A stretch of DNA of 64,000 nt, taken from the NCBI GenBank assembly GCA_046563655.1, contig CM102289.1:7192001-7256000 (forward strand). Reading direction: 5' to 3'. This stretch comes from Yuukianura sp. NJ FZ-2021. Its lineage: Eukaryota. A program made the position numbers and the translations under genes. Under the pieces are notes generated by a model. That model had not been told where the DNA came from. It made no database searches and worked only from the letters and a program-made list of their open reading frames with translations. Shown here piece after piece: positions 1 through 64,000 of the stretch; positions within the stretch are counted from its first letter, which is position 1, and every line of letters starts with the position of its first letter.

Positions 1-135
1 GCTCTCTGTCTATCGTCCTACGAATGTGAAGCAGCAGACAATGCACAGGAGAAGGAACGCCTCAAGTATTTGCGAAATGAAGGCAACGCCAAAAAACTTT
101 TTTCAGGCAGTACGGAAAAAGAGGATCTCAAATAG
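1..135 (+). CDS. Possible 3' end of an upstream gene (ALCLSSYECEAA...EKEDLK*)
   Basis: Open frame from base 1 to TAG at 133-135, followed by AT-rich UTR-like sequence with AATAAA near 365. No recognisable domain. Confidence 0.3.
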   Translation, partial: ALCLSSYECEAADNAQEKERLKYLRNEGNAKKLFSGSTEKEDLK

Positions 136-843
136 TTGTGTCAAAAATTTGGATTTCAAAAACTTAGAAACTGGAGGATTTTGAAATTTACAACAATATT
201 TGTCTACCCTTGCACCTTCTTCTTTTGGAACTGCTTTTTTAAATTGATGTTCACAGTAATTATTTCAATGACAAACTGTCTAGTCACTTAAACTGGTTGG
301 TTACCCAGCACTAAGGTTAACCTTTTACCAAAACATTTCAAGGTTTGATGTTCACTGTATTCTGAATAAAAATTTATTCAACTTAAACATTTAACAAAGT
401 ACTATTATTTGTTTCTATAATGATTACTTTAATATTTGCTTTGGTTGTAAAGTAGTAACGATAGCAGGTACAAAGGCATTTGGTTGCATACGAATCTATT
501 GAACAAAAAATTATGAAGGTTATCAACAACTAGGAATCCACTGTTTGAATTTTAAATCCTTACACGCTTGCTGTATTCAAAAGTTCAAATCTCCCTAACA
601 TTTAAAAACAACATTAGTTGAACACAAAACCTAAACTAATCGGTAAAATAATCGAGCCTAACTTCCCAACTTTAAAAACTAATTATGCTCAATGTAGTTA
701 ATCTTGCCTAATTAAGTCAAAAGACCTTTTGGAAAAATTATTTTGGGTAGACTCGACTACTGTAGTAAAATTTGAAAAACAAAACGGAGCATACACAAAT
801 ATTTCTAAAAACAGAACTTTTCTAGAGTTCATTAGACTACGTG

Positions 844-2415
844 ATGGTCCAGTTTAACACATTAATACTGTTCTGCTTCACGGCTGTTCAACTTACTGAT
901 CATCAACATTTTCTCAAAGGTAACCCGTTAATTAGTTGTTAAATTTTTAATTATTTTTAGTTTATTTTTGAAAAATAGTGTGGAGACATAAAAGCTATTG
1001 CTCTTTATATATTTACAGTCAAGCACGTTGGACACAATTTGCTCAGCGTCGTTAGTCGCAGTGAATACGCATGCGTAAGAAAAAGATGTCGCATTGCTAT
1101 AATTTCTGACCATAGTGATCCAGCGTTAGAAGAACTTGGGACAGAGGGGGCTGGAGGTCAAAATGTTTACGTGCGACAATTTGGGGAGCATTTGTCGCAA
1201 CTCGGCTGGGACGTTGATATGTTCACACGGCAGTGGCGGAAACAGCCGAGGATTGTTCGTCATAATCCGAATTGTCGGACGATTAGACTTAGAGCTGGTC
1301 CGTTTGAAAATATACATCGAGATATTCTACTACCTCATATGGACGAATTCTTAAAGTCATTTCTACACTTTCAAGGGCAAAATAATGTTACATACGATGT
1401 GATTCATACAAACTACTGGTTGTCAGGAGTCGTCGGGGTCAAGGTCAAGCACATTTCCCCTTCAATACCGCTTGTGCATGTGTTTCACTCTTTAGGAAAG
1501 GTCAAGGACAATTGGCTTCAAGGTCAAAGGTCATCAAGAACAAATATTTCAGTTCATACGGGTACCAACGAGAGAATTGAAGCTGAACAAAAGATACTGG
1601 ATGAAGCCGATTTGATAATTGCTACCAGTCCTCATGAAGCGCAAGATTTTGAACGCCATTATTCAACATCAAAGTTCAGAAAAAATGTTGTCGTGGTTCC
1701 AGCGGGGGTGAACTTGGATCACTTTGGGGTCACGGGGTCACGTGACACAAAAATTCAAGCCCGCGAAAAGCTTAGCTTAAACCCAAATTCAAAATTGGTT
1801 CTTTACGTAGGAAGATTTGACCGCCGAAAAGGCATTGACGTACTGGTTGAAGCGATTAGCCAATCAGCGTTCCGCGATGACCCGAACTTTCAACTTGTGA
1901 TTGCAGGCGGAACGACTGAGGGAATGGCAGACGAAGTTGAATTCAAACAAATACGAAGATTAGTTCATCAAAGAGACATGCAGAATTCTACAAAGTTTCC
2001 CGGACGCTTGACCTTAGGTCAACATAATCAATCGCTTCAAAATTGGTACGCCGCTGCCGATGTTCTCGTTGTACCGAGTCAGTATGAACCTTTTGGTTTG
2101 GTTGCAATAGAAGGAATGAGCATGGGAGTTCCAGTTGTAGCGAGTCGAATTGGCGGTCTACAGAGTACCGTTCTGCACAACGAAACCGGTTTTCTTGTTG
2201 ATCGGGGAGATTTTACCGGTTTTTCGAACAGAATTGACCAAATTTTAAAAAATCCCGGGCTGGGAGCCAAGCTTGGAAAAGCGGGAAGAGACCGAGTTGA
2301 AAAACATTTTTCTTGGAAAATTGTTACGGAAGAAATCGATCGACAACTACGGAAGCTCATATTAAGAAGAGGAAAAAAGCCAAATGACTGTGCAATTCAA
2401 TTTTGTCAAGCTTAA
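844..2415 (+). CDS. GT4 glycosyltransferase resembling cyanobacterial single-domain sucrose-phosphate synthase / MshA family; two exons (844-919, 1019-2415)
   Basis: Motifs IAIISDHSDP..GAGGQNVYVRQ..GWDVDMFTR, HTNYWLS, HSLG, YVGRFDRRKG, PSQYEPFGLVAIE. ATG at 844, donor AAG|GTAACC at 920 and acceptor TTTACAG| at 1018 splice in frame (phase 1) to the 1039-2415 ORF. Confidence 0.85.
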
Positions 2416-2508
2416 TTTTAATTAACGGTGATTTTAATTACTACTCATAAATAAGTACGTGTTATATTAAGTAATTTTAGTATATGTTGACTCATACTGT
2501 TCAGTATA

Positions 2509-5500
2509 TTAATTGTAACCGATGCAACTTTCAATCTTGTGTGGAGCACATATCTTACTTTTTTGATGTGCTTTTTTGATTGTCTTCGGTCCTGTCACAG
2601 TTGATGTAGCACGGATTCTCCTGCGAGCAAAAATAATGTAAATTTTGAATTTGAAAATTAAACTTTGAAATTTTGAAGAAAATGTATTTAAGACAAGTAC
2701 AATTTTACGACGAGCCGGTTTTGGTGGGATTTGCAATCTTCGTTCCTCGTCGGTCATTTCATCCAAAGTGGCAATTGGTGGATTCAGTTTTGGCAGTGGA
2801 GGAAGATCTCCCTTTGTCGACTGAGGCTTCTTAGGTGGAAGGCGTGGTGGGACCAGGGGTGGTGGCTCCAATTCTGAGCAACCTTGGGATGGCGGCTCTG
2901 CACTTTTGCCTTGTCGAATTCCGTTCTCAACCGCCATTGCACCCGTCGATTCTTCCTTTTCTAATTGTTGCCGAAGAAACAAGTAGTCTCCGGAATATTG
3001 ACTTTCTCTTTGGCTAGCATTGCTATTTCGGGATTGACCTTGACTTTGACGTTGACCTGCACCCAAATCTGCTTCGGTGCGTCGTTTACGCAGAAAACTT
3101 AAGTCGGGACTTCCAACTTCACTTTCTTCTAAAACGTTTGTCAGTGAAGAAGATTTTCGTCTTGGAGTGTAAAACGTAGAATTTGAAGTAGGATAGTTGA
3201 ACCCGCAAGCTAGAAAAATTACAGTTTATGATGTTTTTCCAATTAGTTTTTGAAACGAGTTTTTCAAGTTTTTCAAAATTTCAATTTTGGCTTCTTTGGA
3301 CTTACGCGATGGGAGTGTCGGCGTGGTAAGTTCGGAGGAAGACGAAGAGGAAGATGAATCTTCGCTGTTTCTTAATCCAGCGTTTGAAATTTTCTTCCTT
3401 GCTGTAATTTAAAAGTAGAATTCAAAAATTGCTTCATTTGAATTGTTCGGATTTTTTTTTAGAAAATCCAAAATCTAATATTTTTTTTTTAAGTTTTACC
3501 TCGTCTGAGCCCGTTAATGACTCTGTTCATGAATCCAGGTTCCTTGTTTGTGTTTCTTTTCATTTTACCTTGAATCTCAAAATACTTTTCTCTCAAATCT
3601 TCCAATGCCTTTTGGTTCTCTTCGTTGAGGACCAGAAACTCTGGAGAACGATTCAGCATCAACAATTCCTGTTCAATTTGTTCCCGCGTTTTATTTTCAG
3701 TTAAGAGCGCATGCTCCATGATTTTAAGCAACTCTTTGTCCAAAGCGTCCAGTTCAACACCCATTGCCTTTACGTCATTGGTTGAAGTAGAAGGAGAAGT
3801 TGGACCTGGAAGCACTTCTTCATTTGGAACCGGTGACGGTAGTCGTGGAACCCGTGTTCGTTCTGGTGTCGGTAATCTCGGTACCGGTTGGTTGTACTCT
3901 TCCGGGGCAAGTTGTTGATCTGAAACCGGTACGCGTGGAACCGGACGGGGGTAGCACACATCTTCCTCGTCACTCGTCGAATCCCGAATGAGTAATGTTT
4001 GAATCGGGTTTCTGTTGAGTCGTTTAAGAGTGCTCCCAGGAACATAGCCTTCCGGTTTTAGATCAATGTAGTTATCAGCTAGAAGCAAACTAGCAGTACC
4101 ATCTCCCTTCTGAACCAGTACAGGAGCTTGAACTTCGCGCGGTGGAGGCGGAACTTCGTAAAACAAAACAGGGCGCGGATTTGGCGGTACGCAGTATTGG
4201 CTTTGCTGTGGACTATCTTTTCTTTCGGGTAAAACCGGGGGCAAAACGAGTTGGATGTTAATGTATTCAAGTTTGGCTTCTTCACCGTCAGCCGAGTCCG
4301 GTTCTTCTTCCGGAATAGTATCGTTGGTAGTAGTTTCGGTTCGACTCGGAACCTCTGGAGCATCGGAATTCGAAGCAGCTTCGGCGTTGGGTTGGACCGA
4401 GGTTGCTACTCCTGTACGTCTACAACTTGTAACTGGCTTAATCGCTTCCCAAATGTAACCAATTGACTCATATTCTTTAAAAATTTGTCCAACTGTGGCA
4501 TCGTGACCTCGTCTCTCGGCCATTTCCGAGGGCGTCTCTCCGTATTGATTAGTTGCTTCGACGGAGTTGAGTCCATCTTCAGTAGCTAACATAGATACGG
4601 CAGTTTCTTTCAACCCATAGTACGCTGCAAAATGCAGAACCGTAGGCAGCAGGTCCTCTGAAACATCCAAGGGCAAGTGACTCAGAAGGAAAATTGCAAA
4701 TTTCAAAATTTTGAAAAAGGAAATCCGTCTTTTTTTTGTGGTTATCGGTTTTGAAATTTTTTGCGATTTGGTAATACATACCTCGCCCATCCAGAAATTG
4801 CTGGAGAAGCAGCAGGCTTTCTACGGTAGAACCCTGACTATACGCTTGTTCGATGGCTCGAGAAATATGATCGTCCAAATATTGTTTGTATCCAGGAAAT
4901 TTCTGAAAATTTTTGTCAAAACTTCCATTTTTCTTGCTTTTTAAAAATTTGATTTATTAGAAACAGAAATTAGTACCAAAATCATTTGATCGATTGGATC
5001 ATCACTGTTTGCTTCTCTTGTTCCAACTATAAACGGAGCATCAATTTTCAAAATTGAGTTCTGCGATGCAGATGGCGACAGATTTTCTTTACAAAAAATT
5101 AAAATAAGGATTTCAGAACTTCGATTTTTTTAAAACTGCGTTACCTGGAATCTGAACTGTAGTGGAGTACACATCGTCTCCTTTTCTAAGTTCGATTTTT
5201 AAAACATCCGATGGACCAACGGCTTCATTGAGCTTGATTGTAATCGTTTCCGTTCCTTCGTCAGATCTTGTACACAAGAGAAGTGGTTTGACACAGGATG
5301 CGTGACGTCGTCGTCGTTGCGGTTCGTCCGGCGCAGCTTCAACTGCGGTGTTCCCAGCACTAAATGCCGAATCTAACCGTGGATGTGGAATTCTAGATTC
5401 ATAATGTCTGGCTCGTCTGTTGTAACTTTGAATCACAAACTCTCGAAATGTTGTGGAAAACATAGCGTCAATTTTGGGTCTGTTTGTCCTCAGTTCAAGA

Positions 5501-6037
5501 ACGTTCCAGTCCATAATGTGTGGAAAAACTGAAACCATGAACAAGTTTTTTAAAAATTCGCAGTGGGCAGTGATTTTAAAAAATTACGGTTTGCATGGCT
5601 TCGGTAGACGTCTTCGGATGTTAGTCCTGTGAGAATGCAAATGACATCAGTAGAGTGAAGGACTCTGTTCAAATGTAGTTGACAGTAGTTCCTCCTTCCA
5701 GAATTTCTGAGTACGTCCAGAAACGCATGCGTGACTATAAGAATCTGAACTTTGGCTTTTCGAATGGTAACGGCAACGGTATTGTGACAAACTTCCAACA
5801 AATCGAAAGATTGAACCCTAGATTTATAACAATAATGGATTAAAGATGAGTTAAAGTATGTTAACGTTGATTTCTTCCGTAGAATAGCAATAGGTTGGGT
5901 TAAAACAAATGTTACCGCAGTGAAACGTTTCCAACGTCTCCCCTGTTGATCGAATCCAAACAATGTAGCACAGTTCGTTCTGCATTTTCACTAAAAATGC
6001 TACCTTTGCAGCTAACAATCACAACTTGAACGTCCAT
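2509..6037 (-). CDS. PIK3AP1/BANK1/Dof (stumps)-like signalling adaptor, multi-exon
   Basis: N-terminal TIR-like segment, ankyrin region LPTVLHFAAYYGLKETAVSML..NQYGETPSEMA, Pro-rich tail with tyrosine motifs (YINI, YCVPP, YEVPP). Exon ORFs 5550-5963, 5113-5544, 3489-4790, 2509-3066. Exon boundaries are approximate. Confidence 0.7.
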
Positions 6038-6559
6038 TTTCTATTTTTTTTAAACTGACTAACTATAGGAAAATATTTTTAATTTAGTTAGTAATTCAGA
6101 TTTGTGATAATTCAATAACTTTTCCTTTGCTTTGTGCTAAAAATCGTTTAACAATGTTTATTTTATTTAATTAATAACATTTAGATGTAAAACTAAGAGC
6201 TAAAAGAAATTTGATTTAGTGTGGTACGTGTAGTTTACTGCTTGAATGAAATATTGAAACTGATTACATTTTGATTTGCCGATTTCGAATTTGATTCGCC
6301 TCCAGGCACCCGGAATTGACGAAAACCACAGAAAATGTTTTTAAAAATAAAATTTCCTGTAAACATGACGTAGTTTTGAATGAACAAAACTGAAACAAGT
6401 TTGTGGCTGACGAAGTTTTACAAAGTTAAACGAGAAGTGTATCAAAGCCACTAACTCAGCTATCTCTAATTTTAGAATATTAAAATGACGTAAAACGCGC
6501 AATGTATAAAAAAAATGGAAACGTTGAAGTGACATGCTAACTTTTTTTTTGGTTTTTAC

Positions 6560-7934
6560 AGTATGTACATCTTAATTTCTTTGAGCTGTCCGATCTCAAA
6601 TTTTTGCAAAAATTCCTTGTCGTTGGGAATTGCATGAGTAGAATACGCCTCCTCCAAATGCATGTACACATCTGCGCATCGCTGAATAAGCTTCTCAAAA
6701 TTTTCATTTACTTGTCGTCGAATGTTTTCAACCTAAAAAAAATTGAAATCAGAGAAAAACTATTTTTGGCTTCTTTCTTGTTTTTTTAAATTTTTACCAT
6801 TTGGAAAAGTGTAGTTTTCTTCTTTGCAATTCGTTTGTTCTGCCATATTACCCACGGAAGAAAATTCGAAATGGAATCTGCGTGGTGCTCTAAAAATCTT
6901 GGAATTTTAAATAGCTTCAAATCGGCAATTGGAAATTTTTCTGAAAAATTCTCAGGCTCAGAGACCACAATGCTTTTAGCAGTATCAATAACTGTATCAA
7001 TGAAGGTTATGAATAGTGAGCAATCTTCATCTCTCCTCGTTTCTTCATAATATAACTTTTGAAACAGTTGGCGCAATTGAAACAGTGCTGAGTATTTGAA
7101 CTTCGATTGTTGCTGATTTTCACGCCTTGTCAATTTGATTCCAGAATGATGTAGCCTCAAAATGGATTCCATGAGTTCTGGTGGCCTGTTAATAACAGCC
7201 AGTACAGTATCATTCATCATCGTCTGTAGTACCTTTTTCTGAAAATTCAAACCAAAACTGAATTCAAACCAAAATTTTGAAAAAATGACTTTGAAGAAGG
7301 CGTTGAAAAAAGCGAAACACAATTTTATACCTTTTGCGAAATTTCAGCCGATAGTTGACGCAGAATGTCAAACGAATTTTTCCAGATTTGTGCCAAAAGT
7401 TGTTTGTGTTGTTCTCGTGAATAACTGTTGGTTAAATTTGCCACGTAACTACCATTGGCCATTTCATCAACTTGGTCTAGCTGTTTGTGTAAATTGTCCA
7501 ATGCTTTTTCCAGGTCGACTCCAAACCACGTCTTTTCATTCCTCAAAAATTGAATGTGTGCATCAACCTTCAAAGCAGAAGAAAGTCATACATGGTTAGC
7601 TTTCCAAAATTAAAGACTTAATTCGTGATCTAAATTTGTATAATTTTGACGCGGCGTTCAATTTTCGATTTCAATTTCAGATTTTGCATTTTTCTGAACC
7701 TACCTTTGAATTCGCATCGACAAGTAGATTGTAAAGTTTGACTGTATTATTTAAGTCATGCACTATCTCTTTATTGTACGAATTGATACCGTACAGAATG
7801 CAAAAAATCACGATCATAATTCTTTGAGTCAGGCGCTTAATATTAGTTTTGAACAAAAAACAAAAGTAGAAAGTGTTCAGAAAAAGGAAGGTATTGAACA
7901 AAAACTCGCGCGAAGACATCCTTTGAACCTCCAT
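6560..7934 (-). CDS. Uncharacterised multi-exon protein
   Basis: Consecutive minus-strand ORFs (7677-7934, 7325-7573, 6786-7322) separated by short AT-rich intron-like spacers. No recognisable domain; ends are uncertain. Confidence 0.45.
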
Positions 7935-8613
7935 TGTTCCTAACTGACGGACTAACCCAGGAACAGTTTGTCAAACTGGCATCTTTATTTTCTCTTAGAA
8001 TTCGAATCGAAATGTAAACAACCCACAAAATGTAATACAAACAATTGAGGCAATATGAGTCATTTGCTGAGACTACGAAAAGTTTAAAATAAACTTGACA
8101 AAAAGAAAGTAATAAAATCCAAACTTAAATATTAAATGACTCTATTCTGTATGTCTATTTGATTTTTTTTTCAAAACTTTGTTTAAAAAGCATTCTAGTT
8201 AAAAAAAACATCGATTTTGCGGGGTTTCAAAATAGATTCAAAATGTTTATAATTTTAAATTAACGTTTTTTTTCAAATTTTCCCAAACTTAAGCTAGGTA
8301 AAATTGACACTTGAATTTGTTTAAACTGCTGCTATTGTCAGTTCTCCAATAAGCTTATCACTGTCTGAAACAAACATTTCGTACATAAAGCTGTTCACAG
8401 AATACGTATGTTTATTTAATATTAAGCGAAATGACAATTGAATTCCTAGTTGGTAATAATAACTGTTTGGCAATGTAAACTTGGATGTTAAATTGGTAAT
8501 TTTAAAAGAACTTTGTTATGACTGCCAAGAAATTCAATCACATAACTGGTGATGAATTTAAGTATCAACATTCAACAAAATTTCCAGTGAAGATATTAAC
8601 TTAAACAGGAAAT

Positions 8614-10262
8614 TCATTGAAAGCATGCCTGGATTTCCTCTAAACTTTTTCCTTTTGTCTCTGGAACCGTAAAATATATTGAAACGAATCCGATAAAACA
8701 AGCAATTGCATAAATCCAGAAGCACCAATATATTCCAAGTGCCGCAGCAACAGTGTCGTAGGACTTCGTTACAAGAAAAGCACTAAGCCAAACCAGCATT
8801 GTTGCGATTGATGAGCAAGTACCTGAAACAACCAAAAGGTCAAAGGTCAAACTAATATTTCAGTAAATTGGAACATTATTCCTCGAAAAGTTGTAGAACT
8901 GACCTTTGACATTTGGCGGCAAAATTTCCGCCATTAGTGTCCAACTCAACGGTCCAATTCCTATGCTAAACGCTACAATAAAAATGAGCATTCCAGCTAA
9001 AGGGATCCACCTTATGTAATCCAAGTAAGGCGGTTCTGGTGGTTGAGACAAGTAGAAAAATGTGCCCATAGCAACTAAACTTCCTCCCATGACAATTTGT
9101 GGCCCAAGAAGTAAAACACGACGACCAAGCAGATCCACCATAATAGACGATCCAATTGTGGCAATTACTTGAACAATGCCGACAATTACACTGGACAAGT
9201 TTTGATCCAATGACGTCCGAGCTTCGCTAAAAATTTCTCCGGCATAGAATATAAGGGCATTGAATCCACTAATTTGTTCAAACACCATTAGAGATAGAGA
9301 AACTGCCAGAGGTTTCAGTAGCTGACCTTGCATGAGGTCAGTAACTTTTGTACTCTGCGCACGAGCTTCAGCAACACTTTCAGCCAAAGCTGTCAATTCC
9401 AAGTCGATTTCTGAATGGTGCGAACCAGATTTAGAGCCTTTGAGCCACTTAAGTGACTTTTGACAGTCATCCAGTCTTTCTTTTTGTACAAAGTATCTTG
9501 GAGATTCCGGAATCAACGGAATCATAACAAACATTATACATGGAATGCTGCCGCTCAAATAGGCCAAGTATCTCCAATTCAAAAGACTTCCGAAAACATA
9601 CCTGAAAAAACGGAAACGTTTTAATTTCACTAAGAAATTTTAGTCGAAAAGTAAAAAGTTACGTGAAAAGTATTCCAGTGACGAGCATCAGTTGAAATAG
9701 TGAGAGAAGCGTTCCGCGAATATTGTTGTCCGAAATTTCTGAAATGTAAACCGGAGCAATCAGACTGAATGCCCCACCAGCAAATCCAGTTAAAAAACGT
9801 CCAAGAAGCAGAAGCCAAAAGTCTGGAGCTAGACCAATCAGAATCCATCCTAAGATGAACGGAACGCAGTAAACCGCCATACTCCTCTTGCGTCCGAAAA
9901 TGTCAACGGACATTCCCGCTAATGGTGACACGACCAAGGCACCCAACATTGCAATCGACGCAATCCAAGATGTCGCTTCAACTGATAGTGTCGCTCTACT
10001 GCCCCCTGTCATGTTTCTGATTGGTCCAAACGTTTCATCAATTTGTATTAACGGAAGTGCTGGAGAAGTATAGGCAAGGACGGTGCCGAGACTAAACACA
10101 CCAATTGTAGCTACAAAAACGTTTACAATTGCAACATGAAAAAAAAAGCTCACTTTGAAAAATCGTTTTGACAAACAAATACTATTTAGCTTTACCAATG
10201 CAAGACGCAAAAGACTGATGAATAACTCCCAACGTCTTAGACGGTAAGCTGTTTTCGTCCAT
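8614..10262 (-). CDS. Facilitated trehalose/sugar transporter, Tret1-like (MFS sugar porter)
   Basis: Motifs DIFGRKRS, VYISEIS...RG, PESPRY, QISGFNALIFYA, DLLGRR, PETKGKSLEEI; four exons, ATG at 10262. Confidence 0.92.
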
Positions 10263-11005
10263 TTCGAAATTCAGCGGCAACTTGGGTACGGAAACCAATA
10301 TTTGTTTTGCTGGACGTAGCAAGACTGTTCTTTTAGTATAACAAGTGAATGAACATTAACTGAACGCAAGGATAATTTTTTATTTTCTCATTACTATAGT
10401 TTCAAGTTAATATTTTTCCAGTGATGGCAATTTTCTAACTAGAAGGTGTAAGTGTTAATTAGCACCGACGTAACACACTCAGCTATACTTAAATACAGTA
10501 ACACGCCTAAACTAAAATCAATGTTAATTTTAATACTTTATACGTATAGTCTATGTCTAATTGACTTCCAGCGTCATTAAGTGCATAGTAGCAACTTTTC
10601 AGTTTAAATAATGTCCAAACATAAGGAAAATATTCCAATAATGCGTTTAGAAAATTTGCAAGTCAAATTCTAACTGACTTGAATTTGGCCAAAGTTGTTT
10701 TTTTTACTCGTCCGTTCTACATGTTTTCAACTAGAATTCGTGCTAATTTGAAAAAAATTTTGAAATATGGCTTATATGAATCTTTATTGTCAAAAATACA
10801 ATGCGAGTACCAGATCAATTGCCTATCAACTGCTATTTTCAACCCAAATTGATTAGCTACACTTCACAGTTAGTAATCCTAATCTAAAACATCACAAGTT
10901 AACTCCCTTGTTTAATCTTGATAATATGTCATGGTTTGGCATAAAACCCACTTCAACATCCAGAAAAAATGAGCCTAGGCATTCTCTCTTCGCAAAACTT
11001 CGAAA

Positions 11006-12477
11006 ATGGCTTTCAACATAGCAATTTTAGTTACTTTTCTGGCGTCTCTGACCGGAACATTCGCCGCCATCTTTGAAACGGCTCCAAATTTCTTTGGGCA
11101 GCTCTACATCACGCAAGACTCTCCACGCGGTTTATTCGTCGACGAATCAGGCGACCTTCTGTCCCTAAGTAAAGGACCAAGAGCTATTCTTGCAATTACT
11201 GAAATTGTTGAAGACGATGGCACAGTTAGCCTCCTGGAATCTGACCTTGTCAATGGCCGTACTTATGGAATTGGTCTCAACCACGCCGTGATCCACCATC
11301 AAGGTTACTTGTACGCTTCTAGTGATACTGCCGTTTACCGATGGCCGTATGTCGCTGGGTCACATGACCTTGGACCCCACGTTCCTGCCGAAACCGTCAT
11401 CAACAACATGGCTGGCGGTGGGCATATCACCAGAACACTCGCATTTGATAATCAAACGATGATGCTCTACATTAGCATTGGATCCAACGCTAATATTGAT
11501 CCAGATTCCTCACGAGCAAGAATCCGAAGATTCGATTTGTCTAATAACGCCGTGCTTCCAATTGATTTTGAAACAGGAGAGGTACAGTGCCTCGACATTA
11601 CAAAAAAAATGACTATCTTTGCGTATAGTAAAACTGGAGTGTTTTTGGCAAATTTGAAATGTTAATTTAGCACTACTTGAATCCGATTACATCACTTTTT
11701 GCTAAAAATTGTTGCAGGTTTATGCTGATGGGCTTCGGAACGAAGTTGGAATTGCGTTTGACCTGAGTGGAGTGCTCTGGGGGGTTGAAAACGGCGGGGA
11801 TAACTTGTACCGTGAAGATTTGGGAGGCGACATTCACAATACAAATCCGGCAGAAGAGTTGAACCGGTTTGACGGTCCGATCGGTACTCATTATGGCTAC
11901 CCGTACTGTTTCAGTACCTACACTCTGGATGGCTATGAACCACTTACACAATTTGCATGGCCAGACAGCATGAACGACGGAGTTCACGATGACGCCTGGT
12001 GCAAAGATGTCAACAACGTAAGAAACATAACTCAACTTTTTCAATAATCTGTCAAAATTGAAAAAAAAATGTGTTTTTTAGAACCGCAAACCCCATCTTG
12101 GTATGCCTGCTCATGCTGCACCTTTGGGCATCGCATTCTACGATGGACAAGGCTGTGACACTGTTCCAGGAGCCTTTCCTTGTGACATGATCGGAGACGC
12201 TTTTGTGGCTTTGCACGGTTCCTGGAACACTGATAACGAGAAAGTCGGTTACAAAGTCATCCGGCTTCCATTTACAAAAACAGTACCGTCTTTGCCAACT
12301 GGAGAACAGTTGGATATCATCTACGAACCGGACGTGTCGAATTGTCGGGACTGTTTCCGACCAGTGAATGCCGTTTTCAACAAGAATGGTCACATGATTG
12401 TTTCATGTGACTCGAGCGACGAATTGTTCAAAGTCACTTATGGAACAGAACCTGCTCCAATCAAATCTAGAAAGTGA
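11006..12477 (+). CDS. Secreted PQQ-dependent sugar dehydrogenase-like beta-propeller (L-sorbosone dehydrogenase / AA12-like); exons 11006-11581, 11718-12017, 12082-12477
   Basis: Signal peptide MAFNIAILVTFLASLTGTFA; motifs GSNANID, GLRNEVG, NPAEELN, HYGYPYC, HAAPLG, HGSWN, FRPV; two clean phase-0 GT-AG introns. Confidence 0.85.
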
Positions 12478-12684
12478 TTAGATTTGAGAAGCTCTTAAAA
12501 GAACTTTTTGAATGCATTTTCAAATCATATCAAAGGTTTTGATAAAAGTAAATTTAACCTCATGCAACATCGTTCAAAATTACTTGTTTGGTAGCTGTTA
12601 TTTCCAACGTGAAGTTTTACTCTGTAAACACTTGTGCTCTAAATTCGAATTTGAATATTTGAGTTTGTTTTTTTGGAATTAAAA

Positions 12685-15055
12685 ATGGCGCTCAAAATTG
12701 GTCTGATTCTTATTGCATGCATTATGTGCTCGGCAGGCGAAATTTCTCCGTTGGTGAAACTTCCGCAAGGTATGCTGCGTGGAAAATTTGAAACTTCTAG
12801 AAATGGAACCATGTACGAGTCTTACTTGGGGATACCGTATGGCGTTGTTCCGAAACGATTTGGAGTAAGAGAAACAAAATTCAAAAAAAAAATTGAACAA
12901 ATTTTGAGAAAAAAAAAATCATATGAGTTGGAATCTGTTTCTTAAAAGATTTCGGAACCGTTTACATCGTATTATCCTGATGGAATGAGAGATGCCATTG
13001 AATATGGAGCACACTGCGCACAACCGAGCTTAGCCGACGGGAATGTCGTTGTTGGAGAGGAAGATTGTCTGTTCTTAAACATTTACACAAAAAATGTTAG
13101 ATATAACAAGAGTAATACATGTTTTTTTTTTTTCAAAAGTTCAACTTGTTTTGCCTTCAATTTTGAATTTTAGGCTACGAGTGACAAATTGAGACCCGTT
13201 CTATTTTACATCCATGGAGGGGGATGTACGTATGGTACTGGAGCCATATTTGGTGCAAAATACTTGATAGATGAAGACGTTGTTCTCGTTACAGTAAACT
13301 ACAGACTTGGAATTCTGGGTAACCAATGTTAAAATATATTGAAAATTTTTCAAAGAATATTTTGGAAAGGTTCAACATCAAATTTTTATTTTTTGCTCAA
13401 ATAGGATTTTTAAACATGGACGAAGAAGGTGCCTCTGGAAACATGGGATTGAAAGATCAGTTACTTGCACTCAAATGGGTGAATGAAAACATTCATCTGT
13501 TTGGTGGAGATAACGACAAAGTGACTATCAGTGGAGCTTCAGCAGGCGGCGCTTCTACGGTTTACTTGATGTTGTCACCAGAAGCTAAAGGTTTTTCTTA
13601 AAAACCGCTCCCAAATTTTTTTTTGAAACTTTTTTTTTACATTTTACATTTTTTGGTAAAGGTTTGTTTCACAACGCCATTCCGTTCAGCGGAGTCCCGG
13701 TGAATCCTTGGGCATTCGCCGAAAGTACCAAAGCAAATGCTCAAGAAGTTGGCAAAAAAGTAGGCTGTGATGAAAACGGTGACTTGGTGGAATGTCTTAA
13801 AAATAAACCCGTTCAAGAACTTTTAGCGGCCCAAGAAACTCTGAAGGTGAATTTTGAATTTGAAAAATGTTACCGAAATTTTGAACATTTAAAACCACAA
13901 TTTTGCGTAACAGAAATGGTTTATGCATTCAATTGATCCGTTCACGCCGACCATCGAAGTTAAATCTGATTTCAATCCGGCGCCATTCATGGAAATTTCT
14001 CCAGCGACTGCAATTTTTACACAAAAGTTTTCTCCCGTGCCAGTCCTAATAACAATGAACAAAGATGAAGGAATTGTGCTCTTTGCTGGTGGTAAATTTA
14101 AAAAATGCATTTCCAAAGCTTTAAGTCAAGTTCACTTAAAAATTTATGTATTATATTTCAGTTGTTCTTGATAATGAAAACCTGAGGAAAGACTTAGATG
14201 AAAATTTTGAAAGAGTGGCGCCAATTACGTTTTGTTATGAAAATGACGAAATTTTAACGTCCACACCACAAAGGCTGGCAGACGCTACGCAGCAAATTCG
14301 CGAATTTTACTTTGGAGATGCTGAAATTAATTCTGCGGTGACTCAAAATCTTGCGGATTTGTACAGTGACACTTTGTTTGGCAACGGAATTCACCGAACA
14401 GCACTCGCACTTGCGCGGAAATCAACGGTATACGCTGGTCTCTTCACTCACGTCAGCAAAACATTTAGCACCAATTTCATTTTTGGAATGAAAGAAATCT
14501 TAGGTGAAACTAAATTTTCCCAAATTCCAAAGTTTTCAAACTTTATTTTACCTTATTTTAAACGTATTCATTTATAGTATTAATTTTATGTTTCAGGTAT
14601 TGGACATGGAGACGAAGCATCCTACATCTTCAATCCAGCAGCTGAAAATGCTCCACTTCCAATAATTTTTCAGATTGAAACCGAAGAAGACATTCAATTC
14701 TCGAAGGACATCACAAAAATTGTGACTCATTTTATGGAATTCTCGTGAGAACGACAAGCAAAACTAAAATTAAGTTAACCTCAGGTTGCATATAGTTGAG
14801 CACAACAATTTCTGTAAACATTGGATCTTTAGAATGCTTGATTGTAAACTTTCTATTTGCAGCGTCCCAGATCCAGAAATAGTTCCAGACTGGAAGCCAA
14901 TCTCTCCACAAGAAACTGGACGAAACTCCTTGAACTGGTTTCCACTTGAAAATGGCTTCAAGTCCAAAGTGCTTGAAAATCCGTTCGAGGCCAGACTTTC
15001 ATTTTGGAACAGACTGTACAACAATAGAAAAAACGATGTAAAAGAAGAGCTTTGA
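12685..15055 (+). CDS. Type B carboxylesterase with signal peptide and C-terminal KEEL
   Basis: YLGIPY, EDCLFLNIY, YIHGGG, NYRLG, GNMGLKDQ, GASAG nucleophile elbow, NKDEG, GHGDE; ends ...DVKEEL*. Confidence 0.93.
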
Positions 15056-16086
15056 TTAAATGCAACTAGCTTCTGACAACTTTTGAGCGCCAACTTCCAT
15101 ATATTCAACTTACAATTTTTCATAAATTCGTGTCAATTTTTTTTATAAACTAAGATTTATCAAAAACTAAGCAAAAACTATTTCAAATAAGCCCACAAAG
15201 CTATCTTTGTTACTTGGAAGTCAACAGAATTTTTCTTTGATCCAAAAGCCTTTCGGCTTAAATTTTTTTCACAACCAGAAAATCTGGTTTGAACGCAAAA
15301 GAAACTTTTGTAGCAAATGGATCTGACCTTTGCGTTTACGCACGAGGCTCCTGATAACAAAAGTTGCTTACAAAAAGTTGTTTAAAAGTCTATGTATATG
15401 GCTATAACAATGCAGTTTATTCCTCTTTTCCCTCTTGGAATCTTTTGTTGATAATCATGCTAAATCTGACGGGGAAATTTCCTTCAAGCACTTTAGAATT
15501 GTAACAAATTGTTGTCAACTGAGATTAAAAGTTACGACGTTGGAACTTATTTTTCAAATTCATCACAAGTCGTGGGCAGTTAGTTTCGACGAGGAGTCGG
15601 ATAAGTTAACAGTTATCTTCCACAAAGTTCTTAAACATTTTCATTCACGTTTGAAGTGTGTGTCACCACAAAACCACTACTTACTTACTTCTAAGAGTGT
15701 GGAATCCCGTCCACAACCACATAAGTATTTTGTACTAATCGACTTTTTAGTAAAGGAGACATGTGTTAATGTTTTCCAAGTGTTTTTTAATTAATCCGAC
15801 CCAGATATTTAAGTTACCTGCAGTCTCCAACTTAGATTTCAACTTTGAAAACACTGTACTTGGTAATACAACGCAATTAAAAAGTTTAACATTTCCAAAT
15901 TACCTTTTGGATCAGACGCAGATTAATGTTTCTGGAGAATCATTTGCAAAAGTGGCAACTCATCTTGCCAATTGTCACTAACTTGTCAAATTTTTGCAAA
16001 TTTATGGTGTTTCCACAAAGAATTTTTCACATTAGCTGAAGCAAATACCACAAAATTTTTTAAAAAGATAGTGAAAGTGTTTTGAA

Positions 16087-17836
16087 ATGAGCACGATGCT
16101 CCACCCTCCTAAGCCGCTTGGATCTAGTCGTAGAAGATACGGAACTTTTGAAGTTGATGTAGAGAATCTCCTATTAAGGGTATCGAAAAAAATTTGCAAA
16201 ATTGAAAAATTTGCAAAGTTGAAAAAATTGCGAATTTGATTTTTCTTATTTTGAATTTGTGTTTTAGGACGCAAATTGTCCCGTTTCAAACGCTACTTTC
16301 ATTCCTATGGTAACCGATACAATATCAGCGGAGTATTGCCAACAATTTTTGTTTTGAAAACATGAAATTTGAGTATTTGTTTTGTTTTTTGCAAGCCAAA
16401 TGATGATTCTGGGTACTCCACAAAAGAAAAAATTCGGGCAGTCTCGCCGCTTCCGCGCAGACGCAGACTAATGTCAATGGAAAACACGAGCTTGACGGAA
16501 GTGATCACCGTCTACGAAAAATTGAAAAAAGGGCGCGAAAACAGGGTTTACCGCCAGTCCACTTTTCCAAATTCTCCAGTTCCGCGTAGAATAGATGCTG
16601 AATTTAGTGAAGCCGAAGAAACTATTCCGATTGTGCCGTCGTTTCATGTTCAGTCCGAGAGTGTTTCTCAACTTCATGTTTTGGATTTCAATAAATTTAA
16701 CAAAGGATTCAAGCACAGCAAGTACCTGTATTTTTCCAGTAAAGCCAATCTACTCCAAGCGGACTTTATTGAACAGTTGTCACCGGGACCTGATTTTACG
16801 GAACTGCTGCAAGAGAAGAACTACTGGCTAAACATTTTTGATCCAAATGACCAAGACTTTGGCATGTTGTTCAACTGTTTTGGTGTCCACGATCTTACGA
16901 TTAGCGACATTCGAGAGGGAAACACTGAGGAAAAAATGGAACCCTACAAGCACTATACGTTCTTCTCACTCAGATTGGAAAATTTTCAAGTTTTGCAAGG
17001 CGGTGACAAGCGGGAAAATGAAGACGTTGACTTCAACATTTTGTTATTCAAAGACTTCATTATCACCGTCCACGACAAGTACGTTAACCTATAACCTCAT
17101 GCATGACTTCGTTTTTCATAAGTTTCAGATTTCGAAAACGTTTTTGACAGTTTTCAAAATTTTTTTTTTTAGAAAATGGCCCAGTATTACCGACATTCTG
17201 GGATTTGTGAATCTCCTCTCCGCACATTCCACGGTGCTCACTCCTGATTGGGTCCTTTTTTCATGCTTCATTGAACTGAGTCAAGATGCCAAATACGTTC
17301 TAGATCTAATTGAACCCGAAATAAACCAAATTCGGATTGGAAGCAAATCTGCTGACATGTCAGACATCATGCGTCAAAATTTCGCCATGGAACTCCGTCT
17401 CTACTCCATTTCCCGTTTCATCAAGCCCAAAATGCGCATCCTCAGACAGCTCCGTGTCAAATGTTCAAAACGCGTTTCCAAAATTGTTCTGCGTCTTCTG
17501 GGTGACATTCTGGATGAATTCAGAGAACAAACGCAGGATCTGAACCACTTCAACCACATTCTAGAGAGATCTCAAGATACTTTTTTAGCAGTTGTGACCT
17601 CCGACCAGTCACGGGAAGCCAACGAAATGAGTCTGGTGATGAAGAGGATTAGTGAGATTGCGTTGGTGTTTCTGCCAGTGCAGGCGATTGGAAGTTTCTT
17701 TGGAATGAACGTCACTGTTCCTTGGCAAACGGATCAGTACCCATCTCAGATGTACTTTTGGATAATCTGTGCCATTTGTCTTCTCATTGGACTCGCCATG
17801 TACCTTCTAAGAACCCAAATTCTTAAAGTTCACTAA
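16087..17836 (+). CDS. CorA-family Mg2+ transporter of fungal ALR1/MNR2-like type
   Basis: YWLNIFDP..FGVHDLTISDIREGNTEEKME, two C-terminal TM helices with FFGMNVTVPW (GMN signature). Four exons; predicted ATG at 16087. Confidence 0.85.
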
Positions 17837-18497
17837 ATTCAAATTAAAAGTTTCAGAGGATTTCACGTAAATCTTTTACATTAAAGCTTAAATGATTTTT
17901 TTTTATCCAAATCGAAGTCTTCTTCGTACCAATTTCTGTGTCTCTTCGCAGTAAAGGTCATACCACTCCGTCATTTCCCGCTCGAATGCTTTTAACTTAT
18001 GCTCATCAGTTTTGTTGTGAAGCTGTGAAATTTGAAGAGCAAGCTTAGTTATGCGCATGTAAAGTTTAATGACCGAAGAGATTAAAAGTTAAAAGCGAGG
18101 TCAGTGGCCCGTCAAATTAATTTGCAATCCAGAATTCCACACGAGGCAAAACGCAGTTTGGACTCAGAAATCCGTGCTTTCCGCCTTCAAATCCACGTTA
18201 TGACGCAGACATGATTCTTGCGTTGAAAAACTTTGACGTCGATGTTACTATTTTAAGCAATGTTAATCTTCAGTTGACCTTTGACCTTTCAATAACAAAC
18301 TGCAGTCCAAATTGCACTGCCGACTCACTTGAGGTCACACGGAGGAGTGAATTCAAAGGAACAAAAATACTGCAGGAGAAAATTGGAAACACGCTTTGGA
18401 AAGAAGTGAAAAATATTTGCAGTTTTGAAATACATTTGCGAAAATTAACAGCAAACAGGGTTTTATTTAGCTTTTCAGTTTTACTTAAATAAAAAAG

Positions 18498-20519
18498 TCA
18501 GAGATTGCGTTGAAAATCTTTGAGCTCCACTAATGTAACTTCCCTTGCGCTTTTAGCAAGCATTCTAAGCGAGTAATGAACTTGAAAAATGTCAATCGCT
18601 TCTTGCAAATTTGCAAGAGCCGTTTTGAGCCGTGTCTGCAGCAGTCGTCTTGAACACTTTTCATTGACTAAACACTGTCGTACGGTGAGTACTTGGGCTG
18701 CTTGGAGTTCATATAAAATATTTCCACGAGCAACGCTTTGTCCAGGACACAAAATGTCCAGCACTTTCATGACTGAGACACAAAGTTCCAACTTTCGTGT
18801 AACTTGACCTGGAGAGAGTTCTTCAAGGTTGAATCCTTCATCATGTCCATAAGCCTAAAAAATTTAAAGCATTTTTTCAAAAATAACTTTAGGAAAATGT
18901 CAAATTTTACTTGAAAGTTACCAAGCACAAGTCGAATTTGATTTTGAACGGTATGAAATGATTTTGATGAAAAACTTGAGAACACTTTTTAAGAAATTCT
19001 TCACGACTGGCAACAGTTTGGTCCATAACTTTCCTGAGCTGCTTGTATTCGGTACAAATCGAATCTACTTCTTCATGTGTCATTCTAAAATCATGAAAAA
19101 ATTTGAAATTTTTGACAAGAGATTTTGAATCAGATTGATTTTGAGATTAAACACTCTGGCAATTTGCTTATTTTTTGAAAATATTTGCTTACATGTTTGA
19201 GCATTTTGAGCAGGACCAATCTTTGTCGCCCGTGTCATTCTGGGCGATCTCTTGCGTGACAAATCCCGTTTTGCAGTTGGTGCAAATCAAACTACTGAAA
19301 TGGGTTCCAAGTTCAGTTGGATCTTGACACCTTTTGCAGTTGCAAGTAAAGTATTTTGACTTTTGAATTTCATGCTGCCTCCATCGCGTTCCCTAAAGTT
19401 AAACAAAGTGTAAATGTTAATATTTGTTGTGTTTTTGAAAAAAGTAGGCGTAGTGACCTCAAGAGAGGCAGCATAACACAACGTCAGCGGAGTGTTCACC
19501 GGTAGGTCCACAATGGCACTCACTTCCAACATTTTGTCATCAATGTTTTCACTTTGCGAGCAATTCGGAATACAGTCATGCGTAATCATGGATGATTTTA
19601 GAAAAACTCCTTCAAAACTCCATCCGTCTCCCATTTCAAAACCATTGACTTCCAGAATGCCACAAACCTTTAAGGAAATTGAATTTGAATTTGGGATTTA
19701 AACTTGCCCTGTGTTTTTGCTTACTTCAAAAATTTCTTCCGGCGTGAAAAGTGGAGCTAAATTCCAAGTATTCCGGATCAAATTAACCAACTTTTTGTTT
19801 TCTTTCCATACTGGAAGGCGTTTCCTTTCTTCAGTATGACTTTGCAATTTCAGAAACTGACTCCATGTTTCTGGCGCTTCCAGTTTAAGTCTGAGACTGC
19901 GCAGTACCGTTATAACTCCAAAGTCTGCTTTGGCGTCTTCTGGAATCTGTTGAGTTTTCAAAATTTTGATCATACATTAAGCTTTTTCAAAATCTTTAGT
20001 GCCTTGTCATAAAATTTTAAAAACTACCTTGATATTTCTGCTACTAAGGAAGCTGCATTCTCCTGGAGTATGAAATGGGGAACTGGTGCTGCAATTCTGT
20101 CCACAGACGTTCCATCCACAACCTTTGCAATTATGAATTGGCAAAGTTTCAGAGTGACATCCAATACAAACGACTGCAGTTGTATTTAAAGTAGGTCCTG
20201 CCACAAGCCACGGTTCTTTTAATACCACTTCTCCTTTCTTGATTTCCCGTTTTGTAACAAAATGTCTAAAAAAATCGTGTTTTCATTTTAAAAACTAATA
20301 GTTCAAAAAGCTGTTTATGTGGTTGTCCCTTACCTTCCGAAAATTGGCGAAGTGCGACATTCGAGCTCTTCGGTTTCAAAAATATCCAAGTCCTAAACCA
20401 AAACACATCTATTTGAAATAATTTAAATAATACATAATTACGATCGGTTTAATTATTATTGGCATGTCCTGCTGTTAGTTTGATACCTTGGCTTGCCTCT
20501 TAGTTCTTCTTCGGCCCAT
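18498..20519 (-). CDS. SET and MYND domain protein (SMYD/msta-like)
   Basis: GRHFVTKREIKKGEVVLKEP, Cys-rich MYND segment (CIGC...CKGC..VCGQNC...H..EC), THDCIPNC, LCY, and post-SET KYFTCNCKRC. Confidence 0.85.
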
Positions 20520-21306
20520 TGTTCCAAGTTAGTTTTTGAATAAAACGTTTTGTAGTAATTTAAATTAAAACAGAAGTAAATCAGCAGTTTTGCTTCTAAA
20601 GCGAAAAATTCTACTCAAGATCTGTTCTAAAAATAAATTTTTCTCTTCATAACTTGCGTGTGGTGCAGGAACTTTCAAAATAGTGGGCACAGCTTGTTGT
20701 GATCTTTGTAAAAAAAAACGATAGCTTAATTTTCATAATTTGGTTCATTTTGTAATATGAAATACCAAAGTAAGTTATGTTTGTTAACTGTAGGCTAGAA
20801 ACAATGTAGCAATTTTTTTTTATACCAGTTTTCCGTACATTCACATGAAATTTTTTTTTGTTCATAAATATCCCAGTGCTAAAATTTTTGTGTGAAGTAA
20901 TTTTATCAAAAAGTGTGATAAATTACAGATAAGTACTGTGCCTTTCACGGTACTTGTCACCCACGATTTTGTATGGAATGATCATCATGTGAATTACTAC
21001 ACAGGCGCGACGCCTAGAAAGTAATTTAGAGTTTCTGTGCTTTCCAAAAGATTTTTATTGGTTTTAGTTACTAACAGTCAGATATCACATTTGCAAACTT
21101 TTTTAACCGTACTGCTTGGCGCTGTGCTTCAACTTAAGTCGTTTTTACGTTACTTGTGAAATATTCTGCAACTACTTATGGCCGAATTCAGAAACTATAT
21201 TGATCTAGTATTTCATTTGCAACATTTTGAACATTCGCGCTAAAAATTACTAATGAATTCCTGAAACTGAATCGTTGTGGTCAAAAGTCTCCGCGCTGTA
21301 TCTGAA

Positions 21307-22150
21307 ATGGCAGAATGGGAAAAGAAAATAACTGGCAAACATATCCTGATCGGGGAGCTTGTGAGTTCAAGCTTTGTTCAAATTTTGTACATTTCGAGCA
21401 TGCATTTGGGAATCTGAACTTAAGATATTGATTTTGTTGCAGATTGGTCTAATCATTTGTGCAAGTTGTCTCGGAACTTATGGGTATCTAATAATTTTTG
21501 ACCCCAATTGTGGCATATCGAATTCAACATTTTCTGATGTCATCTACGTTACTGGCATGGGTAAGCAGTAAAATAAGTTTTAACAAACTTTTAAAAACAT
21601 AATGTAGTTGTGGTCGTGCTCGTGATCAATGCAGTTGAATGGTTTCAGTGGTGAGCGGCATTTTTATGGGAATACTTTACCTTTTTCTTTGGAATGCAAT
21701 TAAAAAGGCAAGCCATACTTTTAAAATTTTAGTAATTTATTTAAAATAGAAAATAATTGTGAACATTTTTTTTTCAAATTTCAGAATTCTCCCGCTAATT
21801 TATACGTTTGGCATTTGGTCCGCGGTGTATCGGCATTACTTGCAATCATAGCATCCGGTTTCATGTTGACAAATACAAACTACGTAGCATTTGTCCTCAC
21901 TACAATTGTCTACGTGTACCTAGTTTTTTCTATGATTGTTGTCTACCGATACTCAAAAGTTCACATGATTCGTCCTACATTTGTTATTGAATGATCTCAA
22001 TTTTCGTAATTGTTAACTTTAATAACTTATTACATATAGTTTCTCAACTAAATTTTAGAATACCCAAAACCCAATGATTTGTCCCGAAAAATGGTCGCTG
22101 TGGAATAAAAGTTTCCCATCATATGTATTTCTTGTGTTTTTTTTTCTAGT
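21307..22150 (+). CDS. Small multi-pass (about 4 TM) membrane protein of unknown function
   Basis: ATG 21307; hydrophobic exons (IGLIICASCLGTYGYLIIF; NSPANLYVWHLVRGVSALLAIIASGFML..FVLTTIVYVYLVFSMIVVY). One junction requires a GC-AG intron near 21709. The 3' end is uncertain. Confidence 0.5.
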
Positions 22151-22999
22151 TAACTAGCACCTCAGTTCTATTGCTATCAAAAATATTATTTATATTGTTA
22201 AATTCTCATGTTTTGGTTTTAAAAATTCAACTTTGAATTTGTGCATGAAACTTTTCCGTTTTGAGAAAAGTAGAGAAGCGGTGAGGATCCGATTTTGCGT
22301 AAACTTGAAAAAAATCATACGGTTTCAAAGGGGAGTTGCACCGTATGGTAAAAGTAACACGGGAGTTTTAAAAGATTTTAAGCCGGGACACTCCCAAAAA
22401 TACACACAACATAACTTGTACTGCTAAAGCGTTAGTAAAGTTAAATCTAATTTGACTAGTCATTGTTATTGTCAAACTGAGTTTCTTCTACAAAAACCAG
22501 TTTTAAGTGCTACCCAATTAAAATTTTCACAAAACACCAACTACCTTGTGAGAACTGAAATGAATTTAGGGAAAAGTAAAAGTGAAATTTGCATTTCAAA
22601 TGCAATTAGTGCGAAGACGTATCTAACCACAATGGAACATTGATGACGTCCAACTTTGTAATTTTTTTAGTCACACATTATAACGTTGTAAGTTTCTGTA
22701 AGCTTAAGTGTTAAATTACTACACTGAGAATTTCGCATAAGGCATATTGTAAAGAATTTTTCTCATGAACTCTCTCCTGTCTGAAACTTTTAGTTGTAAT
22801 TGTTAATCTTTTGTAGTTATCAAAAGTGATTGTTAAATCCAAGTAGACAGGAAATTTTTGTCATCAGTTCAGATAACTCTGTGATCAACAATTCAAGAGA
22901 GGATTAAAGTGTACACAAGAAGGCGCAGTTTCAGTATTTGTGAAAAGTGGATTATCGAGTGTTATTGTTTGGTGTTGCAATTTGAAGTGACTGAAATCA

Positions 23000-25900
23000 A
23001 TGAGTGGCGAAGATGAAAAATTTGTGGGTGCTCTGGATGTTGGGACGACAAAAGTCAAATGTTTCATTTTCGATCGAAATCTTAGAATTCGAGGAGAATC
23101 TGCTGTAGAGGTAAAAAATTTACAACTATGTTAACAAAATATAAAATTTCATTTGTAGAAATTTCTCTAAACTTGCTAAATTTTTAGGTCAAATTGGAGT
23201 ATGTCCAACCAGGCTGGATTGAAATTGACCCGGATGTTTTGTGGGGTCAAGTCAACTTTGTTATTGAATCAGCAGTGAAAAGTAGGTTTTTAAAACCAAA
23301 CGATACCGTATGTGGTGTTCAAGTACATCGCACTTATACATCTCCTCTCAAACTATCCATCTCCTCTCAAACTATTTCAGTCAGAGGTGATCTAACAGTT
23401 TTATCAGTGAAAATCCATTGTTCCGCCGTTCTCAACAATTACTTGATTACCATTAATCGAACCACTCTCAATTGGATCAGCTGTTTTACTCTACATAAGT
23501 AAGTTTACATAGTAAATGCAGACTCGAAGGTCTCTTTCCATATGTTGTATTGAGGTCAAAAAGATACTGGCACCCCGTTCTGGTATCTATATAGGACTTA
23601 CTGAACGGACGACTACTCATGACCTCAACTGACGTCCCGAACACTCGCGGAAAGAAGCGGAAATCGAAAGACGAAGAATCTCCTTCTACGAAATCGTTGA
23701 AAATGAACGAATTTGATGGAGCCTCCATATTAGCAGCGATGAACAAAATGAATGAAAACATTGCTTCAATCAACAACAGATTGGCAACGAATCACGCTGA
23801 AATCACACTACAATTTCAGTCATTGAACGCGGAGGTCACAGCTATCAAAAACAGAATTCTTGCTGCCGAAGATTCACAGAAATCGCTTTGTTCCCAAGTA
23901 CAATCACATGATACCGAATTGGAGAAACTGCAAATAGCACTTAACAAGAGCAACCTAATCGTCCATGGACTCCAGTATATCCACAATGAGACTACTGACT
24001 CTCTCAAAGCCGAACTTGAAAAAATCTTTGTTCTTGCTCTTCCACTGATCGGTCTTCCACTAATTGATGATAATTATCGCCTAGGTCGCTCTAATCCTCA
24101 GAATCCACCTAAACCGATCAAAATCATCTTTAAGTCTCTTGAAGCCAGAAATGTGATCTGGAAAAACCGAAATTTGATTAAAAACCTATCTCCGCAAATC
24201 AACATAACCCAGGATCTACCGCTTCAGACCAGAAAGAAGATTGCAGCCCGCCGACAATATCCGAATCCAAATACGAACGAACCATCGCAAAATTCACAAC
24301 CTTCTCATTCCCAAGTATCAATGCCACGCAGCAACCAACCAACTTCTCAATTTGCTCGCAGCAGCCTCACTCCAAGGTCTCCCATTCGCACTCCACAATC
24401 TAACCATACACCGTCCTGACTAAGAAATAATTGTAAATCACAAAATCAACTGAAAATTGCTGCTCTGAACGTATGTGGTTTTAATTCAAAATGCGACTCA
24501 ATAAAATTGCTTCTAGACATGTACAACATTGATGTTCTTTGCATCTCCGAAACTCACCTAAACGTCAAACATCCTCCACGCATCGTTGAAGGCTACGACT
24601 TCATCCATTGTGACCGATTATGGCAATCAAAGGGTGGAGTAGGAATTCTTATTCGTTCTAACTTAAAGTTTAGTGAAAAAATCCTTGTCCTACCATTCAA
24701 CAGAAACTTTGAAGTGGCTTGTGCTGTGATCCAATCAAATTTTCACAAATCGATTATTGTTTGTAGTGCATATCGAATCCCCGACTACAGTGCAGAGTCC
24801 ATTACGACTGATCTCAATTCAATTTCAGAACTGCTTAATGATCTCAGTGCTTCAAACAAAAACTGTTTTGTCTTAGGGGACTTTAATCTAAATCAGAAGT
24901 ACATCCCCAGATCGTCTCAGAAACTGTTGAAACAAACAATGTCCATCTTTGAGCAGTTAGTGAATGTTCCTACTCGTGGTGACTCAGTACTTGATTTAGT
25001 ATTCACAAATAATCCGAAGATCGTACTGAATCTTAATGTAGCCGACCCATGCATCTCGGACCATCACATGACGGAAATCTCGATCAACATCTCTAAGCCC
25101 AAGTTCACGAAGCAGACAAAAACCTACATCGATTACAAAGGATTTGACTTTGTAGAATTTGGATTAAAGAACGTTTTCACCACCTTCGACAATATGTCGA
25201 TCAACTTAAATGACCAAGTTCTACTATTTATGCAAAAACTGAAGGCGAACTTTAAAGAAACTGTTAAAATCAAAAAATTCAAATTCTATCCTCACAAATG
25301 TGTGCTAGCAATTTCAGACTACACAAAAAGTGCAATTTATGAACGTGACCAATTGCTCAAAATCAAAACCAAATCACTTAGTCAAGTCTCTCAACGCAAA
25401 GCTCTAAAAAAGAAAATCAAATTCTTAGTGTTGTGTGACAGAAAAAACTCTTTAAATGCTGACATTGAAAAATTTGGACCATTTAAAGCAATTGACAAAA
25501 TCAGAGCAAAAAAAGTGAAAACGTCTCATCAAATTCCGTTAAGTGCAAACGAAATCAACCATTATTACACTACAATTACCACTCCTCAAAGTGTTAGCAG
25601 TCAGTATCCACTACAACCATCTTCAATTGTTACACCGTCGGAGCGCTTCATCCTTGAAGAAATTGATATTTTGACTTTTGACAAAGTCTGGAAAAGTGTA
25701 AAAAACAAAAACTCTAAAAGTGCAGATCGCTTTGATATTTCCAACTGGATTCTTACTCATAGTGTCGGTGCCCCGAATATTAAAAACCAACTCGTGAATC
25801 TGATAAACAAAAGCCTCTCTTCCGGTACTTTTCCATCTTCGCTCAAGCACTCCACTGTGATTCCACTTGCAAAAATCGAAAATCCATCTCACCCTTCCGA

Positions 25901-28900
25901 CACGAGACCAATTTCGCTTCAACCAACTTTAGGGAAATTAATTGAAAAAGTGGTTCACTTGCAACTGACTAAATTTCTTGACAGAAACTCTATTCTTAAC
26001 AGTGCACAATTTGGATTTAGAGCAAATCACTCTACTACAATGGCACAGTTGGCTTTAACAGAGCTAATTTACAATCATATTAATCGCGGTGAAGTGTGCT
26101 TAGTGATTTCATTAGATCTGAAAAAAGCATTTGACTCAGTGGACAAGGGAATCCTTATTGACAAGCTAAAATGGTATAACATTTCGACTGAGTGGTTTCA
26201 ATCATATTTAGACAGCAGGACCCAATGTGTAAAGCTTAAGGACAGTGTCTCCACCAGCAGTGAAACAATATTATCAGTGCCCCAAGGATCAGTTCTTGGA
26301 CCGCTCCTATTCGCAATTATGATCAATGATCTTTTGAGCGTCATTGTTGATGGCTCCGCAATACTATTTGCGGATGACAATAACATTGTTATTGGCGACC
26401 TCCCGGCCAAAATTTCTTCACTGATCGCACGAGCTGAAAACATTATCAGCAAAATTGATGAATGGATGCATCTCAACCACATGGCGCTGAATATTGACAA
26501 AACCAAAATTCTACTTGCAGGAAGTAAGAAGCTAATTAAGAAAATCGGACCAATTCAACTTAAAATTCGCAACTCCTACATCCAGAGCATAACATCTTTC
26601 AAATCTCTTGGCCTTATCATTGACAACACTCTCTCCTGGTGCGACCATATCAGTGCAGTTGCAAAAAAGTGTAACAATGTCCTTTGGTCGTTCTATCCAA
26701 TCCAACACATCCTCAACGAAAAACACCGGAAGCTGATGATCACCTCTTACGTCTCTCCTATCCTTCGCTACATGCTCATAATTTGGTCAACATGCAAATC
26801 TACTCAGTTTAAATGCATCAATAAATTGTTCCGGCGATGTGTGCGATTCATCTTTCAACTAAAACGACGGGATTCAGTAAGTTTGAGAATAAACTCGGAT
26901 CTGAGCTGGCTGACTCCCTTACAACTCTGCCAGTTTGAACTTATTCAAACGGTTTCTAAAATTTGGTTCTACAATATTCCATACTTCCAAAACTCAATTA
27001 CAGAAATTCAACAGCGTCTTCTGGATACACGGTCCACCAGAAAAGAAACGTACATTCGCACTAACAAAAAGTTTCACCCAAATTCGTTCATCAATCGAGT
27101 CTCAACTACAATCATCTCTCTTCCTAGTGATCTACAACATCTTGTCTTCAGTAACTGCTGCGTTTCAATTAAGGCTAAAACTAATTTTTTGCAATTTTTC
27201 CTAAACAAACAAATAGAATTATTTAATGTACAAAATACAAACAGAATCGACTCACAATCATCACCTACTTAACTAGCCGTCTAAATTTTCACCTTAAAAC
27301 ATCTAATCTATCTATACATTCATCACTCTTTTAAAATTTTACAATAATCTTAAACTTAGCCGAGAACACAATAATTTTAAATATAATATTAATTTTAAAT
27401 TAGATTACCTAACTGAGGTGTAATAACCTGCTAATGCAGGAAACTTTCAGAATAAATTGAAATTGAAATTGAAAGATAAGCTAACTATACAAAATGTAAA
27501 TGCAATTTCTTTAAGCCTCTTTCACACTGGATACGCCGCAACAACTGCCGACGGCAGTTGTGCCGGCGTAACAAACTGCCGTAGAAAGTTGTTGAAGGGT
27601 TTCACACTGCACCACCGGTTCTTTTTACGCCGTAAATTTTTTCTACGGAAAGTTATACGACGGTCTCGGTGTGATACAGCTTCATTTGGTCACAATTCTT
27701 GAAAGGCTCCTTTCAGTTTCATATGGGAAGACAAATGAAGTAAATGAATTGAAAACAACCAAATGATTACAAGTATTCATGTGTAATTGCTCTATTACCA
27801 TGCTTTGGGAGGAGTAGCCAACGTATTTCCCTATAGGGTGATGTATTAACACAAATTAATAGCTAATTAGCACAATTAGCTATTAATTAACACTTAAACA
27901 ATGTTATACTTTTGTTTTTCCTACTTCGGTACTGCTGATTACGTAGAAAGAAGGAGGGAAGGATGATCAGCTGGGATGAGATGGGAACTGTCCGTCCGGA
28001 GTTGGTCCAAAAGTTGAAACTTTTCAACTTTTGGGGGTCCCAGCTCCTCCTGTAGGAAGAGTTGACGGCGTAAAATGTGACGGCGGCAGCCGTGAGGCAA
28101 TGTGAACACCTCACTCGTCTTCCGCCGTCAACTTTCTCTTCCGTCGTCCAACTCACCGGCGGTGAGTTGGTTTGGTGTGAATGGATACGCCGTCACAACT
28201 GCCGTCGGCAGTTGTTACGACGTATCCGGTGTGAAAGAGGCTTTAGACATATATCTTAATTGTGTTAACTAACTTAATACAGATGCAGGAATTTCTCCAG
28301 CGAAACTCGTTGGTCTCAGTATTTCCACACAACGTTCAACATTTTTATGTTGGGACGTCAACAACAATACAAAATTGCACAACATAATTTGCTGGAAGGA
28401 TACACGAGCTGATCATTTAGTGAAACAATGGAACTCATCTTTGTACTTCAAAGTAATTCCTTAAAAAAAACAACTTAAAAATCACAATTCAGAAATTTTC
28501 AAAATTGAAACTTTCAAATTACTTCTTTCATTATGTTTTAAGGCATTCCGTTTGCTTTGCAAATTGTTATACGGCCTAACTCGGAACAAACGGTACCTTG
28601 CTGGCAGCGTACTTCGTGTCATGAACGAACAGGTAATGTTTCTAAGTTAAAATAATTTAAAGTTAATTTAACATTTAAGTACAACTAATTTTTCAGGTTG
28701 TTATGAGGCTACTGTGGGTTCTTAAAAATGTGCCTGGAATTCAACAGCGAGTGGCAAATAATCAAGTTCGATTCGGAACTCTCGATAGTTATTTGGTTTA
28801 TAAGTTTACAGGTAAGATTTCGAAAATTTTATATCATTTAGTTTTTGGAAATCTATGAGCAGATTTTTTTCATTTCCAAATTTTTAGATGGAGAACAACA

Positions 28901-30198
28901 TGTTACGGACTTTAGCAATGCTTCACCGACCGGATTTTTCGATCCATTTGAAACGTCTTGGGCTTCATGGGCACTTCAAATGTTCTCCATTCCCTCCTCC
29001 ATACTGCCTACAATTGTGCCTACCGTTGGAAACCACTTTGGATACTGCCGCATCTTCCCCGAGAAAGACATTCCAATACTCTGCGTCATTGCAGACCAAT
29101 CAGCGTCCATGTTTGGATCGACATCATTCCATTCAGGAAATGTCAAAGTCACGCTGGGAACTGGAGCCTTTCTGGACGTCAACACTGGAGGCAAACCGCA
29201 TGCGTCTGTGAACGGAATTTATCCACTCGTGGCTTGGAAGTATGATAACGAGCTGGTGTACATGGCAGAAGGGCATTCTAAAGATAATGCAATCATTGTT
29301 GACTGGGGGCTAAAAATTGGTGAGTTTTAAAAATTTGAAACGCTAAAAAACATTGTTTGAAAAAACCAATTTTTGAAACGCTTCTAAAATTTCTTTATTA
29401 GGTTTATACGACAGAGTGGAAGATTCCAGTGTAATTGCTTCATCCGTTTCTAGTTCAAATGGCGTTTACTTCATTCCTGGGTTTAACGGCTTTCAGGTAA
29501 AATTCCACCTTTAAAATTTTTTGTGTTTTTTTTTTTTGATTTATGAGTCTCAACAAATTTCAAAAATTGTGTCATTTTTAATGCAATATAGGCTCCATTT
29601 TATGATACCTCTGCCTGCGCCGGATTCATCGGAGTTAACCCGGGTACAGAACGCGGTCACTTAGTCCGAGCCCTTCTTGAAAGTTTGGTGTTCAGGGTCA
29701 TGCAACTGCTCAACGTCCTTCAAACAGAAACTGACTTCACTTTCGACTGTGTCAGGTACATGGAATTTAAAATACTGAACTTTTTAAAACCAATTTTTAT
29801 AAATTTTTGGTGTAAATTACTATAGGGTTGATGGTGGAGTAGCCAAAAACGATTTTGTACTTCAAACTATGGCGAACTTAACGGGGAAAAGAGTAGAACG
29901 TCCGGCTTGTACGGAAATGACAGCCGTTGGCTCAGCATTTTTGGCGGGGATGCAAGCAGGTATGAACTTTGAACTAAAAAAATTCAAATAATTTAATGAA
30001 TTGTGTATTAATATAAGCAATTTTTCCTCACTTACAGGAATTTGGCACAACTTAAATGAATTAGAACAACTACACAAAGTTGAGAAAGTATTTTTGCCAA
30101 ACATTGAAGAAGAAGAGGGTGTTCACAGAAGTTTTGTGGAATGGGAGCGGGCTCTGGAACGATTTTTGAAATGGTCCAAAAAGAAACCATCTTTGTGA
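23000..30198 (+). CDS. GK5: Glycerol kinase 5-like (FGGY family), multi-exon, with a 5 kb TE-filled intron 2 (23282-28282)
   Basis: FVGALDVGTT, PGWIEIDPD, STQRSTF, WKDTRA, TDFSNASPTGFFDPF, ADQSASMFG, KVTLGTGAFL, VDGGVAKNDF. Confidence 0.9.
23619..24419 (+). CDS. LINE ORF1 (coiled coil plus RRM/L1-ORF1-like domain)
   Basis: Coiled coil followed by KSNLIVHGL..YRLG..PKPIKIIF..INITQDLP. Confidence 0.85.
   Translation: MTSTDVPNTRGKKRKSKDEESPSTKSLKMNEFDGASILAAMNKMNENIASINNRLATNHAEITLQFQSLNAEVTAIKNRILAAEDSQKSLCSQVQSHDTELEKLQIALNKSNLIVHGLQYIHNETTDSLKAELEKIFVLALPLIGLPLIDDNYRLGRSNPQNPPKPIKIIFKSLEARNVIWKNRNLIKNLSPQINITQDLPLQTRKKIAARRQYPNPNTNEPSQNSQPSHSQVSMPRSNQPTSQFARSSLTPRSPIRTPQSNHTPS
24420..27272 (+). 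CDS. LINE ORF2 (APE endonuclease + reverse transcriptase)
   Basis: LKIAALNVCGF, ISETHL, GDFN, SDH; RPISL, QFGFR, DLKKAFDSV, VPQGSVLGPLLF, FADD. The frame is open from immediately after the ORF1 stop codon. Confidence 0.95.
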   Translation, partial: LRNNCKSQNQLKIAALNVCGFNSKCDSIKLLLDMYNIDVLCISETHLNVKHPPRIVEGYDFIHCDRLWQSKGGVGILIRSNLKFSEKILVLPFNRNFEVACAVIQSNFHKSIIVCSAYRIPDYSAESITTDLNSISELLNDLSASNKNCFVLGDFNLNQKYIPRSSQKLLKQTMSIFEQLVNVPTRGDSVLDLVFTNNPKIVLNLNVADPCISDHHMTEISINISKPKFTKQTKTYIDYKGFDFVEFGLKNVFTTFDNMSINLNDQVLLFMQKLKANFKETVKIKKFKFYPHKCVLAISDYTKSAIYERDQLLKIKTKSLSQVSQRKALKKKIKFLVLCDRKNSLNADIEKFGPFKAIDKIRAKKVKTSHQIPLSANEINHYYTTITTPQSVSSQYPLQPSSIVTPSERFILEEIDILTFDKVWKSVKNKNSKSADRFDISNWILTHSVGAPNIKNQLVNLINKSLSSGTFPSSLKHSTVIPLAKIENPSHPSDTRPISLQPTLGKLIEKVVHLQLTKFLDRNSILNSAQFGFRANHSTTMAQLALTELIYNHINRGEVCLVISLDLKKAFDSVDKGILIDKLKWYNISTEWFQSYLDSRTQCVKLKDSVSTSSETILSVPQGSVLGPLLFAIMINDLLSVIVDGSAILFADDNNIVIGDLPAKISSLIARAENIISKIDEWMHLNHMALNIDKTKILLAGSKKLIKKIGPIQLKIRNSYIQSITSFKSLGLIIDNTLSWCDHISAVAKKCNNVLWSFYPIQHILNEKHRKLMITSYVSPILRYMLIIWSTCKSTQFKCINKLFRRCVRFIFQLKRRDSVSLRINSDLSWLTPLQLCQFELIQTVSKIWFYNIPYFQNSITEIQQRLLDTRSTRKETYIRTNKKFHPNSFINRVSTTIISLPSDLQHLVFSNCCVSIKAKTNFLQFFLNKQIELFNVQNTNRIDSQSSPT
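27514..28242. mobile_element. Non-autonomous PIF/Harbinger-type MITE
   Basis: About 57-bp imperfect TIRs AGCCTCTTTCACACTGGATACG... / ...CGTATCCGGTGTGAAAGAGGCT, flanked by TTA TSD (27511-27513, 28243-28245). Confidence 0.85.
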
Positions 30199-30425
30199 TA
30201 CATAAAGTCGCTTAGTTCTATGTTTTCACAAAAATACGCTTTTTAAATTTCAAAAACTTGACGCTTCAAAACTTATAACTCAGCAGGATCGTTTGCTATT
30301 CGCGCAGCAATTACTTTTGATTACACGAAATTTATTTTTGTTGATCTAAAACTTTTTGGTTGAAATTTTTGGGCAGTGAAGCTCAGACATAAATGTGCAA
30401 AAATTTGTGTCAAAAAATGTACTTC

Positions 30426-33400
30426 AGTTAGGACCTTTGTGTGGCAAAAATGGAAGGGGCATTACCCCTCCCTCCACCGCAATGGTCGTTGAAACGACAG
30501 ATGCCATGATGGTCGCCATTGTAGTCGTCGTTGTTCGGCGAGTGGCAGTGACGACGACCCCTCCATCCCTTCACGATCCCGCCGATGGACACGTCGGAGG
30601 TCAAGGTCGTTCTAGCCTTGTCTAGAATGGAGAAGGTGGTTGATTTCATTTTTGATTTTATTTTTATGTATGTGACTGTGGATGTGGTTGCCTACCGTGG
30701 TGAGAGTGGTTTATTGCATTTCTAATTCTATTTTAGTGTATATGGCTATGGATGTGGACATTGATCACCAGGTCAAAGGTCAAACTCCTTCTCCACTTGT
30801 ATAGGATGGAGAAAGTTGTTGATTTCATTTTTGATTTTATTTTCATGCATATGGCTGTGGATGCGGACATTGGTGACCATGTCAAAGGTCAAGGTCGTTC
30901 TAGCCGTTTAACTTTTGTTTACTTTTGCTGCATCGCCGCCATTTTCGCCTGAAGAGTAGTTGCCAATTAGCAATTCTTGTGTTGTAGTGACTGGTTTGAT
31001 TTAAAATAGTACACAGTGAAAAGAGTTGTATTGGCGAAAGGGAATGGGACTAGGGGAAACCGGTTTTCTCCCATTGAATTTGAACAACTTCTCACGCTTT
31101 CCGTAGCTGGAGTGAGAAAGGGAGCCCTTGGTCTTAGTAAATTCAGGTGACGGGCTGGATTTTGTTTATCGTCAGTGAAATATAGTAGTTTGTTTTGTAT
31201 AAGTTTGTGTATGACATGGCGGTTACGTTTTTATTTTAACCCCGTAGATTCAACATTTCATTGTAATTCCTGTGCTGTACTGTTTTGTTTGCTCCAAAAT
31301 AGTGTAAAGTGAAAGCAGTTGTATGCGAGAACTCGGTGGGACAGAGGGGAACCTGTTTTGCGCAATTGCATGTGAATATCTCTCTTACCCTTTTCGAAAC
31401 TGGAGGGGCGAAGGGAGCCCTTAGTCCTAATAAACGCAGGTGATCTTTTATTAATTTTCAGTAGGAAGTGGAAGGGAGGGTTGAAATTGTCCATAGTGAC
31501 GGGCTAATGTGTAAGCCCAAGAAACAAGACAGGAACGACTGATGAGATGATGCTAGGAACTGGAGTTGATACTCCTTTTATTTGTAGTTTAAGTTTAATT
31601 TTAAGTTTAATTGAGAAGTTGAATTGAATTTGAAAATGAGAAAGGCGACTGAGGAAGAGAGATGTTGATGTGTTGGAGGGGGAATTCGACTGACTTGAAG
31701 TTGTGACGAGTGGAGACGGAGACTGACGAGAGGGACTTTTGGGTTGCCTTGAGGCTGGGTTGCACACGCTGTAACCCCTCATGACCCCGCCGCCGAGCCC
31801 AGAGCCGTCCCGGCTCGAAAAAACCAAGGGGTACAAGCGGGTAGCATGGGCCGGGTGGAAGAAGTGGATTCTTCCTCCTCCTTCACCACACAGCAACCTC
31901 CATGTTGGCGTCCTTCCTGCCATGCATCACGACAGCCATCTTGAATTTTCGCCTTTTCGTGCCTAGATTTGATGTTTTCGGGGTCAAAGTGACCTCGAAA
32001 TTACGTAAAATGGGAATAAACGGGAGGGGGAGACAATTACCAGTTGATATTATGAAGGTGGGGCAAGTCTGAGCCACCAAAAGCCACCAAAAACCTAAAA
32101 TTTTCCTTTTTTTTTCAAACAAAAATTCGCGCAGGGGGGTCTCTAAATTTGCAAAACGGGTAAATTAACAATCGGTTTACGCTCTGCCTCTGAGCTACAC
32201 GCCAAATGACCTCTGACTTTACACCTAGGAAGGGAAAAACGGGAATGGGGGGAGCGGAGCAATCGTTTAACGACTATCTCGCGCGCAAGGACCAGAAAAA
32301 AACGAAAACCGATACTTTACCGACTTGTCTTCGCTTGAATTGACGGTTGCTGTCCACTGAGGTCAAGTGACGATGATAGGAGAGGTCGTTGGCTTGTTGT
32401 GAAGGCCCTTTGTGCAGCACGAAGCGACGTCCACCACTTGACGGGCTAATTGGTAAGCCCAAGAAACAAGACAGGAACGACTGATGAGATGATGCTAGGA
32501 ACTGGAGTTGATACTCCTTTTATTTGTAGTTTAAGTTTAATTTTAAGTTTAATTGAGAAGTTGAATTGAATTTGAAAATGAGAAAGGCGACTGAGGAAGA
32601 GAGATGTTGATGTGTTGGAGGGGGGAATCCGACTGACTTAAAGTTGTGACGAGTGGAGACGGAGACTGACGAGAGGGACTTTTGGGTTGCCTTGAGGCTG
32701 GGTTGCAGAGGCTGTAACCCCTCAATAGATTCACAACTGGTGTCATAGTTTGTCGGAACGCAAAACAGTTGCGTTCGAATTTACGCTCGGTGACAATGCG
32801 GCTTCGTGTGGGGACAGTCTCGCCTATAACAAACAATAAACAATCAGAGTCAAACTGGATCAAAACCTTACTTAGTAGGTAAAGTTATGAGCCCAAGGCA
32901 GACATGAGGAAGCTTAAATTCCTATTCACTTACACTCGATTGCTTCTGGAGCGTGTAGTGGACCAGTACCAAAACCAGAATTCGAGTCCCCGATGATCGA
33001 GAGTTGTCCTGGTTCAAGTTGATCAGACTCATGTGCCTCCAGACCTATAAACAATTATAACCAGACTGGATCAAAACCTTACTTAGTAGGAAAGCTTATA
33101 AGCCCAACGCAGACATTGACGAAGCTTAAATTTCTCTTAGTATAATACTTACCAGTTATGCAGAGTCGCGTCCTGGAAGATGGCCCATAAGTAATTACTC
33201 TTTTGGTCAACTCTCTATCCGAACTATCCGAACAATATGTATGATCCATTGTTATTAGTAAAGATTTGATACTTGTAAATAAACACAATATTTGTAAAAT
33301 TTTGAAGGCAAACAAACATGTGATCATTCAATCACTCATGTAAAAACAAACACGTGCTGGCACAATCACTCATGTGGCGAGTTACAATGCCATTGCTGAC

Positions 33401-34391
33401 ATTGACGGCAGAAGATGACGAACTATTTTACACTGAAATTTCAAGATTCAAGGTAAAAATATACAAGGGAGGGATCCATGTATACAATGCTAAAATTAAA
33501 AACTTCAGAAACCACAAAGTCCAGCTTTGTACACTAATGTTCAGTGAGAGGGGGACACTTACGACTATGAAAAGACTCGGCATAACACACAACCCTCCCC
33601 CACTCACAGGCATGCTCGCGTACACAGACGCGCACTCGCACAATTAACTTTTTATTTCATTAATTTTTTTTGTTTCCAAAATCTCGGCGTACGTATCTAC
33701 CAACTGTACTGAAAATGAATGTAACTCCGTAGACGACTTTGCAAGTTTGCAATAAGAAAGAAGTTATTGTCTTTTATTCAATACAAGTAGGGACAAGGAC
33801 ACTAAGTTCTTGACCTCGCAGTGAGGCCTTACAAGTAGGGAATGTTCCAGAAAAACTGGAAGGAAAAGAATGAATGTACTAGGCTGGGTTCTGGCCGTAT
33901 TTATACGGTCAGAGACAAACATCAAAACGGAAACTAGGAGTTACGAGTAACTCCAAATTAGCATGAGTAAATTAGACTTCTAATTTTAGATCTCTAACAA
34001 AAGGAAAATGTCTTTTGTTTTACAGAAAATGAACTCTAACAAAAAGACAGATAATTAGCATGTGAACTCAAATGAACTTTTAAGAAAAGTTGACGTTATG
34101 TTTTTCCTAACACAACGATACATATACCACCTTTATTCGAAATTAACTGAAAAGTACACAAACACACATATGCACCCCCTTGTTAAATTTAAATTCATCT
34201 TGTGTTTATTATCATTACATTTTAACATTCCAAAATTTCTATCATTAATTTAATTTTATTCACAACGACCGCCAGTCGCCGAGCAACAGCGACTACAATG
34301 GCGACCATCATGGCATCTGTCGTTTTAACGACAATTGCGGTGGGGGGAGGGGTAATGCCTCTTCCGTTTTTGCCACACAAAGGTCCTAACT
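30426..34391. mobile_element. Non-autonomous Polinton/Maverick-like element
   Basis: About 125-bp TIRs beginning AGTTAGGACC and ending GGTCCTAACT (AG...CT termini); 6-bp TSD TACTTC at 30420-30425 and 34392-34397; no long ORF. Confidence 0.75.
31497..32724 (-). mobile_element. Miniature non-autonomous LTR retrotransposon (TRIM) nested in the Polinton-like element
   Basis: LTRs 31497-31781 and 32439-32724 (TG...CA), 4-bp TSD ATAG (31493-31496, 32725-32728), minus-strand PBS-like TGGTGGACG next to the 32439 LTR, AATAAA in the LTRs on the minus strand. Confidence 0.85.
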
Positions 34392-34633
34392 TACTTCAAT
34401 TTAAATTAAAATTAACGCAGCAGCTGGGAGTGTAAAATATAACGCATCTAAATAAATTAAGTTAAACATTGAAACTTATCTAATCAAGTAGCTAGTAATC
34501 ATCTGTATAAATCTCACCTGCAACTTTTATGGCACAATGGATTTTTGCTCACATCTAGTTTCAAAGGCAATCACTTTAGAGATGTCATTTTTTCATCTGT
34601 TGTGTTCAGTTTTCAAATAAAATATACCAAAAC

Positions 34634-36944
34634 ATGTCAAATTTTAGTCAAAATTTGCTATTTTTTGTGCTTTTGGTGAGCAGTTTTCTTTCTTTTGTGA
34701 TCTACTCTATACAAGGTAAATTTCAAACAACAAATTTTAAGGTTTAAATTTTTGACATGTATTTAATCATTACATTCCTATTGTAATCTATTTTCAGCTC
34801 CACTTCTTCCAAGGCAGGTAACCATCCGTATTGGCAGTAACCACTCGATATAACCACCAGTAGTAGTAACACTGTTTGCGTAACCACCACGATTATGTTT
34901 CAAAATTGTGATTGCATAGTTATGATCTTTTAGGCACATGGCGTTGGTGCCAGTACAACACAAATGGGTCTCGTTTTTGGAGCTTACGAACTTGCAAGTC
35001 TCATTTCACGTCCAATTTTTGGAGCTTACGTAACTCAGTCTCTCAACTTGTAAAATTTAAAAAAAAAATTAACAAGCAAAAACGAAAATGGTTTTCATTT
35101 TTCTTAGGCCGGTAAACTCGGTAGGACTCGAACGATCAGCAGTGGGGTGTTTGCGTTAGGTGTGAGCACAATATTGTTTGGGTAAAAGTGTGTGACATTT
35201 TCATAAAACTTGCATTAGTTATAAAAAACTAAAATTTTATTTAAAAAAAAAATTTCAAAATAGATTTGTTAATGACATCACTACGCCAAATACATTTATA
35301 ACGGTTGCGTCAATACTCAGAATTGTAGAATCAATTGGAGCTTCTGCTGCAAATGTTGGAATTCACTCCATCGTTGATGTACTTTTTGGAGAAAACTTGG
35401 GAACTGCCATTGTACGTTACAAGTTGACAAACGTTGTTTTTGACAAAATTTGATGAAATTTCTAAGAATTTAAAATTTTATACAGGTCATAATGGAAGGC
35501 GTGCATCACGTTGCATTAGCGGTTGGTCCCTATATTGGTTCTTGGCTGTACGAGGTAAGCATGGTTTTCAAAAATGTTTGATTTAGAAATTCTTTTCCGC
35601 CAATTTGATTTGACAAAAATTTTAGATTGGTGGATTTACGTTTCCATTTTTAGTACTGGGTGGATGTGTAATGCTAACTGGCGTCGTAGTGACATTGCTT
35701 ATGTCCCGATGTTCAAATGAGACCGAATCGGAAGAAGTAAAAGAATTCATTGGTGTTTCCGTTGTACTTTCACAACGTCCCATTCTCATGAACTTCAGCA
35801 TAGTTTTGCTAACGGCAGTTCAGTTAGGTGCCATTTTAGCACTACTGGAAATCCATCTCAGACAAGTAAGACATTCACAGAAAAGTTTTACTGAACTTAC
35901 AGTTCAATGAGTTTCTTCTTCGAAGTTTTTCAGAAACAAACTAAAATTTTAACTGATGAGTTGATGATTTAGTTTAAAATGTTTGAATCCAGTTTAACTT
36001 GAGCCCTACTGGCGTCGGCCTTGTATTTCTGATACATGGAGCAGTTGCAGCAATTGTGAAACCAATTGCTTCACACTTTACTGGAAAAGTGCAAATTCCA
36101 GAATCAGTTCCGTTTTTTGGTGGATTGTTTTATTTTATTGCATACACCTTCCTGGGACCCGCTCCATTCAGCACTCTCAATCCGTAAGGTTTTAACTTTT
36201 CTTAACTTTATTGGTTAACTTTGAAAGTGAATTTACTTTTCTGTTAACTTTCATGTCTTGTTCATACGCATTTTGAATTTTGGCTGTTCCAGGTCGTTGA
36301 GTTTGGTTGTATTCTCCATAGTGTGTTTGGGCATTGCCAATTCATCGAACCTCACTTCCGGATTCATGATGGCTCTCAGTGAGGCTAAGTAACGTTGCAC
36401 AGAATTTGAAAGCCATGAATTTTCAAAATTGACAAAAAAATTTTATTTTGATTAATTTTTTTCCCAGAAAAGCCTTTCCAACCACTGATGAAGCTGGTCT
36501 GTCAGAAGTAGTTTCTAGTTTACACATTTCGACTATGACGACTGGATTCATGATTGGGCCAGTTATGGCTGGAGCGTTATATGACTACGTTGGATTTCCG
36601 TACACCACTGTTGTGTTACTCCTTATAGCAACAATGCAGGTGACACCCCTTAAAATTAAAGTTAATTAAAGTAATTAATAATAATTAATTAAGTAGGTTA
36701 ATTAAAGTAAAGTTAATTAAAATTAAATTAAAAAAAAAGTCCTAAAAAAATAACAGACAAAAATTCCGTTTTGTAGGTTACCTTGATTCCAGTTTTCATG
36801 GTTTACAAAAGCAGTCAACCTTCACTGCTCAGTGAATGGAAAAAAGTGCCGACATCTGAATTCCAAAACATGGAACTTGATATGGACTTTGTTAAAGAGC
36901 CGCTCGTGCGTCGACGATCTTCAACTACACTTAAGTCTGACTAA
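34634..36944 (+). CDS. MFS transporter, SLC18B1-like, multi-exon
   Basis: IQAPLLP, GLVFGAYELAS, LRIVESIGASA, GPYIGSWLYEIGGFTFPF, GFMIGPVMAGALYDYVGF; stop at 36942-36944. Confidence 0.8.
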
Positions 36945-37495
36945 CGAAAAAAAAGCCTTTAATTGTTGTTATATTATGTATTGTTATTATTATTATTATC
37001 ATCATGTTGATATTATGTATTGTTATGTAATTATTATTATCATCATATTGAACATCAAGTATACAAGTATTCTTGTTCTTTTGGAGAACAAGACTACGTG
37101 CACGTATTCTTGTTCTCATATACGTGCATACTTCCTTGCATATAAACGAAGATTGAAGATTTACGTTGCTGGCGTATTTTTTCAAAGCTTACCAGAGTTG
37201 ATCACCCAACTTTTAACCTAACAGTTGATAAAAATAACTCCAGATTAGTTGGTTAGTTCATTATTGAAATGACGTTGTACTTTAGTTTCCAGACTAGTTT
37301 TCAAAAGTGCATTTTTTCCCGACTTGAAAAAAAAATGTTAAGCCGAGACATGTTACATAAATACGATAAAAAGTTGTTCATTTTCATTGAAGTTCTAACA
37401 AGACCTGCATTTCCTTCATCAATAACACAACTATTTTCATCACAGTTTTGTCAGTTTGTTGAAAGGCTCTAAGCAGTAATTTTATTGCAGAAATC

Positions 37496-37860
37496 ATGTT
37501 CTGGTTGATAGTTGGTGCTTTTGTTTGCTTCTTCTACGTTTTCAGATATATTCAGAACAAAAATAAAGGATTACCGCCAGGTTAGTTAACTAAATTTAAA
37601 ACTTAAGACAGCAAATTTTGACCTGAACGTAAGAATGACATAACGTAAGGGATTATTTGGATTTTTTAAACTTTTCATTTATAATTTTTAATTTTTATAC
37701 CAATATTTTTAATTTAAAAATAAATATATTTTTAAAAACAAATAAAATATAATTACCATTATTTGGTATTACTATTATTATTATTATTCTTTTATTATTA
37801 TTACATTGAACACCAAAGTGCACAAGTATTCTCGATCTCCAAGATTTAGTTGCTAAGCAT
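37496..37860 (+). pseudogene. Cytochrome P450 relic: exon 1 only, joined to a P450 3'-flank-like sequence
   Basis: MFWLIVGAFVCFFYVFRYIQNKNKGLPPG|GT is near-identical to exon 1 at 40391. No exon 2 follows; 37770-37860 resembles the flank at 42720-42805. Confidence 0.8.
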
Positions 37861-38350
37861 TGTTTAGACACACCCAAAAGTTGATATAAAATGATATTTT
37901 AATCGTAAAAAATCGAAGCGCCGTTTTACCGAATATTCTTCCTCCACTTGTCTAAAGTTCAATTATTGATTTATCAATTATTTAATTATTGATATTCAAT
38001 TATTCAATTTTTCAAGTTCAATTATTGATCTTTAAAAACCCTAAATCTAAACTTTGTTGTTGTTTTTTGTACAGCCCCTATCTCAAAAAAAAGTTTGTTT
38101 AAAAAAATGTGTTCAAAGGGACATAACGACTTTTTTGTAACTTCGAAGCCCTTGACTTTGAATTTTGAAGGTTGAAGTAAATTTCCAAACAAAATTTGAA
38201 TAAAGACATGTCAAATTCTATTTTGAAATAGGTTAGCGTCGTATATTTAAAAATTAATTTAAATTTCGTGCATGTGTCAATAAGCAAGAAGTGTTTAATT
38301 TATTAATGACAACTTATTTTATCATTAGTAAATAATTAATTATTCTTACT

Positions 38351-39529
38351 TTAGTCAATGATTTTAATCAAACCGTTAGACTTATGCCGTTCAGATGCTG
38401 CATAACAACGATTGTTTCCATCAATAAAGGATTCCAAACTATCTAAGAATTTAACTAAATGTGGATCGTATGAAAATTTTTGAAGAAGGGAGTCACGTAA
38501 AACCAAAAAATCGTCGATTTCGTCACTGATGAGGACACACATTTGCTCTACGGCAGTCTCCAGCGGAATACCCTTTTCAACCACTTTGAAAACAACCAAA
38601 TTGTCCATTTCGTTTTTTCCAAATTCGTTTTGCATTCCAAGTAAATCATTCGCGAGTCCACAAATGGAATTGACAAGATCCAGAAGTCTCCGAATAGTTG
38701 AACAGTTTTTGATTCTTCCAGGAAGCTCAGTTTGTCCACTCTCCAAAGTCCAGATAATGCTGGCACCGATATCATAGTAAGATAATGCAATGCGGTATTC
38801 TCTGTAGCATTCTTCCTGAGAAGTGCCGTCAATTGGCGACACAGCATAACGCAGCATGGCATTGAAGTATCGTTGAATTGAAAACTCTAAGTGTCTCATT
38901 CCGAATTGGTATCCAGGATAAAGTTTTTCGTAATCTCGATAAAAATCCCGTAATGAATTGAACAAGAACCGGTAAATTGGAAATGCAGGAACATCTTCGT
39001 ACATTTGAGCTGGGTTCCGAATTAGTTGAAGGAGTCCTTGCGTGGCAGATTCAAGCACTGTGACAGAGACTGTTTCAATTGCATTTTCCATAGCATTATC
39101 CAAAACATATAACCAGTAGATCGGTTTTAGCAACATTTTGGTTTCGGCTGATTCGATATTTGAGAATGGATACAACAGAGGAACGAAACGTGCGACAGTT
39201 TCTACCATTCCGTGGAAAAATTTGGAATCTGTATGGTTTTGAATGAATTTGTCAGTCCATCGACATAAGTATAGCTGTAAGTACTGCTGTTGCTCGGGAG
39301 TGACCTCGTAACGTTGATACCTTGGCTGAATTCGAGGAAATTGACCTTTGACATGAACTGTTCCAAAATGTGGATTTGATAGGATACCAAAATCAAATTT
39401 GATTTTTCCCAATAATGGCTTTGTGCAAAACTCATCTGCAACTGAAAATACAATTTCAACAAATATAAATTTATGAAAATTTATAACATTATGACTGTTA
39501 TCCTTTTTACCTTTCGTTGTGGCAGACAT
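38351..39529 (-). CDS. Microbial-type class I terpene synthase (TPS1); probable 69-nt intron 39442-39510
   Basis: LLYP, WLYVLDNAME (Asp-rich motif variant), YREYR (diphosphate sensor Arg), NDLLGMQNE (NSE/DTE motif), DNLVVFK, ERH at the RY position; about 370 aa. Confidence 0.85.
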   Translation of the reverse strand: MSATTKGKKDNSHNVINFHKFIFVEIVFSVADEFCTKPLLGKIKFDFGILSNPHFGTVHVKGQFPRIQPRYQRYEVTPEQQQYLQLYLCRWTDKFIQNHTDSKFFHGMVETVARFVPLLYPFSNIESAETKMLLKPIYWLYVLDNAMENAIETVSVTVLESATQGLLQLIRNPAQMYEDVPAFPIYRFLFNSLRDFYRDYEKLYPGYQFGMRHLEFSIQRYFNAMLRYAVSPIDGTSQEECYREYRIALSYYDIGASIIWTLESGQTELPGRIKNCSTIRRLLDLVNSICGLANDLLGMQNEFGKNEMDNLVVFKVVEKGIPLETAVEQMCVLISDEIDDFLVLRDSLLQKFSYDPHLVKFLDSLESFIDGNNRCYAASERHKSNGLIKIID

Positions 39530-39649
39530 TTCCCGAGCGTTCTTGAATCTTGAGTTTGTCCGATGTTTTCAATGGTTCAAATAGTTTACAAATAAAAAGT
39601 TGATGAGGACAGACATGTGTGAATAGAATAAAGCGATTGAGACAGGTCG

Positions 39650-39760
39650 AGCTTATATACTAGCTAAGGTTTAAGGTTAAGCTAAGCTCGTTCGTTCAAA
39701 GTGTGGGGTGCTCGATGTCACTTGGGGCAGAAGGTGTTGAGGTCAACAGAGGTCAACTAG
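39650..39760. promoter_or_regulatory. Putative shared TPS1/CYP-A promoter elements: TATA box (minus strand) and a perfect DR4 nuclear-receptor element
   Basis: GTATATAAG on the minus strand at about 39652-39660; AGGTCA-acag-AGGTCA at 39740-39755. Confidence 0.4.
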
Positions 39761-40390
39761 CTTTCGCCTGCCACAAAATCCATATTTTGATCGAGTGAAC
39801 TACGGATTTGGGATTCCTGGGCGCCAAATGACCTGAATTTGGGGGAAATATGGTTCAATTTAGTTTATGGTTTGGTGCTCGTAGTGGTACGGGCTTAAAC
39901 GCTAAACGTCGTGCTCTATTTCCTTAATGAGCGGCCTGAGTTCAGTCACTGTGCAAAAATGGCAAACTTCATTTTGCAGAATTTGATACATGAAAGTTGG
40001 TTTGATCGTATTTGCCAAAATTAACAATCAACCAAATTGCGAATTTTTTGCGAATTGAAGTTTTGAGTTCATTAACGTGCTGATTCAGTTCGTCGACAAG
40101 ACAAATAGAGTTGTGGTATTAGATGCCCGGCTCCCTGTGCCATTGTTGTGAATTCAAGGAGAGTGACGATCGTAACAATTTTTTGGCATTATTTGATTAA
40201 CTTTTTGGTTTAGTTTCCGGACTAGTTTTTAAGAGTGCATTTTTCCCGACATAAACACGATAAAAAAGTTGCTCATTTTCATTTAAGTTCTGACAAGACC
40301 TGCATTTCCTTCATCAATAACACAACTATTTTCATCACAGCTTTGTCACTTTGTTGAAAGGCACCCAGCAGTAATTTTATTGCAGAAATC

Positions 40391-42536
40391 ATGTTCTGGT
40401 TGATAGTTGGTGCTTTTTTTTGTTTATTATTTGTTTTCAGATATATTCAGAACAAAAATAAAGGATTACCACCAGGTTAGTTCTCTTACATTTAAGTGCT
40501 CTTAAATTTAAAACTTACGGCAGCCAATTTTGAACTGAAAGATTGACATAATTTAAAAATGTGTACTTATTTGTTTTTTTTTAAACTGTAATGTTTAGGT
40601 CCGCCTCGCTTTCCGTTGATTGGTTCCTTACCGCACTTATTTTTTGCTGGAGCAAAGGCACCTCCGGAGGCATTGCGCAAACTCGGACTAAAGTATGGAC
40701 CCATCTTCACTGTGGAGATTGGATCCGTACTTTCGTGTAGGTGTTTTATGAAACATTTTGCAAAAAACTTTTCCTAAACTTTGAATCATAGTTGTCATAA
40801 ACGGTTACGAGCTGATGACAAAAATTGCCTTTTCGGAGGATCTCTTGAGCCATTCAGACGAAACGGATGTTTTTTTCGTCGAAAAATCAAAATCAGTTTC
40901 ACTCGGTAAATTATTCCTAAAAAAAAGTATAACTTCTTCATGAATCTTACCAACAGAAGTGTTTGAAAACTTAGGGTTACTGTTTGCCCTTCCTCAATTC
41001 TGGGGCCAGACTCGTCCAGCCTGTCAAAAAATTTTCAAAAAATACGGATTTACTACGAAAAGCAAAACGGAACAGAACGTCATGGAGGAATTTATAGAAT
41101 TTTGTGATGACTTAAAAACTGGATTCAATGAAAATGGAACTTTGCGTATCAAATTGACAAACCAGTTTAACCAACTTTTTTTGAATATTGCTACAACGCA
41201 AATCACTGGGAAGAAATATTTAAGCTCCGACTCACGAACAGAAGTCCTGTTAAAAGCAATGGATGACTTCGCAAAATGTATAGGATTTGGAAGTCATATT
41301 GTTCATCTGTACCCGAAATTGGCTCACAAATTTCCAAAACTTGTGGGATACAATACTGTAAAAACTTTTTGCGACTCATGGAGGCAAATAATTTCTGTAA
41401 GTTTAACAACAAAAGCAATATCTTTTAAGTTTAAAAAAATAAGATAATTTAGTATAATGCTAAAACTAAACTTTTTTAAATAACTTGTTTGAAGGAATTT
41501 ATTCGGGAAGAGCGTGACCAAATGAAAACTCAGTCGGAGCCAGATAACTTTCTAGCTGAATTCTTGCAAAGAATTGAATCCCCTCACAAAAAAAGTTCAA
41601 CAGATGAATTTGTCTATACGCGTAAGTTATTTAAATCTTAACTAAACATAACTTATGTCCATCGTTCTGTTATGATATGAGCTATTTTTTTTATTTAGCG
41701 GAAAACTTGACTTCTATATTACAAGACTTACATTTAGGAGGAACTCAAACGCAGTCCCATATTGTAAAATATTTTATTCGTTTCATGTTGTCATTTCCGG
41801 ATGTCCAAGAGCGTCTTCAAAAAGAAGTTGATGAGGTCATTGGTAAAAACCGTTTGGTCACCTGTGATGACATTCCAAAGTTAGAATTATATTTTACCTA
41901 CAATTCAAACATTACTAATAAGCAGGACTCATAAAAAACAACATTTTTCAGGTTAAGTTATGTTCAAGCGACACTTAACGAAGTATACAGACTTGGTTGT
42001 GCTGCAGTGGCAACTCCAAGGAAGCTTATGAATGACGCGGTTATTGCTGGTTATAAGCTTCCAAAGGTTAGCGAACAAAACAAGCTCAATTGTTTATCAA
42101 AATATTGTGACCTGTTTTTTTTTTTGGTGTTTTGTGCAGGGATCAACCTTAATATTTAACATTTGGGCCGCACACAGAGATTCAACTGTATGGGAAAATC
42201 CATTAGAGTTTAATCCTGACCGATTTTTGTCTGAAGATGGCACAACTTTAGTCAATACTGAAAAAATTGTTGCATTTGGATTTGGTAAAAAATTTAAAAA
42301 ACAGGAATTTTTAACGATTTAAAAATGTATTACTAGTGTATGAAACAATTTCAGGCAAGCGTAGATGTATCGGTGAGCAATTGGCGAGGACGAGTCTCAT
42401 ACTGGGCATAACAACATTGGTTCAACAATTTAGTTTTCATTTGGATCCAGTCACTGGAGTGCCTAGTGAAGACAACGATACCTTTGGATTCACAAGAGAC
42501 ACGCCTCCATTCTACGTCCTCATGCGGAAACGATAA
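40391..42536 (+). CDS. Cytochrome P450 (CYP2 clan), copy A
   Basis: N-terminal anchor + LPPGPPRFPLIG, WGQTR, I-helix [27 protein letters not shown]. Confidence 0.93.
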
Positions 42537-43111
42537 TTGCTGTAAAGCAATTTTTTTATCCAAAAAAATCAATCTAGCATTTCTATCCTTCTCGAATTCG
42601 GAAACGTTGAACTTGATATGAACTTTCTTAACGAGCCGCACTCATGGGCGGACGGTCTTCAATTGCAATTAAGTCTGAATAATAAAAGAATTCCTTTTTT
42701 ATTATTATATAATGTATTATTTTTATTTTTATTATTATTATGTTGAACATAACAAAGCACATAAGTATTCTTACTCTCCAAAAGAAGATTTAGTTGGTAG
42801 CATTGGTTTCTTAGCATTGACAGACTTCATCACCAACTTTTCACCCAGTTGATAATAACAACTCAAGGTTAGCAGGTTAGTTGATCTTTGGACTGTCCTT
42901 GCACTTTAGTTTGCAAACTAGTTTCCAAAAATGAAACTTTTCCGCACTTGCACAAATGTAAAACCAAGCTGTGTTAAAATGTGCTAATAAGTTGCTCATT
43001 TTCGTTTAAGTTCTAACGAAATCTACATTTTCCTCATCAGTAACACAATTATTGTCATCAGAGCGTTGTCAGTTTGTTGAAAAGTTCACTAGTATTTCTA
43101 TTGTAGAAATT

Positions 43112-45267
43112 ATGTTTGGGGTGTTAGTTGGTGTTTTTGTTTGTTTCTTTTACGTTTTCAAATACCTGCTTCAGAACAAAAACAAAGGATTACCGCCAGG
43201 TTAGTTCTGATTGAATTTAAAACTTACGCCAGTCAGTTTTGGCCATGAACGTAACATTGACATAACGTAAAAATGCATGGATTATTTAATTATAAGTTAT
43301 TGGAATTTTTTAACCTGGAATGTTTAGGTCCGCCACGCTTTCCTCTGATTGGTTCCTTGCCGCATCTGTTTTGGGCTGGAGCAAAGACACCTCCAGAGGC
43401 ACTGCGCAAACTCGGACTAAAGTATGGTCCTATCTATACCGTGGAGCTTGGATCCGTCCTCTCATGTAACTGTTATGCTAAATTTTCAAAAAGCAATATA
43501 ATAGCTTTTTTAACTTCATTGTTAGTTGTCATAAACGGTTACGAGCTGATGACAAACATAGGCTTCTCGGAGGATCTCTTGAGCCATTCAGACGAAACGG
43601 ATGTTTTTTTCGTCGAAAAATCAAAATCAGTTTCACTCGGTAAATTATTCCTAAAAAAGTTTATAATTTCTTTATGAATTATGAATCTTACTAAAACTTA
43701 GGGTTACTGTTTGCCCTTCCTCAATTCTGGGGCCAGACTCGTCTAGCCTGTCAAAGAATTTTGAAAAAATACGGATTTGCTACGAAAACCAAAATGGAAC
43801 AAAACATCATGGAGGAATTTATGGAATTTTGTGATGACTTAAAAACTGAATTCGATGAAACTGGAACTTTGCGTATCAAATTGACAAACCAATTTACCCA
43901 CCTTTTTTTTAATATTGCCACAACTCAAATCACTGGGAAGAAATATGTAAGGTCCGACTCGCGAACTGAAGTCCTGTTAAAAGCAATGGATGACTTCGCA
44001 AAAATTGTTGGATTTGGAAGTCATATTGTTCATCTCTACCCGAAATTGGCTCACATATTTCCAAAGCTGATGGGATACGATACTCTAAAAACTGCTTGTG
44101 ATTCGTGGAGGCAAATAACTTGTGTAAGTTTATTAACAAAAGCAAGCTTTTCAGTTTAAAAAATTAGATAATTTTCGATAACTATAATTAGAATTATTTG
44201 TGTAACTTGTTTGAAGGATTTCATTCGGGAAGAGCGTGACCAAATGAAAACTCTCGAGGAACCAGATAATTTTCTAGCTGAATTTTTGCAAAGAATTGAA
44301 TCTCCTGTCAAAAAAAGTTCAACAGATGAATTTATTTATACGCGTAAGTTGTTTTAAATCTTCACTAAACATAATTTTAGTCCATGGTTCTTGTGTACTA
44401 GAACATAATATAGGTCTGTTTTCTATTCAGCGGAGAACTTAACTTCTACACTACAGGACTTACATCTTGGAGGAGCCGAAACACAGGCGCATATTGTGAA
44501 GTTTTTAATTCGATTTCTTGTGTCACATCCGGATGTCCAAGAGCGTCTTCAGAGAGAAGTTGATGAGGTCATTGGTAAAAATCGATTGGTGACCTGTGAC
44601 GACATTCCAAAGTTAGAATTATGTCTTAACCTAAAATTCAAAATTTCTAAAAAAAGCAGAACTCATAAAAAAAAGATTTTTTTCAGGTTAAGTTATGTTC
44701 AAGCGACACTTAACGAAGTATACAGACTTGGCTGTGCTGTAGTGGCAACTCCAAGAAAGCTTATAAATGATGCCGTTATTGCTGGTTATAAGCTCCCAAA
44801 GGTTAACGAACGAAACAGGTCAAAGGTTAATCTAAATATTGTGAACTCTTTTCGTTATTTTTGTGCAGGGAGCAAGCGTAATATTGAGCATTTGGGGCGC
44901 ACACAGAGATTCGACTGTATGGGAAAATCCATTGGAGTTTAACCCTGACCGGTTCTTGTCCGAAGATGGCACAACTTTAGTCAATACTGAAAAAATTGTT
45001 GCTTTTGGATTTGGTAAATTAAAATAAAAAAAACAGGAATTCTTTTTGCAAGAAAAATGTAATTACTATTACGAATAAACAATTTCAGGCAAGCGTAGGT
45101 GTATTGGTGAGCAATTGGCGAGGACGAGTCTCATTCTGGGCGTAACAACATTGGTACAGCTATTTAGTTTTCATTTGGATCCAGTCACTGGAGTGCCTAG
45201 TGAAGACGATATCTTTAGATTCACAAGAGACACACCTCCATTCTACGTCCTAATGCGCAAAAGATAA
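43112..45267 (+). CDS. Cytochrome P450 (CYP2 clan), copy B
   Basis: Same exon structure as copy A; I-helix [25 protein letters not shown]. Confidence 0.92.
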
Positions 45268-45512
45268 TTACTGGAGAACAATTTTTTTTAACCCAAAAAA
45301 GTTGTTCTACTAGTATTACTCAAGGTTACATGACAACGAAAAGTTAAATTTCTTGATTTTGAATTTATATGAATGAAAAAAAAACATGTTACTCAACCTG
45401 TTAAAGAAAACCAAAGTCAACAAACCTTGAGTATTTCTAATCGTCTGTTCGTGTTGTAAGTAAAGTCTAAGGTCAATTTTTTGTTTTGAATTGTTGGATA
45501 CATAAGATTGAT

Positions 45513-45830
45513 CGACTTCTTTTCAGCAAAATTTAAAACTGATAATGTTCATACCAACATACAAGAAAATTTTTTCCAACTTTTACCAAAATTGAATCAT
45601 GACCAAATTGATTATATGTCTAAAGTCATTTCATCTGAGGAAATCAAAATTGCAATTTCTCAACTGAAGAATGATACCTGTCCCGGTCTTGACGGGATTT
45701 CAAGTGAATTTATTAAAATATTCATACCAGAATTTACTAAAATATTCGAATGGTTATGGAGCGAATGCTTAATTCGCGATGAAATGCCAGACTCTCTTAA
45801 ATGTGGACTTGTCACCCTAATTTACAAAAA
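45513..45830 (+). mobile_element. Internal fragment of an L1/Tx1-like LINE ORF2, inserted with an 11-bp direct repeat
   Basis: ISSEEIKIAISQLKNDTCPGLDGISSEF..GLVTLIYKK; ATAAGATTGAT at 45502-45512 and 45831-45841; empty homologous site near 57224. Confidence 0.8.
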
Positions 45831-46100
45831 ATAAGATTGATATATTGATACGAAACATCGGCTTCCATTGAGGAGGCCTACTCTTTTCTTATCCTAAGTT
45901 AAGCATTACTGCAAATGGTCTTTGATGTGACTTTTGAGTAAGCAACATCACAAAAAAAGACTTGGAAAACAACAAACTTTTCTTACAAACGCCTAATAAA
46001 AGAGCCCAGATAAAAAATTCAGCTCCAGGAATCAAGTAATATTTGGTGTAAAATATACTCAAAAGTTAGTCAAAATTGGACAAGTGTGAAAATTTTTACA

Positions 46101-48246
46101 ATGTTGTATTTACTTCTGGTGGCTCTTCTGCTAACTTTCGTAGTGAAGTTAATATGGCAGTACACTTACTGTCAACTCCCACCAGGTAAAAATTTTAAGA
46201 GTAAAAATTTAAGCAAATTCGGGAATTGAATTGAAGTACTTTGTTTAGGTCCTCCAAGATTTCCACTGATTGGATCTTTGTTGCATGTGTACCTTGCAGA
46301 CAGGAAGTCTCCAGCAGAAGCACTTGCTAAACTGTCTAGGCGATATGGTCCGATTTTTACAATTCAAAATGGATCAGTTATGAACGGTAGTTTACTAAAA
46401 AGTGTACTTTCTAGATGCAAAATTTCCAAACCACACTATTTTGTTTAATTGTTGAATATTTTCAGTCGTGATAAACAGTTTTGAGATGTTAACGCAAGTC
46501 GGAAATTCGGAAGATCTTTTGAGTCGGATAAATGAATCTGACCTTTGGTTTTTGTCAAAAAACAATTTCGTTCCAATCGGTAACAAAGTTTTGTCTAAGA
46601 AAAATTGAAAATGTATGTTTAACAACATTTTTTTGGTTGGTAAAAATCGGATTTGGAAACTTTTTAGGTTTGCTATTTTCCCTGCCCGATTTCTGGCAGA
46701 AAACCCGCTCTGCATGTCAAAAACTTTTTCGAAAACATGGATTCAATGCTAGAACCAAACTGGAGCAAACTGTTATGGAACAATTTATGGAATTTGTTGA
46801 TGAACTCAAGGAAAAATTTGAAAATGGCGAACTTGTGCTGGAATTGACCCATCAATTCGACAGTATTTTTTTCACTATTGTCACTACTCTAATCACTGGC
46901 AAAAAGTATGCTAGTTCCGACAAACGAATGGAAACTGCTCTCAACGCCCTTGACCATTACGCCAAATCCATGCACTTTAGTGGTCACATTTCACACCTCT
47001 ACCCTAATCTGGTTCCGATGTTTCCGAACTTCACTGGACTGACTAAGCTCCGAGACGCCTGCCATAACTGGAACCTTACGGTCGACGTGAGTTAGTATTT
47101 TAAGCCTGAACCACTAAAAAAAACTTTTTCTTTCATAAATAATTTTTTTAGGATTTCATTGATCAAGAACGGGAGTATTTACAACTCAACTCAGAGCCCA
47201 ACAATTTCTTGGCAGAATTTTTACAGCATGTAGACACTCCAAGCGAGCTGAGTGAGCGGGATAAAGAAGTTTACACATGTAAGTTTGTAACCACAATCAC
47301 ATTAAATATTTAACTACAAAAATTATTTTATTACTTAAATAATAATTTTTCACATTTCAGACGCAAATTTAGTATCTACGTTTCAAGACCTACAACTGGG
47401 TGGAACAGAAGGATTGTCTCACCTAGTAAAATTTTTCATCAAATTTTTGTTACCGCGGCCACACGTACAGCAACGACTTCAGGAGGAAGTGGATGAAGTT
47501 GTTGGAAAATATACCCTCGTAACCACAAAAAATTTACCGAGGTAATACCTACAGCGTTGAAAAATATTTTGCAACATTTTGTAAGAATTCGTCAATTTTG
47601 TGTCTGTGTTTGAAGATTGGTTTACGTACAAGCAACAGTGGAAGAAGTTCTGAGGTAAAAGATTCAGATTTTGGTTTACAATTAAAATAAAATCTTAAAG
47701 GTCTAAGTTGAACTCTAAATTCATAGGTTGGGATGCGCCGTAATGATGACGCCTCGGAGACTGTTGAAAGATTGTGTAATCGCTGGCTACAAGCTGCCCA
47801 AGGTAAGAGGTTAATGTCAACAGTCACTTAATCAACATACTTACCTTGAAATTAATTTCAAAGGGAATGATGTTGACGCTTAACATTTGGGGAGGGAGTA
47901 CAGATCCAGCTGAATGGAAAAATCCTAAAGACTTTGACCCCAGCCGATTCCTGTCGCAAGATGGCTCTACTCTGATCAACACGGAAAAAGTCATGGCATT
48001 TGGATTTGGTAAATCAAAAATAAAAATAAAAATAAGTTTTCATGCAACTTTCCTAAATAAAATTTAGGCAAACGGAAATGTATTGGAGATCATCATGCGA
48101 AAACAAGTCTGGCACTTGTGATAGCAACACTTGTACAACAGTTTAGTTTCCATTTGGATCCAGTTACTGGACCGCCCTCTGACGACGACATTTTCGGATT
48201 TATCAGAGACACTATTCCATTCTCTGTACTTATTCGAAAAAGATAA
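46101..48246 (+). CDS. Cytochrome P450 (CYP2 clan), divergent copy C
   Basis: LPPGPPRFPLIG, WQKTR, I-helix GGTEGL, EVLR, FDPSRF, FGFGKRKCIGD; one extra intron after the K-helix. Confidence 0.92.
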
Positions 48247-48417
48247 GTTTATATAAATTCAAAGTATTATATTTACTAAAATTAATTAAGCAGATTGCAT
48301 AAACTTGGCTATTTTATTTGGAAATTCATTACCACAAATCACGTTATCTTATCACAATCTAAACCAGAATTTAAAAAGCTGCGAAATGGTTCCAAAATAA
48401 ATCAAAAGAAACAAAGT

Positions 48418-49166
48418 TTAGTCCGATTTTGTATCTGAATTGTCCCTCCAAACGGTGTAGTTGAGGGCAGTGGCCAACGTAAGCCAGAGTACGTATGGAA
48501 CCATTAGAAGACCAGCCGTTGGATTAATTTCATAAAAGGCTGCTGTACAAGCAACTACAACACCGTAGAGCCCAACGATGTCAACTAAAGCCTAACAAAG
48601 AATTATTTTTTTTATCTTTAGTAACACATATAATTGTGATTTTAGTTATTTGCTTAATTCAGTTATATTTACCCATCCCATTTTCTTCCAATGGAAGAAA
48701 ATTGGCGTCCAGGCCCAATTCAACGCCAATTGTGTTCCGTAAAGAATGAGTGGAAGTCTCGCCCTTCCTAATTCAAAAAACAAACAGCAGAATTAGTGGT
48801 CAACTCCCAAATTCATTCAAACATGAAAGGTCAAAGGAAAGTCATGCAATTTACTACTTCCTAGCAAATTGTTACTATTTTTACTAACCATCAAACCCAC
48901 CACCATCAGAATACACCAAATAAGAGGCGTAGCCCATTGATGAATAAAGAGCCGTCCACACAGGCCCAAAGGCCCAATTCGGTGGTCGCCATGATGGTTT
49001 TACCAGGCCCTATTCAAAAAAAAAGTTAATAGGTTTTACGGACAATTCAAAATTGAGATTTACACACCTCGTACCACGGTTGTATATTTTTGGCCGTAAG
49101 GATTCCACCAGCCCAACCTCCTACATTTGGAAAAATGGAAGCAGCTATTGCTGCATAGTTCACCAT
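48418..49166 (-). CDS. TSPO: Translocator protein (TspO/MBR family), four exons
   Basis: [79 protein letters not shown]. Confidence 0.95.
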
Positions 49167-49937
49167 TTTCTCGCTTGGAACTACTTTTGTGGTGCTGTTA
49201 ATATATTTATTTATTATTTATATTTATTATTTTTACTCTTCTCGTCGTTACTTATTACTGCAGATGGTTTTGATTTTGTGGATTTTCTAGTTTGAAGTTG
49301 ATTCTTTCCCACCGCGAAGAGCAAAACTAGGAAATTTTGGAACCGGCGTTAAGCTTTTTACCTACAAAAGACTTCTGCAGAAGTCTTATCAACTTGTTGA
49401 CCCAAAATCCAGCACGAATGCAAAAGTTTTTTTTGTCGTAGCTATGTCCTATCTTTTCAACTCTACTACTTACATTAAACTTTTTGATAAAACTACAAGG
49501 AGAGTAATACTGTCACAGTATTTAAAAAAATCAAGAGTTAGATACTAAATGCGTATGATTTCACAGATCCTACAGTTTTCAATTCCTAAAACGCCACATG
49601 AATCGTCCTTTGAAAACACTTAACATAACACGTGTCATAGCTTTTTGAAAATAATTAGTTTTAGAATGTTGGCGGTATCACGAAAAGAATGTTTGGCCAA
49701 GCTTTGCAGCTTAAAAACTCATGAGTTGGGAATTTGATCTTGGTTTAATGAAGGAGTAACCTTTAATTAATATTCGGAAAACCTCAATCGACTTTAACAA
49801 AGTTTTAATGAGTCGGACATCCTTTTTGCAATTGCAGTCATTAGGGTTTAGTCAGCATAAGAACTCAGATAAAAATTGGATTTCAAGTTTGAACAGATCT
49901 GAAATTTAGAAAAATTAAACAACCTTAACTGCAGAAA

Positions 49938-51358
49938 ATGTGCAGTGTTGGAAAACTGCTGCATTTGTTGTCAAGTTTACTATTGCTAACGCTTTTTTTA
50001 GAATGTGGTGCAGAAGATTCGGCATGCAAAGGGAAGCGGGAAGTTTGGTTATTTTACATCTACGTTTTCATTTTGTTGGCAATTTGTGTTTTCGGAATTT
50101 TGGGAAATGTGTTGTCAGTTGTAATACTTGGAAAGAAGATGATGTCAACTCCAGTGGTAGGGATAATGATTGTATTGGCTCTGGTTGACTTAGGAGTGCT
50201 CGCTACTCATGTACCTTCTATACCATTGTATGGGTTCAAATTAGTTTCGAAATTTTTCAAAATTTATGAACTTCACCCCACCGAAGAGCAGCAGCAACAA
50301 GCGCCTGTGCAGATTTCCATGTTAGGTGGAAAGCCACTGGAAATGGTTACCTACTTGGAAGAAATTCATGCTCGCTACATCTATCCTTTGATTAAGACGG
50401 GTAAGGTCAAAGGTCAACCAATTCTAAAAAATTGCAAAGTAGTGCGTTTCAAAACTGCTTAAATTTTTGTAGCTCACTCCGGTTCTGTGTACATGACGGT
50501 GTTAATGACGCTGGAACGCTTCGTAACAACTCATTTCCCGCTTAAATTTCGATCCTGGACGAGTCACAAAAAAGTGGCTGGAATGGTCGCTCTAGTTTTA
50601 ACAAAAGCCGTCGGTGTCAACATTCCCCGTTGGTGGGAAAATGTGGGATCAAAGATCATTGTTCGCAAAGTTCACCAATTTATGGAGAAACATCATTGGG
50701 AACTGACTCGAGTCTATGATCAAGATCACCCGAATGCTTTACAGAACAAAGGCTATCACCAGTACTATCACGGATACTTCTGGAACATTCTCATCTACTT
50801 CATCCCAATTCCTGTTCTGGTTTTCTTAATTTACAAAATTTGGGTTCATGTAAGATGACTTAACTAAAAACTTAATTTGTAGTTAACTAAGCTTTGATTT
50901 TTTAGGTGAAAGCGAAAGCACTTGCTTATGGTCGACCTCTGACAACACTTAATGAGCATGAATTGGAAATGGCTTCGCTTACAGTGACACTGCTTTGTGC
51001 TGCTGGTTTCTTTGTTGGTAGTCATGTGCTGACAGGAGCGATTAGTTTGGGTTTGACGACATTTGGAAATCATGATCCAAAAGAAACTGAAGTATTTTCC
51101 TGTATTCCAGTTTTACTTAATTCGTCAAAACACGCTGTTTTGTACAGCATTTTCAACAAAAAGTTTCGAACGGAATTAATTTTGATAGTGCGTATGTTTC
51201 CTGGAATGTCATCAAGTTTTGGAAAATACTTAGAAGAGTCTCAACCAGCGGAACAAGTCGAAATTTCCAATATGGCTGGTGCCAGTGGTGCTGTCGCGGC
51301 GGTAGAAGAAATGAAAGATAAAATTGAAACAGAATTGGAAAGCAAAGTTGAAGAATAA
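49938..51358 (+). CDS. Class A GPCR, FMRFamide/sex-peptide-receptor-like, three exons
   Basis: FGILGNVLS, LALVDL, SVYMTVLMTLERF, NIPRWW, YFIPIPVL, NSS..LY..FNKKFR; N-terminal signal-peptide-like segment. Confidence 0.85.
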
Positions 51359-51510
51359 TTGAAATCCAAAATCAATTGTTAACACAATGAAAATCAGATT
51401 CTCAGTTTTTAAGATGCTATTTTTTAATGGTTCCTCAAGGATTTTGTTTTAGTTCAAATTGCTTAAGAATGGAAGAATGGAAGAAACGGTCCGGCCGGTT
51501 TTTATTCGGT

Positions 51511-52290
51511 TTAGCACTTTTCTTTCTGGTATTTCACGGTTTCAAAAAACATCGGTCCATCTTTGTCGGCCAATTTCGCATCGCCGAATCCAATGTCTTT
51601 AAAGTGTTTCAAAATCTTCTTCTTGAATTTTTTGTCACCTGACTTGTCCTCAGTCGTTCCAACCCAGAAGAATTGGTCATACCCAAATACGCAATTGTAA
51701 CCAGCCATGTACGTCTTATTATCCGTCTTCGTCACAACAAAGTTAGCACCATCTACAAACATGCACAAGTCGTTTTTTTTAGATTTTCGTGAATTTGGGC
51801 TGGTAGCAATTACAATATAATTGCATATATGGAGAAATACCAATGTCTTACATGGTTTTTGGGCTGATTTTCCGGGAAGGAGTACACAACCTCCGTGTCC
51901 AGCCGGGGAATAAGTGCATTCGAAATCAGAAGAAAATGGCTTCTTGTCCATGTTACCACTTAGCGTGTAGCACACCGTCTTTGGAACCGTTCGACCCTTA
52001 AATGGCTGCCATTTTTCATCACCATCCTCGCAGTTGGTGCAGTCTGAGTGAAATGGAATGTGGAATATTGCGCTTCGAAGCTATAAAAAATATTAGACAT
52101 CATAATTTTTATAAATGGTTTAAAATTTTGAAGGGAACTGAAGGTTTACGATTTAGAAAGAATAGAATTGTAAATTTCTTACAAACTCGTCTGCGACAGC
52201 AGCCTTTTTCTTGGCTTCAATGCAATCCCTCATTCCGTCACTCCATGGCAATACGACGGCCAACAGTCCAAGCGCAATTGCAAACATCAT
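51511..52290 (-). CDS. Secreted Cys-containing lipocalin-like protein, three exons
   Basis: Signal peptide MMFAIALGLLAVVLPWSDG; GT-AG introns at about 52080-52182 and 51753-51851; FVVTKTDNKTYMAGYNC resembles the lipocalin TDY motif; terminal Cys. Confidence 0.6.
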
Positions 52291-53310
52291 TGTTGAATTC
52301 TTTCCTTTCCGGCTGCAAGTCTTTGCTTCCGATCAAAGAAATAAGACTGATGCTAAACGACAACTTCGAGCGCGTACTTAAAGCTTCGTTCGAACAATAG
52401 AAAATAGAGAAGCGGATTTCATCAAGGCTAAACTTATGAAAAACTTAGAAAATATTCTGAGGCGTTAATTAAAATACAATTGAAACGGTTAAGTTAGGTA
52501 ATTTAACCTTGACATGAGTCATATTCAACAAACAACTTTACCGCTGTATTACGATAAGGGAATATTTCCCAACGTCACTTAATTGGATTAAGTTTTCGGC
52601 GCTTAATTTCTACAAAAAAAAATCAAAGTTTTTCCACTTCCGCACAAATTCAAAAAAGATATTCGGCGAATAAGCAAGCGACAGCAGCTAATCAAATCAG
52701 GCGAACCATAATGTAAAGCAAAACTAAGTCCTACTGTTGTTTAGTTTACTAACTGCGCATAACCACTCTGTTTAAGAACAGAATAAGCAACAATGGACTC
52801 ATCTTTCATTACACATTTATGAAATATAACTATTTTCTCAAAATTTGGCAATTTTTTTATGTTTGAAGATTAAAGTTCTTAGGTAAGTCATTTGTATTTC
52901 GATTATTCGATATTATTAATCGTATTAATCCACTCAACAGACGCTGGGATAATATTAACTTATCCGATTATGGCGGTATAGTTGAATTTGACTTGCGTCA
53001 ATTTTTATTTTAACGCCTTCCCGAAAATTTTCTAAGTCCTTGATAATTTAGCCTTGTTGAATTCCGTTTCTTCATTGCGTCATTGTTGGAACCTCATTGT
53101 TTGAACGGGGCTTTATTACAGCGCTCTTTGTCGCTTAGCGGTCTTATTTCTTTGTTCGGAAACTAAGACCTTCAACAAAATTTAAGCGGAAAAGTTTCCA
53201 CTAACCTTTTCATCTTACATTAATGTGAACAAAGGTATCTCACGGTTAGTGCTTTATAGTAATTTCTATAACACCTTTATTTCCTGCAAAACTATCATTT
53301 ACTTAAATAA

Positions 53311-53985
53311 ATGTTTGGTTTGTCTCCAACTTTAGAAATCATAATGAAAGTCGCACGGGCCACACAAAGGAAATTGGAGTTTGATTTTGGAAGATTTTGT
53401 GATCCAATATCTGGAGAGTCAGTTCAAGTCAAAGGAGAATTCCCAATAATTTCATCCCGCTTTGAAAGGATACTTGTACCGGAAGATGTGGAATCCAGTC
53501 GGAAGTTTCTCCAAATTTGGGTGGAACAATTTTTTAAACCGACTTTAAATCCTAAATATATCGAAGATATTGCTAACACGGCTGCAATATTTGTAATCCT
53601 CATTTATCCATTCCAACCTATCGGCAGTCCCAAATTCAATTTGTGTCTTAAGTGGTTCGTCTTCCTATGGATCATAGATGACACTCTGGAATCATGTATT
53701 AGCAACAAAATCATTTCTGAACAAGTATTTACCAACGGTACAACATATCTGTTAGAAATACTTTCAAAAACTACTACAAGTTTCGACGAAGAAAAAGTAG
53801 AAAACTTTCCCTCGTTTCAAGGATTGTTCAATGCTTTTTCTGACATTGTTCAAAACCTTGAAGTATTCGATTCTGCCGACGGAACGAAATTGCATCGATT
53901 TTACTTGTTTTTAAAAGAGTATTTTGAAACTCTGCCTTGCCGGAATAAGATTGATGGCGATCTACCTGAAGAAACGTTTCGGAAA
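53311..53985 (+). pseudogene. Second microbial-type terpene synthase (TPS2), 3'-truncated
   Basis: Homologous to TPS1 (EFDFG..VQVKGEFP..LIYPF) with intact WIIDDTLE; the frame runs into repeat sequence after EETFR, before the NSE motif. Confidence 0.8.
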
Positions 53986-54235
53986 AATTTAGGTTTACCA
54001 CCATAGCTCCGATTTTGATGGTAATTTTTTTGAAAATAGTTGAGTTGAAATATGAAAAAAAAATTTCCGGAAATGAAATTTTGAAAAAAAAAATTTTCAA
54101 TTTTTTTTTGGCTCCGATTTAGCTCAAAATTGGTTTCCCGACTTAAGTCATGCTAAACACGAATATGAAATAATTTTTGTTCTAGGATGACATAACCTGA
54201 GACGAAATCAGTATTGCAAATTGAAACTTTAAAAA
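53986..54235. repeat. Non-autonomous repeat fragment that truncates TPS2 (also at about 59905-59945 and 60025-60315)
   Basis: AGGTTTACCACCATAGCTCCGATTTTGATGG occurs three times; the longer copy ends in the GC hairpin CCGCGCCTTCGGCGCGG near 60295-60311, suggestive of a Helentron/Helitron terminus. Confidence 0.55.
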
Positions 54236-54249
54236 TCCTACACTTTTAA

Positions 54250-54670
54250 TACACTTTGCTGGTCTGGAAATTGTTGTACGGCATAACGCGGAACAAGCGG
54301 TACCTTGCTGGCCGTGTACTACGTGTCATGATCGAACATGTATGTTTCTTAGGTGTAGTGAATTAAACATTAAGCAAATTACAATTATTAAAATTTATAG
54401 GTTAATATAGTAATTATAGTAGTAAAATTATAGTAATGCGGCTAGTCTGGGTTTTTCAAAACGTCTTATAATTCACCAGTTAGTCACAACAGTAAATGCT
54501 AAAGTGACGCTGGGTACTGGACTACTGGAGCTTTTGTGGACATTAAGAATAAAGGCTAGCCTCATACGGTGTGGTTCACAGAACTTAACCGCTAGTGGCT
54601 TGGGAGTATGATTGATGACGGTCTGGCATATGGTAGGAGGACATTCTAAAGACAATGGAATCATTGTTCA
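54250..54670 (+). pseudogene. Degenerate GK5 fragment
   Basis: CGGAACAAGCGGTACCTTGCTGGC..CGTGTCATGA matches 28582-28625; AAAGTGACGCTGGGTACTGGA and CATTCTAAAGACAATG match 29145-29300. Confidence 0.8.
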
Positions 54671-54862
54671 ATACAGTTCATAATAACGACTCAATGTTAA
54701 TTGATTTATGAAGTGACGTTGTACTTTAGTCGTCAAACTAGGTTCCAAGGGTGAAACTTTTTCCAGACTCTATATTTTCTTCATCTCTAGTACAATTTTT
54801 GTCATCAAAGGCTTGTCAGGTTGTTGAAAGGTGCTCGGCAGTTTATTTTTATTGCTGAAATC

Positions 54863-57114
54863 ATGTTCTGGTGGTTGGTATGTGTTTTTATTTGCTTCAT
54901 CTACGTTTTTCGATATCTCATTCTGAACAAAGGATTACCGCCAGGTTAGTTCTGATTAAATTTAAAATTTATGGTTAGGTTTAGGTTCACTTTTGCCTTC
55001 ACTTTTGACCATGAACGTTTTTAGGAATGTTCGGCATAACGTAGAAATTGCATGGATTATTTGGATTTCTTAAACTGGAATCTTTAGGTCCGCCACGCTT
55101 TCCTCTGGTTGGTTCCTTGCCGCACCTGATTTTGGCTGGAGCAAAGTCGCCTCCGGAGGCACTGCGAAAACTCGGACTAAAGTATGGTCCGATCTACACT
55201 ATGGAAATTGGATCCGTACTTTCGTGTAGGTGTTATGTTAAATTTTCAAAAAAACTTAAAGTATGAAACTTTTCCTAAACTTTGAATCATAGTTGTCATA
55301 CATGGTTACGAGCTAATGACAAAAATTGCCTTCTCGGAGGATCTCTTGAGCCGTTCAGACGAAACGGATGTTTTTTTCGCCGAAAAATCAAAATCAGTTT
55401 CACTCGGTAAATTATTCAGAGAAAAAATGGATAATTTCTTTATAAATCTTACTAAAAGAATTGTTTGAAAACTTAGGCTTACTATTTGCCCTTCCTCAAT
55501 TCTGGGGTCAGACTCGTCCAGCCTGTCAAAGAATTTTGAAAAAACATGGATTTACTGCGAAAAGTCAAATGGAACAAAACATCATGGAGGAATTTATCGA
55601 ATTTTGTGATGACTTAAAAAATGGGTGCGATGAAAATGGAACTTTGCGTATCAAACTGACAAACCAATTTACCCAACTTTTTTTGAATATTGCTACAACG
55701 CAAATCACTGGAAAAAAGTATTTAAGCTCCGACTTGCGAACAAAAAGCCTTTTAGAAGCAATGGATGACTTCGCAAAATCTATAGGATTTGGAAGTCATA
55801 TTGTTCATCTGTACCCGAAATTGGCTCACAAATTGCCAAAACTTGTGGGATACAATACTGTAAAAACTTTTTGCGACTCATGGAGGCAAATAACTTCTGT
55901 AAGTTTAACAACAAAAGCAATCTTTTAAGTTTAAAACATAAGATATCTAGTATAATGCTTTAAACTTATTTGAATAACTTGTGTGCAGGAATTTATTCGG
56001 GAAGAGCGTGACCAAATGAAAACTCAGTCGGAGCCAGATAACTTTCTAGCTGAATTTTTGCAAAGAATTGAATCCCCTGATAAAAAGAGTTCAACAGATG
56101 AATTTATATATACGCGTACGTTGTTTCTAATCTGAATTGTCTTAACTATTTTAACACATTTTTTGTACATGGTTCTGGTATATTATATTTTGCGTCTGTT
56201 TTTTTTTATTCAGCGGACAACTTGACTTGTATACTTCAAGACTTACAGTTAGGAGGAACCGAAACGCAGGCGCAAATTGTGAAATATTTTATTCGATTCA
56301 TGTTGTCATTTCCGGATGTCCAAGAGCGTCTTCAAAAAGAAGTTGATGAGGTCATTGGTAAAAATCGATTGGTGACCTGTGATGACATTCCCAAGTCAGA
56401 ATTTTATCTTACCCACACAATTCAAAAATTACTAATAAGCAGGACGCATCAAAAACTATATTTTTGCAGGTTAAGTTATGTTCAAGCGACAATTAACGAA
56501 GTATACAGACTTGGTTGTGCTGTAGTGGCAACTCCAAGAAAGCTTATGAATGATGCCGTTATTGCTGGTTATAAGCTTCCAAAGGTTAACCAAACCTTTC
56601 CATTAAACTTCCAAAGCAAGATGTCAAAAGTTAATCCAAATATTGTGACCTGTTTTCTTGGTTTTTGTGCAGGGATCAACGGTAATATTTAACATTTGGG
56701 CTGCACACAGAGATTCGACTGTATGGAAAAATCCATTGGAGTTTAACCCTGATCGGTTCTTGTCCGAAGATGGCACAACCTTGGTGAATACTGAAAAGAT
56801 TGTTGCATTTGGATTTGGTAAATTAAAATTTAAAAATTTAAAAATATATTAGTAAAGTAAATGAAAATTAAAAAAAAAACAGAAAATTTTATCAATTTAA
56901 AAATGTATTAAAAGGGTATTAAACAATTTCAGGCAAGCGTAGATGTATCGGTGAGAAATTGGCGAAGACGAGTCTCATTCTGGGCATAACAACATTGGTT
57001 CAACAATTTAGTTTTCATTTGGATCCAGTCACTGGAGTCCCTAGTGAGGATGATACCTTTCGATTCACAAGAGGCACGCCTCCATTCTACGTCATCATGC
57101 GCTCTAGAGAATAA
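54863..57114 (+). CDS. Cytochrome P450 (CYP2 clan), copy D
   Basis: I-helix [26 protein letters not shown]-terminus ..VIMRSRE* results from a small deletion relative to copy E. Confidence 0.92.
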
Positions 57115-57294
57115 AATGTTTTGCCAAAAGACTACTCTAATTAATATTTCTAATCTTCAGTGCGTGTTGTAAGCAAAGTCTAACGTCAATTCTTTTTTGA
57201 ATTGTTCATTGCGCACAATCTACATAAGATTGATGTGCTGATACTAACAGGGCTTCCTGTTAAGTTTTCACCAGTTTCTAACGAAACAAACCAC

Positions 57295-57720
57295 GCATGA
57301 ATTGGAAATGGCTTCGCTTACCCTCACACTGCTTTGTGTTGCTGGTTTCTTTCGTGGCAGTAATGTGCTGACAAGAGCGATTAGCTGGGGTTTGACCAAA
57401 TTTGGAAATCATGATGCAAAACAAGCTGGAGAGTTTTCCTATGTTCCAATTTTACCGATTTCATCAAAAATAAGCTGTTTTGTACTGTATTGTTAACAAA
57501 AAGTTTCGAACAGAGTATTAGTTTTGATACTGCTCATGTTTCCCGGACTGTCGTCTAGTTTTGAAAAATATTTGGAAGAGACACCGGAACAAGTCAAAGT
57601 GTCCAATTTTATCTGGTCCAAGAGGTGTTGTTGCGATAGTAAAAGAAAAATTGGAACACAAAATTACAAAGCACGTTGGAAATCAAAATTAAAGAAGAAT
57701 TGGAAACCAAAAGTAACAAT
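57295..57720 (+). pseudogene. Frameshifted 3' fragment of the 49938 GPCR
   Basis: HELEMASLTLTLLCVAGFF..NHDAK..KKFRT matches 50955-51358, with frameshifts. Confidence 0.85.
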
Positions 57721-58200
57721 GAACTGAAAGATTGAAAGTTCGTTAACACAATGAAAAGTAAATTTTCTGCATGTTTTTTAATATGTTTCATCCGGAATCT
57801 TTAATTGAGTGTAAAATGGTTGAGAATTTACACGGTTTTCAGTACCATACAGAGTTCTAGGTAAAATATCGCGGAAAGTTTTGTACTTTTAATTTATTTG
57901 AAAATACATGTTTTATTACCACATATATCGGTGACGATTGAAATCGCAGTTGGTGCAGTCTGAGTGAAATGGAATGTGGAATATTGCGCTTCGAAACTAT
58001 AAAAAATATTAGACATCATAATTTTTATAAATGGTTTAAAATTTTGAAGGGAACTGAAAGTTTACGATGTAGAAAGAATAGAATTGTAAATTTCTTACAA
58101 ACTCGTCTGCTACAGCAGCCTTTTTCTTGGGTTCAATGCAATCTCTCATTCCGTCACTCCATGGCAATACGACGGCCAACAGTCCAAGCGCAATTGCAAA

Positions 58201-58914
58201 TAAACGGTTGTAAACCGGTGTACGTAAGTAGCGAAGATAGCGCCCCCCCGGGGGGAGTGGGGGTGGGTTCCCCCCACTATCCCGCCCCACCCCGGGGGAG
58301 AGGGGGTGGGTTCCCATGGGGGAGTGGAGATGGGGTTCCCCCTGGGGGAGTGGAGATAGGTTCCCCCGGGGGAGTGGAGATGGGGTTCCCCGGGGGAGTG
58401 CAGATGGGGTTCAACGGGGGAGTGGAGATGGGGTTCCCCGGGGGAGTGCAGATGGGGTTCAACGGGGGAGTGGAGATGGGGTTCCCCGGGGGAGTGGAGA
58501 TGGGTTCACCCCGGGTTAGTTGAGATGGGTTCACCCGGGGGAGTGAAGATGAGTTGCGCCCTACCAGGGCCTTAAAGCGAAAAAAGTTGACCTTTGACCC
58601 GGAAGGGGGTCACTTGGGGTCAAGTGATGTACACAAAAGTTGTTGGTCTTGAAGAGACGAACAACTTTTGTATACGCCATTTTCCATGTTACCGGGGATG
58701 AAACCGGTTGACCTTGACCTTTGACCCGGAAGGAGTTGACCCACCGGGATGATATTCAATAGTGAATATCCGCCCGACCTCCGGTGTTCACTAGTGAAAA
58801 CAGATCCCGGAAATGTTGAGCCGTTTCCGAGATAATTGCCGCCGGCGGCCGGCCAGACAGACAGACAGACAGACAGCCAAGGTCGATGCATAAAGTAGCT
58901 TCGCTACTTAATAA
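58201..58914 (-). mobile_element. Helentron-associated non-autonomous element (HINE/DINE-1-like)
   Basis: Subterminal inverted repeats AAGTAGCGAAG (58226-58236) / CTTCGCTACTT (58899-58909), terminal hairpin CGGTT-GTA-AACCG, (GACA)n microsatellite at about 58855-58875; absent from the paralogous site at 52284. Confidence 0.8.
58310..58550 (+). repeat. G-rich minisatellite, unit of about 21-24 bp (GGGGAGTGGAGATGGGGTTCCCC)
   Basis: About ten tandem imperfect copies inside the HINE. Confidence 0.9.
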
Positions 58915-60329
58915 CGTCATTGTTGAATTGTTTCCTTTCCGCCTGCAGGTCTTTACTTCCGATCAAAGGAATAAGACTGATGCTAAACGACAACTTCGAG
59001 CGCGTACTTAAAAGCTTCGTTCGAACAATAGAAAATAGAGAAGCGGATTTCATCAAGGCTAAACTTATGAAAAACTTAGAAAATATTCTGAAGCGTTAAT
59101 TAAAATACAATTGAAACGGTTAAGTTAGGTAATTTAACCTTGACACGAGTCATAATCAACAAACAACTATACCGCTGTATTACGATAAGGGAATATTTCC
59201 CAACGTCACGTAATTGGATTAAGTTTTCGGCGCTTAATTTCTACAAAAAAAATCAAAGTTTTTCCACTTCCGCACAAATTCAAAAAAGATATTTGGCGAA
59301 TAAGCAAGCGACAGCAGCTAATCAAATCAGGTGAACCATAATGTAAAGCAAAACTAAGTCCTACTGTTGTTTAGTTTACTAACTGCGCATAACCACTCTG
59401 TTTAAGAACAGAATAAGCAACAATGGACTCATCTTTCATTACACATTCATGAAATATAACTATTTTCTCAAAATTTGGCAATTTTTTTATGTTTGAAGAT
59501 TAAAGTTCTTAGGTAAGTCATTTGTATTTCGATTATTCGATATTATTAATCGTATTAATCCACTCAACAGACGCTGGGATAATATTAACTTATCCGATTA
59601 TGGCGGTATAGTTGAATTTGACTTGCGTCAATTTTTATTTTAACGCCTTCCCGAAAATTTTCTAAGTCCTTGATAATTTAGCCTTGTTGAATTCCGTTTC
59701 TTCATTGCGTCATTGTTGGAACCTCATTGTTTGAACGGGGCTTTATTACAGCGCTCTTTGTCGCTTAGCGGTCTTATATCTTTGTTCGGAAACTAAGACC
59801 TTCAACAAAATTTAAGCGGAAAAGTTTCCACTAACCTTTTCATCTTACATTAATGTGAACAAAGGTATCTTACGATTAGTGCTTTATAGTAATTTCGGTA
59901 TAATTGAGGTTTACCACCATGGCTCCGATTTTGATGGCAATTTTTTTCAGGAGACAAACCGAACATTTAGTTAAGTAAATGATAGTTTTGCAGGAAATAA
60001 ATTTGGCGTTATAGAAATTACGGAAAAATTTAGGTTTACCACCATAGCTCCGATTTTGATGGTAATTTTTTTGAAAATAGCCTACACCCCCTGAGTTGAA
60101 ATATGAAAAAAAAATTTCCGGAAATGAAATTTTGAAAAAAAAAAATTTTCAATTTTTTTTTGGCTCCGATTTAGCTCAAAATTGGTTTCCCGACTTAAGT
60201 CAAGTATGCTAAACACGAATATGAAATAATTTTTGTTCTAGGATGACATAACCTGAGACGAAATCAGTATTGCGAACTTTAACCAAACCTAACACCGCGC
60301 CTTCGGCGCGGGAAAACATCTTACAGCAA

Positions 60330-60710
60330 AAATAACGCGGAACAAGCGGTACCTTGCTGGCCGTGTACTACGTGTCATGAGCGAACATGTATGCTTCTTA
60401 GGTGTAGTGAATTAAACATTAAGCAAATTACAATTATTAAAATTTATAGGTTAATGTAGTAATTATAGTAGTAAAATTATAGTAATGCGGCTAGTCTGGG
60501 TTTTTCAAAACGTCTTATAATTCACCAGTTAGTCACAACAGTAAATGCTAAAGTGACGCTGGGTACTGGAGCTTTTGTGGACATTAAGAATAAAGGCTAG
60601 CCTCATGCGGTGGTTCACAGAATTTAACCGCTAGTGGCTTGGGAGTATGATTGATGACGGTCTGGCATATGGTAGGAGAACATTCTAAAGACAATGGAAT
60701 CATTGTTCAA
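60330..60710 (+). pseudogene. Second degenerate GK5 fragment (duplicate of 54250-54670)
   Basis: Near-identical to 54283-54670. Confidence 0.8.
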
Positions 60711-60915
60711 TACAGTTCATAATAACGACTCAATGTTAATTGATTTATGAAGTGACGTTGTACTTTAGTCGTCAAACTAGGTTCCAAGGGTGAAACTTTT
60801 TCCAGACTCGATATTTTCTAATCTATATTTTCTTCATCACTAGTACAATTTTTGTCATCAAAGGCTTGTCAGGTTGTTGAAAGGTGCTCGGCAGTTTATT
60901 TTTATTGCTGAAATC

Positions 60916-63145
60916 ATGTTCTGGTGGTTGGTATGTGTTTTTATTTGCTTCATCTACGTTTTTCGATATCTCATTCTGAACAAAGGATTACCGCCAGGTT
61001 AGTTCTGATTAAATTTAAAATTTATGGTTAGGTTTAGGTTCACTTTTGCCTTCACTTTTGACCATGAACGTTTTTAGGAATGTTCGGCATAACGTAGAAA
61101 TTGCATGGATTATTTGGATTTCTTAAACTGGAATCTTTAGGTCCGCCACGCTTTCCTCTGGTTGGTTCCTTGCCGCACCTGATTTTGGCTGGAGCAAAGT
61201 CGCCTCCGGAGGCACTGCGAAAACTCGGACTAAAGTATGGTCCGATCTACACTATGGAAATTGGATCCGTACTTTCGTGTAGGTGTTATGTTAAATTTTC
61301 AAAAAAACTTAAAGTATGAAACTTTTCCTAAACTTTGAATCATAGTTGTCATACATGGTTACGAGCTAATGACAAAAATTGCCTTCTCGGAGGATCTCTT
61401 GAGCCATTCAGACGAAACGGATGTTTTTTTCGCCGAAAAATCAAAATCAGTTTCACTCGGTAAATTATTCAGAGAAAAATTGGTTAATTTCTTTATAAAT
61501 CTTACTAAAAGAGTTGTTTGAAAACTTAGGCTTAGCATTTGCCCTTCCTCAATTCTGGGGTCAGACTCGTCCAGCCTGTCAAAGAATTTTGAAAAAACAT
61601 GGATTTACTGCGAAAAGTCAAATGGAACAAAACATCATGGAGGAATTTATCGAATTTTGTGATGACTTAAAAAATGGGTGCGATGAAAATGGAACTTTGC
61701 GTATCAAACTGACAAACCAATTTACCCAACTTTTTTTGAATATTGTTACAACGCAAATCACTGGAAAAAAGTATTTAACCTCCGACTCGCGAACAAGAAG
61801 CCTTTCAGAAGCAATGGATGACTTCGCAAAATCTATAGGATTTGGAAGTCATATTGTTCATCTCTACCCAAAATTGGCTCACAAATTTCCAAAACTTGTG
61901 GGATACAATACTGTAAAAACTGTTTGCGACTCATGGAGGCAAATAATTTCTGTAAGTTTAACAACAAAAGCAATCTTTTAAGTTTAAAAAAATAAGATAA
62001 TTTAGTATAATGCTAAAACTAAACTTTTTTAAATAACTTGTTTGAAGGATTTCATTCGGGAAGAACGTGACCAAATGAAAACTCTGTCGGAACCAGATAA
62101 CTTTCTAGCTGAATTTTTGCAAAGAATTGAATCCCCTGATAAAAAGAGTTCAACAGATGAATTTATATATACGTGTACGTTGTTTCTAATCTGAATTGTC
62201 TTAACTATTTGTACATTTTTTGTACATGGTTCTGGTATATTATATTTTGCGTCTGTTTTTTTTATTCAGCGGACAACTTGACTTGTATACTTCAAGACTT
62301 ACAGTTAGGAGGAACCGAAACGCAGGCGCAAATTGTGAAATATTTTATTCGATTCATGTTGTCATTTCCGGATGTCCAAGAGCGTCTTCAAAAAGAAGTT
62401 GATGAGGTCATTGGTAAAAATCGATTGGTGACCTGTGATGACATTCCCAAGTCAGAATTTTATCTTACCCACACAATTCAAAAATTACTAATAAGCAGGA
62501 CGCATCAAAAACTATATTTTTGCAGGTTAAGTTATGTTCAAGCGACAATTAACGAAGTATACAGACTTGGTTGTGCTGTAGTGGCAGCTCCAAGAAAGCT
62601 TATGAATGATGCAGTTATTGCTGGTTATAAGCTTCCAAAGGTTAACGAACGCAAGATGTCAAAAGTTAATCCAAATATTGTGACCTGTTTTCTTGGTTTT
62701 TGTGCAGGGATCAGCGGTAATATTTAACATTTGGGCTGCACACAGAGATTCGACTGTTTGGGAAAATCCATTGGAGTTTAACCCTGATCGGTTCTTGTCC
62801 GAAGATGGCACAACCTTGGTCAATACTGAAAAGATTGTTGCATTTGGATTTGGTAAATTAAAATTTAAAAATTTAAAAATATATTAGTAAAGTAAATGAA
62901 AATTAAAAAAAAACAGAAAATTTTATCAATTTAAAAATGTATTAAAAGGGTATTAAACAATTTCAGGCAAGCGTAGATGTATCGCTGAGAAATTGGCGAG
63001 GACGAGTCTCATTCTGGGCATAACAACATTGGTTCAACAATTTAGTTTTCATTTGGATCCAGTCACTGGAGTGCCTAGTGAGGATGATAGCTTTCGATTC
63101 ACAAGATATACGCCTCCATTCTACGTCATCATTCGCAAAAGATAA
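60916..63145 (+). CDS. Cytochrome P450 (CYP2 clan), copy E
   Basis: Near-identical to copy D; heme motif FGFGKRRCIAE; ends ..VIIRKR*. Confidence 0.92.
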
Positions 63146-64000
63146 TTGCGCTAGAGAATAAAATGTTTTGCCAAAAGGCTACTCTAATTAATATTTCAAA
63201 TCTTCAGTGCATGTTGTAAGTTAAATCTAAGGTCAATTCTTTTTTGAGTTTTTCATTGCGCACAATCAACATAGACATTGAAAGACAAAATTGAAAAAGC
63301 ACATTGGAAATCAAAATTAAAGAAGAATTGGAAACCAGAAGTATAAAAGAACTGAAAGATAAAAAGTCCGTTAACACAATGAAAAGAAAATTTTCTGCAT
63401 GTTTTTTAATATGTTTCATCTAGAATCTTTAATTGAGTGTAAAATGGTTGAGAATTTACACGGTTTTCAGTACCATACAGAGTTCTAGGTAAAATATCGC
63501 GGAAAGTTTTGTACTTTTAATTTATTTGAAAATACATGTTTTATTACCACATATATCGGTGACGATTGAAATCGTCAAGGCCAACCTTACGAAATTTAAC
63601 TCTTGGATACCAAAAATTATTGTAAAACTTTAGAAAAATTTTCACACAGTCAGTAACATAACTTTTATTTCAAAAATGTTTTTAAATGAACATTTGAAAG
63701 TTATTGGGTAGAAAATTTGTATTGAAAATGTGTAGTAAACGTGTTCAAAAAAGTTTGTTTTATCGCTTTAAGTTTTCAATGTATTGTTCCAGTCCTTCCC
63801 AGTTGGCTGTATAGTCAATGTGTAGTTGACCTTGGGGGCCAACACTAAAATTTTTGTTTTTTGGGGGCTCCGGTTGCCCTTTACTTGCAGGAGCGTGTAA
63901 ACTTCTGCGCAGTCGTATGTAGTATGGATCTGTGAGTCCGATGTCCTTTGTGTCATCTTCATCTTCAAAAGTTGACACCAAGCTCGGAGAGTTTTCTTTG

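What the first reader, a model, noticed from the sequence alone, without database searches (positions are those of the whole stretch)
844..2415. Cyanobacterial-type sucrose-phosphate-synthase-like enzyme domesticated in an animal, with a new leader exon
Seen: a 1.4 kb uninterrupted GT4 exon preceded by a 76-nt exon (MVQFNTLILFCFTAVQLTDHQHFLK) joined through a GT-AG intron at 920-1018. From recall, the motifs (H.DP..E.G...AGGQNVYVRQ..GW.VDMFTR; NCRTIRL.AGP; HTNYWLS) closely follow single-domain SPS of filamentous cyanobacteria and, more distantly, MshA. Animals are not known to have a sucrose biosynthesis pathway. Inference: horizontal transfer giving a novel disaccharide or osmolyte synthesis capacity, possibly retargeted to the secretory pathway by the hydrophobic leader.
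Basis: partly seen in the sequence, partly recalled or inferred. Interest (0 to 1): 0.82.

Follow-up and report, generated by a model that had tools for sequence, protein, structure and literature searches.

The report
Cyanobacterial sugar-phosphate glucosyltransferase gene in a springtail
A springtail genome carries an intact, selectively maintained gene taken from cyanobacteria that looks like their small sucrose-phosphate synthase, now fitted with an animal-style leader exon and intron, so an animal may make a sugar it is not supposed to make, although the product is still unknown.

Summary
Exon 1 (844-919), a GT..AG intron (920-1018) and a 1.4-kb GT4 exon (1019-2415) are all present, and the exon has no usable ATG of its own.

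The host is a springtail. A GK5 exon in the window is 71% identical to Allacma, and the flanks hold animal genes.

The gene is integrated, not contamination:
- A 31.6-kb contig from independent reads spans it together with its flanks.
- A second study's run also holds it.
- GC3 equals host exons.
- 17 of 31 listed variants are synonymous.

The best relatives are cyanobacterial single-domain sucrose-phosphate synthases (Tll1590/6KIH clade, 45-49% identity). All nine Tll1590 ligand residues are kept.

A 55%-identical homologue on a metagenome contig has the same hydrophobic leader exon plus phase-1 intron. A mermithid nematode protein also carries a leader. In the tree, the three form one clade (97/88) in or beside the cyanobacterial clade.

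Expression, splicing, localisation, the acceptor substrate and a partner phosphatase could not be tested. "Sucrose synthesis" remains an inference, and the secretory-type leader makes it less straightforward.

The parts
844..919 (+). Exon 1: start codon plus a 25-codon hydrophobic, signal-peptide-like leader; ends in phase 1
   Evidence: ATG 844, in-frame TAG at 823, donor AAG|GTAACC; residues 7-17 are the most hydrophobic 11-mer of the whole protein (Kyte-Doolittle 2.35), but the best 19-mer is only 1.20, too short for a membrane span. The same kind of exon is in L001.
920..1018 (+). Spliceosomal-type intron, 99 nt, GT..AG, phase 1
   Evidence: GC 0.22 against 0.44 in exon 2. Read-level indels of 7 nt (942) and 1 nt (990) lie here and none of the listed indels lies in the exons. 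L001 has a 75-nt phase-1 intron at the equivalent place. Not confirmed by RNA.
1019..2415 (+). Exon 2: whole GT4 (GT-B) glycosyltransferase body with stop codon (2413-2415)
   Evidence: AlphaFold2 model: pLDDT 90.5, pTM 0.89. Best solved match 6KIH Tll1590 SPS: TM 0.92, 40% identity; phmmer E 7e-86.
1153..1719 (+). N-terminal (acceptor) Rossmann domain, Pfam Glyco_transf_4
   Evidence: P0001 residues 45-233. Holds R100, H156, K162 and R185, which correspond to Tll1590 R105, H158 and R178.
1486..1488 (+). Codon of His156 (= Tll1590 His158, binds glucose O6; H158A is inactive)
1507..1563 (+). Lineage-specific loop insertion after Lys162, next to the acceptor site
   Evidence: a 4-9 residue insertion shared by the window, L001 and the Romanomermis protein, absent from 10 of 10 other rows. 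pLDDT about 55 for residues 171-180.
1756..2292 (+). C-terminal (nucleotide-sugar) Rossmann domain, Pfam Glycos_transf_1
   Evidence: residues 246-424. Holds R265, R269, K270, E356, P357, L360 and E364.
2086..2088 (+). Codon of Glu356 (= Tll1590 Glu331, binds glucose O3; E331A is inactive)
2362..2412 (+). C-terminal tail beyond the cyanobacterial core, basic, with two cysteines
   Evidence: tail aligns with nothing in cyanobacteria; L001 has its own tail with two cysteines. pLDDT below 50 at 457-464. 8 of the 14 listed non-synonymous variants lie from residue 417 on.

Best explanation
This is a functional gene of a springtail that descends, by horizontal transfer, from the cyanobacterial single-domain sucrose-phosphate synthase family (Tll1590/TeSPS clade, CAZy GT4, GT-B fold).

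After transfer it acquired a 5' exon encoding a short hydrophobic leader, separated from the bacterial body by a phase-1 intron. It also gained cysteine-bearing N- and C-terminal extensions and a loop insertion beside the acceptor pocket.

The body keeps every residue that in Tll1590 holds UDP, the glucose moiety and the phosphate of sucrose-6-phosphate. The most likely chemistry is therefore unchanged in kind: retaining (SNi-like) transfer of glucose from UDP- or ADP-glucose to a phosphorylated sugar. Fructose-6-phosphate is the default acceptor.

The leader most likely sends the protein into the secretory pathway (ER/Golgi lumen or secretion). This would change where the reaction happens and possibly what the acceptor is.

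Shown: gene anatomy, integration in the animal genome, cyanobacterial affinity, residue conservation, purifying selection, and conservation of the leader/intron layout in a distant homologue.

Inferred: splicing, expression, leader function, donor and acceptor substrates.
For: Host and integration:
- A GK5 exon at 28887-29327 is 71% identical to Allacma fusca, 63% to Orchesella cincta and 52% to Folsomia candida.
- The window also holds a 7tm_1 GPCR, a carboxylesterase, P450s and a non-LTR retrotransposon.
- One 31,591-base contig of run X2 spans all of window 1-8000 with 194 differences. Run X4, from another study and organism label, covers the gene in pieces at about 4-5% difference, with depth near that of the flanks.

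Amelioration and selection:
- Exon-2 GC3 is 0.369, against 0.35-0.46 in six host exons.
- 17 synonymous versus 14 non-synonymous among the 31 listed variant sites in exon 2, with 22.5% synonymous expected (binomial p 9e-5). No stop codons.

Origin:
- In one search every one of the best 120 hits that carries an organism name is a cyanobacterium (45-49% identity).
- In a filter-free search of 1.84 billion representatives only P0002 exceeds 50% identity.
- Of the best 80 genome loci, 68 are titled as cyanobacteria (41-48%), 8 are named non-cyanobacteria (33-38%) and 4 are 'uncultured bacterium'.
- In the careful ML tree (49 rows, 434 columns) window+L001 has support 100/99 and adding Romanomermis gives 97/88. 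The clade of cyanobacteria plus these three has 99/94.

Function of the donor clade:
- Tll1590 is a biochemically shown SPS (PMC7264703, passages read).
- In Phormidium locus L033 the homologue sits directly after an orthologue of glucosylsucrose synthase TeGSS (E 3.9e-159 to 7FG9). This is the tll1591-tll1590 arrangement.

Active site:
- At 15 checked positions the window protein is identical to 25 of 25 named cyanobacterial rows. This includes four positions (Q47, R100, R269, P357) at which the Chloroflexota/Thermodesulfobacteriota outgroup differs.

Leader:
- L001 has ATG 832, a 67-nt exon (MYSCLHFLSVFIVLSVTSPCAT), a phase-1 GTAAGT..TTTAG intron and then the GT4 exon.
- The Romanomermis protein P0128 has an n-h-c leader ending SQA.
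- In all three proteins the leader holds the most hydrophobic 11-mer of the protein.
Against: - No RNA run was listed, so expression and splicing are unobserved.
- The window's own leader has no clean small-x-small cleavage site by eye, and no signal-peptide predictor was available.
- Fructose-6-phosphate is not an obvious metabolite of the secretory lumen.
- The two other members of the animal-type clade each lack one of the two arginines that hold the sugar phosphate (L001 R185Q, Romanomermis R100A). A shared insertion also sits beside the acceptor pocket. The clade's acceptor may therefore have drifted.
- The protein scores below NCBIfam's cut-offs for both MshA (265.7 vs 462.5) and the SPS N-domain model (157.2 vs 576). 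The cyanobacterial orthologues do the same.
- Nesting inside cyanobacteria, as opposed to sister to them, is favoured but not significant (AU p 0.059).
- The variant counts rest on the 40 best-supported of 452 differences that the tool listed.
Confidence: 0.6

Rival explanations
1. The enzyme has been neofunctionalised. It is still a retaining NDP-sugar transferase, but in the ER/Golgi lumen it acts on a different acceptor (another sugar phosphate, a polyol phosphate, a small secreted or cuticular molecule, or a glycan). Sucrose-6-phosphate is not its product.
For: - Leader conserved in three lineages.
- Shared insertion after K162 beside the acceptor site, and a one-residue insertion in the DP..E.G loop.
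- Loss of one phosphate-binding arginine in each of the other two clade members.
- Long branches of the clade.
- Extra cysteines at both ends, consistent with an oxidising compartment.
- From general knowledge, ER-luminal GT-B enzymes with N-terminal signal peptides that use UDP-glucose exist in insects (UGTs).
Against: The window protein itself keeps all nine Tll1590 ligand residues and the four clade-specific ones. This is not what is expected after a change of acceptor. No candidate acceptor is indicated by any result here.
Confidence: 0.3
2. It is a plain cytosolic sucrose-phosphate synthase giving the springtail a sucrose (osmolyte or cryoprotectant) pathway. The hydrophobic N-terminus is not a working signal peptide, or a different start is used.
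For: - Complete conservation of the SPS ligand set.
- The donor clade is tied to sucrose and glucosylsucrose synthesis.
- The window's leader is the weakest of the three: the hydrophobic core is about 10 residues and there is no canonical cleavage site.
- An MFS sugar transporter gene lies 6 kb away.
Against: - The exon has no ATG of its own.
- The leader-exon layout is conserved at 55% protein identity, and a leader is present in the nematode homologue. This is hard to explain if it were functionless.
- No sucrose-phosphate phosphatase was seen in the window, and the rest of the genome could not be searched.
- Sugar transporters are numerous in arthropods, so the neighbour may be chance.
Confidence: 0.15
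3. It is a non-functional relic: an integrated foreign gene that is not expressed or is on its way to decay.
For: No RNA evidence was obtainable. The gene was not found in protein sets of annotated springtails among the best 120 hits, so it may be patchy.
Against: - Intact 490-codon frame.
- Excess of synonymous variants.
- Indels only outside the exons among those listed.
- Intact frames in a 55%-identical homologue and in a nematode protein.
- All catalytic residues kept.
Confidence: 0.05
4. It is cyanobacterial contamination or an assembly chimera.
For: The best sequence matches are bacterial.
Against: - No bacterium is closer than 49% identity.
- Host-like GC3, and an AT-rich GT..AG intron.
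- A single 31.6-kb contig joins the gene to animal flanks, and a second study's run holds it at flank-like depth.
- There is no bacterial start codon context.
Confidence: 0.02

Closest known systems
Tll1590 / TeSPS, single-domain sucrose-phosphate synthase of Thermosynechococcus (PDB 6KIH), and the 'minimal SPS unit' of filamentous cyanobacteria
   Same: GT4 GT-B fold (TM 0.92). phmmer E 7e-86. 45-49% identity to cyanobacterial orthologues. All of R105, H158, R178, R249, R253, E331, P332, L335 and E339 are conserved. Similar size of the catalytic body.
   Different: Encoded in an animal genome. A separate leader exon and intron. About 20-residue cysteine-containing linker before strand 1. An insertion after K162 that is 9 residues in the window protein. 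A basic C-terminal tail with two cysteines. No adjacent glucosylsucrose synthase or phosphatase gene. Activity untested.
MshA, UDP-GlcNAc:inositol-phosphate N-acetylglucosaminyltransferase of Actinobacteria (PDB 3C48/3C4Q; TIGR03449)
   Same: Same fold and retaining mechanism, with a phosphorylated acceptor. It is the second-best solved relative (E 6e-57, TM 0.92, 30% identity) and the best NCBIfam model.
   Different: The score of 265.7 is far below the family cut-off of 462.5. The tree places the gene with cyanobacterial SPS, not with the GGMN-type outgroup. Mycothiol is not known outside Actinobacteria (general knowledge).
Two-domain / plant-type SPS (TIGR02472 N-domain; Halothermothrix SPS 2R60; Leishmania SPS-like 8UAG)
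   Same: Same reaction class and superfamily.
   Different: Only 157 bits against a cut-off of 576. 17-22% identity in structural alignment. No phosphatase-like domain.
Horizontally acquired carbohydrate-active enzymes of springtails (Folsomia candida, Orchesella cincta genome papers)
   Same: A foreign CAZyme gene integrated next to native genes, with a gained intron and host composition. Glycosyltransferases are named among the three largest CAZyme classes of F. candida foreign genes (PMC5490193, passages read).
   Different: Those papers stress degradative enzymes of bacterial and fungal origin. No SPS-like GT4 or cyanobacterial donor is mentioned in the passages found, nor in the two held supplement files of the F. 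candida paper.
Romanomermis culicivorax glycosyltransferase A0A915I903 (P0128) and metagenome protein P0002 / contig L001
   Same: Members of the same small clade. They share three indels against cyanobacteria and an N-terminal hydrophobic leader.
   Different: 42% and 55% identity. Each lacks one phosphate-binding arginine. P0128 is C-terminally truncated as deposited. The host of L001 is unknown.

Membership tests
Cyanobacterial single-domain SPS (Tll1590/TeSPS clade, GT4) | GT-B fold with Glyco_transf_4 and Glycos_transf_1 domains | tested here: met
   Pfam. AF2 pLDDT 90.5. 6KIH is the top structural match, TM 0.92.
Cyanobacterial single-domain SPS (Tll1590/TeSPS clade, GT4) | Catalytic His158 and Glu331 (alanine mutants are dead) | tested here: met
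   H156 and E356 of P0001 align to them.
Cyanobacterial single-domain SPS (Tll1590/TeSPS clade, GT4) | Arginines holding the phosphate of sucrose-6-P (R105, R178) and of UDP (R249, R253); P332, L335, E339 | tested here: met
   R100, R185, R265, R269, P357, L360 and E364 are all present, identical to 25 of 25 named cyanobacterial rows.
Cyanobacterial single-domain SPS (Tll1590/TeSPS clade, GT4) | Phylogenetic placement inside the clade | tested here: met
   The clade with cyanobacteria has support 99/94. Forcing cyanobacteria to exclude the animal-type clade costs 7.1 lnL, AU p 0.059, so sister versus nested is not settled.
Cyanobacterial single-domain SPS (Tll1590/TeSPS clade, GT4) | UDP/ADP-glucose + fructose-6-phosphate -> sucrose-6-phosphate activity | not testable with these tools
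   Needs an enzyme assay.
Cyanobacterial single-domain SPS (Tll1590/TeSPS clade, GT4) | A sucrose-phosphate phosphatase in the same genome | not testable with these tools
   No genome is held for the window. None was seen among ORFs of the 64-kb window scanned with Pfam (105 ORFs of at least 75 codons).
Cyanobacterial single-domain SPS (Tll1590/TeSPS clade, GT4) | Soluble cytosolic protein without targeting sequence | tested here: not met
   A hydrophobic leader exon is present and conserved. The cyanobacterial rows of A1 start a few residues before strand 1. Leader function itself is not proven.
MshA (TIGR03449 equivalog) | Whole-protein score at or above the curated cut-off of 462.5 bits | tested here: not met
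   265.7 bits.
Two-domain/plant-type SPS N-domain (TIGR02472) | Score at or above the curated cut-off of 576 bits | tested here: not met
   157.2 bits. Cyanobacterial Tll1590-type orthologues also fail, at 147-161 bits.
Horizontally acquired, domesticated gene of an animal | Physical linkage to native genes in independent read data | tested here: met
   X2 contig of 31,591 bases spans window 1-8000. X4, from another study, covers the gene and flanks.
Horizontally acquired, domesticated gene of an animal | Host-like composition and a spliceosomal intron | tested here: met
   GC3 0.369 like host exons. Intron GC 0.22 with GT..AG. The same layout is in L001. RNA proof is lacking.
Horizontally acquired, domesticated gene of an animal | Purifying selection | tested here: met
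   17 synonymous of 31 listed variants, against 22.5% expected, p 9e-5. This covers only a subset of variants.
Horizontally acquired, domesticated gene of an animal | Expression | not testable with these tools
   No RNA holder was listed.

The most novel reading that the evidence does not exclude
An old animal gene family descends from one capture of a cyanobacterial sucrose-phosphate synthase. It is present in springtails, at least one nematode and perhaps more lineages, and was re-engineered with a signal peptide. These animals would then synthesise sucrose-6-phosphate/sucrose, or a related non-reducing glucoside, inside or through the secretory pathway. That would be an endogenous animal route to a 'plant' sugar, possibly for drought or cold protection or for a secreted product.
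Probability: 0.15. Interest if true: 0.85.

Novelty: new variant of a known kind. Interest (0 to 1): 0.6.

Why it matters
Sucrose synthesis is regarded as a trait of cyanobacteria, plants and a few other microbes. Animals use trehalose, polyols or glucose instead.

Here an animal keeps, under selection, the one committed enzyme of that pathway with its substrate-binding residues untouched. That makes 'do some animals make sucrose or a sucrose-like glucoside?' a directly testable question.

It is also a clean case of how a bacterial gene is fitted for eukaryotic use. It gained a leader exon joined by a phase-1 intron, and that layout is then conserved over deep divergence.

Two further points go beyond the usual list of degradative foreign enzymes in soil animals. 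The same modified form occurs in a nematode. A cyanobacterial-type homologue is also annotated in a hagfish.

Tried and rejected
- RNA evidence: the look-up of sequencing runs listed no RNA holder. Expression and splicing stay open.
- Whole genome: none is held. A search for a sucrose-phosphate phosphatase, paralogues or other copies was not possible.
- Host identity via the terpene synthase ORF 38351-39568 gave no hit. My first guess from recall, an octocoral because of terpene synthase plus P450 arrays, was dropped after the GK5 result.
- Earlier findings of this scan: nothing for place or sequence. One unrelated bacterial GT4 note came up by words.
- Literature: four full-text searches found no paper linking an SPS-like or MshA-like GT4 to springtails, nematodes or other animals. 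The F. candida genome paper has no 'sucrose' or 'cyanobacteri' in its text. Its two held supplement files have none of six terms. The O. cincta paper's text has none either, but its supplementary HGT table was not looked at and could list such a gene. Table S1/S2 of the springtail terpene synthase paper was not seen.
- Naming of unnamed representatives: the second look-up gave no names.
- Disulfide idea: the cysteine pairs near both termini (CxxxxC before strand 1 in the window and in L001; two cysteines in each C-terminal tail) might staple the ends in an oxidising compartment. The AF2 model is unconfident exactly there (pLDDT below 55 at 1-20 and 451-464), and coordinates are not returned. 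This is untested.
- N-glycosylation sequons: 5 in the window protein and 4 in L001, with one (NST/NIT before FPG) at the same place in both. The count is not clearly above chance, so it is not used as evidence.
- Nested versus sister to cyanobacteria: not resolved (AU p 0.059).
- One clade of all four animal-labelled sequences including hagfish: not rejected (AU p 0.47). The hagfish protein lacks the leader and the shared indels.
- ESM Atlas only repeated the cyanobacterial affinity.
Full report
**1. What is in the sequence.**

- A stop-to-stop frame runs 979-2415. It encodes a complete family-4 glycosyltransferase.
- It has no in-frame ATG before the conserved core. The first in-frame methionine codon lies inside the conserved DMFTR motif, well into the conserved core.
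- 175 bases upstream of exon 2 lies ATG 844, preceded by an in-frame TAG six codons earlier.
- A 76-base open stretch follows, translating to MVQFNTLILFCFTAVQLTDHQHFLK. It ends at a donor AAG|GTAACC.
- The acceptor TTTACAG|TC at 1018/1019 restores the frame, so the intron is phase 1 and 99 bases long.
- Of the ATG/GT pairs upstream that would join in the right phase, this is the only one near the exon with a consensus-like donor.
- Pfam finds Glyco_transf_4 (residues 45-233 of the exon-2 translation P0001) and Glycos_transf_1 (246-424, E 1.6e-40).

**2. The host is a springtail and the gene is part of its genome.**

The 64-kb window is AT-rich (GC 0.32-0.43). Its content is as follows.
- An MFS sugar transporter.
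- A carboxylesterase.
- A rhodopsin-type GPCR.
- Several P450 genes.
- An intact non-LTR retrotransposon.
- A CorA-like gene and a TrAA12-like gene.
- Two microbial-type terpene synthases.

An exon of glycerol kinase 5 (28887-29327) is 71% identical to Allacma fusca, 63% to Orchesella cincta, 52% to Folsomia candida and about 50% to crustaceans and beetles. So the host is a collembolan, and Allacma (order Symphypleona by recall, not from a call) is its nearest annotated relative.

No genome is held for the window. Five DNA runs from two studies hold the stretch, and four of them were laid on window 1-8000.
- One 31,591-base contig of X2 spans the whole 8 kb with 194 differences and 57 gaps. 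This looks like the other haplotype.
- X4, with another study and organism label, covers 321-1375, 1436-1901 and 2188-2593 with about 4-5% differences. Its depth is about 4, against about 8 for the flanks.
- The best DNA holder may be the sample the window was assembled from. X4 is the independent support.

Composition agrees with integration. Exon-2 GC3 is 0.369, within the 0.35-0.46 of six host exons. The intron is 0.22 GC.

**3. The gene is kept by selection.**

Of the 40 best-supported single-base differences listed (452 in all over 8 kb), 31 lie in exon 2.
- 17 are synonymous and 14 are not. A uniform mutation model expects 22.5% synonymous (binomial p 9e-5). A transition bias would raise the expectation somewhat.
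- None creates a stop or touches a ligand residue.
- Eight of the 14 replacements lie from residue 417 onward.

Of the 12 indels listed (58 in all), two fall in the intron (7 bases at 942, 1 base at 990), three in the flanks and none in an exon. The 1-base deletion at 990 is carried by most contigs. It also shows that the open frame between 979 and 1018 is not coding.

**4. Where it comes from.**

Sequence searches:
- In a word-indexed search of 5.8 billion proteins, the best hit is P0002 (53% identity, metagenome). Every organism-named hit among the next 119 is a cyanobacterium at 45-49% identity.
- A filter-free HMMER pass over 1.84 billion cluster representatives finds only P0002 above 50% identity. 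The next is at 44%.

Genome loci (185,579 prokaryote species, best 80 loci):
- 68 are titled as cyanobacteria (41-48% identity).
- 8 are titled as Chloroflexota or Thermodesulfobacteriota (33-38%).
- 4 are titled 'uncultured bacterium'.

The careful maximum-likelihood tree used 49 rows, 434 columns and LG+C20+F+G4. Eight loci whose match ran into a neighbouring gene were left out. It gives:
- window + L001: 100/99.
- These plus the Romanomermis protein: 97/88.
- The clade of all cyanobacterial rows plus these three: 99/94.
- One cyanobacterium (Aphanocapsa) and the unnamed P0122 branch outside the three.

Forcing the 28 cyanobacterial rows to exclude the three costs 7.1 log-likelihood units (AU p 0.059). 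Nesting is therefore favoured but not proven, and sister to cyanobacteria remains possible.

Solved structures agree:
- 6KIH (Tll1590) is the best match by sequence (E 7e-86) and by fold (TM 0.92, 40% identity).
- MshA comes second (E 6e-57; TM 0.92, 30%).
- The AF2 model is confident (pLDDT 90.5, pTM 0.89). The exceptions are residues 1-15, the loop at 171-180 and the last 14 residues.

**5. What the donor family does.**

- Tll1590 makes sucrose-6-phosphate from UDP-glucose and fructose-6-phosphate. H158A and E331A are inactive. R105 and R178 hold the sugar phosphate, and R249 and R253 the UDP phosphate. P332, L335 and E339 line the donor site (PMC7264703, abstract and passages).
- The neighbouring gene tll1591 is a glucosylsucrose synthase (PMC9909042, passages).
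- In Phormidium locus L033 the homologue (3565-5025) directly follows an orthologue of that synthase (E 3.9e-159 to 7FG9).
- Five further loci I left out of the tree begin with a near-identical neighbour-gene N-terminus, and a sixth (L043) carries it after a longer upstream start.
- A review states that single-domain SPS is widespread in cyanobacteria (PMC9971976, passages).
- NCBIfam has no model for this clade. The window protein and the cyanobacterial orthologues alike fall below the cut-offs of MshA (266 and 291-311 bits, against 462.5). They also fall below the two-domain SPS model (157 and 147-161 bits, against 576).

**6. The active site is untouched in the window protein.**

PDB chain numbering is native numbering plus three, worked out from the alignment. 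With that offset all nine named residues are conserved.

In a 49-row alignment I checked 15 positions.
- The window protein is identical to 25 of 25 named cyanobacterial rows at all 15.
- This includes Q47, R100, R269 and P357, where the Chloroflexota/Thermodesulfobacteriota outgroup has M, K, L/I and S.
- L001 differs at three positions (Q47V, R185Q, L360T). The nematode protein differs at one (R100A).

**7. What changed after the transfer.**

*(a) A leader.* The window's exon 1 contains the most hydrophobic 11-mer of the whole protein (Kyte-Doolittle 2.35, residues 7-17). The best 19-mer reaches only 1.20, so it looks like a signal-peptide core rather than a membrane span.

*(b) The same layout in a distant homologue.* Metagenome contig L001 (2,718 bases) holds the following.
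- ATG 832 and a 67-base exon translating to MYSCLHFLSVFIVLSVTSPCAT (Kyte-Doolittle 2.58).
- A donor CAA|GTAAGT and a 75-base intron of 0.28 GC.
- An acceptor TTTAG|AA, again in phase 1.
- A GT4 exon with no ATG of its own. The database protein P0002 starts at an internal GTG.

*(c) A nematode homologue with a leader.* The Romanomermis culicivorax protein P0128 starts with a basic n-region, a hydrophobic core and SQA. A cysteine and a basic stretch follow, just before strand 1.

*(d) Shared indels.* The three share indels that cyanobacteria lack.
- One extra residue in the DP..E.G loop.
- A 4-9 residue insertion after Lys162, beside the acceptor pocket.
- An E-[GS]-M-[SR]-M motif in place of E-A-M-A-S.
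Gaps are not used by the tree, so this is independent support for the clade.

*(e) Extra cysteines.* The window and L001 both have CxxxxC just before strand 1 and two cysteines in an added C-terminal tail.

No signal-peptide predictor was available. By eye, L001 and the nematode protein have acceptable cleavage sites. The window's leader does not have a clean one.

**8. Most likely mechanism and its rivals.**

Best reading (0.6): this is a domesticated cyanobacterial SPS-type glucosyltransferase.
- It still carries out retaining transfer of glucose from a nucleotide sugar to a phosphorylated sugar.
- Fructose-6-phosphate is the default acceptor, because the ligand set is intact.
- It has been routed to the secretory pathway by an added leader.

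The chemistry is inferred from conservation. The routing is inferred from hydrophobicity and conservation across three lineages.

The main rival (0.3) accepts the routing but holds that the acceptor has changed. It cites the insertion next to the acceptor site, the arginine losses in the two relatives, and the odd fit between a luminal enzyme and fructose-6-phosphate.

A plain cytosolic SPS (0.15) fits the residues but not the conserved leader. A relic (0.05) and contamination (0.02) are contradicted by sections 2 and 3.

**9. Comparison with what is known.**

Springtail genomes are known to hold many foreign CAZyme genes. Glycosyltransferases are named as one of the three largest classes in F. 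candida (PMC5490193, passages), so a foreign GT in a springtail is not a new kind of thing.

I could not find in print an SPS-type or MshA-type GT4 in springtails or any animal.
- The searches were made, plus text look-ups and the two held supplement files.
- The O. cincta HGT table was not examined.

The cyanobacterial donor, the conserved leader-exon architecture and the presence of the same modified form in a nematode make it a new variant of a known kind.

The window's own protein is absent from the protein collections. This fits the remark that most springtail genomes are unannotated (PMC13638087, passage). Annotated springtails could still hold a 40-50% identical copy ranked below the 120 hits shown, so absence from other springtails is not established.

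**10. Verdict.**

- The evolutionary and structural interpretation is supported.
- The physiological claim is open.
- Interest is 0.6. It is surprising enough to test and cheap to test, but it sits within a lineage already known for foreign carbohydrate enzymes.

Noticed in passing
window 38351-39568 (-), 53311-54006 (+), with P450 exons at 40944-42319, 43695-44942, 46532-48064, 55446-56692, 61499-62727 (+): Two microbial-type terpene synthase genes each sit next to tandem arrays of near-identical P450 genes. This looks like a terpenoid gene cluster in a springtail. Springtail terpene synthases are published (PMC13638087), but that paper's main text has no occurrence of 'P450' or 'gene cluster'. 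The synthase at 38351-39568 found no relative in the word-indexed search.
   Followed up: partly
P0128 (Romanomermis culicivorax, UniProt A0A915I903) and P0125 (Myxine glutinosa, 'D-inositol 3-phosphate glycosyltransferase-like'): Two other animal-labelled proteins fall in the same cyanobacterial-type clade. The nematode one shares the leader and three indels with the springtail gene. The hagfish one has neither, but sits on a long branch (1.82), which is unlike a fresh contaminant. A single clade of all four is not rejected (AU p 0.47). Their genomic context was not available.
   Followed up: partly
window 8617-10270 (-): A sugar transporter (Sugar_tr, three exons) lies about 6 kb from the glucosyltransferase gene, on the other strand. 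It could be chance in a family that is large in arthropods.
   Followed up: no
window 10979-12474 (+) and 16366-17836 (+): A TrAA12-like (fungal AA12 oxidoreductase type) gene and a CorA-like magnesium transporter gene, both split by introns, lie in the same region. These are further candidates for foreign origin.
   Followed up: no
window 23595-27272 (+): An apparently intact non-LTR retrotransposon. It has a 274-codon ORF1 followed directly by a 950-codon ORF2 with endonuclease and reverse transcriptase domains.
   Followed up: no
window 57942-58523 (+): An open frame with a glycine-rich eight-residue repeat (GGVEMGFP / GGVQMGFN, several copies) in a GC-richer patch. It has no Pfam match. 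It could be a repeat protein or a minisatellite.
   Followed up: no
L033 2233-5025 (+), and loci L025, L038, L043, L068, L069: In several cyanobacteria the Tll1590-type gene directly follows an orthologue of glucosylsucrose synthase (7FG9, E 3.9e-159 for L033). So the tll1591-tll1590 pair is conserved beyond Thermosynechococcus.
   Followed up: partly
window 2509-7343 (-): The convergent neighbour, whose stop lies 94 bases from the GT4 stop, has long proline-rich open frames with no Pfam family.
   Followed up: no

Follow-up and report, generated by a model that had tools for sequence, protein, structure and literature searches.

The locus described here is best read, with about even confidence, as a tandem array of P450 genes with a resident terpene synthase gene, TPS1, at its edge, in the genome of what is most likely a springtail, where synthase and P450s came to be adjacent through the landing of duplications and fragments, not through a selected pathway. 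Physical clustering itself is present, with five P450 genes within 26 kb of the window (the whole 64,000-nucleotide stretch analysed) and synthase gaps of 861 bp and 856 bp. A first-pass annotation had seen in it a scaffold-plus-tailoring cluster; the synthase/P450 adjacency behind that reading holds, but the P450s look like a young bloom, TSPO and 7TM genes lie between them, and the second synthase is a fragment. Between chance adjacency in a P450 bloom and a real pathway, we consider chance somewhat more likely.

TPS1 (38351..39529, minus strand) is a single intronless open frame of 392 aa which matches Pfam PF19086 (Terpene_syn_C_2) in a profile search with E 3.9e-14 and 53.3 bits (cut-off 23.7), bearing out the intact class I synthase claimed earlier. 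The Asp-rich motif reads DNxxE (D144-N145-A-M-E148) and departs from the canonical DDxx(D/E): D144 is invariant (51/51 aligned sequences), whereas position 145 is D in 49/51 aligned relatives and N in 2/51, namely TPS1 and P0053. The NSE-type triad consists of N294, G298, and E302, with G at the middle position. N294 is kept in 49/51 and D295 in 50/51 aligned sequences, the G298 column holds S in 27 and G in 24 of the 51 clade sequences, and the E302 column E in 34 and D in 15 of 51. The Arg sensor R246 is conserved in 44/51, and RH replaces the RY pair, R381 being found in 48/51 and the H382 column showing Y in 44 and H in 4.

The predicted model of TPS1 (pLDDT 88.5) has the full all-alpha fold of class I cyclases, with 7zrn as best Foldseek match (E 3.3e-9; TM up to 0.83), and aligns with bacterial and fungal cyclases in VIA-align at Z 31.5 and rmsd 2.6 Å over 313 residues. 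Compared with the bacterial 10-epi-cubebol synthase (7zrn), CyS (7y50), and selinadiene synthase (4okm), the modelled fold (Z 31.2-31.5, rmsd 2.6-2.7 Å, 296-313 residues) and the metal-binding architecture are alike, but TPS1 shares 15-19% identity with them, is animal-encoded, has the second Asp replaced, and carries the G in its NSE triad that is seen in 24/51 clade members. Most likely, TPS1 still works as a Mg2+-dependent class I cyclase that would use D144/E148 and the N294/E302 triad to ionise a prenyl diphosphate, D145N probably altering its properties.

We consider it unlikely that D145N has disabled or repurposed the enzyme, the frame persisting for another reason or through youth. 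The strong preference for D at this position (49/51 relatives, and DD in all 4 closest loci) would fit such a loss. So would the practice of an arthropod survey which counted as intact only genes bearing DDxxD, together with NSE/DTE and at least 250 aa (PMC11665903), and the inactivity of ScTC4 despite all motifs (PMC13638087). Against it, D144 is invariant, E148, N294, D295, E302, R246, and R381 are all kept, a 392-codon frame in 36% GC DNA is unexpected in a dead gene, and the fold is predicted to be complete. Moreover, second-Asp mutants of other class I synthases usually retain reduced activity.

In a quick LG+G4 tree of 52 mostly unnamed rows, built without a mite, fungal, and bacterial reference set, TPS1 and TPS2 fall within a 10-row clade (SH-aLRT 95) with Folsomia XP_035702665, itself nested in a 15-row clade (SH-aLRT 98) containing all 3 named Folsomia candida sequences. 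By its sequence, TPS1 groups with the published springtail-specific clade of microbial-type synthases; named Folsomia proteins share at most 25% identity with it, the closest unnamed relatives 31-38%. The HMM search against Terpene_syn_C_2 proposed in the first-pass annotation was positive, and the microbial-type cyclase of that annotation agrees with the profile match, the fold model, and the Folsomia clade.

Terpene synthase genes in springtails are not new, as microbial-type synthases were already published in 2024 and 2026; they include FcTPS and AfTPS (PMC11665903) and ScTC1-5, with 277 genes in 21/26 genomes (PMC13638087). TPS1 is like these in its Pfam family, its single alpha-domain fold, and its lack of introns, shared by 45% of them, and the locus follows their pattern of several divergent paralogues per genome. 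It differs in that the characterised enzymes carry DDxxD, not DNxxE, and most of them RY, not RH. Neither paper seems to consider P450s next to the synthases; the term "P450" occurs 0 times in PMC13638087 and 3 times in PMC11665903, one of these concerning gene transfer.

Microbial contamination or misassembly would explain why TPS1 is intronless and why its closest solved relatives are bacterial, and is very improbable. P450 sequence with introns lies on both sides of TPS1, on one contig without N, and the synthase matches its intron-bearing neighbours in GC3 (0.35 versus 0.36-0.41 for the P450s) and codon usage (correlation 0.80). An AATAAA lies 46 nt downstream of its stop codon. Furthermore, the named relatives of TPS1 are animal genes, and 45% of springtail synthase genes are intronless (125/277, against 152 with an intron; PMC13638087). 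These data support the view that the animal genome itself harbours TPS1, a class I cyclase gene of microbial type.

The five P450 genes all lie on the plus strand in one orientation: CYP-A (40391..42536; 9 exons, 502 aa), CYP-B (43112..45267; 9 exons, 502 aa, 86% identity with CYP-A), CYP-C (46101..48246; 10 exons, 500 aa, with an extra intron within the ExxR region), CYP-D (54863..57114; 9 exons, 501 aa), and CYP-E (60916..63145; 9 exons, 500 aa). Spacers measure ~0.6-0.8 kb in A-B-C, with bigger gaps around the duplicated units. All five were modelled with GT-AG introns and complete frames, in agreement with the five complete P450s of the first-pass annotation. Pfam p450 was matched above cut-off by 6/7 exon pieces scanned (3/4 in CYP-A, exon 4 alone giving no match, and 3 in CYP-C). 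CYP-A shows an N-terminal anchor, a PPGP hinge, ExxR, and an FGFGKRRCIG haem loop; the FxxGxRxCxG loop is found in CYP-A to CYP-D, while that of CYP-E ends in A, not G. The best solved structures for two P450 exons are CYP2B/2E1/2C/2A/2R1/2D6, CYP1A/1B, CYP17, and CYP21. The P450s therefore look like clan 2 enzymes, in line with the CYP2-clan assignment made earlier; as a call from structure matches, this is a lead. At lower window coordinates than TPS1, the P450 relic noted before was also recovered (37155..37648, plus strand), comprising a 5' flank, an intact exon 1 (ATG 37496, 29 codons) with its GT donor, and ~70 bp of intron 1 before P450 homology stops at 37648; CYP-A and CYP-B match it at their 5' ends with 77-86% identity (self-blastn).

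CYP-A, -B, -D, and -E are mutually 84-95% identical, with CYP-D and CYP-E at 95%, whereas CYP-C shares 54-56% identity with the other four. Synonymous divergence (dS) is ~0.3 among A, B, and D/E and 0.033 for D versus E (overall 0.03-0.30), and dN/dS is 0.20-0.27 in the older pairs and 0.68 for D/E. These four genes look like recent tandem duplicates forming a young, unstable array. Around them lie gene pieces: P450 exon 1, a duplicate of the 7TM last exon (57295..57712, plus strand; 79% identity with 50956-51371), lipocalin-like exon 1, a piece of an FGGY-kinase gene copied from ~25 kb upstream, and TPS2. The ~6-kb unit 52028-57233 has a second copy (57944..63281, plus strand; 94-98% identity), in which neither the TPS2 stretch nor the body of the lipocalin-like gene is present and a 24-bp tandem repeat (58290-58551) has been added. 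We picture a young, unstable tandem array of genes for probably ER-anchored, clan-2-type P450s, which purifying selection retains as ordinary monooxygenases. Lineage-specific tandem P450 "blooms" occur in arthropods, and this array is like them in having four of five genes 84-95% identical, a single orientation, a young age, and fragments and a relic in between. It is unlike them in holding a synthase of foreign origin, head to head with the first member.

TPS2 (53311..54006, plus strand) is a 231-aa open frame representing the 5' part of a broken terpene synthase gene, so that the truncated second synthase of the first-pass annotation is present, sharing 29% of 208 aligned residues with TPS1 (E 1e-25), but as a dead piece of a young unit. 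With E 0.31 and 11.2 bits against Terpene_syn_C_2 (cut-off 23.7), it is recognised through TPS1 and its relatives. About 222 codons are TPS sequence, with DDxxE kept (DDTLE), and the stop together with the 9 codons before it derives from unrelated shared sequence; the Arg sensor, NSE triad, and RY pair are absent. A search of 53900-55300, on its 3' side, found no TPS-like sequence besides its own tail (best E 0.14). The sister unit, at 94-98% identity, has no TPS2, whose right junction lies at a shared TTTCGG. Judged on these features, TPS2 is a dead, recent fragment within one of the array's youngest duplicated units. The earlier remark that each synthase lies about 1 kb from a P450 start is numerically right, as the TPS2 stop is 856 bp from the CYP-D ATG on the same strand, but the second of these synthases is the dead fragment.

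Three other genes are found in the array, TSPO and the 7TM gene being situated between CYP-C and CYP-D. The TSPO gene (48418..49166, minus strand; four exon pieces, ends approximate) was identified correctly before, two exons matching Pfam TspO_MBR with E 6.1e-15 and 9e-16. The GPCR of the first-pass annotation (49938..51361, plus strand; three ORF pieces, ends approximate) gives a weak 7tm_1 signal (E 1e-4), but at 22.3 bits it lies below the cut-off of 30.5, and Srt gives E 1.3e-3; we describe it as a divergent 7TM, GPCR-like gene. The proposed secreted lipocalin-like gene (51514..52290, minus strand; two exons, 225-aa protein) finds support in language-model features, which point to lipocalin/VDE clusters (0.92, 183/256 features common), with the ten best feature matches all in the lipocalin clan, but not in Pfam, where no match was obtained at E <= 0.01. 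Its N-terminus, judged by eye, is hydrophobic and signal-like, and its single-sequence model (pLDDT 34) is unusable.

TSPO and the 7TM gene have no known role in terpenoid synthesis, and their position between the P450s favours chance adjacency. TPS1 stands at the array edge, divergent from CYP-A, and on this reading its terpene would be produced independently of these P450s. Taking 100-250 P450 genes per genome, together with 13 synthase genes per springtail (PMC13638087) and 28,734 genes (PMC5490193), a back-of-envelope estimate gives at least one synthase abutting a P450 by chance in roughly 9-20% of genomes. On the other side, two synthase sequences, 29% identical, in one 26-kb array exceed one random event, unless the parent of TPS2 is local. 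It also counts against this reading that the window stops 855 bp past CYP-E, where the next duplicate unit seems to start (63277-63574, self-blastn), so that part of the locus lies outside it.

The alternative is a true terpenoid cluster, in which TPS1 would make a scaffold, the neighbouring P450(s), first CYP-A, would oxidise it, and the lipocalin-like protein would carry the product; we hold this to be possible, but tentative. The version in which, in addition, CYP-A is driven by a shared bidirectional promoter and the P450 duplications diversify tailoring is, taken jointly, equally tentative. Divergent head-to-head layouts often accompany shared regulation. TPS1 and CYP-A are divergent, with 861 bp between their ATGs (39530..40390), a candidate shared promoter region, which makes a real pathway conceivable, though doubtful. 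Within it, homology to other P450 5' flanks begins only at 40249-40304 (self-blastn). The P450 5' flanks, however, are alike with or without an upstream synthase (self-blastn), which speaks against such a cluster, as does TPS2 being only a fragment. The whole frame of TPS1, its host-like codon use and nearby poly(A) signal, and the purifying selection on the P450s are in favour, and a secreted lipocalin-like protein, as a lead, could carry a hydrophobic product. Against it, most known springtail terpenes are cuticular hydrocarbons that have not been oxidised, the Asp-rich motif of TPS1 is DNxxE, and no prenyltransferase, dehydrogenase, or acyl-/methyltransferase gene was seen in the scanned parts of the window.

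None of four related loci (0/4), the closest relatives at 31-38% identity, all from one metagenome, has a P450 beside the synthase, an absence which is weak evidence against a true cluster because the flanks are short, from 8 bp to 4.9 kb (L001 3.1/0.7 kb, L002 0.2/2.1, L003 0.2/4.9, L004 0.5/0.008). One of the four has a GPP C-methyltransferase beside the synthase.

Terpene gene clusters in octocorals were reportedly described by Scesa et al. in 2022. The octocoral pseudopterosin pathway, with a terpene cyclase and P450 cluster, offers an animal precedent (PMC11784711). In both cases a class I cyclase resembling microbial ones is encoded in an animal genome with P450s close by. The present locus is unlike it because octocoral P450s have been shown to act on the cyclase product, a relation that is hypothetical here, and because this array consists of recent P450 copies that are nearly identical, with no other tailoring class seen in the scanned parts. 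Transfer of both P450 and synthase genes from soil microarthropods into fungus gnats has also been reported (PMC12051294), in a study that gives no evidence on linkage; this too would fit a true cluster. That the locus is the first arthropod terpenoid cluster, with an acquired springtail-type DNxxE cyclase, a bidirectional promoter shared with a P450 array, diversifying duplicates, and a lipocalin-like carrier, we consider rather doubtful.

The locus bears on the questions of how springtail synthase products are tailored and whether arthropods, like octocorals, cluster pathways around transferred genes. It supplies TPS1 and CYP-A as a concrete pair, and in TPS1 a metal-binding motif with a naturally occurring D-to-N change. 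Should the two genes work together, arthropods would have evolved clusters around a foreign cyclase on their own; if they do not, the locus calls for caution, since with ~13 synthase genes and large P450 families some chance adjacency is expected.

The locus described here spans 37155-63281 of the window, which is eukaryotic DNA, as seen from its GC content of about 36%, its short GT-AG introns (55-143 bp), and the presence of a LINE. From the left, we observe a P450 exon-1 relic (ATG at 37496, homology stopping at 37648), the intronless terpene synthase gene TPS1 (38351-39529, minus strand), and three genes of a tandem cytochrome P450 array, CYP-A (40391-42536), CYP-B (43112-45267), and CYP-C (46101-48246), all on the plus strand. 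TSPO (about 48418-49166, minus strand), a weak 7TM gene (about 49938-51361, plus strand), and a two-exon lipocalin-like gene with a hydrophobic N-terminus (51514-52290, minus strand) come next, followed by a second terpene synthase sequence, TPS2 (53311-54006), and the last two P450 genes, CYP-D (54863-57114) and CYP-E (60916-63145), again on the plus strand. The first-pass annotation, which proposed a terpenoid gene cluster of terpene synthases, P450s, and a lipocalin-like carrier, was correct in its gene inventory, since the listed features were all found and the five P450 frames are whole (500-502 aa) with canonical splice sites. Single-sequence folding of the lipocalin-like protein gave no usable model, and no GPP-methyltransferase-like sequence was found in the window. 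An ORF at 45490-45831 has no Pfam match and is unlike the LINE ORF at 24420-27272. A non-LTR retrotransposon lies at 23595-27272 (plus strand); its endonuclease and reverse-transcriptase frame of 950 codons, apparently whole, follows a 274-codon frame.

With 53.3 bits against Terpene_syn_C_2 (cut-off 23.7), TPS1 is a genuine class I terpene synthase, and it is resident in this genome. Its model, built from an alignment (pLDDT 88.5), can be laid over class I cyclases of bacteria and fungi with a Z of 31.5 and an rmsd of 2.6 A over 313 residues, the best Foldseek match being 10-epi-cubebol synthase (E 3.3e-9). A word-index homologue search with TPS1 returned no match. In GC3 (0.35) and in its codon usage (r = 0.80), TPS1 resembles the intron-bearing P450 genes on both sides, and an AATAAA lies 46 nt past its stop codon; it is therefore very unlikely that the gene is a contamination.

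When 1.84 billion representatives were searched exhaustively by profile, just 81 matched TPS1 at E <= 0.001; the best of these, on metagenome contigs, share 34-36% identity with it. Named organisms occur in three of the 20 match clusters that were looked up, and all three are Folsomia candida proteins. A tree of 52 rows pairs TPS1 with TPS2 as its sister (SH-aLRT 86) within a 10-row clade (SH-aLRT 95), itself inside a 15-row clade (SH-aLRT 98) that takes in all three Folsomia sequences. The GC content given for F. candida is 37.5% (PMC5490193), versus 36% in the window. A sugar-transporter exon of the window matched insect sequences only, at about 30% identity. Taken with two foreign-looking genes of the window, for a GT1 glycosyltransferase and an AA12-like protein, the relationships of TPS1 and the GC content indicate that the DNA is from a springtail or something closely related. 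Canonical synthases with active enzymes are described for Allacma and Folsomia (PMC11665903), and a survey of springtails reports 277 synthase genes in 21 of 26 genomes, with a mean of 13 per species, an intron in 55% of the genes, and Sinella enzymes that accept substrates from FPP to GFPP (PMC13638087). As a divergent addition to this published springtail family, TPS1 is no new kind of animal gene. A specific link to 2-methylisoborneol synthase found no support: this enzyme is missing from 46 sequence matches and ranks only 19th by fold (Z 29.7).

The catalytic motifs of TPS1 were counted in a 51-sequence alignment. All 51 sequences carry the first Asp of the Asp-rich motif, and the second is D in 49, the two others being TPS1 and one distant match, P0053, which both have N; the four loci closest to TPS1 are all DD. 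The middle of the NSE triad is G in TPS1, as in 24 of the 51 sequences, and RH stands in place of RY, the same being seen in 4/51. TPS1 retains E148, N294, D295, E302, R381, and the sensor Arg R246. Mutants of other synthases at the second Asp usually retain reduced activity. Judging from these residues, TPS1 is probably active still, with altered kinetics or products; that the N at the second Asp position marks an enzyme which is disabled or repurposed appears improbable. Under the strict criteria as they are described in PMC11665903, TPS1 would not be countable as intact.

CYP-A, B, D, and E are mutually 84-95% identical, whereas CYP-C shows 54-56% identity to the others and has an extra intron (47542-47726), which splits the ExxR region and is missing from the other four. 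Comparisons among A, B, and D/E give a dS of about 0.3, and the dN/dS of 0.20-0.27 indicates that the P450 genes are functional. Searches with CYP-A exon 4 gave no match in the word index or the PDB, and the Atlas search returned 'P450' and nothing finer. A new duplicate unit seems to start at 63277, so the array probably continues beyond the window. TSPO and the 7TM gene break up the array, and pieces of local genes (P450 exon 1, the 7TM last exon, lipocalin-like exon 1, and an FGGY-kinase piece) are dispersed in it. Altogether, the array looks like a young P450 bloom in an unstable region.

The FGGY carbohydrate-kinase piece, of 170 bp, is found in both P450 units (54500-54700 and 60539-60707, 75% identity); its source at 29134-29300, 25 kb upstream, shows local movement of fragments. 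Only the second duplicate unit contains a tandem repeat (58290-58551) with a 24-bp period and 10.8 copies, which is open in several frames and Gly/Pro-rich. The relic P450 exon 1 (37496-37582) has kept its start codon and donor site. It is pure speculation that it could be spliced to CYP-A exon 2 (40599 onward), which would place TPS1, in antisense orientation, inside an alternative first intron of 3 kb.

TPS2 aligns with TPS1 residues 42-244 and keeps DDTLE, and it is ruled out as a recent copy of TPS1 because the two are just 29% identical. Its TPS reading stops near 53975, the final nine codons and the stop being sequence common to the sister unit, and no C-terminal synthase half was found downstream. 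As it stands, TPS2 is a dead gene fragment. The stretch from 53263 to about 53975 is missing from the second copy of the ~6-kb unit, which is otherwise 94-98% identical, and the right junction of the stretch coincides with a TTTCGG that is shared. Most simply read, unit 1, which holds TPS2 and CYP-D, would have captured part of a synthase gene later than the D/E duplication (dS 0.033). It is possible that the stretch was lost instead from unit 2, which holds CYP-E, but this requires a coincidence of breakpoints. Captured or lost alike, this second case of a synthase less than 1 kb away from the start of a P450 gene offers no evidence of functional pairing.

The physical observation of a terpene synthase beside P450 genes is confirmed. 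The best argument for a true TPS1-P450 pathway is the head-to-head arrangement with an 861-bp spacer; the P450 5' flanks are similar with or without an upstream synthase, and we consider such a pathway possible, if rather doubtful. A metagenome scan with a 3-sequence alignment as query identified four loci with the closest TPS1 relatives (31-38% identical), and none of the four, all from one metagenome, has a P450 in its short flanks, a negative that for these reasons carries little weight. The probability of at least one synthase abutting a P450 by chance is 9-20% per genome, a rough estimate from published counts and an assumed P450 number, for a window that was itself selected out of a very large scan. 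We put it at about an even bet that the TPS1/P450 adjacency arose by chance within the P450 bloom. If shown, synthase-P450 linkage in an arthropod would add a new variant to the animal terpene clusters of the octocoral type.

One of the four loci, L001, carries the closest TPS1 relative (L001:542-1576, minus strand; 35% identical) on a eukaryote-looking contig with a GC content of 38.5%. Its upstream neighbour, divergent and 1.5 kb off (L001:3087-4166, plus strand), encodes a homologue of the bacterial geranyl diphosphate 2-C-methyltransferase (PDB 3vc1, E 4.5e-72) with an extra hydrophobic N-terminal region. This gene pair hints at C-methylated terpenes of the 2-methylisoborneol type as possible products of some soil animal. 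A literature search confined to openly accessible articles without their supplements returned no paper on a GPP methyltransferase in Collembola, and none on synthase-P450 linkage in arthropods.

Two other genes of the window also look foreign. The GT1 glycosyltransferase gene at 979-2415 (plus strand) is intronless, with 478 codons, among intron-bearing animal genes; it has strong bacterial-type GT4/GT1 domains (Glycos_transf_1, E 1.7e-40), its codon use fits the host more poorly than that of TPS1 (r = 0.62 versus 0.80), and it was likely acquired horizontally. The TrAA12-like gene at 10979-12477 (plus strand), intron-bearing and with domains like those of fungal-type PQQ-dependent oxidoreductases, may be of foreign origin.
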